Positions 1 to 38,470 of a DNA stretch of 38,470 nucleotides are shown here, in pieces. Each line of letters opens with the position of its first letter. Positions within the stretch are counted from its first letter, which is position 1. The stretch covers positions 1 through 38,470 of the forward strand of contig NIVC01002071.1 in assembly GCA_002269645.1 (NCBI GenBank), read 5' to 3'. A program made the translations under genes and the position numbers. The DNA comes from Macrostomum lignano. Its lineage: Eukaryota. The notes under the pieces are model-generated. The model ran no database searches, was not told the DNA's origin, and saw nothing but the letters and a program-made list of their open reading frames with translations.

Positions 1-1107
1 TAATAGTCTATTTTATCTTATTTATCTTAAAGATAATCAAATTTTAGCCGAGAATTTTGCCTAATTTTTGTTGTCCTTTTTATAAATATATTATTTAGTA
101 ACTCTAAAGTTTTTCACTTAAAATTTTTACTACTGTAATTCTTATTTCTTACATTTTGTGTCTTGTTATGACATTAAATGACATTAAAAATTAAGTTCAA
201 TTATATTAAATTTTAAACATTTATAGAATGTCTTGCTTCACTCAAGTCTCATACTAGGCATTCAAATTGTCTATTCCTACTACTCAGTGCTCACTCCCTA
301 TGCTCAGTGCTAACTCTGCTCAATGCTTGCTCTATCTGCTCAGTGCTAAACCTCCTGCAACTTGCTTCACCCCTCTGCAACCTATATACAAATTATTTGC
401 CAAGTGTTTCGCATACATGATGCACTGTACTTAAAGTACCTCTTGCTAGTTGTAGAGCTCAAAAAATTATAAATATCTATTGACTATCTAAAATATTACA
501 ACCCGTGTATCCAGCTAATCAAGACCAATTGAAATGTCGGCCCAGCAACCAGCATTGCCCAGCAGACTCAAGCCGAAGATTCAGACAGAAGCCAAGCAAC
601 ACTGAGGCCCGGTGGCCGCGGTGGCAATGGTGGAGGCTTCAGTCGCAGTCGTCTCAGCAGCAGCAACAGCGGCACTGCCGCGGCGCCCTCCCTAGTTGAA
701 GCCTTCGGCGCTGCGGCAACTTTCACCCGCGGCGCCGCGGCAGCCGTCGCCGCAGCTGTGGAGTCGGCGACTGCGGCATCGACAACAGCCAAGCAGCCTC
801 GGCGAGTCCGGCTGGCGCCTGGCAGGCAGCAGCAGCGCCCTGTTGCTCGTCTGCGTCGGTCTCTCGCGCCCTTGAAGCGCGCCACCGTCGGGCGTGGCGC
901 GTGACGACAGGCACCGGGACTGGCTATTCCACGGCGGTCGCTACTATCAGCTGGGCGACGTGTGGCTGTGACCGAGGATTCTTGCGAGTATTTCGTCAGA
1001 TCAAGTCTTTGTTCTTCGACAGCGAATTGTCTGCCAGCTGCCAGCTGGTCTGGTTGGTGCCGTTGGAGCGGCCTGCTGCTGGTGACAGCGGATCCATAGA
1101 TCAGAAA

Positions 1108-1178
1108 TTGGGATTCGAACCCGCGACTTACACTCTGGGGCCGGCTGACGAAGTTCTACACCGGCCGCTGAGCAGTAT
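1108..1178 (-). other. tRNA-derived Pol III promoter remnant (possible SINE head or tRNA pseudogene)
   Basis: Minus strand reads A-box-like TGCTCAGCGG (plus 1165-1174) then B-box GGTTCGAATCC (plus 1111-1121) at tRNA-like spacing. No acceptor stem pairing is visible. Confidence 0.35.
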
Positions 1179-1450
1179 GAGGTTTGTGTGTCACTGTCCG
1201 ACTGATTATTTTAGCGACTCGCGCTGCTGGTGCAGCTGTGGGCTCTGCTGGACAAAGGATTCGTGTGGACTACTCTGGAGAATGAGCTTGCCGCTCAACA
1301 CTGAATCCCGTTTCTGTCTGTCCCAGTAATACTGCTCTGTGCAAAGTTATGTGCATTATTTGTGTTCAAGCACACTATTAATGGGTATTTGTTTAATTTG
1401 TAATGACACGCGCTATAAACAGCAATACACCTGAGCTAAGAATGGTTGAC

Positions 1451-1830
1451 CCCTGAGATGGCCAACCTGAGAATCGCCCCCCCCCCGAGATGGCCAACTT
1501 GAGAAACGCCCCCCCCCCCCTGAGATGGACAACCTGAGAATCGCCCCCGCTCCGAGGTGGCCAACCTGAGAATCGCCCCCCCCCGAGATGGACAACTGAG
1601 AATCCCCCCGATATGGACAACTGAGAATCCCCCCCCCGATATGGACAACTGAGAATCCCCCCGATATGGACAACTTGCTTGAGAATCCCCCCCCCGATAT
1701 GGACAACTGAGAATCCCCCCGATATGGACAACTTGAGAATCCCCCCGATTATGGACAACTTGAGAACCCCCAGCATATGGACAACATTTTGAGGAATCCC
1801 CCCCCATGGCAAACTTGAGAATCCCCCAGT
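1451..1830. repeat. ~27-31 bp minisatellite (GAGAATCCCCCCGATATGGACAAC-type unit)
   Basis: About a dozen tandem copies that vary mainly in C-run length. Left copies read GAGATGGCCAAC, right copies GATATGGACAAC. Confidence 0.9.
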
Positions 1831-2250
1831 ATGCACAACTATGCAGATCGCCCGCCGTTTCACCAGCCGTTTACAATGGACTGGCAACGTTTCAACCATC
1901 CAGCTCAACAGTCAGCACCTGCAGGAAGAAATGAGGGCGAATCAACTGGACAGCAGGTTCCTGTGGGTCAGCAGTTCTACCCCCACCTAGGGACTATGCG
2001 ACAGCATGGCCAACCAACTGGACAGCAGGTCCCCAGCCCCCAAGGCCACCTAGGACTATGCGACAGCATGGCCAACCAACTGGACCGCAGGTTCCTGCTG
2101 TTCCACTTTCTTCCACAATGCCGCTACCCTTTTCTGGACATCCAGACAATCATCACTACATGCATCCACATGAACTACTTTGGCAGCAGCCTTACTTGGA
2201 ATCGCAGTTCTACGGTCAAATGAATCATCAATGCAACAGAGTCAATGGCA

Positions 2251-2289
<39 letters not shown>

Positions 2290-2522
2290 CAATATTCGTC
2301 AAAAGCAATGAACAACGTCATAAGGCAGAAGTTTTTGAAGAGAGTTCAGAAACCTGCATCCCTGACAGCGATCCGAAGCTTTCTGAGCAGTCCATAGCTC
2401 TCAAGAAGCCTTGTTATCAGACAGGACACGTTTCTGCAGGCTTAGAATATTCACGTGAACTAAGAACGCCCTCTGTCGGACCATTCAACAGTGTCAAGAA
2501 CAAACGGCAAAATTGCGACTGA
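1831..2522 (+). other. Possible Q/P/H-rich host coding segment, frameshifted; product unknown
   Basis: Overlapping ORFs 1831-2223 and 2058-2522 share a ~50-bp duplication (about 1981-2030 and 2044-2095) encoding MRQHGQPTG. No recognisable domain. Confidence 0.25.
2249..2287 (+). repeat. (CAG)n microsatellite
   Basis: CAG CAA followed by 11 CAG units. Confidence 0.95.
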
Positions 2523-2852
2523 CCGTCAAAACAGTTTATACCAAATTTGAAAAAACTGAAGAAAGAGAGGCCTTGGGGAAGATCCTCAAGAAGAAGTCTT
2601 CGATATAGTCAGCCGCAAAGTAATTGTCAAAGCCAGAAAAGCCAAAAAAGACTAAATTTCACTTTCGACTTTAATCAGGCAACAGTACGCTCAGTGCTTC
2701 AGTAAATATTTCACTACTGACTAGTCGTCGATCCTTAGTGAAAGCGGCAGTCTCCCTGAAAAATCAAATACGAAAGAGGACGAAATAGTTGGCAATCACC
2801 GTCAGTGAGTAAACAATCAAAGAATGTGCTGTACTTCAGCCCAAAAAAGGCT

Positions 2853-2980
2853 GTGCCTTGCTGCGCTCAATATGAGTGCCTGGCGCTTAATATGAGTGCT
2901 CTGGCGAATGAAAGCCTGCGGCTAACTGATGAGTGCTGGGCAAGTTCAGCAGCCTGGTCCCGAATATGACCAGCGGCAGC
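2853..2980. repeat. Degenerate copies of the 21-bp AATATGAGTGCC satellite
   Basis: ctgcgctcaatatgagtgcc and tggcgcttaatatgagtgct match the unit at 20646-20900, then decay to unrecognisable sequence. Confidence 0.7.
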
Positions 2981-3250
2981 CACAGACACGTCCTGGTTGA
3001 AGGAACTTTAAATGGAGGCAGGAAAAGGACATGTGGAAGGCAGGCATAGTCACAGGGGGGGAATAAAGAAGGAAATTGTAAGGGAATTACGATAGGACAA
3101 GGAGCGAGAGCGCACAGGTAGTCACAAACACAGAGTCTGGAGGTGGCAATGAAATGCAGGAAGAAAATGTATGGCACATGCGACACAATACGAATGACAT
3201 ACTCGTACCTTAAATTGCTGCATTTTCAACAGAGCATTTTAAACTGCGTT

Positions 3251-4152
3251 AGTAGTATAGGAAAAGTAGGTTTGAGCGCAACCCATTTTGAAAAATCACA
3301 AAAAACAGATAAAAATCGACTAAAAACAGGTGAAAATTGTCTGAAAACAGTGATTTTAGTGATTTTTCAAAAGTTTCGAAAAATTGCTTTTTGCGCGATT
3401 TCGTGAGTAAAACCACAAGAAATTTTTGATTCGTGGGTTAAAATAACCTATTTTCAGGTTTCATCATTTCAAAACTAGCATCAAATTTAATAATAGTCTT
3501 TTCTCCCATTGCATAACGCCCTTCAATAAGCCAATCTTACTAGCTTTGCTTTTAACGATCAGTCAGCTACCATCTATGCATAAAAATTGTCCACTCGAGG
3601 CATACAATGCTTTTACAAAAGTCAATAATTTGCTCCTGCACATTCGCTTTGTCCCGAGGCTTTGAAATGGCTTTAATGCTGTTCTAGATTTGTACTTAAA
3701 GATAATAGAAGACATTCAAGAACATGGAGCGCTAATTTAAATTTTTCGTGGCATGCATACTCGACTACTAGAGCACTAACCGCAGCACTCAACATTTCTA
3801 TTGGCTGCCAAAATTTCTGCCAAAACCAAAATTTTTGCCAAAATTTCTGCCAAAAAGTGTTTGGTTTTGGCATCCAATAGGAGTGGCTCGTGCAAATCTT
3901 TTGTGTTCACCCTCTATCTAGCTGTAAAAAAAGACATGAAGTGGGCCACGCAAGTTACAAACGAACAATGCTCTCGCGACCCTACCTACGGACGATTTCA
4001 CTAACCCTTTTCTAAATTATGTATCTTAAAAATGGAACAAATAGCAGGAGAAATTCTCCTCAAAGCAATTTTTATATTGTGACTCAGCTTTAACGTCGTG
4101 CGAAACCCACACTGAGTGAAGCGTATGGTCAAATAGGCTCTCGCAGGAACTC
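3251..4152 (+). repeat. Left terminal inverted repeat (902 bp)
   Basis: Starts AGTAGTATAGGAAAAGTAGG and ends TCGCAGGAACTC. Reverse complement of 19744-20645; mirrored ORFs 3673-3873/20023-20223 and 3801-4004/19892-20095 have identical translations. Confidence 0.97.
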
Positions 4153-4467
4153 TAAAAATTGGTCAAGGACAGCTTCCATTACACAAAGTTAAATCTAATT
4201 CACGTAAATCAAAATTGCTATAATGAAAATTAATTATAAAAAATTAAAAAAGATAACAGCTCCTTAAAATCCGTTTTTAGGATACACTTCGCATAACTTA
4301 TGCAAATAATAATAATGGTTTTGTATTTTAAATATTAAAGTAGTGATTATTAAAACAGTAACAAAAAGTCCTCAAACGCCTATGAAGAACAAAATTAAAA
4401 CATTAGAGCAATTTATTAATATTGACAAATTAGTCCATGATCGCCACAAGTCATCAATCATCTAGTT

Positions 4468-4959
4468 TTAGTTAGCTGATGAAGCAGCAGTGCCTCGGTT
4501 GTCAGCAGTGCCTCGGTTGTCAGCAGTGCCTCGGATGTCAGCAGTGCCTTGGATGTCAGCAGTGCCTTGGATGTCAGCAGTGCCTTGGATGTCAGCAGTG
4601 CCTTGGATGTCAGCAGTGCCTCGGTTGTCAGCAGCGATCTCATAGGGTGGTGGAAGGCTATCATCTTCAGTATCCAAATCACCAATCGCTTGCATGGCTT
4701 GAGCTTGGTTTTGATAGGATAGTGCAATAGCTTGCATGCTTTTTCTTTTTGCCACATTTTCCTTCAGAAGCTTCAGGAGCTTATCCTCCTCCGTAAAGGA
4801 CTTGAATGTATCTAAACCTTGTAGCTTATTGATTAGTCTCTCAGAACCTAGATCTGCAAATATAGTTAATGGCATGAGCCTTCGAATCTTTTGCTTTGTG
4901 AGTTCGAATTCCTTTCGATGATCCCTATATCTCTTGCGAAGTTCCTTTTCGGATGGCAT
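4468..4959 (-). CDS. Maverick accessory protein (163 aa) with PPPY motif and C-terminal GTADIQ/GTADNR repeats
   Basis: ATG-initiated ORF with a charged helical N-terminus, the motif SLPPPYE and a coding 18-bp tandem repeat. Confidence 0.6.
   Translation of the reverse strand: MPSEKELRKRYRDHRKEFELTKQKIRRLMPLTIFADLGSERLINKLQGLDTFKSFTEEDKLLKLLKENVAKRKSMQAIALSYQNQAQAMQAIGDLDTEDDSLPPPYEIAADNRGTADIQGTADIQGTADIQGTADIQGTADIRGTADNRGTADNRGTAASSAN
4485..4634. repeat. 18-bp tandem repeat x8.3 (CAGCAGTGCCTYGGWTGT)
   Basis: Read directly; lies inside ORF 4468-4959. Confidence 0.95.
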
Positions 4960-5675
4960 GTCTATTAAAGCTTTTTATTGTTGCAATGAATTTGGAGAGA
5001 ATTATCAGCCATCTTTCCAAATTCATTCCTGTATTAATATTATGTGAAAATACAAAAGCAGCGCATAACCTCAATTCTCATTGGTATCTCATTGATGACA
5101 ACCAATGAGAAAGCGACACCGGGTGAATGGAATGCAACTTTGCAGGCTCATGCCAGATGCAGAAAAAATTCTATCCACATGAGTCAGAATTGTAGTTACT
5201 TGAGATGCATGGCATCGCACTGCACAATGCACACTGAAAGAAACTATGTTCCTTTTTTCTTTAAAGCAGAATGACTCAACATTCTTTCTAGCTTTTCGCA
5301 TCAAGAATGAAGCAAAGCAACTAACCTAACCCTAACAGTTTAGCAGTTGAGTCAATAAGAATTTATTGTTCCTTTATCAATAGGTTTTGAATATCAGCAT
5401 GCTGCAGCAGGAATTGAGCACCTCTTAAACCCCAACTCTAAAGCACGGCCATGGCAGTTTTTTCTCTATTTTCATGACTCAGTGCGCATGTAAGAAGTCG
5501 CTTAGGTGGCTTGATAAAAACCCGCTTTAGTTTTGGAAGCAATACAACACACGTTTATCAGACAGACTAAAGCAAACAGAGTGAACATATAAATCACACA
5601 ACTCAGCAACAACGAAAAGGTAAGAAATAAGAGTTTTGTTCTTGTGTTGATTTTGATACTAGCTAAATAGTTATA

Positions 5676-6311
5676 ATGCCCTACATTTTAGAATCCCGTA
5701 TGGAGGCAGCAATGGCATCATTCGAATCCGACCTCGATAGTCTTATCAAGGAGATTTTTTGTAGTGGGGATTTAAAGCATTGTAAGAAATGGATAGGAGA
5801 ATATAACAAGGTTGCTAGAAAATTTAATAGGAAGAAGTTTGCTATTCCAACTTTTCGAGGTAGATTGGAGAGAGTGGACAAGACAAAGGAACGAATAGCA
5901 GAAGCTGCTAAAATACTGCGGGATTCGATGGAGCATCAAGAGCCGGGAGAGATTAATGAATTTATGGACGGAGAGTATCAATTTCAGGATGCAATTACAG
6001 AACTTAATTCCATTGATAAAATGATAAACGAGCTACAGTGCCGGGGCTTGCAGTATGGAATTAAGTCTGGTCAGATATTAATAAGAATGAAGCTTTCATT
6101 GAGTGACGAGGAGTATAAAGTATTTTTGTCTAGACTACGCTTTAAGTCCGCGTGGGGGAACTATTTAGTCCGAGTGGCTCGTCTAAGCACAGCACATCCA
6201 ATTCTGTGGCGTTGTGGCATCTCACTGTTTCGCCTACGTTCTATAATCAAGTACGCTGAGAAAGCCCTGGAGATGCTGGAGGAAGAGGAGGAAGATGCAC
6301 TTCTGATCTGA
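5676..6311 (+). CDS. Maverick hypothetical helical protein (211 aa) with acidic C-terminus
   Basis: Clean ATG-initiated ORF upstream of polB on the same strand. Function not recognised. Confidence 0.75.
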   Translation: MPYILESRMEAAMASFESDLDSLIKEIFCSGDLKHCKKWIGEYNKVARKFNRKKFAIPTFRGRLERVDKTKERIAEAAKILRDSMEHQEPGEINEFMDGEYQFQDAITELNSIDKMINELQCRGLQYGIKSGQILIRMKLSLSDEEYKVFLSRLRFKSAWGNYLVRVARLSTAHPILWRCGISLFRLRSIIKYAEKALEMLEEEEEDALLI

Positions 6312-6372
6312 TGAAAATCTTATTGCGCGCGTTGTGAATCATAACATCTGACTCTCATTATGCTGACTATTC

Positions 6373-6598
6373 TTTTTCACATCGAATACTGCAGTATCTG
6401 GTTCTTTTTTGCTCGTTGCTTTTTCACATCGAATACTGCAGTATCTGGTTCTTTTTTGCTCGTTGCTTTTTCACATCGAATACTGCAGTATCTGGTTCTT
6501 TTTTGCTCGTTGCTTTTTCACATCGAATACTGCAGTATCTGGTTCTTTTTTGCTCGTTGCTTTTTCACATCGAATACTGCAGTATCTGGTTCTTTTTC
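6373..6598. repeat. 47-bp tandem repeat x~4.8, each unit with palindrome ATACTGCAGTAT
   Basis: CACATCG recurs at 6378, 6425, 6472, 6519 and 6566. Confidence 0.95.
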
Positions 6599-6707
6599 TG
6601 CCTATTGTAATATCGCTTATACATTTCTAATTGCTTAATCCTGTGGATGCCACAATAAATTTATAACGTCATTACATAATTTTCCTGCTAAATTTATTTT
6701 ATAAAAA

Positions 6708-9700
6708 ATGGAACAACTCAGAAAGATGAGTGATGAAGAATTTGAACAATACATTCAAGCTGAGCGGTTTCGGCGTCAGCAGCAAAAGCACACAGATAAT
6801 GAGCCTATAGCGGAGTCCAAAGAAGATGAAGTGGCAGCTCCGCAGATTGGTGATGAAATAATACTACATAAATCCTTTAGAGAGAAGTATAATAAGAAGT
6901 CAGAAATTTCAGAGTATGTCATTAGGAATGTTAATGAAGGTTATATAACAAAGGTTTTTATTCAGTATGAAGATGCAATTAAAGCAGTGTTGGAGAAAGT
7001 TAGAGATGGTGGACGGAGTAAGTTCAACTTGCATTTTGAACTAGAATTCAAAAAGAATTTTAACGAAGACATTCCTCCATTCACAGTCTATGACAATGAA
7101 AGTGGATTCTACAATATTCAGTCAGATTCACAGTATGACACTGCCCTTAGCGAAAGACAGGAGACATTGGAAAAGTTCATTGATGAGTTCTGTGAGAAGG
7201 GATCAGATAATGTCTTTGTGCAGATAAAATCTATCTACATCAGAGTTGCCAAGGTTTCTAGCATTCAGGGAGGATCCTTCTTTACTAACAATGAAATTAA
7301 AAAATGTCGATCAATTCTTAACATTCAGAATGATGATGAGAAATGCTTCCTCTGGTGTGTATTAGCTGTTAAACATCCACAAAATAAAGATGGTTATCGA
7401 GTGTCAAAATATAAACCATATGAAAAAGAACTTAATCTCACCGATATCCAATTCCCCATGAGAATAAAAGATATAAAAAAGTTTGAAAGACTAAATGAAG
7501 AGTTTGCTGTTAATGTGCTGTATTATGAAGGTAAATTCCCAGATACACTACAACATCTCTATGTCTCACCTCATAATCAACGAACTTATGTAGTAGATTT
7601 ACTATACCTGGAGGAAGATGGTAACACTCATTATTGTCTGATAAAAAATCTTACAACATTAGTTTCAAAACAAACTGGAAAGCGTGTAAATCACAAGTCA
7701 TTTTTATGCAGAACATGCATGACTGTTTACACAAGTGAAAACGTGTTGGCCGAGCACTCAAGGTTGTGCGGTAAAAATGCACCCGGTCTTTATAAATTAC
7801 CTAAGGAAGAATCGAAGCTGAAATTTAAGAATCATATATTCAAACTAAAGCTACCCATCGCTATCTATGCTGACTTTGAAGCAACAACTGAACCCATTGA
7901 AGCACAAAGTAAAAGCTTCACTAAGATTTTAGACAAAGAGTCATATACTCTAAAAGTAGCAAATCAGAACGCAATAGCTTACGGTTTTTATATCCATTCT
8001 GAGTTACCCGAGGTAATTAAATCGAAGTATGAAGGATATTGTGGCACAGATGCCAAGGAAAAATATGTTGATAGAATGGTTGAAATTTATCAACAAATTA
8101 AGAATGGTCTGAAGGAGCCTAAGCATATTAATCATAATTTGACATCGCAAGAGGAGGCTTCTTTCTGTAAGGCTAAACAATGCTACATATGCGAGAAGGA
8201 GTTTGATATGGTTCCAGATATGAAGGTGCATGTGAAGGAAATTGACAGTAAAGTTACTATAGAATCTTGGTGCAAAAAATGTCTGAACAAGAGCAATAAT
8301 ATAAGTAAATATAAGATCACAAAGCAACAATGGAAAGAGTTTTACAGGGCTGAAAAATGTGCGAATTGTAAAAATGACTTTACACTTAAGCTAGGTAAGG
8401 TAAGAGAACATTGTCACTATAGTGGCAAATATAGAGGGGCTGCCTGTAAATCCTGCAATGCTCTCGAGAGTAAGAAGCGAGTAATCCCAATCTACTTCCA
8501 GAATGGATCCCACTATGACTTTCACTTCTTAGTGACACACTTAAAGAGCAAAGAGACCATGGAGGATAAATTATTTCCTCCACTATCTAAAACTTCTGAA
8601 GAGTACATTTCTCTCGAGTTTGGATGTAACAAAGTAGTACTGAGGTTCCTAGATTCATACAGGTTCTTGGCTTCCTCGCTGGATATCTGCGCAAAGTCCC
8701 TGAAGGATGAAGACTTCATCATAACAAAGAAATACTTTAAAAACGACAGCGATTTTCAATATGTTAAGCGCAAGGGTGTATTCCCATATGAGTATATCAG
8801 AAGCTTTGGAAGATTAGCAGAAACTGAGTTACCACCATTGAAAGAGTTTTACTCGAGGTTGAAAGGTGAAGACATTTCTTCAGATGAATATGATTTTGCA
8901 AAACAAATGTGGAAAACTTTTAATTGTAAGAATTTGGAGGATTATATGATGCTGTATCTTAAGGTTGACGTTCTATTATTAGCAGATGTATTCGAACGCT
9001 ATAGAACATTCTTCCTGAAACACTTTGAGATTGATCCAGCCAGATGCTTCTCAGCACCAGGATTGAGTTGGAATGCTGGGTTGAAGAAAAGTAAAGTTGA
9101 GTTAGACTTGCTGGCGGATATCGATATGATTCATATGATTGATAGTGGAATAAGAGGTGGATTTAGCGGAGTTCTAGGGTCACGATATGTAAAGGCAAAT
9201 AATCCTTATCTTCCAGGCTATGATTTAGAAAAACCAACTTCCTACTTACTTTACGTTGATTGTACAAATCTCTATGGTTATAGTATGTTGGAACCCCTTC
9301 CTTTTTCTGACTTTAAATGGGAAGCTGATTCCAACTATTATAAAAATCCTCCTGAAGGACGGGGCTGTCTTGTTGAATGTGATCTTGAATATACAAAAGA
9401 ATCAAAAAAGAAAACGTATGCCTTCCCATTAGCACCTGAAAGTACAACTGTGTCAGAAAGTGAATTGAGTGAATATCAGAAAGGATGTCTAGAAGTCGAA
9501 ATGAAAAAGATTGGAAAAGTTCCTAAATTGATCCTTAATTTAAAAAATAAAACAAAATATATCGTACATCATAAGCTATTGCGATTCTATGAAGAGATGG
9601 GCTTGAAAGTGACAAAAGTACATAGGACGATTTCATTCAATGAAAAGCCATGGTTAAAGGAGTATATCGAGTTTAATACGATAGAAAGAAAGAAGGCAAA

Positions 9701-10535
9701 AGAAGCAAAAATTGAGTTCGAAGACAATCAGTTCAAAATGCTTAATGTAAGCATCTTTGGCAAGACAATGGAGGATGTTAAAAAGAGAAAGCGATTTGAG
9801 TTGCTGACAAGTGAGGATGAGATATCTAAGATAATATCCAAGCCAGATTTCATAGACTTCAAAATCTTCAATGAAAATCTAATTTGCATTCACCAGCGAC
9901 CTAAGAATATCCCTCTTGGAACAAAGCCAACATACGCTGGACAAGCAATTCTGGATCTCTCGAAATTGCATATGTATGAAACATTTTACAAAGTTTTCAA
10001 GTCCAAATGGGGGGATAATGTTGAGATTGTTACCTCTGACACCGACTCATTCATTCTTCATATAAAGACAGAAAATATTTATAAAGACATTGCTCAGATG
10101 AAGGAGCATTTCGATTTGTCGCTGTATACTAAAAATTTTCCGATTGATTTACATGATATGAATAATTGTGGAAAGCTGGGAACATTCAAGGATGAATTGG
10201 CAAAATATGATTGCATAATGACAGAAGTAACCGCTCTAAGATCGAAAGCATATTCATTTAAAACAGTTTATGTCAGCACTCAAAAGGAAGGGAAGGAAGA
10301 GAAAAAATTAAAGGGAATCTCAAAGTCAACAGTGAAGCATCATGTACAATATGATGACTATAGAAATATACTACTTGATTATAACGAACCAGTCTATAGG
10401 AAAGTGTATAGCCTTAGATCAGACAAGCATAACATGACTTTAATAGAACAAAATAAGAAGGCTATTAGTCCTTTCGATGACAAAAGATACATTGAATCCA
10501 ATGGAATTATAACACATCCTCATGGATTCAAATAA
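6708..10535 (+). CDS. polB: Protein-primed family B DNA polymerase (1275 aa) with endonuclease VII-like Zn-binding insertion
   Basis: Exonuclease motifs YADFE, NGSHYDFHF and YLKVDVLLLAD. Polymerase motifs YVDCTNLYG, KMLNVSIFGK and SDTDS. Insert REHCHYSGKYRGAACKSCN; C2H2-like CRTC..HSRLC. Confidence 0.97.
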   Translation: MEQLRKMSDEEFEQYIQAERFRRQQQKHTDNEPIAESKEDEVAAPQIGDEIILHKSFREKYNKKSEISEYVIRNVNEGYITKVFIQYEDAIKAVLEKVRDGGRSKFNLHFELEFKKNFNEDIPPFTVYDNESGFYNIQSDSQYDTALSERQETLEKFIDEFCEKGSDNVFVQIKSIYIRVAKVSSIQGGSFFTNNEIKKCRSILNIQNDDEKCFLWCVLAVKHPQNKDGYRVSKYKPYEKELNLTDIQFPMRIKDIKKFERLNEEFAVNVLYYEGKFPDTLQHLYVSPHNQRTYVVDLLYLEEDGNTHYCLIKNLTTLVSKQTGKRVNHKSFLCRTCMTVYTSENVLAEHSRLCGKNAPGLYKLPKEESKLKFKNHIFKLKLPIAIYADFEATTEPIEAQSKSFTKILDKESYTLKVANQNAIAYGFYIHSELPEVIKSKYEGYCGTDAKEKYVDRMVEIYQQIKNGLKEPKHINHNLTSQEEASFCKAKQCYICEKEFDMVPDMKVHVKEIDSKVTIESWCKKCLNKSNNISKYKITKQQWKEFYRAEKCANCKNDFTLKLGKVREHCHYSGKYRGAACKSCNALESKKRVIPIYFQNGSHYDFHFLVTHLKSKETMEDKLFPPLSKTSEEYISLEFGCNKVVLRFLDSYRFLASSLDICAKSLKDEDFIITKKYFKNDSDFQYVKRKGVFPYEYIRSFGRLAETELPPLKEFYSRLKGEDISSDEYDFAKQMWKTFNCKNLEDYMMLYLKVDVLLLADVFERYRTFFLKHFEIDPARCFSAPGLSWNAGLKKSKVELDLLADIDMIHMIDSGIRGGFSGVLGSRYVKANNPYLPGYDLEKPTSYLLYVDCTNLYGYSMLEPLPFSDFKWEADSNYYKNPPEGRGCLVECDLEYTKESKKKTYAFPLAPESTTVSESELSEYQKGCLEVEMKKIGKVPKLILNLKNKTKYIVHHKLLRFYEEMGLKVTKVHRTISFNEKPWLKEYIEFNTIERKKAKEAKIEFEDNQFKMLNVSIFGKTMEDVKKRKRFELLTSEDEISKIISKPDFIDFKIFNENLICIHQRPKNIPLGTKPTYAGQAILDLSKLHMYETFYKVFKSKWGDNVEIVTSDTDSFILHIKTENIYKDIAQMKEHFDLSLYTKNFPIDLHDMNNCGKLGTFKDELAKYDCIMTEVTALRSKAYSFKTVYVSTQKEGKEEKKLKGISKSTVKHHVQYDDYRNILLDYNEPVYRKVYSLRSDKHNMTLIEQNKKAISPFDDKRYIESNGIITHPHGFK

Positions 10536-10537
10536 GT

Positions 10538-10843
10538 TTAAAAAACCAAACAATTCAATTGCTTAAGAAGTTTCTTGCGCTGATCATTAAACTCAACATA
10601 CTTCCTGATCTCTTTTATTTTTTTAACTAACTTGTCGATTTCATCTTCAATAAATGCTTCTGCAAAAACAATAGCAGTTTCAAGAAAACATTTGCGATCA
10701 CTTAATTTATCAATATATCCATAATCCGGTTCTATTATTCCACAATGTGTACGCACCTCCCTAAAGTTATTTATTTGTATTTCTCTATCAATGCGCTTTA
10801 TTTCATCTTGGTATGCATTTAGGAGAACTTTTATTGCAGCCAT
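10538..10843 (-). CDS. Maverick hypothetical protein (101 aa)
   Basis: ATG in AAAATG context. Last gene of the minus-strand block; its stop is 2 bp from the convergent polB stop. Confidence 0.65.
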   Translation of the reverse strand: MAAIKVLLNAYQDEIKRIDREIQINNFREVRTHCGIIEPDYGYIDKLSDRKCFLETAIVFAEAFIEDEIDKLVKKIKEIRKYVEFNDQRKKLLKQLNCLVF

Positions 10844-10868
10844 TTTCTAGAAAAAAAATTATACAATA

Positions 10869-11609
10869 TTAATTGTAGGGAGGTGCACTTGGAGCATTTG
10901 ATTGAAGATTGAGTGTTGCCGAGTACTCTTTTGGCTTATCAGCTAGACCCAATTTTTCTCTCAGATCTTTTTCTAGTAATTCCTTTTTAATTTTTTCCTT
11001 CGCTGAATGACCAAGTCTACTCTCTTTGAGGATTTTATCAACGACTTCCGAATGGTTAACTTCTTCAGGCGCAACACAGGCGTCTAACAATTGATCTCTT
11101 TTTTCTCTGTATTCTGAATAAATTGCAGCAGCTGCTTGAACCTCTTCAAGAGTTAATCTATAATCATCAACTGCTTTTTGGGAGTAAATATACAATCTCT
11201 CTCTATATTGATTTGCCAGATCTCTGAGAACAATGTATTTTGCCTTCTGCTTTTGGCAATGAATTTTCACAGTTGCAAACAACGACGTGGATTTTACAGC
11301 TTCAAAACCACTCATTGCCCCGATTACTACTCCAATAACTAAGGGATTCAATGTCAGTATCGATGTTGCTATGCCAATTCCTGTAGCAGCCAAGAGACTT
11401 ACATTTCCTGTCACAATGTTGATCCAATTTATCCTGCTACTTTGCCGTTTGTACTTTTTTACCTTTTTGCTATAAATTGTAAGATCTTTAGTAATGCATT
11501 CAATACTGCCTTTGATTTCACCCTTTCTCTGATTGAAATAGTCCCGCTCCCTCAAATCTGCTTCATGCAGCTCAACCACAGGATAGATGTGTTCATTTTT
11601 TTCATTCAT
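10869..11609 (-). CDS. Maverick membrane-associated protein (246 aa) with hydrophobic hairpin and C-terminal PSAPPY
   Basis: Hydrophobic stretch INWINIVTGNVSLLAATGIGIATSILTLNPLVIGVVIGAMSG, followed by KAVDDYRLTLEE. This recalls a recurrent Polinton membrane-protein family (from recall, unverified). TAAAAATG start. Confidence 0.8.
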   Translation of the reverse strand: MNEKNEHIYPVVELHEADLRERDYFNQRKGEIKGSIECITKDLTIYSKKVKKYKRQSSRINWINIVTGNVSLLAATGIGIATSILTLNPLVIGVVIGAMSGFEAVKSTSLFATVKIHCQKQKAKYIVLRDLANQYRERLYIYSQKAVDDYRLTLEEVQAAAAIYSEYREKRDQLLDACVAPEEVNHSEVVDKILKESRLGHSAKEKIKKELLEKDLREKLGLADKPKEYSATLNLQSNAPSAPPYN

Positions 11610-11611
11610 TT

Positions 11612-13021
11612 TTATGTGGCGATTATGTCTAAAATCGGATAAAGTTGAAAGCCTGAAACAATAAGAACGGTTGATCCTTCAGTGGCTGAATTAATATGCA
11701 CTCTATAAACAGAGAATTTTTCGGTGGAAGCTACTTCAAAATATTTCATGACTCCAGGAACTAAACCAGCGTTTTCGGTAGAAAAAATATTCCTAAAGTC
11801 TCTCTTGTTATTGCTCCCTTTCAGAATAAAACTTTTTGGTTGATTTTTTATAATTTCACTACCTACTGCTTTGGTTCCTTTCAATCCGAATTTCCAAATT
11901 TGAATAGACTCGGGAAGTTGTACTTCAATGTAAGAATTGGGTTCATTCCTCGATGCCCATTCTGAATTAGATACTATATAACCCCAATTATCTGACGTTT
12001 CAAATGCTCCTGATGACGCTACATTGAAACCCCTTTCTCTATAGTTTTGACGTGTTGCTAGTGAGGGAATATATCCTGTATAAGATTTGAAACCTAGTCC
12101 CCGCCTTAGTCGCAGCTCCACTGATTCAAGTGCATTGTCTACGTATAGCTTTGGTACAGCTTGAAGTCTATCTATAGGCCACACTAAATCATTAACCACT
12201 GTTTGTCTCTCAAGTAATTCAACTTTTGTAAGCTTTACGGAACCAGAAAAATTAAGAGAATAATGGAAATAATATGAGGGATTGGGTATTTTTTTCCTAA
12301 GATGTGCATTGCCCCTTCGTAGTTCAATGGGTGCACTTTGTTCAACAGGTGTCCAGTTTGTTCCATTTAGGCTCACACTAACAGACCAACCAGGCCACAC
12401 CTCTCCTTCCAACTTTATCTCTACAACTTTCCTAGCTCTTTTCAAAAATTGAAATCGTATCCACTTGTCTGAGTCATCTGCACTGCTCCAATCTGAAGCT
12501 GGGTTTGAATCTGCAACATGATATGCTGCTGAAGAGTTATGAGAAGCGGTCACTTTCATGTCAGAATGGGAAGCGTTTGAAGTCAGTAATGAAAGAATAT
12601 TGACTAATTTCGAACTCTCTGTACCTCCCGCAGTACCTTGCCATTCTGCTAACAAAGTGTCAATCTCAGTTTTAGAATACATCTTAGTGTCAATCTCAGT
12701 TTTAGAATACATCTTAGTGTCAATCTCAGTTTTAGAATACATCTTAGTGTCAGTTTCGGTTTTTGTGTAGACATTGTTTACGCGCCCATGAGCATCGTCA
12801 ATTAATTGTAGCATGGTGATATTCATTGCGTCACTATCTTCCTTTGAATAAGAGTCTGAAACATTTCTCTTTGCTAACAATAAATTATCTATTTCCTCTC
12901 TCTTATATCCTTCATTTTCATTGATGTATCGATCATCAGCTAACGCTATTGTTATTCCAGGTGCTATATCATTTGAATTTGACGAGTAACCAAATTGATT
13001 GGCAGTATTCTTGTAACTCAT
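11612..13021 (-). CDS. Putative fibre/receptor-binding protein (469 aa): YSKTEIDTKM repeats plus two discoidin (F5/8 type C)-like domains
   Basis: Tandem 10-aa repeats. Segments SDWSSADDSDKWIRFQF and SEWASRNEPNSYIEVQLPESIQIWKFGLKG..PKSFILKGSN follow the discoidin/galactose-binding fold pattern. Confidence 0.75.
   Translation of the reverse strand: MSYKNTANQFGYSSNSNDIAPGITIALADDRYINENEGYKREEIDNLLLAKRNVSDSYSKEDSDAMNITMLQLIDDAHGRVNNVYTKTETDTKMYSKTEIDTKMYSKTEIDTKMYSKTEIDTLLAEWQGTAGGTESSKLVNILSLLTSNASHSDMKVTASHNSSAAYHVADSNPASDWSSADDSDKWIRFQFLKRARKVVEIKLEGEVWPGWSVSVSLNGTNWTPVEQSAPIELRRGNAHLRKKIPNPSYYFHYSLNFSGSVKLTKVELLERQTVVNDLVWPIDRLQAVPKLYVDNALESVELRLRRGLGFKSYTGYIPSLATRQNYRERGFNVASSGAFETSDNWGYIVSNSEWASRNEPNSYIEVQLPESIQIWKFGLKGTKAVGSEIIKNQPKSFILKGSNNKRDFRNIFSTENAGLVPGVMKYFEVASTEKFSVYRVHINSATEGSTVLIVSGFQLYPILDIIAT
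12656..12775. repeat. 30-bp coding tandem repeat (3 near-perfect copies + 1 diverged)
   Basis: AGTGTCAATCTCAGTTTTAGAATACATCTT repeated; encodes YSKTEIDTKM on the minus strand. Confidence 0.9.
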
Positions 13022-13449
13022 TTTAATTGCTGCAAAATTTCGTTATAGCTATCTCCTTTATCGATTCGGTGTAAAAAGTACAGCGACATTTGACCACAAT
13101 ATTTCTTATCAAAAGTTTGAATTTGTTCTTCCATGTCTCCACATATTCTATTCTTTGTGTGATTAAACTTTTCCATAATTTCCAGTGTGGGCGGTAGTGC
13201 ATAGGAATCAAAAAAATAAACCTTATCAGGAGCTGAAAATATAGCTGAATGATGTATACCCCGTTCTTTCGAAGTGTGAATATTTGTCATAAAGTAACCA
13301 TACTGTGGTAAATCAACAATTTCATCTCTCATGGCATAGCGAAATGGTTTTAACTTGAGATATTTTGCCCAATTTATCAGATCAATATTAGTCGTAGTGT
13401 CAGTCCCAAACTTTTGTTTAAATGCATTCCATGTCTCAGCTTCGCTCAT
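13018..13449 (-). CDS. Adenain-like cysteine protease (143 aa)
   Basis: Catalytic order His (RGIHH), Asp (YFFDSY), Gln (QIQ), Cys (YCG). Start placed at the ATG in TAAAAATG (13449) rather than the upstream GTG. Confidence 0.92.
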   Translation of the reverse strand: MSEAETWNAFKQKFGTDTTTNIDLINWAKYLKLKPFRYAMRDEIVDLPQYGYFMTNIHTSKERGIHHSAIFSAPDKVYFFDSYALPPTLEIMEKFNHTKNRICGDMEEQIQTFDKKYCGQMSLYFLHRIDKGDSYNEILQQLK

Positions 13450-13458
13450 TTTTAACAC

Positions 13459-14249
13459 TCATATTTGTCGTACGTGTAGATTTATAAATATTTCCTCGCC
13501 ATCAAAGTCGTATAGAACACCAGACTCATCTTCGATGACAAAGTCGAATGTGCTCAACATGTTTGTAGTTAGTGGTAGGTACACAGGATTTGCAGGCTCT
13601 TGAATAATTTTACTTCCCATTGGGACAGAGAACGATGGAATTGAAAGAAGTATTTGCTTATCAATTAAATGATTTCCATTAGCTGGATCAGTGATAAACC
13701 CCCTTTGATATTTAGACAACGAACCATGATCGCACTTCTAGCTCCGTCTATCCGAGCTGGATTTGGAGCTCTCTCAAATGGTTTCAAATACACTTCCGAA
13801 TTGAATCCCAACAGTCTTCTAAAGTTATTGGAATGTGCATCCCTGAAATCAACTTGATAATCTGTGGCTAACCGTAACTCAACTCTACGCGTGTCTAGGC
13901 TTGCACTGAAAACAATAGCCCCCTCTTTCCAATCATTTGCAGCTGTTAGCAATCTTTGAATCTCGCTTGACAGACTTTTAACTTCCCAAGATCCCGCTTG
14001 AATCTTTATTTTTTTCCATGTTCTACCACTATCCCTCGAGTATCGCAACTCATTATTGCCTCCTTCAATATTGTTAATAGCATCAAAGACTGCAAACTTT
14101 TTTATACCAGCTTCGTATTCTCGATCTTCATACAAATTTATAGGAGTGCCTAGAGTTTGTCGAAATGGGTTTTTAATTGAAAAGAAGTCAAATGTGCGTT
14201 GAAACTTTTTACTCAAGAGGATGTTGACTTTTTCTATTTCTTTTTCCAT
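13459..14249 (-). CDS. Minor capsid (penton-like) protein, split by one frameshift at ~13696-13703
   Basis: ORFs 13665-14249 and 13459-13719 join as IMVRCLNIKGG-FITDPANG if one base is added in the GGGGGTTT run. C-terminus PVYLPL..DFDGEEIFINLHVR fits Polinton minor capsids. Confidence 0.8.
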
Positions 14250-14268
14250 TTTTAAGCAAGTAATTCTG

Positions 14269-14981
14269 CTAGCTCTTTATCAACATTATTATGTCCTTCT
14301 GCTTGGCGGCTAATAAAGTTAACACTCTTTCACTGAGTCCAGATCCCGGTTTTACTCGATATCCTGGTGGATTATCTTTCAATATCCTTACTGCTTGCTT
14401 ATAATTCCCACTTGATTTGGCCGCTGGATTTTTACAATGTTCAATGATGTTAACATAATCCTGCAATGTTTGCATCTTGAATTGCTTCAGCTCTTCACCA
14501 TTTTCAGTTACTTTAGGCATTTTGAACAACTCTTCAAGATCTTCAGAAAATGGCATTCGAAATTCGTTGACAATGATGTCTCGACCTTGTTCATGGAATT
14601 CAACATCTATTACAGATGATCCAAATATATATCCAGCATCAGTTTTTTGAATCCGTATACTAGGCGCTGGTCTTTGAGTTATTGGAATCTTTCCAATTTC
14701 TTCAATTATTTTGTCAAATACTTCTAGGGTTCAAATCGGCCTTTTGGTGTACTTGATTGCGGAACTGGAACTTTTTGATTCTGAAGTTTATCAACAAGGT
14801 TGGCATTGACATCAATAAATTCATCGAGCTTTTCTGTGACAGGTTTTTGAGCTAATGGAGCCACTCTTGCATATAAACTCTCTTCTCCAATTTTCAAATA
14901 GCGTTGAGCATCATTTCTGGATTTGTACATTTCTCGCTGCTTTGCTAAATTAATGAGTTCTCTTATATATTCATTAGTCAT
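14269..14981 (-). CDS. Conserved Maverick hypothetical protein (~237 aa), split by one frameshift at ~14727-14729
   Basis: Adding one C to GAA CCC TAG gives KGRFEP-LEVFDKIIEEIG...YIFGSSVIDVEF..DIIVNEFR, open and in frame into ORF 14269-14556. Confidence 0.7.
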
Positions 14982-14983
14982 TT

Positions 14984-15757
14984 TTACAATGGGATTTTAG
15001 TTAGAACATCCTTATACAAATCTTGCTCATCCTCATCAGCTCTTGTATTTATATAGATATAGCCATACTTCTTTTTCCAAGCCTCTCTACATTTAGCCTT
15101 GAATATAGCGGGTTCATAATTCGTTTCTATATTTCTAGCAATGTGATTTAAGTTTGTATCTTTTTGTTTAAAGATTATGTAACATGTCGTATTCTCCCTG
15201 ACAGTATTGCGATCTAGTTTGGTAAAATTTTGAGCTAGATAAAAACCACAACAGTTTCCATGCCTGCCTCTCTGAAACAGACTTTCCTGAAATGTTTGAT
15301 TAGCCTCTCCCAAAACATCATCCAATATCACACATGTCTTTAGTCCATTATGAAAAATTTCTTCATTTGGAGTATGGGAAAGAGTGACAGGAATTTTCTC
15401 TATTACTTCTGAATTTTCTGATGTGCTTTGCACTCGACCAGGGTTGGCTGCCTCTCGACAAATATGTCTAATATCTTCAGGAGATGCATCCTCACTCACC
15501 TGGTAGACATGATAGAGTGAGTTGATAAGAGAAGGTGGGAGACCATTTTCAAAGCCATATTTTAGAAACTGATACTCTGGATCCATTTGAGATGCTCTGG
15601 GAACATATAAAACTAACTCATTAAAGTCAACTAGTTTTTCAGGACTTGTAAGAATATGGAATAGTAAATATGTTTTACCCGTATTTGTAGCGCCGATAAT
15701 ACAACATAAAAGAGGATTAGGGAAAATAGGATCATGCCGAAATTTTACTTTGGGCAT
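14984..15757 (-). CDS. A32-like (FtsK/HerA) genome packaging ATPase (257 aa)
   Basis: Walker A GATNTGKT, Walker B VILDD, RGRH..FYLAQ and RENTT motifs. Confidence 0.95.
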   Translation of the reverse strand: MPKVKFRHDPIFPNPLLCCIIGATNTGKTYLLFHILTSPEKLVDFNELVLYVPRASQMDPEYQFLKYGFENGLPPSLINSLYHVYQVSEDASPEDIRHICREAANPGRVQSTSENSEVIEKIPVTLSHTPNEEIFHNGLKTCVILDDVLGEANQTFQESLFQRGRHGNCCGFYLAQNFTKLDRNTVRENTTCYIIFKQKDTNLNHIARNIETNYEPAIFKAKCREAWKKKYGYIYINTRADEDEQDLYKDVLTKIPL

Positions 15758-15778
15758 TTAAAAAAAGAAAAAATGACC

Positions 15779-17143
15779 TTATTCGACGCGGGTCATTTGA
15801 TATTCACTGGTAACTTTTATTACATTCTTTGTTTGTTCAAGAATTAGTGCAAAAGCAGTCAGCTCAACATTAGTTGACTTCTTGATAAATAATTGAATAT
15901 TCACTCCACTCTTGACAAGAAACTCATCCTGAGCTGTTAGATCAAAGCAGAATATTGGATAGATTGTTAGAAAGTCTTGTTTATTAAATGGTGGAGTTAC
16001 ACCGAAACGGCTGCAGATGTCCTCGTACATTTCATATGCTCTGTGAATGTCTTGAGCTACTGGATCAATTTCAACATAATCATTCGGATACATCACCTGA
16101 TTTAATCTGACTTGAAGCTGGGTTATTTTCACTGCATTTGCTCCAGTTTTGTAAGACACATACTTGTGATCATTAACTATATATGATGGGTTGTTTACGT
16201 CATATTTGAAAGCTACAAAGATTGCAAGTGGCATATTGGAGATGTTGGCTATGTTCCATGTATATGGACTTCCTTGAATGAGTTGTGGCGGAACCGTTAC
16301 CCTCTCTGGAAATGATACTGTAATGTCCTTGTTGAGTGATTTTAGAAAAGCTGCTTCAGCACTGGGTGACAAAGTAATAGCAGGGATCCAAATCTCAAAG
16401 CTATTAATAGTTAACTTAGCTTCCGTCCCGGCAGCTCCAAAGAAAATTTCAGCATCGTTAGTCTTTCTTGTCCATGTGAATTTATATTTAATTCCTTTGC
16501 TAATCTTCTGCCAATCAAGGAACCCAATGAGGGGTGTTAATGATAGTTTGATTGTTCCACCTCTGTTTGGAGCATTAGTGACATTGTTATAATTTTCAAG
16601 CCTCCTAATGTATCCAGTATTCGAATCCTTCTTATTGAGTCTATTTTTCATAGCGATTGCTGCAGTTCTCACAGCTTCAGCATCTGCGTTGTTTGCTAGA
16701 GCTATATCAGAAACAGTCCCAGCATCTCCAGTGTCTGGAATCCATCCGTATGCTTCTCCAACTTCATTCATCAATTTTGAGTACATTACGGACTTTAAGA
16801 TTGTGTCATACTCTCCAGGATCATTATAGACTTTCTTTGTTCCTCCAATGTCAACTATGAGTTGAGAGAAAAGTCTCATAGGCCAATTATGTTCTAGAGT
16901 AATGTTCGTATTCAAGTCGGTGTTATCTCGTTGTGTTATTGAGTATTTTATACAACCGAATGCCTCTGACATGAGAATGTATGACTCTGTTGAATTGACT
17001 TCATGAACTATTTGACCTCCTGCAACATTGAGATTATTAGTGCTACCTGGTGTTGGAGAAATCTTAATATAGTCTTCTTTCTTTTTGAAAAAGCTAAAAG
17101 TTTTGTCCTCATATAGGTTCAGTATATCCTTTTTGTTCTCCAT
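15779..17143 (-). CDS. Major capsid protein (double jelly-roll, hexon-like; 454 aa)
   Basis: Size, position next to the ATPase, beta-rich composition, and motifs NWPMRLFSQ, LTPLIGFLD, PLAIFVAF and YPIFCFDLT typical of Polinton capsids. Confidence 0.88.
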   Translation of the reverse strand: MENKKDILNLYEDKTFSFFKKKEDYIKISPTPGSTNNLNVAGGQIVHEVNSTESYILMSEAFGCIKYSITQRDNTDLNTNITLEHNWPMRLFSQLIVDIGGTKKVYNDPGEYDTILKSVMYSKLMNEVGEAYGWIPDTGDAGTVSDIALANNADAEAVRTAAIAMKNRLNKKDSNTGYIRRLENYNNVTNAPNRGGTIKLSLTPLIGFLDWQKISKGIKYKFTWTRKTNDAEIFFGAAGTEAKLTINSFEIWIPAITLSPSAEAAFLKSLNKDITVSFPERVTVPPQLIQGSPYTWNIANISNMPLAIFVAFKYDVNNPSYIVNDHKYVSYKTGANAVKITQLQVRLNQVMYPNDYVEIDPVAQDIHRAYEMYEDICSRFGVTPPFNKQDFLTIYPIFCFDLTAQDEFLVKSGVNIQLFIKKSTNVELTAFALILEQTKNVIKVTSEYQMTRVE

Positions 17144-17163
17144 TTTTATACGAGAAATTTCAA

Positions 17164-17616
17164 CTAAGCTTCGTGAGGTCTAAGAATTATCCCATTACCC
17201 TGTTTCTCCTTTTCAACTTTAAAAGTCTTTAGCAGCCACTTGACTGCTTCGCTGGGTACTTGTTCGACTCTTTTAGCCGCATCAACTAACACTCCACTCC
17301 CTTGAGCCTTTTTCAACTCTTCTAGTTTTTGTCGTTCAATGCTTTCTATTGTCTTATTATGCTTAGCATTGTTGGCTGTATTAACACTTTTTGCAATCAT
17401 TGTACCAACTCCGGAGGCTGCTCCGATACCACCCAATATTGCTGGTAGTAAGCCTAATAGAGGAATTATTCCACCTTCATGTTCTTTCTGTTTCTCTTGC
17501 AATTCTCGAATCTTCTCTTTAGAAAGATATTGCTTTTGCTTATTTACAGTAACATATCTTGGTTTTCCCTCTCGAACATATCGATTGAGTCTTGCTTCAG
17601 TGTTTTTCTCGCTCAT
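17164..17616 (-). CDS. Putative virion core protein precursor (150 aa)
   Basis: Basic N-terminus, then HEGG-IIPLLGLLPAILGGIGAASG hydrophobic Gly-rich segment, plus QGSG and QGNG motifs. Adjacent to the major capsid gene. Confidence 0.7.
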   Translation of the reverse strand: MSEKNTEARLNRYVREGKPRYVTVNKQKQYLSKEKIRELQEKQKEHEGGIIPLLGLLPAILGGIGAASGVGTMIAKSVNTANNAKHNKTIESIERQKLEELKKAQGSGVLVDAAKRVEQVPSEAVKWLLKTFKVEKEKQGNGIILRPHEA

Positions 17617-17624
17617 TTTTAAGG

Positions 17625-18047
17625 TCAGAATTTCTTCAAACCATTGCCTTGTCTCAAAGACACTTGAGACTGTTCTGCTGTTCCTAGAGCCTTTTTAACA
17701 ATATCTTGAATAGCCTTATTTGATTGAGAAGCTATCTGTTGCTCTTCTTCCATTCTTTTCTTTGCTTCTTTATCTCTACGTTTCTTTTTAATATATTCCA
17801 GTTCCTCACCTGCTTTAGACATGTCACTGTATGATTTCTTCGCATCGAATATGTTCTTCGCTGTGGTAGCTGTTTTACCTATTGCATCAGCTCCACTCAC
17901 AATTTTACTTCCATGATTTGATAAAAAGTTTGTGACACCACTGATCATATCACCAATTCCTTCACCCTCTTTATCAGCTAGTAGTTGTGAATCAGACGTT
18001 TCAATCTGACCTTTCGCCCGTTTGCAGTTTGTTCGATAGGCGCTCAT
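17625..18047 (-). CDS. Putative virion core/membrane-active protein precursor (140 aa)
   Basis: Start at TAAAAATG (18047, MSAYRT). EGEG is followed by amphipathic IGDMISGVTNFLSNHG, then a K/E-rich coil and terminal QGNGLKKF. Confidence 0.7.
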   Translation of the reverse strand: MSAYRTNCKRAKGQIETSDSQLLADKEGEGIGDMISGVTNFLSNHGSKIVSGADAIGKTATTAKNIFDAKKSYSDMSKAGEELEYIKKKRRDKEAKKRMEEEQQIASQSNKAIQDIVKKALGTAEQSQVSLRQGNGLKKF

Positions 18048-19354
18048 TTTTAGTTGAAAAATTTGCTGGTAGAAGCTGGGATTTGTAAAATGATCCAATG
18101 ATTTCTTCTCCATTCTCATCCTCAATAATGTAGGTTATGGGATTGGAGTAAACTATTTTCTTTATCCTAAACACTTCTGAAATTTTCCAATATCCTCTTC
18201 GACCCTTTTCAAAGTGCTCCTTATATCTATAGATATGAACTTTGTCACCTACTTTGAAGTTTGGTTTCTCATTTGAATACTCGAAAGTTGGCTTTGGTAC
18301 TCGCTCAGGATGTTTAGATGCTTCTGAAGGAGTTATCAGAATCTCAGAATGGATTGTGTTGTTGTATTTTTCAACAATAGCTGGCAATGTGTGGAGCCAC
18401 TTCTGATTACCCTGTAGATCGAATTCAAACCAGAGTTTATTTGTGAGAGTACGATTGAACCTCTCAATCATTGCATTCTTAGACTCACCATAAATTGAAA
18501 CATCTTGTTAATATACTCCCCTTTCATCTTTCTTTCTATGTCGTCTTTTGAAAACGAGTATAGCTTGTACATATGCTGATTATAAAACTCCTTGCCTTCA
18601 TCTACACAAAGTCTCTCTGATCGTCTTCCTGATTCCTTAAATACTTTTTGGAAAGCTTCTGCAACTTCCGCTCCCGTCTTTGTTTTTAAAGGAACTGCCC
18701 AGGCGTAACGTGTAAAACCATCTATGATAGTGAGAGCATATTTGTAACCTCTTTCGGGTGGTAGGATAATGATATCTGCATGCCAAATTGTGTCTTTTGC
18801 ATAGTGAATCATTTTTCTAAACAGTCTTGGTTTTCTATATTCCCTATGCAATTTTACTGCATCTTCATAGCTAAGACCCTTACCATAAATTGTTAGACAG
18901 TCTATACAATTGTTGGGGTTGTGAGTATGAATTCCTAATCCAAACCGAACTTTAGCATTGATAATACGCTTTATTAGATTTCTAATGAGTCTCTCCTTTA
19001 CCGACAAGTCGCTGGTTGGAATAGCATCTAAATCAGCTATCATTTTTTCATCAGCAATATGCTTCTTTGCTAGGGCTTCCTCTGGAGTTGAAGACGTCTT
19101 TTCAGCATCTCTATAGCTTTTGTCATGATAGTAAGCAGTCCAATCAATTGGATTAATTGGTAGACTATCATACCGAGGCCAGTCTGTAATTGGATTGAGT
19201 CTCTTGTCTAAATTTGTACCTGGGCCAGTGAAAGAATACCCTGGAATATGAAATTCGCCAGGATATTTTCCAGTGCGAAGATGGGTGGTAGTTTTGTTAT
19301 AGCTGACTGAATATCCAATGCAGAACCTAGAAATAATGGTTTACTGAAGGCCAT
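18001..19354 (-). CDS. PLA2-integrase fusion: parvovirus-type phospholipase A2 domain plus retroviral-type (rve) DDE integrase; frameshifts at ~19283 and ~18498
   Basis: Frame upstream of ORF 18468-19043 stays open and reads HIPGYSFTGPGT..PINPIDWTAYYHDKSY..ADEKM. DDE residues in WHADII, CVDEGKEF and IERFNRTL. ATG at 19354 in TAAAAATG context, one frame off. Confidence 0.85.
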
Positions 19355-19387
19355 TTTTATAAAAATAAATTTAAGTAATCTACAGAC

Positions 19388-19590
19388 TTAGGCTGCGTTA
19401 ACTGCTGTAGCAATAGAGCCTGCTGCTGCACCTGCCTGTTCTATGAAAGGTAGATTTGTCTTTTACTAAGTTGGATATGGTGCTTATAGTATCAAAAAAG
19501 ACCTTCTCCATTATACTCTAGTGGTTCGCCTATTGTATAGTCTCTTATCTTGCATGATTCTGTAACGTGGTGCGCTTCGTGTCTTTTTAG
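19388..19590 (-). pseudogene. Disrupted paralogue of the 17625-18047 core protein
   Basis: With several single-base indels it reads YNGEGLFDTISTISNLVKDNLPFIEQAGAAAGSIATAVNAA, parallel to EGEGIGDMISGVTNFL..ADAIGKTATTAKN. Confidence 0.45.
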
Positions 19591-19726
19591 AAAGGGGGTG
19601 AACACAATAGACTAGCATGAGACGCTCCTATTGGTTGCCAAAACCAAAACTTTTTTGGCAGAAATTTTGGTCGCAAGATTTGGCAGAAATTTTGGCAGCC
19701 AATAGCAATGTTCAGTGCTGCGGTTA
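19575..19726. repeat. Diverged direct copy of a TIR sub-region (CCAAT/TTGGCA cluster)
   Basis: gggtgaacacaa..ctcctattgg.tgccaaaaccaaa..ttttggcagaaattttgg..ggcagccaatag..gtgctgcggtta matches ~19955-20119. Confidence 0.85.
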
Positions 19727-19743
19727 TGTATAGTTAGTTTGGT

Positions 19744-20645
19744 GAGTTCCTGCGAGAGCCTATTTGACCATACGCTTCACTCAGTGTGGGTTTCGCACGA
19801 CGTTAAAGCTGAGTCACAATATAAAAATTGCTTTGAGGAGAATTTCTCCTGCTATTTGTTCCATTTTTAAGATACATAATTTAGAAAAGGGTTAGTGAAA
19901 TCGTCCGTAGGTAGGGTCGCGAGAGCATTGTTCGTTTGTAACTTGCGTGGCCCACTTCATGTCTTTTTTTACAGCTAGATAGAGGGTGAACACAAAAGAT
20001 TTGCACGAGCCACTCCTATTGGATGCCAAAACCAAACACTTTTTGGCAGAAATTTTGGCAAAAATTTTGGTTTTGGCAGAAATTTTGGCAGCCAATAGAA
20101 ATGTTGAGTGCTGCGGTTAGTGCTCTAGTAGTCGAGTATGCATGCCACGAAAAATTTAAATTAGCGCTCCATGTTCTTGAATGTCTTCTATTATCTTTAA
20201 GTACAAATCTAGAACAGCATTAAAGCCATTTCAAAGCCTCGGGACAAAGCGAATGTGCAGGAGCAAATTATTGACTTTTGTAAAAGCATTGTATGCCTCG
20301 AGTGGACAATTTTTATGCATAGATGGTAGCTGACTGATCGTTAAAAGCAAAGCTAGTAAGATTGGCTTATTGAAGGGCGTTATGCAATGGGAGAAAAGAC
20401 TATTATTAAATTTGATGCTAGTTTTGAAATGATGAAACCTGAAAATAGGTTATTTTAACCCACGAATCAAAAATTTCTTGTGGTTTTACTCACGAAATCG
20501 CGCAAAAAGCAATTTTTCGAAACTTTTGAAAAATCACTAAAATCACTGTTTTCAGACAATTTTCACCTGTTTTTAGTCGATTTTTATCTGTTTTTTGTGA
20601 TTTTTCAAAATGGGTTGCGCTCAAACCTACTTTTCCTATACTACT
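19744..20645 (-). repeat. Right terminal inverted repeat (902 bp)
   Basis: Starts GAGTTCCTGCGA and ends CCTACTTTTCCTATACTACT; same length as the left TIR. Confidence 0.97.
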
Positions 20646-20900
20646 TGCGGCGCTAATATGAGTGCCTGCGGCGCCAATATGAGTGCCTGCGGCGCTAATA
20701 TGAGTGCCTGCGGCGCCAATATGAGTGCCTGCGGCGCTAATATGAGTGCCTGCGGCGCCAAAATGAGTGCCGATCCGGCCCCAATATGAGTGCCTGCGGC
20801 GCTAATATGAGTGCCTGCGGCGCTAATATGAGTGCCTGCGGCGCCAAAATGAGTGCCGATCCGGCCCCAATATGAGTGCCTGCGGCCCCAAAATGCGCAC
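20646..20900. repeat. 21-bp minisatellite x~12 (TGCGGCGCYAATATGAGTGCC) with two 23-bp variant units
   Basis: Begins at the first base after the right TIR. The pair gccaaaatgagtgcc + gatccggccccaatatgagtgcc occurs twice. Confidence 0.95.
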
Positions 20901-21557
20901 TGACAACACCGATTCTTAAAATATGTAGGAATTTAGTCATGTACATGTTGAATTCTTGGCTTTGTGGCCCCCACCATAAAATACATGGCGACGCCCCTGG
21001 TGCTGCATAAACAGTTTTCGTATCCTAATAGATGTACACTGTAGTCTAAGAATTTTACTGGGTATACCTGTATGATGAATACTGCCATATATGGACATTA
21101 AATGATTTCTAAATTCCACTTAGCTAACTCCAGGGTACAATTGCATATTGCCTAATTATGCAGTATAACAGACATGCATTGTTCTAAAGGTCCGGAAGTT
21201 CACTTAAAAAACCACTTCGACCGCGGTACTGAAAGTCACCTGTTGTCTGTGGTAGTTACCTACTAGCCTCCTAATAAATCCTCAAAATATGCCTCAACTC
21301 AACTGTTCCTAAAGCATGACGATAAAGCAATCTACTGTATAAACTTAAATATAAGTTTCAGATGACGCAATTGAAATAAGCGTCTTACTCGTAGCCACTT
21401 CAAGACGCCATAACGAAAACCGTCGAAGTCTCAAAGGAAAAGTATGCACTAAAGTTATGGCTGGGACACTTTGGGTGTGAAATCCTTACAAGATTATCGA
21501 TGGTGATATTCAATGCGGTGGGTCATCATTACAGTGTCGTTTGCGGCCGCACTGCAC

Positions 21558-22832
21558 TTATAGGCGACTCCGGCGGAGACCAAGAAGACGACTGGGGAGG
21601 TTGAGGTGGCGGCAGAGTCCCAGCACTGCATGCGGCATCCACTGCTGACGGCTGATCGAGGCATGCTTCCGAATGACGCTGAAATATGTCAGTCGGGGCA
21701 TCGGCGCTGGCAGCTGCGGCATCGACAGGCAGCAGAAACCTCCGATCAGCGGCCTCTGCCGCCCCGGCTTGCCGCGATGCGCTGGCATTTTTCTATCAGT
21801 CTTCGTTGCCATGACAACGGCAGTCCTTGCTACAAACGCGGCGGGTGGCTGGGCCCGACACAGGCAGGCCAACAGCAGCGGGTCGGCCGCGCAGCCAAGA
21901 CAAGCCAGCATTGTGAGCGCCTTGTACGCCGCTGGCTGGCTTTTGTAGTCGGCGTCAACGAGGGTCAGCGCGAACAGCGGGTACCAGAGCAGCACGAACA
22001 CTGCAGTGAGCGCCAGCAGGCTGTACATGCGGCTGATGGCGTACCTCTCGACCCTGTACAGCAGATCCGACTCTGTGCTGACGTCGCCGCCTGCTAGTCG
22101 ACGTGCTGTCTGCCTTAACTCGCTGTCGTTGCGCAACCGACTGTTTACAATGTCCGAGTGCAGCCGCCTGAGGTACATGGCGGTCAGGATCAAACCGGCT
22201 GTGACTACAAACACCCAGAGTGCGTGCAGCACATAGTTGCGCATCTCTCCGTAGCGAAAGGTGCAGTGCCCGATCTGCTCCATGTAGCTGGGATTGCCCG
22301 GCAGCAAGGCCACGCCAAGGTTAAGAATGAAGCTGGCAAACCAGACGGTGCCGATGCCAAACAGTACGCAGCAGCAATTGCCGCTGTCCCCCAGCCCAGT
22401 GGTCAGGTCGGTGAAGGCGTAGGACTCGCTCATCACCATGGCAAGCAGGTTGAAAGCTGAGCTGGTGGCGCACAGGATAAATGAGCCGCCGAGTAGGTTG
22501 CAGAACGGTGGCTCCCGGTTAGCCAGGATGCTGTTGGCGAACACGATGCAGTAGGCAGACCTGAGCAGGTCCAGCAGGCACTGGTGCAGCTGGAATGCGT
22601 TGCTGGTCCTGCGCAAGCGTCGCGATAGAAGTATGGCTGCCACCACGACCGAGTTCAGAACGATGCCCAGAAGGCCCACTATAATGAGGAGGCTGCACTG
22701 GGCATAGCGCCAGGCCTGATAGATTTCAGAGTTCCCGTGGTGACTGTGCATTTTCTCGAACGTAGATAGCTGGTTATTGACTGGAGGCAGTTGTTCCAGC
22801 GATGACTCGGTACTAGTGTAGCTCAAAGTCAT
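21558..22832 (-). CDS. Intronless class A (rhodopsin-like) GPCR, SREB (GPR27/85/173)-like
   Basis: Seven hydrophobic segments: TM1 GIVLN, TM2 LLDLLRSAYC (cf. SREB DILRSAIC), TM3 Cys in FCNLL, ECL2 HCTF, TM6 LWYP, TM7 ADPLL. Start uncertain (22832 or the downstream MHSHH). Confidence 0.85.
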   Translation of the reverse strand: MTLSYTSTESSLEQLPPVNNQLSTFEKMHSHHGNSEIYQAWRYAQCSLLIIVGLLGIVLNSVVVAAILLSRRLRRTSNAFQLHQCLLDLLRSAYCIVFANSILANREPPFCNLLGGSFILCATSSAFNLLAMVMSESYAFTDLTTGLGDSGNCCCVLFGIGTVWFASFILNLGVALLPGNPSYMEQIGHCTFRYGEMRNYVLHALWVFVVTAGLILTAMYLRRLHSDIVNSRLRNDSELRQTARRLAGGDVSTESDLLYRVERYAISRMYSLLALTAVFVLLWYPLFALTLVDADYKSQPAAYKALTMLACLGCAADPLLLACLCRAQPPAAFVARTAVVMATKTDRKMPAHRGKPGRQRPLIGGFCCLSMPQLPAPMPRLTYFSVIRKHASISRQQWMPHAVLGLCRHLNLPSRLLGLRRSRL

Positions 22833-24137
22833 ACTATAGCTAAAGGTTGTTTGCTGCAGTAGTTGATATCTGTGGGATCCAATTGTTGGTTTGTCGAAGT
22901 CCAAATACAAGCTACAAATTCTGTGCTAAAAGAACATCAGGTCACTTTCACAAGCTCGAAATTTTGTTGAAAACTCTTGTTGGTTACTTCCGCTATTTCA
23001 CAACAGAAACTAATTTGATGATTTGAAGTTGTGAGAGATTCTGTCTCTCACATGTGAAATATATGAAATAAACGCTCTCAAAAAGGGCAAACCCCTTCAG
23101 AATCTTTCCGTCCTGTGAACTGAATCTCCCCATCTAAACAAGCTGGAGGGTGTACGCAATCGAGAGTTCAGACTACCTTTCGGTGCTTCATTAAAAGAAA
23201 ACACAATCTCACAGCGATCTCGCCGTAGCACATCTCAAGAATTTCACCGTATTTATGTCAGCAATCTCTGCACGGGAAGTCTTTCCCATAGAACTCTCAC
23301 CGTATCTAATAACCACTCCGTCTATACGAGCTAGATCGACCGTGGATCGAGGTCTTACCGTAGATAATCTCGCCTTTTAAAATCCCACTGAGTTAAACTC
23401 CAATTTACCTGTCATTAAAAATTCTACTTTAAGTACCTATATGTAACTTTATTTACAAACAATACCATCTTATCAAAACTTACAAAAAGCGAGGCTATGA
23501 TTTTTGGTACCGACTGTGACAGTTGGCTTCCTTCGGTCTTTCCAGCTGACAACAAAATCGCATGTCGCTTGGTCAAACTTGCTAGCCGAGTATTGAATGT
23601 TTGCTCTCTCATTTATACATGTGCAAGTTGCCACAATGTTCATATTCTTGGGGAATAGGATGGAGGGCTAAGCAATCACCAACAACTCCTCGCTTGGTTT
23701 CTGTCTCTCCGACTGGCTCCCAGTGCAAAATCGAGCTAGTCAGCTTTCACTCAGGCTACAGAATTCTGCCACGAGGGGCTCAGAATCGACCGCTAATTAA
23801 CGGAAAGTCCTTTCGATCCCACAGTCTCAGATTCTCTCTCAGATTTTGCGAATCCCCGGCCCAAGGCTTTGAAATCCTCACCGCGGGTGGCGGAGAGATT
23901 ATTTTCTGCCTCATCGATAGTCGTCTTCTGTGGGAAATCTTCCCCTTTTCTGTTCTCCTGGAATTCAGTCGATTATTTCAATTAATTGCGCACGTCAATA
24001 TATGAGCTTCTGCCTACATATAATAGGTAATGCATGTATGGTTTGCTGCCCGTGACCTGCAGAAATCTATTCAACATTGCGTTGTCCTGTAGCACTATAT
24101 ACATGATGTAGTGGCCATTCGTATGCTTAGTAGTCCC

Positions 24138-24258
24138 CCATGGCTCGAATGTCAAAATGGCTTTGTTAAAACAAAACCCATGGACCTTTAATGGTAAAAT
24201 GGTTTTGTTAAAACGAAATCCATTGCTCGAATGTTAAATAGTTTTGTTAAAGCAAAAG
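24138..24258. repeat. Imperfect ~41-bp tandem repeat x3
   Basis: Recurrent ccatg/ccattg..aatg..aaatggttttgttaaaac.aaa core. Confidence 0.6.
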
Positions 24259-25588
24259 TTAGTCTGAATCCTTGAAAATGATTCTCTATCGAAGTACATG
24301 TAGGTTTTAAATTACTATACTTGTAGAAATTCCTTAATATATACAATTAATTTGAGAAAACAACATTACAGAAACAGCTTTTTTAATCAGAGCTTTTCCA
24401 TTTAGCTAAGCTCGTACGGTACAAGTAGCCACTACACAGTAGGTGACTACACAGAACGGCATCGATAATTTCTTCGATTTTCAGTGAGACTGACGCATTT
24501 TAGACAACGCTACGCGGACTCTCAAGTGCGTTCAGACAACAATCAACTTCTGAAACACTGGCTGCAACGATCTGGAAGACCAAATTACACAAGGCTCCAA
24601 TCCCAGGCATGCATGAAAACTATTTAAAACGGGAAATCAGTATGTTTTCAAAGAATTTTAATTGTACTTTCCAGGAACTCCGAATTTTAAATGTAGTTAT
24701 ACTTCAATTAGAATAAAACACCCTTCAGTAGAGTAGACTTTTCTCTCTACTGAAAAAAGAAAAGTTAGAACGTAGACACGTCAATCAAAAAAGCCATTTT
24801 TTCATTTCAAACTCAGTCGGTATTTTATGACCGTACATTGGTTGTTGTGTTAATGACCCTAAAATGAAGTATTTTGTGGCCATAACAATGGTTGAAGTTC
24901 ATATCGATTAGCGTATAGCCAATAAATTGTATTGCATATAAAATTAGTTTCTAAATTTCAATGTCTCTCAAAACTAAATTTGAAAGTTAATTTAGAGTGA
25001 TTAATCAGGGAAGCCCTTGAATTCATTGCCTGTAACAATTGCTAAGCTCTGTACATAACACGAAATTTATCTAAACAAAAACAGTTCTAATGATTGGCAT
25101 AAAGGTGGAAGTAAAATGAGTTAATTACTTAAATTTCGCTTCTCGAAGCAAAACGAAATCTTATATAAATCATAACAATCTGATTAGTATACTACAAGTG
25201 TAATTCTAGACGTCTGTTTAAGCATATTGCTGACTGGCTGCAGTCTCCAGCTTTGTCTATAATAACAAATTCAACCGGTGCTGGGCTGCAGGACTCAATG
25301 AAATTATGAGTCGTGCTCGGCTTCGTTAGGAAGCTCCACAGAATTTGTACCCGAATATTTGACAATGCCTTCCTAAAAACAGAAATGATTATGAAGTTTT
25401 CATATCGAATAGCGCTTGCTTAGTGTTCAAAATACATGGCAATTCTGCTCTCATTCAAGGGTTAAAACATGATCAATCCATTACATCATTGCTGGGTATC
25501 TATAAAGGTATCTATATTATATTATTATATATTATTACTATTATAATACTATTTTTATATTGGTAAATCTTATAGATACGTATCTATA

Positions 25589-27333
25589 CCGGGTACGCAA
25601 AAAGTATCCGGACACTTGCATGTGTTGCAGAGAAGGACAGATAAATATGCACGTGTTGTACCCAAAATCAATGAATTTTCACATCGCAATTTAATGCAAC
25701 AAATTGTCGTAGCTCGTTTTTCAGCAAAGTGGCCAATGCAACAGGTCGGTCTATTTTCACCTGGAAAGGTGATAATGGCTTAATTAAAGGTAGATGACGT
25801 AAATCGCGAAATTTCAAGCTCGTGTTCGATTTAACAACGTAAAAACGATTTTTTTCTAAAATGCGAACAAGAGAAACGTAACGCGGGCATTGAGCAACAA
25901 AAGTGAAACTTAATTTAAAGAAGCGGTCGCTTTTTCTAACAGAGTTCAAGATCGTCAGACTTCCTCGAATCAATCACCTGGCCCACTTGCTGAAATGTGC
26001 TGCTCAAATGGTTCCAACAAGCGGCTCTGCATGCCAGACTCGATTTAATCCACGATTGGAGAACCTCCTTGGGCAATCACCTTCTCAAGACGACCACGAA
26101 ACGCTTTGCAGCATCTCACCAGATATTCCGGAGTCAGCTCTGATTCCCAAGCCTCATGAATGGCAGATCTCAGCGAGTCCAGGGACGTGTGGAAGCTTCT
26201 GCAGGCCCGCTTGTCAACCTGGTTCCAGATCGAAAAATCCAGGGGATTTAGATCCGGTGAGTAGGCTGGCCAGTCCTCCTTCAGCCAGACGCGCTTGCGC
26301 CCGAAGTGAGCGCTGAGCCAGGCCTGCACGTCATTGCGAGTGTGTGCTGGAGCAGAGTCCTGCTGGAAGCGAAAGTTCCAGCCATCTGCAAAACTGCCAT
26401 CCGGCCGCACCCTGTCAGGATAGTTACTGCGAATCCAGTGCAGCACTTTCTGGAGCACATCAAGGTACCCGTCTCCATTCAGTCGGTACCCCTTGTCAAA
26501 AAATATTGGCTGCATTTTCTTGCCATCAGAAGCGACGAGGCCGAAGACCATGATGGTTGCCGGGTGCTTAATCTGTGGCGAGTTGAAGGCGTCCCGCTCC
26601 TCACTGCTCCTGGCCAGCACGCGCGAAGAGCTGCGATTCCGGTAGGGTGTCTGCGTGAAGTTCTTTTCATCCGTGAAGAAGATGACTTCAACTCCGGGAG
26701 AGGCCTTGAGGTCATTCAGGAGCCTCCGTGACCGTTGAACCCGAAGCCCCAGCTGATCCGCGTTCAGCATGGGGATCTCCCTCTGCACGAAGCTCCTGAC
26801 GCCCATCTCCCGAAATGCATTGCGGACATTGCTCTCATGCACTCCTTCCTCTCGGGCAATTTGCCTCATCGTCTTCGTTGGGTCTTCTGCCCGCTTGGCT
26901 TCGAGGTTGGCCATGAAGTCTGGTGTCCGGACTGTCCGCGGCCGTCCCGATTTCTCCTTCGGTTCCAGGCTGTCGCCAGAATCCAGCAGCTTCTTCCAAT
27001 CACCGACGGTGCTCTTCCCTACTGAGTACTTCTCAGCACACATTCGCACGCTCATTCCAGAAGTCAAGTCGGTAGCGACACGCTTCTTGAGATCCAAGGA
27101 ATAGCTTGCCATTTTGTGACAACTTGGGATGGCAAATCCGCGGATTGAAAACGAAGCTTTCGAAATAAAAGGATGAACAGCATGAGTCCATTTTGCATAT
27201 CAGGGTTAAAATTCCAGGCAGAAGTTGGGCCATAGACATATTATACAAATGATGCTTTAAATTCCCGGAGTATGTCAAACTCTCGGAAAGCAAAGCCAAC
27301 AAGATTTTGTCCGGATACCTTTTGCGCACACGG
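25589..27333 (-). mobile_element. IS630/Tc1/mariner DNA transposon (maT-like), 1745 bp
   Basis: 26-bp TIRs CCGGGTACGCAAAAAGTATCCGGACA (25589-25614) and 27308-27333 match at 23/26. TA flanks both ends (25587-88, 27334-35). Confidence 0.93.
26045..27112 (-). CDS. Intact transposase (355 aa), maT-like with DD39D spacing
   Basis: N-terminal HTH, SGRPR linker, FTDEKNF, FQQDSAPAH and WPAYSPDLNPLDF. Confidence 0.95.
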   Translation of the reverse strand: MASYSLDLKKRVATDLTSGMSVRMCAEKYSVGKSTVGDWKKLLDSGDSLEPKEKSGRPRTVRTPDFMANLEAKRAEDPTKTMRQIAREEGVHESNVRNAFREMGVRSFVQREIPMLNADQLGLRVQRSRRLLNDLKASPGVEVIFFTDEKNFTQTPYRNRSSSRVLARSSEERDAFNSPQIKHPATIMVFGLVASDGKKMQPIFFDKGYRLNGDGYLDVLQKVLHWIRSNYPDRVRPDGSFADGWNFRFQQDSAPAHTRNDVQAWLSAHFGRKRVWLKEDWPAYSPDLNPLDFSIWNQVDKRACRSFHTSLDSLRSAIHEAWESELTPEYLVRCCKAFRGRLEKVIAQGGSPIVD

Positions 27334-27477
27334 TAAATATCTAAATTTACGTTTAAATATACCTTTAAACCATATTCGGGTCACTTTTTCGCTAATAGCA
27401 TTTTAGTTTTATGATTTTTTTCAGAGGAAACAATGCTTGTAACGTGAAAACTGAGATAGACCGACAGTTGCTGCAGG

Positions 27478-30400
27478 TCATATCGGTCGGAATGAATGCT
27501 GATAGTCTCTGTTTCCTGATCTCTGGACAATAAATTTGAGTATATTAATTTGAATTTATTTGACCAACAAACAGATCTGTTATGAAAGTAGAGTTCGGCG
27601 GCAAAACTCGACAGTGGCTACCGCAGATACTAAATTTTGTGTGGTTGAACTCTTATGGGATATCAAGTAACTTCTCAAGGTCTGCCTCACCTCGTCCAAA
27701 CGTCTGGAACCAGAAGTGAAACGGCTGATGAAGGGGTTTCGTCTGATATTCAATCCAAATTTGCGCTGAAGTGAATCAAGTTAGAGGGTTCCGCTCTGAG
27801 AAGTTTCGCCAGTAAAGCAACGTGTTTTTGTTTAAAATACGGTTTGGCAAACCTTTACGTACCTTATATATCACCACCGCCACAATAGCAGCCGAAACGA
27901 CGAGAAAAATGGCCGACAAAGTGCTCAGCGAAATTTTTAGGGCAGACGATTCGTTCGCGTCGACTGCAAAACGGTATTAAACTTTAAGGCTATACCACTG
28001 TACGACTTGACACACTTTTTATCATGAAAGCTACATGATAAATAATAATTACCACTCTGTTTAGCCAATGGAGAAACAGAAATGTTTTTTGGAGTTGTAT
28101 TCGCAATTGTTGTACTCCAACTTGTACTCGCACTTCCATTTGGAAATTCATTGACTCTTGTACTTTCAGTCTCACTTGCAATCGTACTCCTCACTGCCAG
28201 AGAAGATGTAGTAATCGGATCCGCACTGTATTCCCGCGTTGTGAAACGATCCAATGATGCTGGAAATGTGTATGTCGAAGCTTATGAAGATATTGTACGG
28301 TGCGAAGCCATTCTTTTGTTTTGTATGGTCTAGAAATATTGATAAGTTGTTTTTCAAAGAAAGGAGAATAATAGTTTATTTTCGCTTTTTATTGTGGATT
28401 AAAATGTAACTTCATTTGTTCGATCAATATGCTATCTGTTTTATTATTTCAAAAACGGTCACTCGCAGAGCTACAGCCACAGTGACCATATAACAATTAG
28501 ACTTACGCGAATCCCATTGGGCAAAGGCTTCGTATCGGAGTCGAAATCCTAACGCCCTTCCGGAGCCGTCGGTAGAGAAAATCACAGCCATAGTGCCGGA
28601 TGTTGCGCAAAATATCGTCGGTCTGTGATGCCCTGCCGACGCGGTCCCACCTTTCACAGCAGTTATCAGCGTGCCATTATTTCCGTGCAGCAGCGTCACA
28701 GTGTCGTTAGCGGACTGCAGGCTAGCGTAAGAGATCTGAGCGCATAATTTATAGCCTCGAGTTTTGGCAACTAGCAGCCATTCACAGAGCATGTTGTCCA
28801 GATAGGGCCTGACCCCAACTTCACTGTGGCTGAAGATCTCACCACTGTTACAATGCAGTACCTGGTAGCGCTGGCAAACTGAAATGCGTCGGGCGTATAG
28901 TTAGTACATATCTACTTTTTGCGTGTCCATGATGTGTACTCAGAGAATAAAGCAGTGTAATAAACATCAGGTAAAAAGGCATTCCAACTCACAACATCGT
29001 GTCGTGTCGAACCTCAATCGGAAACCCAGCGTATTTGAATGTGCTCTGGCCCTGAATTCCAATTGCAGCAAGTTGCCAGATGAAACCAAATCGGTGGAGG
29101 TGATATTTTTAGTACTATTAGGAGCTGCTCCGCCAATGAAAGCCAGCACTTTGGATGCATAGCTCCCATCGCTTACTCTAACATACGCTAGCAGGTCTTT
29201 CTCGCTCACGCCCATGTAGGTGAATCGCACAACGACCCTGTGACCTTTAGGCGCCACAACCTGCCACTCGCAGTTTGCCTGTATCGCGTAGATTTCTCTG
29301 CCGGCATTTGTGTGGCTGCAGATCTCTCCTTTCGACTCATTCCTAATTATGCGTACTCCGCTGCAGTCTGGGATTTGAATTTTTAGAACAATTATTTGCA
29401 CCTGTCATCGTCTTGTTGAACGCCTACAGTTTTGATATATTGTTCTACAATAACCCCTGAAAAAAACAAACAATACTCTCGTATATCTACGGCATTAAAA
29501 ATCAACCATGTGTCTTTTAGACGAAATTGAAAAATACTTATGGGTGTATCCACAAGTGGCAGTTATTTCAGTCAGTTTACTTTGTACAGGGCAAAGGGAA
29601 AAGTACATGTAAGCTAGATGCTCGTAATGCAATCTTTGAACGTCTGCTTGCTGCCAACTGCAGTTGATGTGGCTATGGTTGAATTTTTAGTACACTTCAG
29701 CGTTTGAACTCACGATCCCCAGCGTCCTGATATTGGTACTTCAGTCGGAAGCCCAGCGAAGAGGTGTGGCTGGCGCCAAAGCTACTCCCAGTGAGATAGG
29801 ACACGAACATGAAGTTTGAACTTGACTCTACAGTCCAGTCGGGGGCATTGTTTCCGCGACTCGACCTGAATATCAGCTGAGAAGGGTAATTGTCATGTAT
29901 TACTAACGAATCGGAGTCAGACTCCACGCTCAAGAAACTGAATCTGGCCTGAATTCGAGTTCCCTGTGGGGCCAAAATCTGCCACCTGCAGCGCATGTTG
30001 CTCAGGCAGCGCGACCGACCCGCACCGCTGTGGCTGACCAACTCGCCATTGCTTTCTGTTACCAGCTTGAATCCATGGCAGACTGGAATGAGTTCAGGAT
30101 ACGTACAATGTTTCAGCATATCCAATATTTTCATTTGTTGCTGAGGGACTTTACTCGGGTTGAACACACAAAAATTATAGCTATCCAACAATAACAATAG
30201 TCTTTACGTATGCGAGTAGCCACTTCCAATGACTCACAGCTCTCGGACCAAGTGTACTCCAGCTCAAATCCTAGCGCATGGAGAGGATGCTGCAAATTCC
30301 CGGAGGTAAAGCTGATCCGCATCCGATTCGAGCTCGTCCTGAAAATTCTGTTCGCCGAATTAATCGCTTCAGGTGAGAATCCGCCTCTCAGCAGCGCCAG

Positions 30401-33400
30401 TTGATTTCGCCAACCGTCGTACAGAACGACGGTGTCGTTAATCGAGCCGAGGCTGACGAATGAATTGGTGAACCAAGCAGAAATCTGTCTGCCCAGCGGT
30501 GCCACAATCTGCCAGCTGCGCTGCATGTTCATCCAGTAGCCAGCCGCCATCCGGTGTCCCGAGTGGCTCGCGATTGTGCCATTAGGGGTAGTCAGTCTCT
30601 CGCTTTCTATTAATTGGTTTTGTTTAAACCGCTTTCGTATTGGCTAAGACTTTAAAAGAGACTATGGCTTCCTGTACTATTCTGTAGTTAAAATTACAAG
30701 TTAATGTTAATTTAATTGGCTAACATGTTGTTCTTAAAATGTACCTTCAGGTACGAGCATCGATTCTTATTGAGCAAACTCATTAGAATTACTCAAGTTC
30801 GGCTTCAACTTGAATTATTTTGGCTTTTAAGTTTGCGACTGTAGTGCAGTGCACACTGTAGGGCAAATTTATCAGGAAAAATTAAGTAAGTCTTTACGTT
30901 GAAAGATTTGGAAAGAGGTGAAGGAGTTTTAGGGGTCTAATAAAAATGTGAGGTGCTTTAGTTTTTAACGTTCTATATCTTATTCACGAGAGGAGAAATA
31001 AATTTATGGCCAAGAGGAAATACGCTCGTTTCAACGTCTGCTGGTGCAAAATGTTCATACATTCAACAACGCACCACTTACCGATGTGTACTGAAACTCT
31101 ATCAGAAATCCATTCGATTCGAACTGCATATCGGACTGGAACTTTATGTGTAGTAGAGTGCTTGCGTTGCTAGCCCAGTAAGCATATGGATTACAGAGCC
31201 AATACCAGTCGCAGACTCGTTGGTAGTCGCTAAACGAAAAGCAGTCGCCACCGCCAAGAGACATGTTCCTCAGAGTCACCTCGATGAAGTGCCCCTTCAC
31301 GGCGGGCAAAATCCACTCGCACGACATATTTGATGAATAGGGAGTTTTTCCAAAGGAGGCGTGACTAGTTATCGATCCGGTTCGATTCGTTGAGTCGTTG
31401 AAGATTACGCATCCGCAGGATTTGCTTGCCGCTAAAATTTGGCATTAGTAGGCATCATTATAATTATTGACATTAACACTTAAGGCAAGAAAGCTAAACC
31501 ATCCCTGAGGGTAGGGATTCTTGAATTTTTTGCTTGTGATGATAGGCATTTTACATTATACAGCGTAAGAAATAAAAAATACTAACGACTTTCTATGACC
31601 TCGTATCGGATTCGAAATCCTGTATTAGCCACGGATACATCAGTGGAGAAGAACATTGATAAAACATTGCCGCTGGAGATGTACTTCGGGGACACGCAGC
31701 TGTAGTTTGTGTAAGCAGGCCTGCTAACTTTGGCAATCTTTAAAGACCCGTTTTTCCCGTCGAAAAAAGTGACCGTATCGTAGGTTTTCTCGAGGTCTAC
31801 GTAAACAAACCAGGCTGCGATTCTCTTGCCTACTGGGGCGTTGATCTGCCACGTGCATGTCGTATTGTGTCGGTGACGTGTAGCTCCAGCACCTGCGTGG
31901 CTTTCAATTTCGCCATCATTTTCAACAGTTAAATTTTGAAAGTTGTGGCAAACTGAAACAGAAGCGAAATAGAATCTGTGCATTATTTTACGATGTTTAA
32001 CAACACAAACAAAAGAAATTTAATGACTTCTTACAGTGATCAGACGTTTTATAAAGAAGTCTAAAGCCAGCTTCTGTGCTATCAGTGTCGTTAGAAACGA
32101 ATTCAACGACAACTAGGTTCGAATTTATATGGATTTTCCGATGCAAATTATCAGTCAAGTTGGATGAATTGTCCAGATAAAGCACTTGATGTCCTGACGC
32201 ATTCAGTACTTTTATGAAAAAATACCATGGGGCTACACTGATTTCTGCAAACTGAATAGCGATGCGGTTGCCTTCAGCCTGGTCAATGGTCCACCTGCAG
32301 TCTTGATGATGGCGTCTTGAATCATGCTTAATGAAACCGATTCCACTATGAACTTCAATTTGGCCACTGGGAGCTGTCAGTCTCTTGTTGCTGGTACAGT
32401 CTGTCAATTTGATTCAGGACAAGTCAGCAGGGTACTCAGAGAATAACAAAATTCAAAGGCTCAAGTTTGACCTTGCAGTCGCTTACACTCATCGTATCGG
32501 TAGTGTATGACGAAACCAGTAGACTCCAATAGGCCATCGGACTTGAAGTCAATTTTAACCGTCTCAGTTGAGAACAGTTGAAGTACGCGCTTTGCAGTCC
32601 AACCGGGAAAGTCTAAACTCTTGTATGAACTTCCATTCCAGCGGCCGTACATACTCAGCACATCACCCGATCCGATCGACAGATTAAACACGAGCAGGTG
32701 AATATACCTATCCGAAACTACTGGTAGAGTCCAGGAGCAGCTCATATTGGGTGAATAAGGAGCGGTGTCCACTTGGCCGTGGCTGTAGATCACGCCACTT
32801 GTCTGCCCTGCATCCAGCCACGACTTTTCCAGGCACGAGCCGTTTGAAGCTGATAAAAATAAACAAAGAGCACCAAGAATTGCCTTGCTGTTTGATTAAA
32901 AAGCAAACAGAGCTATGAAAACCTGCTTGTGTCAATCAGTCAAATAGCTTATCAATATTTTTGGAACCGCCTGTCCCGTCTTTCCAGGGTCTATTGAACT
33001 AGCGTCAAGAGACAAGCATATTTTCTCGATTAAAATTTTTTAATTGTACTCACTACTCTCGGTAGTTTTGAAGTGCATCCGGAATCCATACCCTGAAACG
33101 CTGGAGTCGGATTTGAACTTTACCAGCATTTTGCTACCGGTTGAAACGTAAATCGGCGACTGGAATCTGGCAGCTGCAGATTTGCTGACTTTCACGACCA
33201 GCCCTGACTTACTGTCGCCGTCACCGTCCAGCAGGGCGACCCAGTCAAAAGCTTCTTCTAGGTCGACGTAAGCAAACCAGGCCATCACCCTCTTGCCCCG
33301 GGCTACAGCTATCCGCCAGCTGCACACCAAATTATTGCCGTAGCGCTGGCGGCTGCAGCCGTTGGAGTGGCTCGCGATTTCGCCACTGTTTTCCGAGATT

Positions 33401-34088
33401 GTGCAAAAGTTCGAGCAGTCCGCTTGCCTCTTGGAGTAGACTGCTGCGACTGACACCAGAGCCTCGGAGATCCTGCAAACCCCTCCATAAATATTGGTGC
33501 AAGCAGTAACTGTACTACAGAGTATTTTTGACCCAGTCATATCCCCTTCCGCCCAATACACTAAAAACATCAGCAGTTAGGATTTTTCAGGACAGGCTGT
33601 CTATCCACAGGAGGAGCGGAATTTAGTGGAGATGAGCAAACCCAAGGCTCTAACAGCATTTTTCCAGAGGTTTTGACCAATAGCTTTTGTCCGGTGATCT
33701 CTAACAGATCAAACCAAGTTAGCAAACTTACAGCTTTCCGAAACCTCGTAGTGAAGTCGAAAACCGCTATTAAATTTACTTTCAGGATTTTGAAAATAGA
33801 TTAACAAAACGTTTCCAGTAGAGATGTACTTTGGCGACAAGAAGTGTCGACCGTCACGCCCATCGACTCTGCCAATCGCTCGCGACCCTTTCTCTCCGTC
33901 GATTACGGTCACGGACGAATAATTTCCTGGACTGAGATGAACAAAATCGAACCAGGCCGCAATTTTCTTGCCTCTAGGAGCGTTGATCTGCCAGGTGCAG
34001 GCCAAACTGCTCAGGTAATCATCAGTGTTCGAGTGGCTTTCAATGGCACCATGAGTGCTAACATTTAGAAGTTGAAATATTGGACAAT
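27478..34088 (-). CDS. Multi-exon host gene: ten CUB domains, S/T-rich stalk, one TM helix, short cytoplasmic tail; 5' end unresolved
   Basis: Manually called GT-AG exons: 33732-34088, 33054-~33440, 32487-32849, 32035-32400, 31587-31952, ~31082-31431, 30238-~30608, 29714-30082, 28993-29367, 28507-28878 (each CUB-like: G.I.SH, C.W.I, F.SD..GF...Y), stalk 28053-28280, TM 27863-27963 (LSTLSAIFLVVSAAIVAVVIYK). Tentative tail exons 27691-27765 and 27478-27522. Confidence 0.8.
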
Positions 34089-35426
34089 CTGAAACAAAAA
34101 GTGAGAACAACTTGATAGATTTTGCGCCAGCAGCGCAACAATACACTTGTATAACAACATATTCATGGATGCCACGTTCAAACACGGAATACTATCTGGG
34201 TAGATGACGCTCCTGCATGAGCAACACTCTGTAACAACCCTTACATGTAGATATTCAGAGCTGACTGGCAAATCTCCTGCAGGAAAATCTCGGCGGACTC
34301 TTTCTCATGCCTCTCTCGTACCTTCTCGAGTTAAGTTAGTTGAATTTTTACTAGATTGTTTGTACCTTGATGCGTTTGTAACACTACGGTTCCAGGGTTT
34401 TGCTAACAATGACGCTATATCTATGATAACAATGTGGCAATCAACTCAAGAACAAGTGCATGCACACGTATTATTGTGTCTTAAAACTGTTTGCCATAAT
34501 AAAGAAGTCTTATAGTAAAGCCTACAGCTACAGTGCCTTCTGTCACAAAAAATAAGCTAAAGATTGTGACGTTTAAAAATATTCACGTGTAACTTACTGC
34601 TAACTTCACCGCTGCCCAAGCACACCTGAGTGGCAACCAGGACTACGAAGAATTTCCAGGGCGCTAAAAATGACCAATTATTTTGTTTGGTTTAAACTAC
34701 TTTTCGACCGTAACAACGGCCCATTATTATATGAATGCTACAAGCACACTCACCCCAACTTGCCATTACAATTTGCAGTAAATTTACTGCATTCGTCGTT
34801 TAAAATATGAGTTTGAAAATTCAGAAAAGAATTGAAATTTTATTTCTGGCCTCTCCGAAAATAATTTTTGGGTTATATTCGTTGCGACGGCTCCTATGGT
34901 TTGGAACTGAGTGTGGTAGTAAAAACCATATACGTTTTTTAATTGCGTGACTCAGTGGTATTTAGTCTGACAGCGCCGATGACGCAAACTCAATTGGCAT
35001 TAACAACAACAGCATAAAATTTGAATTTCGTTAGCTATCGGAGCCAGTCTCATTTTTCACACAAATTTAAGCGCGGTAAGACTGGAAAAAGGTTATCAAT
35101 GGATCACAAGACACTTCTTTCACTGCGCAGAAACAATTGCCTTGAAATTTAAAAAAGATTTTGATTTAAAGAAATAATTGTCAAAGAAAATCGCTTAGCC
35201 CTGAACTATACTGGTAGCAGCCATGACATTTGCACGAAATGAATCAGCTGATGTCAGGAACAAATTTATGAACATTATACCACTTTAGAGACTTGTTTGT
35301 GGCTTGATCTTGTTGGTAATTTGTTCTCAATGCACCCATTAATACGCGTGTGTCAGTGTGCTTGTTTTTTGTATTGTCTGTCACTGTTCACTTGGAATCT
35401 ACCCATTCAATTAATTAGATACTTTT

Positions 35427-35454
35427 TGTTGTGTCGTAACTTGATGGGTCAACT
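35427..35454 (+). repeat. 28-bp direct repeat, left copy (partner 37351-37378)
   Basis: TGTTGTGTCGTAACTTGATGGGTCAACT vs TGTTGTGTCGTAACTTAAAGGGTCAACT, 26/28 identical. Confidence 0.85.
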
Positions 35455-37350
35455 GACTGGATGTCTTCGGAGCAACTGAGGCCGAATATGACTCGATGCT
35501 GTGAGCTCTGCTGAAGCGACTGGAGGACGCCGGCCTCACCGCCAACAAGGACAAGTGCGAGCTACGGCAGACCGAGATTAGAGTTCTTCGGCTTTGTCTT
35601 CTCGGCGGAGGGCATCCGGCCGTCCGAGTCTCAAACCAAGGCTTTCAATGAGCTGCGCGCGCCGACGAGCAAGGAGCTGCAGGCGTTCCTTGGATCGGCA
35701 AACTATCTGATGCGGTTCGTGCCCCACTTTGCCGAGGTCACAACGCCGCTGAGGCCTCTGCTCAAGGGCGATGCCGAGTTCAAATGGACAGCTGAATGCG
35801 AGCGAGCCTTCCAGGCGCTTAAAGCGGCAATCTGCTGCGCATTCACCGATGTGTGACCGATTTCAGCAGTACGAATTTCATGCGCGCTACCTCCCGGGGA
35901 GTCGCAACTTGGTGGCCGACATGCTGTCCAGGTGGAGCTGCGGGTCCGACATGAACATCATCCAATTGCCAGACACCGCAATGCCTCGACTCCGAATCGT
36001 CACGCCACAGCGGCTAGCGACGGCCAAAGCAGAGGACACGATCCTGCGCGAAGTCATTCAGCGAGTTCCCACCGGCAACTGGAGTTTGGCCAAGGACACG
36101 GAGTTGCAGCCGTACTTAAAAGTCCGAGAGCATTTTAGCACCTGGCAAGACGGCTCCTGTCTGGCCTTCCAAGACCGCGCCGTCATCCCACAGGACCTGC
36201 GGCGTGAGCTTCTGAAGTCCGCGCATGCGGGACATCCGAGGGCGGTGCGTACCAAGCAGCAGCTTCGCGAGTTCACCTTGTGGCCGAGGATGGACGCCGA
36301 CGTCGAGACGTTCGTCAGAGACTGCGGCGCCTGCGAGACTGTGGAGAAAAATTTCAAGCTGCGATCGGCTCCGCTGCAGCCCCTGCCAGTGCCACTAGAC
36401 AGAGATCGCCATCGACATCGTGGGTGAACTGCAGGCAGCGCCGGCGTCGTCACGATTCCTACTGGTCATCACGGATCTGCACAGCAAGGGGCTGGAGGTC
36501 TTCGCGACTTCAAGCATCACCACCGACACGGTCTGTAAGGTGCTACGCAACCTGTTCGCACGCTGGGGCCTCTGCGAGAAGGTCCTTGCCGACAACGGAC
36601 CTCAGTTCGGCGACGCCTTTACCGGGTTCCTTCAAGAGCGGGGCATCCAACACCTAAAGACTTGTCTGTACGGTCCGAGCACCAACGGTCAAACCAAGCG
36701 GCTCAAACGGTCCCTGATGGACAGCATTCGAGCGTCTAGAGCCGTCAACGTGCCGATGCAGGACGCGCTGTTGCAGTTTCTCGAGAGCTACCGCAGCACG
36801 CCGCACGCCCTGACTGTCAAGAGCCCGGCCGAACTGATGTTGGGTCGCCGTTGGCGCACGCCCATGTCTCTACTCGCTCCGGTCAAGAAGGGCACTGCTG
36901 CGCAGTCTGATATCGCCGAACGTATTCAGCAGCGTCAACAGCGGACTTCAGCGTACACCGACCAACGGCGTGGAGCCCGGCAGCCGACATTACGCACCGG
37001 TGACTGGGTCCGGATCCGCCGGCCAACACGACCTGGCAAGCTCGGCAGCCGGCTCTCTGCGCCGCTGCAGATCGTCAAGGCGGCCTGTCGACTGGCGGAC
37101 GGCAGCACCTGGAACCAGCAAGCGCTGGTGCCGACATCTCTGCGACTAAACTACAAGGCATCTGCGGCTGGCGAGTTTGATCCTCTCGTGGATGTCCAAG
37201 AGTGGGCAACGCAAGACGGAGGAGGAAAGGCTCGAACACCGACTCCTGGTCCAGCCGATGGACCACCGGCTCGGGCTCTGCGACGGTCCACTCGTCCGCG
37301 ACGTCCTCTGCAGCGCTACGGCTGGTGATTTCAATTGGATAGGAGTAAGA
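35455..37350 (+). mobile_element. Decayed Ty3/Gypsy pol fragment (RT C-terminus, RNase H remnant, integrase)
   Basis: RT: RLEDAGLTANKDKC, FLGSANYLMRF, FKWTAECERAFQALK. RNase H end: YLPGSRNLVADMLSR. Integrase: HAGHP..WPRM..CGAC, IDIVG, ADNGPQF, NGQTKR (catalytic E lost). Several frameshifts; GC-rich against AT-rich flanks. Confidence 0.92.
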
Positions 37351-37378
37351 TGTTGTGTCGTAACTTAAAGGGTCAACT
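37351..37378 (+). repeat. 28-bp direct repeat, right copy, after a purine-rich PPT-like tract
   Basis: Preceded by GGATAGGAGTAAGA; starts with TG like an LTR. Confidence 0.8.
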
Positions 37379-38470
37379 TGATGATAATATTGTTACGCTG
37401 ATGTTTCTACTAGCTCGTATAATTATGGTACAACGTAAATGCTAACTATACTAATATTATTCTTGTCTTTTACTTATACTGCTACTTTCAGTAGAGTAGT
37501 TGATAAATAATCTGGATAATGTATTATTGATCACGTGATATCTCTGGCTCTTTAATATACCGATCGTGTAGTTTTTCTAAGGTGACTAAAATATAAATAA
37601 AGAAACTGTGCACACCTGGCACTTAACTTTCAACTACAACTGGAAACCTCAAGTCTTGGCTGAATAATGATCGAGTCCAAAAGTAGCTCGAAATAAAATA
37701 TTTATTTGCAGAACCAGTCACTGATGTTGCAACGACAGAATTCGCAGGTCGGCAGCTTGGTGCTTTTATTTATTTATTAATTCACAGTTGCAGTGAGCTG
37801 CTGAACACTGCGTGCCTGTTATCGGGGCTAACAGGTATCAAATACATTCGATGACTTTAGTCTTACTAGTGGAGACAGATAGTAAGGAATGCAAGACAGC
37901 TTCACTGCGTGTCAGTTAGAGGTTTTCTTCAAATTGTGGCGGTACAGCTATGATTTGATCCCAACTAAAGCGTAGGAGTTCCTTTTTAAGCGAACAAGCC
38001 GTTCAAAACGATTCAACCCTATACTTAAAAACGAAAGGCGAGACTTAATGATTTTGAAAATAAAATTTTAAGTATAAACAATTAAACATTAAACTACCAT
38101 AATTTGTACTGACGGCGCAAGTCGCTATGCCTAATTTTAAGAACTGATTTTCAAAATATCCGCGCAGTTACAAAATGTCAGATAAATAAATCCGAATATA
38201 AAAATCGACATTTATATAGCTCGTATACTATCATTGAATTGTGCGTGTGCAAATTGAAAAAGTAGCCAGTAATAACACATTCGGATGAAAATCCTGAAGA
38301 CCAGTGAAACCTTCTGAATCTACATGAATGAAACTAAAATCGCAAACATTGCATGAAATTAACTTCAAATTAAAATTTTAATTAAAAAGTTAAGTTAAAC
38401 GTAGCTTCAAATCTCCAAAAAAGACAAAAAAATAAAACACGTGACAATTTGGGCAGGCGCAAATTCCAGT

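Follow-up and report, generated by a model that had tools for sequence, protein, structure and literature searches.

The window, i.e. the whole stretch of 38,470 nt analysed here, holds a recently inserted Maverick/Polinton of 17.4 kb (Table 1). Both terminal inverted repeats (TIRs) end in AGTAGT, the AGT-type repeat start of Maverick/Polinton elements, and their equal length and lack of differences, claimed in a first-pass annotation, could be confirmed with 0 mismatches over the entire repeat. The element adjoins a rhodopsin-type GPCR gene and CUB genes.

The polB gene, described as intact, is indeed a single frame in which the Exo I–III and Pol A–C motifs are present, and a Cys/His pair within it presumably fits the vOTU pattern. 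No match to PF03175 was obtained for this PolB at E≤0.05. As far as the available text of PMC8502044 (Starrett et al. 2021) goes, Alpha adintovirus PolB is defined as being of the pfam03175 type, and by this definition the window PolB, as judged from its sequence, is of Beta type, meaning outside the Alpha (PF03175) type. For ORF203, no usable family was obtained. The 72-nt intron in its leader is present in 7/7 assembled copies covering the site and is skipped in contigs of 3/4 runs, a spliced leader which makes transcription of ORF203 likely.

All morphogenesis genes had been reported as present. The major capsid protein with a double jelly roll (MCP; PF21738 above cut-off, 321 relatives at E≤0.001) and the packaging ATPase are supported by profiles, whereas penton and protease are assigned by position or motif, and the penton frame is broken. 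Neither of the latter two candidates matched a Pfam or PHROG profile; ORFs of this kind are kept at the expected size and place in family A, to which the window element belongs, and in families B and D described below, and the putative protease has a family D homolog at 61–68%. The adenain-type, penton, pX-like and pVI/cupiennin-like products in Table 1 are labelled as what we take them to be. The discoidin-like fibre was verified by a match to the F5/8 type C domain PF00754. The PLA2 domain was found as well (PF08398, scored on a natural gene copy free of interruptions), not as a separate gene but as the N-terminal portion of the frame encoding the integrase, whose rve domain scored above cut-off (PF00665) and has foamy virus integrase matches in the PDB.

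The membrane protein with its PSAP motif could be recovered as the hydrophobic TM246, while the PPxY motif listed with it belongs to a different protein, ORF163. Among TM246 homologs at 64–69% identity, PSAP is kept in 4/4 full-length sequences and YPxxxL in 5/5, PTAP occurs in a homolog family at 24%, and PPxY is kept in two ORF163 homologs at 40–44% identity; PSAP is absent from the family D homolog of TM246. Conservation of these late-domain motifs lends modest support to the proposed possible egress module. No report linking Polintons with late domains was found in the literature searched, subscription papers lying outside the search. The TM246 model (pLDDT 62) had an uncharacterised iridovirus protein as its top match (E 9e-4), next to weak SLATT-like rows, and no match in the PDB; its Atlas neighbour, orbivirus NS3 (score 0.76), is a lead only. 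TM246 gave no gasdermin match, GasderminX being, together with cupiennin, an accessory gene that accompanies the divergent PolB clade of Beta adintoviruses.

Table 1. Features of the window element and its flanks.
Feature	Position	Strand	Remarks
Left flank hexamer TGCGTT	3245..3250	+	insertion alpha
Left TIR	3251..4152	+	902 nt, begins AGTAGT
ORF163	4468..4959	-	PPxY at residues 103-106, 18-bp tandem repeat tail
Spliceosomal intron GT..AG	5620..5691	+	72 nt, 5' leader of ORF203
ORF203	5700..6311	+	function unknown
47-bp tandem repeat x4.8	6372..6597	.	upstream of polB; copy number differs between copies
polB, protein-primed type	6708..10535	+	1275 aa, endonuclease VII insert
ORF101	10538..10843	-	family D homolog, 31-38%
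Module common to families A and B	10840..19223	.	~98% nucleotide identity
TM246, helical	10869..11609	-	hydrophobic segment about residues 62-105; N-terminal YPxxxL, C-terminal PSAP
Fibre-like protein	11612..13021	-	469 aa, 30-bp shaft repeats, F5/8 type C (discoidin) domains
Putative adenain-type cysteine protease	13018..13449	-	His, Asp, Cys by sequence reading
Putative penton (minor capsid protein)	13459..14249	-	by position; broken near 13698
ORF243, unknown	14269..14981	-	broken near 14727
Packaging ATPase, A32/FtsK-type	14984..15757	-	PF04665 above cut-off
Feature between ATPase and pX-like genes	15779..17143	-	
Presumed pX-like core protein	17164..17616	-	GG-type cleavage motifs
Presumed pVI/cupiennin-like amphipathic protein	17625..18119	-	
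PLA2-integrase fusion	18001..19354	-	452 aa where uninterrupted; PF08398 + PF00665
Empty group I intron site	19223..19224	-	Gly/Pro codons of PLA2 calcium loop
Right TIR	19744..20645	-	902 nt
Right flank, 21-bp minisatellite x11.7	20646..20895	+	begins TGCGGC; insertion beta

Insertion sites and reading-frame integrity

The family inserts with 6-bp target-site duplications, 22 of 29 ends pairing into nine exact duplications. In the window copy no such duplication is present, TGCGTT on the left facing TGCGGC on the right. The former has exact partners at right ends on contigs C2472 and C2167, the latter at a left end on C1449. Against the C1449 copy, the first kb of the window interior shows 0 substitutions; against the copy on C3035, which has the window's left flank, 2, 5, 10 and 8 substitutions per kb were counted. 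The same mismatch is seen in three of seven two-ended B copies and in one further A copy, whose partners lie on other contigs, and such recurrence is expected where read length falls below that of the element. The mismatched flanks most likely arose when two insertions were wrongly joined during assembly. Ectopic recombination between two near-identical copies could instead have joined two chromosome sites, a reading in line with copies that are 99–100% alike across kilobases and with the module exchange described below, which demonstrates that recombination happens; it appears unlikely, since many copies terminate at contig ends and the mismatch is repeated in other copies with partners elsewhere.

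The young age proposed for the element is borne out by the perfect TIRs, a mean pairwise polB difference of 0.37% (n = 11 copies) and the nine exact target-site hexamers. Its apparent completeness applies to the TIRs, the open polB and the capsid gene and does not extend to three interrupted genes or to flanks drawn from two insertions: besides the breaks in penton and ORF243, the PLA2-integrase frame is broken near 19274 and near 18497–18537. Frameshifts in all copies, named in the first-pass annotation as evidence that would speak against it, were not found, as the breaks are not family-wide. PLA2-integrase reaches its C-terminus in 8/10 frames having the A-type catalytic motif, and uninterrupted versions are present among the assembled frames of penton (7/25), ORF243 (8/24) and fibre (7/21). 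Read contigs vary in length at the window's break positions, and scattered indels of 1–2 nt are mostly private (193/323) and enriched in homopolymers (28% vs 12%). The alternative length at 13695 reaches only 39% of depth in one deep run, and one run retains the window state at 14727; some copies may thus truly have a broken penton or ORF243. A site near 14305 was dropped as a break, being an allele near the C-terminus.

The element may, as first suggested, still form virions; in this picture PolB would copy excised linear DNA, which capsid, penton, ATPase and protease would package. The protease would cut the PLA2-integrase polyprotein, whose products, carried in the particle, would serve membrane entry (PLA2) and insertion (integrase), and TM246 may recruit ESCRT for exit. 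It is possible, if less favoured, that these are purely intracellular transposons producing no infectious virion, whose capsid, PLA2, fibre and late domains serve an intracellular particle or are decaying. The small share of uninterrupted fibre and penton frames would fit such decay, but the mostly private, homopolymer-enriched indels do not, the MCP frame is open at 17 places with at least 99% identity, and two families with an MCP identity of 24–28% have both retained a discoidin fibre of receptor type and a PLA2 site that is complete.

Element families, their shared module and the host

A second family, B, has its own TIRs, another PolB without exonuclease motifs and a primase-helicase (Prim-Pol/PriCT-2/D5 helicase), and has an 8.4-kb capsid-integrase module in common with the window element. 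Within this module, the A–B distance is 1.7%, with 48 shared polymorphic sites compared to 6 fixed ones. B junctions show up as unattached ends among the read contigs of 4/4 runs; polishing with mixed reads may have exaggerated the apparent recombination. The module would be exchanged by recombination when elements replicate together. For the direction of transfer we name no donor, since A and B are interleaved in the tree, which is midpoint-rooted, carries no clade test and omits 10 short rows. The module was found in 20 runs labelled as one organism. None of the 24 runs listed is recorded as RNA; runs were examined as assembled contigs.

Family D, a distant Polinton in the same genome (MCP 24–28% identical to that of the window family), also carries a PLA2-integrase fusion, a discoidin fibre, a membrane protein and pX/pVI-like genes. 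The window's toolkit, which had been called unusually full, can thus not be upheld as such, given the same set in family D and a PLA2 already known from one adintovirus module (PMC8502044, available text); the element by itself is an ordinary young Polinton. Viral and metagenome contigs contained no related PLA2-integrase loci, and the literature searched, subscription papers lying outside it, held no report of this fusion in animal Polintons.

The host genome contains NPY/NPF-family genes, one of them on a 1.1-Mb contig together with an intron-bearing copy. This family is not known outside bilaterians, and on this basis the host of the intron copies is a bilaterian. Searching for mir-124 as a clade marker gave no match, with controls equally silent. 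Protist polinton-like viruses (PLVs) are known to contain group I introns and bilaterian nuclei are not, which would fit an origin of the intron-bearing elements in a protist, a food organism or a symbiont sequenced along with the animal. We consider this origin highly improbable and largely refuted: the 8.4-kb module is common, at 98%, with a window element that lies beside GPCR and CUB genes, one copy lies on the 1.1-Mb contig with the NPY-family gene, another sits with an exact duplication in a minisatellite-like flank resembling the window's, and the module recurs in the 20 runs labelled as one organism.

Group I intron in sister copies

Sister copies of the window element match the group I intron model RF00028 with 88.9, 82.6 and 61.1 bits (gathering cut-off 50), while the window gives no match. 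The intron was located at no fewer than 68 places (28 + 40) in the genome G000, a count which overstates loci, since host marker genes are present in 2–3 copies; 28/28 scored places lie above cut-off. One intron copy, L141, identical in sequence to L140, was unlisted at gathering score in the RF00028 search. 53 of 58 loci parse to one insertion site, which separates Gly from Pro in the calcium loop of PLA2; exon 1 ends in GGT in all parsed loci, as the parser requires. Families B and D carry the intron at the identical codon junction, of which the window represents the empty allele. All A copies are empty (0/14 occupied), 14 of 17 B copies are occupied, and both B and D contain occupied as well as empty alleles. 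Scanning contigs of viruses and metagenomes for intron motifs gave 0 introns, and the intron core found a single 48-nt match in phage records.

Nuclear IC1 introns such as Tth.L1925 feature a P3–P7 core, a long P5abc-like extension and a GAAA loop, a 5' splice-site U paired to an internal guide and a nuclease ORF in the P1–P2 region. The sister-copy introns resemble the Tth.L1925 type in core, extension, loop and ORF position, and the U with which exon 1 ends in the parsed loci would correspond to its guide-paired splice-site U. In the core alignment, 98.1% of cells are paired, compared to 39–54% in slid controls. Nine pairs are changed on both sides, three of them in P7, which is 100% paired in 14 distinct rows with an invariant G–C (G-binding) pair; these compensatory changes amount to about nine events and not 49, since they mostly separate the two groups B and D, and their count is reached by 80/500 shuffles. 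The intron fold has a z of -3.27, and peripheral insertions and deletions spare the ribozyme core.

Splicing would restore the PLA2 calcium loop. The view that PLA2 of family B is truncated and dead was dropped, since its first exon could be located about 890 nt upstream; the separated first 44 codons of intron copies are 89–93% identical to family A. Contigs of 4 runs contained unspliced boundaries and no clean spliced junction; additional letters are present in both joints that span the intron, one of which represents the empty allele of A type. Together with the terminal intron base, which is G in 24/24 B-type and 4/29 D-type introns and A in 25/29 D-type introns, and with an internal Met that would yield a 348-aa integrase, this leaves room for the view that the intron is a non-splicing passenger from a protist-like donor, knocking out PLA2 while integrase is made from the internal start. 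Group I introns in protist PLVs (PMC12220804, available part) would supply such donors. We nevertheless regard this view as rather improbable, since the nine compensatory pairs, three in P7, and the retained G-binding pair, the avoidance of the core by indels, the conservation of the first exon in both B and D, and the coexistence of presence and absence alleles in both families speak against it.

An Eco47II-like PD-(D/E)xK nuclease ORF lies inside 24/24 B-type introns. In family D, the nuclease genes are free-standing: the gene upstream of the 29 D-type introns is Eco47II-like in 11 and HNH-like in 18, and the HNH-like gene adjoins empty alleles too. In six of nine outside nuclease homologs, the reading frame of the tail runs across the same ribozyme core. 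The six fixed differences between A and B are all located at 18836–19002, with divergence climbing towards the intron site, a pattern as of a co-conversion tract. From these sequence patterns, nuclease-driven homing likely spread the intron: the nuclease would cut empty alleles, into which the intron is then copied.

Proposed model and relation to known systems

We propose, with a probability of roughly 0.7, that the window holds an intron-free copy of a Polinton, and that the group I intron of its sister copies, for which self-splicing is predicted, was likely spread by homing. A broader reading, for which we see the chances as evenly balanced, is that active homing group I ribozymes reside in a protein-coding gene of a bilaterian nucleus, carried by resident DNA viruses. 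The intron would have spread through almost all of one Polinton family and through the young copies of a second, with its nuclease present in free-standing as well as intron-encoded form, and the window family would be the next empty target via the capsid module pooled by two replicons. Reviews describe group I introns as missing from metazoans, with some sharks and lineages outside the bilaterians as exceptions (PMC10964413, PMC11835236), and no report of such introns in animal Polintons or bilaterian nuclear genes was found in the literature searched, subscription papers lying outside the search, so that a group I intron would be new for bilaterian nuclear genes. A structurally maintained intron that occupies a protein-coding gene dozens of times in the nuclear genome of a bilaterian allows a direct test of whether self-splicing works beside the spliceosome and mRNA surveillance in animals, and shows a route for ribozymes and homing nucleases into animal genomes. 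With empty and filled alleles and free and intron-encoded nucleases, the proposed origin of mobile introns becomes testable in one genome.

Group I introns in protist PLVs, reported from one rhizarian, one chlorophyte and one cryptophyte only, are likewise RF00028 introns (about 300–380 nt) in virion-module genes of integrated elements, where they lie in a small unannotated gene, with no nuclease identified in the available part of PMC12220804. The introns described here differ in their bilaterian host, the PLA2-integrase gene, the occurrence of empty and filled alleles and the PD-(D/E)xK nuclease. According to the available text of PMC3679873, nuclear group I introns occur only in microbial rRNA genes and encode His-Cys nucleases, in contrast to the protein-coding gene, the Eco47II-like nuclease and the terminal A of most D-type introns observed here. 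A 2009 system cited in PMC11296320 (available part) is comparable in that family D has a free-standing nuclease beside an ORF-less intron, while the homologous nuclease (66%) of family B is intron-internal; here, the nucleases are candidates for cleavage of the empty site, and the upstream slot in D is HNH-like in 18/29.

With animal Mavericks and adintoviruses, the window element has TIRs, PolB, rve integrase, FtsK/A32 ATPase, double-jelly-roll capsid, PLA2 and fibre in common, and its putative cysteine protease would be a further shared gene (PMC8502044). In the available text of that work, PLA2 is characteristic of one virion module, of the Alpha class, and swaps between PolB and virion modules are reported. 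Here, a non-PF03175 (Beta) PolB is paired with PLA2, and PLA2 is in frame with the integrase, whereas the text and one map row of PMC8502044 show PLA2X as separate; the searched text of its supplement mentions no introns.

The mosaicism of replicase modules described for Polisuviricotina (Barth, Ha and Aylward 2026, 10.64898/2026.10.13.758929, available part) similarly combines near-identical morphogenesis modules with different replicases, and loss of the exonuclease with gain of a helicase, described in the available part of PMC11161782, parallels the lost exonuclease motifs and the Prim-Pol/PriCT-2/D5 helicase of family B. The capsid module common to two replicons amounts to a recent, multi-copy module exchange and differs from the Polisuviricotina case in that dozens of integrated copies lie in one animal genome, where the integrase follows the capsid module and not PolB and TIRs.

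Group I introns in sister copies

In the sister copies of the window element, a protein-coding gene of a bilaterian nuclear genome is host to a group I intron whose structure is maintained and which has nucleases associated with it; the window is the empty allele. The data show the presence, site and structure of the intron. Similarity between the window and family B, a Polinton family with other terminal inverted repeats (TIRs) and another PolB, ends at 19223, within the PLA2 calcium loop. Codons 1–44 of the PLA2-integrase gene lie farther upstream, at a distance of ~890 nt in B and ~335 nt in most copies of family D, a distant Polinton family of the same genome. Against Rfam RF00028 (cut-off 50 bits) the insert scored 88.9, 82.6 and 61.1 bits, and no match was obtained in the window. 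The searched assembly, G000, holds at least 28 places with the intron of family B (B-type) and at least 40 with that of family D (D-type), although independent loci are fewer, since host genes are present in two or three copies in the assembly. A protein search in family D returned at least 83 split versus 3 unsplit genes among the matches listed. The same Gly/Pro junction (19223/19224) was parsed in 53 of 58 loci; four others have the same boundaries but an altered exon 2, and one is without the 5' part.

Across 14 distinct intron cores, 98.1% of cells were paired in a 60-pair structure, compared to 39–54% in slid controls. Nine pairs changed on both sides, three of them in P7; as these compensatory changes mostly split B from D, they amount to about nine events. 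At the 3' end, 25 of 29 D-type introns (L153–L182) terminate in A, where G is otherwise expected, with the G-binding pair of P7 unchanged. The intron is presumably spliced, and no clean contig with the spliced junction was present among the contigs of the public runs. In run X15, the sequence before the intron 5' end was an exon that resembles none of those in families A (the window element's own), B and D, which may point to another host gene or family.

B-type introns (836–895 nt) enclose an Eco47II-like nuclease (PF09553) of 211–228 aa running into the core. D-type introns (303–338 nt) are without an internal nuclease; just upstream of them lies a 66%-identical Eco47II-like nuclease (11/29) or an HNH-like gene (18/29). 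In the family D loci L137–L144, the slot upstream of PLA2-integrase is taken by either gene, which suggests competing mobile nucleases; a 223-aa ORF beside this slot bears PPxY. The site was empty in all 14 family A copies tested, window included, and filled in 14 of 17 B copies, a state probably reached by homing. Tails of outside nuclease homologs read through the same ribozyme core in 6 of 9 cases, so that the intron-nuclease unit exists beyond this genome.

Many NPY/NPF-family genes, a bilaterian marker, are present in G000, one of them on the same contig as an intron-bearing copy. According to the pertinent passages of PMC3679873, nuclear group I introns are confined to microbial rRNA genes and have nucleases of the His-Cys type, in contrast to the protein-coding gene of a bilaterian nuclear genome found here. 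Among metazoans, passages in PMC10964413 allow group I introns for non-bilaterian lineages and five sharks only, those in PMC11835236 name placozoans, corals and sponges only, mostly mitochondrial, and excerpts of PMC12220804 place RF00028 introns in the PLVs of three groups of protists. For the terms searched, the available text of PMC10748475, PMC11131425, PMC11296320, PMC3671162 and 10.1101/2025.04.19.649669 contained no such intron, and our literature search found no report of group I introns in animal Polintons.

A second replicon with a common capsid module

An open MCP at ≥99% occurs in seventeen places, mostly without the window's TIR. Family B has the module at ~98% in common with the window, while its TIRs (~585 nt) differ and its PolB is 41% identical to the window's. 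It further carries an 833-aa Prim-Pol/PriCT-2/D5 helicase, and in its PolB, Exo I is without acidic residues in 19/19 frames and Exo III is absent. These degenerate exonuclease motifs beside a helicase agree with parts of PMC11161782, which link the loss of the exonuclease to the gain of a helicase; the combination in an animal Polinton can be seen at L047:2785-5286 and in L045, both family B loci. The helicase-PolB-TM246 block stands in two orientations, in 6 and at least 11 copies. Over 31 rows of the common module, with 10 short rows excluded, the A–B distance was 1.7% versus 1.6% within B, with 48 sites polymorphic in both and six fixed differences, all 220–390 nt from the intron site. Module swaps are already known from section 3.1 of PMC8502044 and sections 11 and 13 of 10.64898/2026.10.13.758929. 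In two old B copies (C620, C1101), an insertion of 490 bp is accompanied by a duplication of 288 bp.

Putative entry and exit genes

The PLA2 domain proposed in the first-pass annotation is present (PF08398), though not as a separate gene: it forms a single 452-aa frame with the integrase. Both domains also occur in an outside homolog at 71%, and the fusion recurs in family D. G-x-G motifs, which we take to be protease cleavage motifs, lie between the two domains and suggest cleavage by the element's own protease. The proposed membrane protein and PSAP motif are borne out by TM246, a 246-aa hydrophobic protein, with PSAP in 4/4 full-length homologs and YPxxxL in 5/5; a homolog at 24% identity from a further Polinton family has PTAP, at the opposite end from PSAP, and that of family D is without PSAP, YPxxxL or PTAP. 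PPxY of ORF163 is likewise kept in two homologs (40–44% identity). Family D, whose MCP is 24–28% identical, shares the fusion, the fibre, the membrane protein and the small core genes. Polintons of this host thus carry the kit as standard, and PLA2 is already known in adintoviruses from parts of PMC8502044; an unusually full toolkit is not supported. The fusion itself could already stand in the supplement maps of that paper, which are mostly pictures.

A further large Polinton family in G000 (L125–L136 among its loci) has its membrane-protein gene at 150 places or more, and the TM246 homolog bears PTAP near the N-terminus. On C67 and C273, family B copies are nested inside copies of this PTAP-type family.

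The window copy, its breaks and its flanks

The window element is an ordinary Polinton copy, young and probably mis-joined. Its equal-length TIRs, beginning with AGTAGT, are indeed undiverged (902 nt each, 0 mismatches); together with a mean polB difference of 0.37% among 11 copies and nine exact flank hexamers, this upholds the young age claimed earlier. Encoded are a 1275-aa PolB with an endonuclease VII insert, a double-jelly-roll MCP, an A32-type ATPase, an rve integrase and, as predicted, a fibre protein with an F5/8 (discoidin) domain. Of the morphogenesis genes, all listed as present, MCP and ATPase were recovered by profile; penton, protease, pX-like and pVI-like ORFs gave no match in our profile searches and are putative assignments from position and motifs. 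Such elements may form virions. As assembled, the copy is not complete, with three broken genes and unmatched flanks. The window also encodes a rhodopsin-type GPCR and CUB exons.

Features of the window
Feature	Position	Strand
Maverick/Polinton element	3251-20645	
72-nt GT..AG intron (ORF203)	5620-5691	
Module common to family B	10840-19223	
Penton interruption	near 13698	
ORF243 (243 aa) interruption	near 14727	
PLA2-integrase interruptions	near 18497-18537; near 19274	
Minisatellites with insertion	2853-2906; 20646-20895	
Single-exon rhodopsin-family GPCR	21558-22832	-
Intact 355-aa transposase, Tc1/IS630-type	26045-27112	-
Multi-exon gene, tandem CUB domains	28400-33600	-
LTR-retrotransposon-like remnant, integrase zinc-binding domain, short direct repeats either side	35427-37378	

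These breaks are not family-wide. PLA2-integrase runs to the C-terminus in 8/10 frames bearing the A-type catalytic motif, penton in 7/25, ORF243 in 8/24 and polB in 3/8, some of the remaining frames stopping at contig edges or deletions. Frameshifts in all copies, which would have counted against the first-pass annotation, are therefore not what is seen. The fetched copies contain 323 small indels, 193 of them private, with 28% in homopolymers versus 12% expected. At the break places, public-run contigs and the window are of unequal length. In these runs the penton and ORF243 sites seem to be polymorphic, and a share of the copies may therefore truly carry some of the breaks. The 72-nt intron is skipped in contigs of 3/4 runs and in 0/7 assembled copies, indicating that ORF203 is transcribed and spliced. 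Two A copies (L043/L040 region of C3459; window equivalent 10679-10788) have a 5-kb insertion accompanied by a duplication of 110 bp.

The flank hexamers of the window copy, TGCGTT and TGCGGC, differ, leaving it without a 6-bp duplication. Of the 29 near-identical TIR ends taken from G000, an exact reverse-complement flank partner exists for 22, which gives the nine hexamers; of the others, one is at the edge of a contig and six are from a diverged subfamily in which a single flank is common to all. The left flank of the window is partnered by right ends on C2472 and C2167, the right flank by a left end on C1449, and the interior tracks the C1449 copy from the first kilobase on; the window therefore joins one insertion's flank to another's body. 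Real recombination could produce this pattern, but a mis-join is likelier, since flanks are likewise unmatched in 3/7 two-ended family B copies and contig ends cut off many copies.

The six diverged ends (L024–L029; 93–96% identity, all left-type, single flank hexamer) form inverted pairs 12–14 kb apart, which would be either a non-autonomous derivative or an inverted repeat of larger size. Several insertions sit in minisatellites (the window, L005–L010, C2696 flanks), which may be chance, as read contigs contain extremely large numbers of the 21-bp repeat.

Follow-up and report, generated by a model that had tools for sequence, protein, structure and literature searches.

A conserved, widespread PLA2-integrase fusion of Polinton elements, carried by a frame-broken copy in Macrostomum lignano

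A phospholipase A2 (PLA2) domain joined to an rve integrase is a real, conserved and widespread fusion, carried here by a frame-broken copy. The copy lies in the window, a stretch of 38,470 nucleotides from Macrostomum lignano, within a Polinton/Maverick element (Table 1). A stop-free minus-strand frame from 19340 to 18471 encoded 290 amino acids (P0001). It held both Pfam Phospholip_A2_4 (E 1.5e-8) and rve (E 1.4e-10), each above the cut-off, and the PLA2 domain shared this frame with the first two catalytic Asp residues of the integrase. The first-pass annotation had described the domains as fused in frame, with no stop from PLA2 to the rve core. This held through the first two Asp residues; the gene as a whole is broken twice and is not one open frame, and the core breaks before the catalytic Glu (~18495-18540). 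The same annotation had stated that the ORF track missed the gene, which it did because the ATG at 19354 lies in a different frame from the PLA2 core, with a break at ~19270-19280.

The landmarks of the PLA2 domain were the GPG loop from 19226, His at 19125-19127, Asp at 19122-19124, Tyr at 19113-19115 and a second Asp at 19050-19052. The His/Asp pair had been placed at 19122-19127, which we confirmed, and the linker read as quoted. The translation of the 5' segment resembled, by eye, the N-termini of the relatives P0004 and P0027, and the ATG stood in the context AAAAATG, as in other genes of the element. The PLA2-integrase junction of the window was in frame, and no slippery site was found by eye in its linker (18846-18929). 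In agreement with the first reading, Pfam gave no chromodomain in the window integrase, and no HHCC set was visible by eye. Of the relatives whose sequence extends into the C-terminal domain, 6 of 24 fused versus 39 of 113 unfused proteins had a chromo-like motif; absence of the chromodomain is common among relatives. The His/CxxC segment between two Gly-x-Gly motifs was also present in P0003, P0005, P0006, P0007, P0026-P0028 and P0072, and was missing in P0004, a close relative; an excised peptide and a small metal site are both conceivable. At the 3' end, the integrase frame (18001-18066, minus strand) extended about 20 codons beyond the end in P0003 and P0027. This extension overlapped the start of the next gene at 18047, and a contig of public run X1 was identical over 18001-18066.

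Table 1. Features of the fusion gene and of its host element in the window
Feature	Position	Strand	Remarks
PLA2-integrase fusion gene	18001..19354	-	Two frame breaks as assembled
5' segment: ATG and conserved N-terminal helix	19275..19354	-	Out of frame with PLA2 core
Parvovirus-type PLA2 domain	18933..19274	-	Pfam PF08398; confident helical model
Gly-x-Gly-hydrophobic motif closing the PLA2 domain	18930..18941	-	Candidate protease site; putative cleavage
Linker, clade-specific His/CxxC segment and second Gly-x-Gly (from 18884)	18846..18929	-	
rve core, first part	18498..18845	-	Asp 18774-18776, Asp 18600-18602; break ~18495-18540
Rest of integrase core and beta-rich C-terminal domain	18001..18497	-	Glu 18463-18465; C-terminal domain ~18067-18267
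Complete Polinton/Maverick (alpha-adintovirus-like) element	3251..20645	.	17.4 kb; termini AGTAGT / ACTACT
Left terminal inverted repeat	3251..4152	.	
Right terminal inverted repeat	19744..20645	.	
Double jelly-roll capsid protein	15779..17143	-	Pfam PF21738, E 1.9e-13, above cut-off
A32-like packaging ATPase	14984..15757	-	Pfam PF04665, E 1e-5, above cut-off
Probable penton (minor capsid protein)	13459..14249	-	Frame-broken near 13690 as assembled
Putative adenain-like cysteine protease	13018..13449	-	Open frame; His, Asp, Gln/Cys motifs by eye
Putative protein-primed DNA polymerase B (PolB)	6708..10535	+	1275 aa, open; polymerase motifs by eye
pX-like membrane-active protein, stand-alone ('X' half of PLA2X)	17164..17616	-	Likeness by eye to PLA2X C-termini
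Small ORF, putative core protein	17625..18047	-	Two Gly-x-Gly motifs

The PLA2 His, Asp, Tyr and second Asp were invariant in 44/44 fused relatives, which had been selected with a PLA2 profile. Of 11 locus pairs, 10 had a PLA2 dN/dS of 0.035-0.16, and the remaining pair had saturated dS. The invariant residues suggest that the PLA2 is active, as had been supposed. Models of the domain reached pLDDT values of 88.7 and 85.8. The top structural match, a rice PLA2 (rank 1 of 48,161 chains; Z 7.4, rmsd 3.8, 89 aligned), tied in Z with unrelated helical rows and was within the noise for helical domains. An entomopoxvirus PLA2-like protein was a structural match at E 4.3e-4, and Foldseek, run with the PLA2 model against the PDB, returned nothing at E of 0.001 or below. 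For the integrase half, the model of a relative matched retroviral and MELD virus integrases, the mavirus integrase was a structural match (E 2.7e-14), and a profile search of solved structures returned integrases only.

The stretch from 3251 to 20645 was taken as a complete element because it has terminal inverted repeats (902 nt, 100% complementary), a GC content lower than that of the flanking DNA, and the gene set of Table 1. Polinton target-site duplications are 6 bp long; the 6-nt flanks of this element agreed at 4 of 6 positions, so a perfect duplication was absent. This concerns the insertion itself or its assembly, and family membership is unaffected. The D,D,E residues of the integrase were all present (PF00665), the Glu lying past the frame break. 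Neither the penton nor the protease ORF had a Pfam match; a three-frame reading of the former resembled, by eye, a printed adintovirus penton, and the relative P0021, a protease-integrase fusion, gave a weak Peptidase_C5 match (E 7e-4). The only Pfam match of the PolB ORF was Endonuclease_7, which is also given for Maverick PolB in Table 3 of PMC5803895. The pX-like ORF, which holds four Gly-x-Gly or Gly-Gly motifs, was itself one seed of the pX profile, and the match of that profile to it is not independent.

Several other features were observed in and around the element. A fibre-like ORF (11612-13021, minus strand) with 10-aa repeats and F5/8-type carbohydrate-binding domains is a candidate attachment protein. 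Just inside the right end, part of the terminal repeat was duplicated (19588-19726 / 19976-20119, 86-96% identity). A 21-nt tandem array (20648-20900) abutted the right end, with a related unit on the left side at 2853-2882; the element may have landed in this repeat or next to it. A GPCR and CUB domains in the flanking DNA, together with a DDE transposase and the remnant of a retroelement, mark the host as an animal; the transposase, of Tc1/mariner type, is an open frame of 355 aa at 26045-27112 (minus strand).

Both breaks of the fusion gene fell outside the PLA2-integrase junction. The second lies inside the rve core, and the catalytic Glu and the C-terminal domain follow in a further frame (P0002). 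Together, P0001 and P0002 covered the full length of P0027, an intact natural relative of 423 aa, with 75% and 72% identity. Introns at the window breaks were rejected, as the two pieces abut on P0027 without extra sequence, and programmed recoding at the 5' break was rejected, as P0004 and P0027, both close relatives, keep the frame at that point. At least four frame breaks were counted in the element: two in the fusion gene, one in the penton (~13690) and one in the gene upstream of it, near 14725. PolB, ATPase, capsid and protease were open as assembled, and the terminal repeats were identical.

We compared the window with contigs from public sequencing runs. Contigs from four runs crossed the junction (18900-19050) without gaps (X1 records 3-5, which are overlapping pieces, X3 record 9 and X6 records 21-22). 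At the core break, all three covering runs showed indels relative to the window in nearly all of the depth. At the 5' break, an indel was seen in all depth in two runs and in most depth in a third, with about half of the depth unaccounted for in the fourth; contigs omit rare variants, and the window alleles may persist at either break. The breaks are probably assembly errors, which we consider more likely than true lesions; that the window copy is freshly dead is a lesser but appreciable possibility.

The fusion was then found well beyond this copy. Both Pfam domains were present in 11 of 23 first matches. A profile built from 13 fused proteins matched 42,337 representatives at 50% identity. 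Of the best 150 clusters, 115 lacked PLA2, and the others carried it N-terminally (32), in partial form (2) or C-terminally (1); the ranking favours fusions, so that 32/150 is not a prevalence. ESM Atlas clusters with both families had 184, 111 and 72 members. The metagenome scan covered the best 80 of 349 matches. Among 90 fetched loci, 47 were fused in one frame, 27 had PLA2 immediately upstream of rve, with a break, 8 had PLA2 elsewhere and 8 had no PLA2 (6 of those near a contig edge). The first-pass annotation had stated that a widespread, already described fusion would not be novel, and this largely applies: the fusion is widespread, and two adintovirus proteins already bear the label 'PLA2-Integrase' in the supplement of a preprint.

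On a 147-row integrase tree, the fused proteins required 16 changes, compared with 34.5 for shuffled labels, and a one-clade topology was rejected (p-AU 0.00016, on 47 rows selected once the tree was known). The fused proteins are thus clustered yet scattered on the integrase tree, not one clade. Gains and losses of the fusion are indistinguishable on this tree, and some 'unfused' rows are perhaps mis-started. The PLA2-integrase link was kept at 30-50% identity. Other arrangements were also observed. P0079, P0083, P0105 and P0021 were protease-integrase fusions, and P0144 was an integrase-chromo-PLA2 fusion with a C-terminal PLA2; P0079 and P0105 grouped with the PLA2-fused P0018 (SH-aLRT 99). 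In one clade (L026, L028, L029, L035-L038, L040 and others), a protease gene lay directly upstream of, and abutted, the PLA2-integrase gene. Gly-x-Gly was seen by eye at the junctions of the four protease-integrase fusions and of one integrase-PLA2 fusion. The grouping of P0079 and P0105 with P0018 suggests that the N-terminal partner of the integrase is swapped at the Gly-x-Gly site. pX was a separate gene in 15/15 fused or adjacent cases where it was found (window included), and in the same ORF as PLA2 in 6 of 8 stand-alone loci.

The PLA2 end followed the pattern K-x-[KR]-x-G-x-G whether the domain was fused or stand-alone, and in the fusions a variable linker came next. The first Gly was conserved in 40/44 and the second in 35/44 fused relatives, and both were present in 9/9 stand-alone PLA2s. 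G-x-G-hydrophobic closed the PLA2 domain in 33 of 44 fused relatives, whereas their integrase parts contained it once in 10,428 residues; the former count used a slightly broader pattern than the latter, and the motif definition was drawn post hoc from these sequences. Within the element, the 150-aa pX-like ORF held four copies of the motif and its 140-aa neighbour two, with one occurrence in the 1275 aa of PolB and none in the ATPase or the capsid protein. Immediately after the motif, pLDDT fell below 50. The PLA2 and rve profiles were separated by a median of 9 and up to 69 residues (44 fused proteins), and no conserved sequence was found in the linkers after Gly-x-Gly. Adenain cuts precursors at Gly-containing sites, with the consensus (M/I/L)-x-G-x↓G or (M/I/L)-x-G-G↓x according to the passage seen in PMC7998265. 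The window site, a G-x-G with Arg at P4 (Lys in most relatives), fails the adenain P4 rule, and that consensus may not be the specificity of the Polinton protease. The motif may also be simply the conserved end of the PLA2 fold, as stand-alone PLA2X has it.

The polyprotein idea of the first-pass annotation gains indirect support from the junction Gly-x-Gly, which is conserved, recurs in the putative core proteins of the element and precedes a poorly ordered linker. We propose, with a probability of about 0.6 and on sequence evidence, that the gene encodes a virion-core precursor of two enzymes that would be cut by the element's protease at Gly-x-Gly. The PLA2 half, a proposed virion component as stand-alone PLA2X, would carry the integrase into the particle, and the adenain-like protease would cut at Gly-x-Gly during maturation. 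Upon entry, the freed PLA2 would help to breach the endosomal membrane, and the pre-packaged integrase could insert the genome without new gene expression. The window lineage would make a constitutive fusion, with PLA2 and integrase at 1:1; in other lineages, -1 recoding at an A-rich junction may yield an excess of PLA2 and a minority of PLA2-integrase. A review (PMC6723459) reports that the mavirus integrase is packaged in particles, and in its relevant passages describes the mavirus protease only as processing the capsid protein. A putative lipase was found in PgVV particles (bioRxiv 2022.07.28.501842), and the accessible part of bioRxiv 068312 contained no further packaging precedent. One literature passage states that no animal Polinton virions have been observed so far.

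The relatives provided a lead on recoding. Of the 27 adjacent loci, 15 had the integrase in the -1 frame and 2 had it in +1 (binomial p 0.002); when near-copies were merged and L004 was dropped, the counts were 13 versus 2 (p 0.007). The other 10 kept the frame of PLA2 but were interrupted by stops or internal breaks. An in-phase slippery heptamer stood in the short frame overlap of 11/15 -1 loci versus 0.5 expected and 5/47 in-frame junctions, a count confounded by A-runs of Lys codons; the canonical site was absent from the overlap in L068, L001, L004 and L076. The first AUG of the integrase frame was downstream of the first catalytic Asp in 12 of 13 checked -1 loci. The -1 state was clustered on a 72-row tree (8 changes versus 13.1; 0/500 shuffles), on which degenerate loci were scored as in frame, with no group assigned to L004 or the two +1 loci. 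It was also shared by pairs at dS near 1 (L087/L088, L068/L076), in which purifying selection acts on both domains. Away from the junctions, 183 A/T runs of at least 6 in the same genes contained only 8 frameshifts. For runs of at least 7, a hand count gave 11/14 shifted at junctions versus 1/26 internally, a contrast inflated because internal breaks are selected against. Mean z for 3' RNA structure (pseudoknot-free model) was -0.84 in 10 loci versus +0.26 in 47, and strong structure was confined to L079 (-4.5) and L044 (-2.7). At L079 (1-6005), tandem PLA2/integrase/protease blocks were observed, with the strongest hairpin after the slippery site, and the same junction was present in L082, from another assembly. 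As for introns at -1 junctions, no fitting GT..AG candidate (>=20 nt) existed in 3 of 13 loci, and the other 10 had candidates of varied length; introns there are a weak but conceivable explanation.

The -1 offset, the slippery heptamer and the lack of a usable AUG suggest Gag-Pol-like recoding in relatives. Alternatively, A-run errors may explain the offsets. The junction A-run, which derives from the Lys-rich tail of PLA2X, is also a hotspot of error and mutation, and degenerate loci occur among those in -1. L022 and L024, 92% and 86% identical to L089, keep the frame with 8-9 As. The PLA2X-protease junction behaved similarly at long A-runs, being -1 in L003, L006 and L008, +1 in L007 and in frame in L005 and L009. 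The PLA2X-into-protease arrangement of L003 and L005-L009 matches the 'PLA2X-Adenain' labels in the Buck 2024 supplement.

Other accounts of the fusion itself were weighed against the cleaved precursor. That it is an assembly or gene-calling artefact, or an accident of a dead copy, is very improbable: at least four frame breaks in the window element speak for it, but none falls at the junction, where the gap-free contigs refute an artefact, and intact fusions were found in 47/90 loci and in the three Atlas clusters. A second account keeps the two-domain enzyme uncut, so that the attached PLA2 would act on endosomal or nuclear membranes within the genome-integrase complex. The strict P4 rule is unmet, many linkers are short (the median of 9 residues), and P0144 has its PLA2 at the C-terminus, all of which would suit such an enzyme; we nevertheless regard it as decidedly unlikely, given that linkers reach 69 residues without conserved sequence past Gly-x-Gly and that the motif is retained in most fusions. 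The N-terminal partner is, moreover, sometimes a protease, for which a packaging tag fits better than joint activity.

A passive merger would need no delivery function. The boundary between neighbouring genes would have been lost, the old PLA2X cleavage site would free both halves, and the PLA2 may serve egress, not entry. The scatter of the fused proteins (16 changes on the 147-row tree; p-AU 0.00016 on the post hoc 47-row subset) and the 115 of 150 top-scoring integrases without PLA2 agree with a merger of this kind. It is unlikely on balance, since the integrase AUG lies past the first catalytic Asp in 12/13 checked -1 loci, which makes the integrase dependent on PLA2 translation, and since the link is kept across 30-50% identity.

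Retroviral Gag-Pol is a structural precursor that brings enzymes into the particle; their release is the task of the viral protease, and -1 frameshifting sets the ratio. The precursor proposed here would resemble it in the carrier role and in release by a protease, and perhaps, in some relatives, in the -1 frameshift. It differs in that the carrier is unrelated, the virus is a DNA virus, the protease is a cysteine and not an aspartic protease, and the window junction is in frame. Mavirus virophage is similar in its rve integrase, reported in the particle, and its cysteine maturation protease; its lipase, as described, is a separate Lipase 3 protein, whereas the window has a PLA2. The window PLA2 has the GPG loop, the His-Asp...Tyr...Asp set and the Pfam family (PF08398) of parvovirus VP1u PLA2, a likeness judged from sequence; the parvovirus domain is described as tethered to a capsid protein, and that of the window is tethered to an integrase. 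PLA2X of alpha adintoviruses (group 2 Maverick-Polintons) shares the PLA2 family, the catalytic residues and the K-x-K-x-G-x-G end, but carries a pX-like domain C-terminal to PLA2, whereas pX in the window is a separate ORF (17164-17616). Passages in PMC8502044, PMC5803895 and bioRxiv 10.64898/2026.06.19.733378 propose PLA2X as a membrane-active virion protein.

The fusion is already in public annotation and has apparently not been analysed. Adinto15303 and Adinto6405 are labelled 'PLA2-Integrase' in supplementary file 2 of Buck et al. 2024 (PMC11071296 / bioRxiv 2024.03.25.586562). As far as that file presents them, they resemble the window gene in an N-terminal parvovirus-type PLA2, a K-x-G-x-G end and then the rve integrase; unlike them, the window clade adds the His/CxxC linker and the window copy is frame-broken. 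The supplement also lists at least four 'PLA2X-Adenain' proteins, among places 3-32 of 59. In the available main text of that paper, 'PLA2' does not occur, three 'fus-' passages concern other genes, and possible -1 frameshifts are mentioned for penton and hexon-adenain only. PLA2X is described in Starrett 2021 (PMC8502044), in text that contains neither 'fused' nor 'fusion', and the covered part of one supplement file gave map labels only. PLA2 is treated as a gene or domain of such elements, unlinked to integrase, in the relevant passages of Yutin 2013 (PMC3671162), Yutin 2015 (PMC4642659), Geisler 2018 (PMC5803895), PMC11296320 and bioRxiv 10.64898/2026.06.19.733378, and 'lipase' does not occur in the available text of PMC11161782. 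In the main-text passages covered, we found no account of a PLA2-integrase fusion or of a junction frameshift.

The value of the result lies in the breadth of the fusion, the shared cleavage-like motif and the recoding lead, and not in this copy. We tentatively suggest, at somewhat less than even odds, that animal-type Polintons converged on the logic of retroviral Gag-Pol, in which PLA2 or PLA2X, as an abundant membrane-lytic core protein, would carry integrase or protease into the particle as Gly-x-Gly-cleavable fusions, and lineages would toggle between constitutive fusion, the state of the window copy, and programmed -1 recoding at an A-rich junction that sets a low integrase:PLA2 ratio. 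If this is true, many Polinton integrases are annotated from the wrong internal AUG. A recurring PLA2-integrase precursor would bear on how Polintons enter cells and deliver integrase to the incoming genome, and the resulting model, with co-packaging, cleavage at a named motif and frameshift control in some lineages, is testable.
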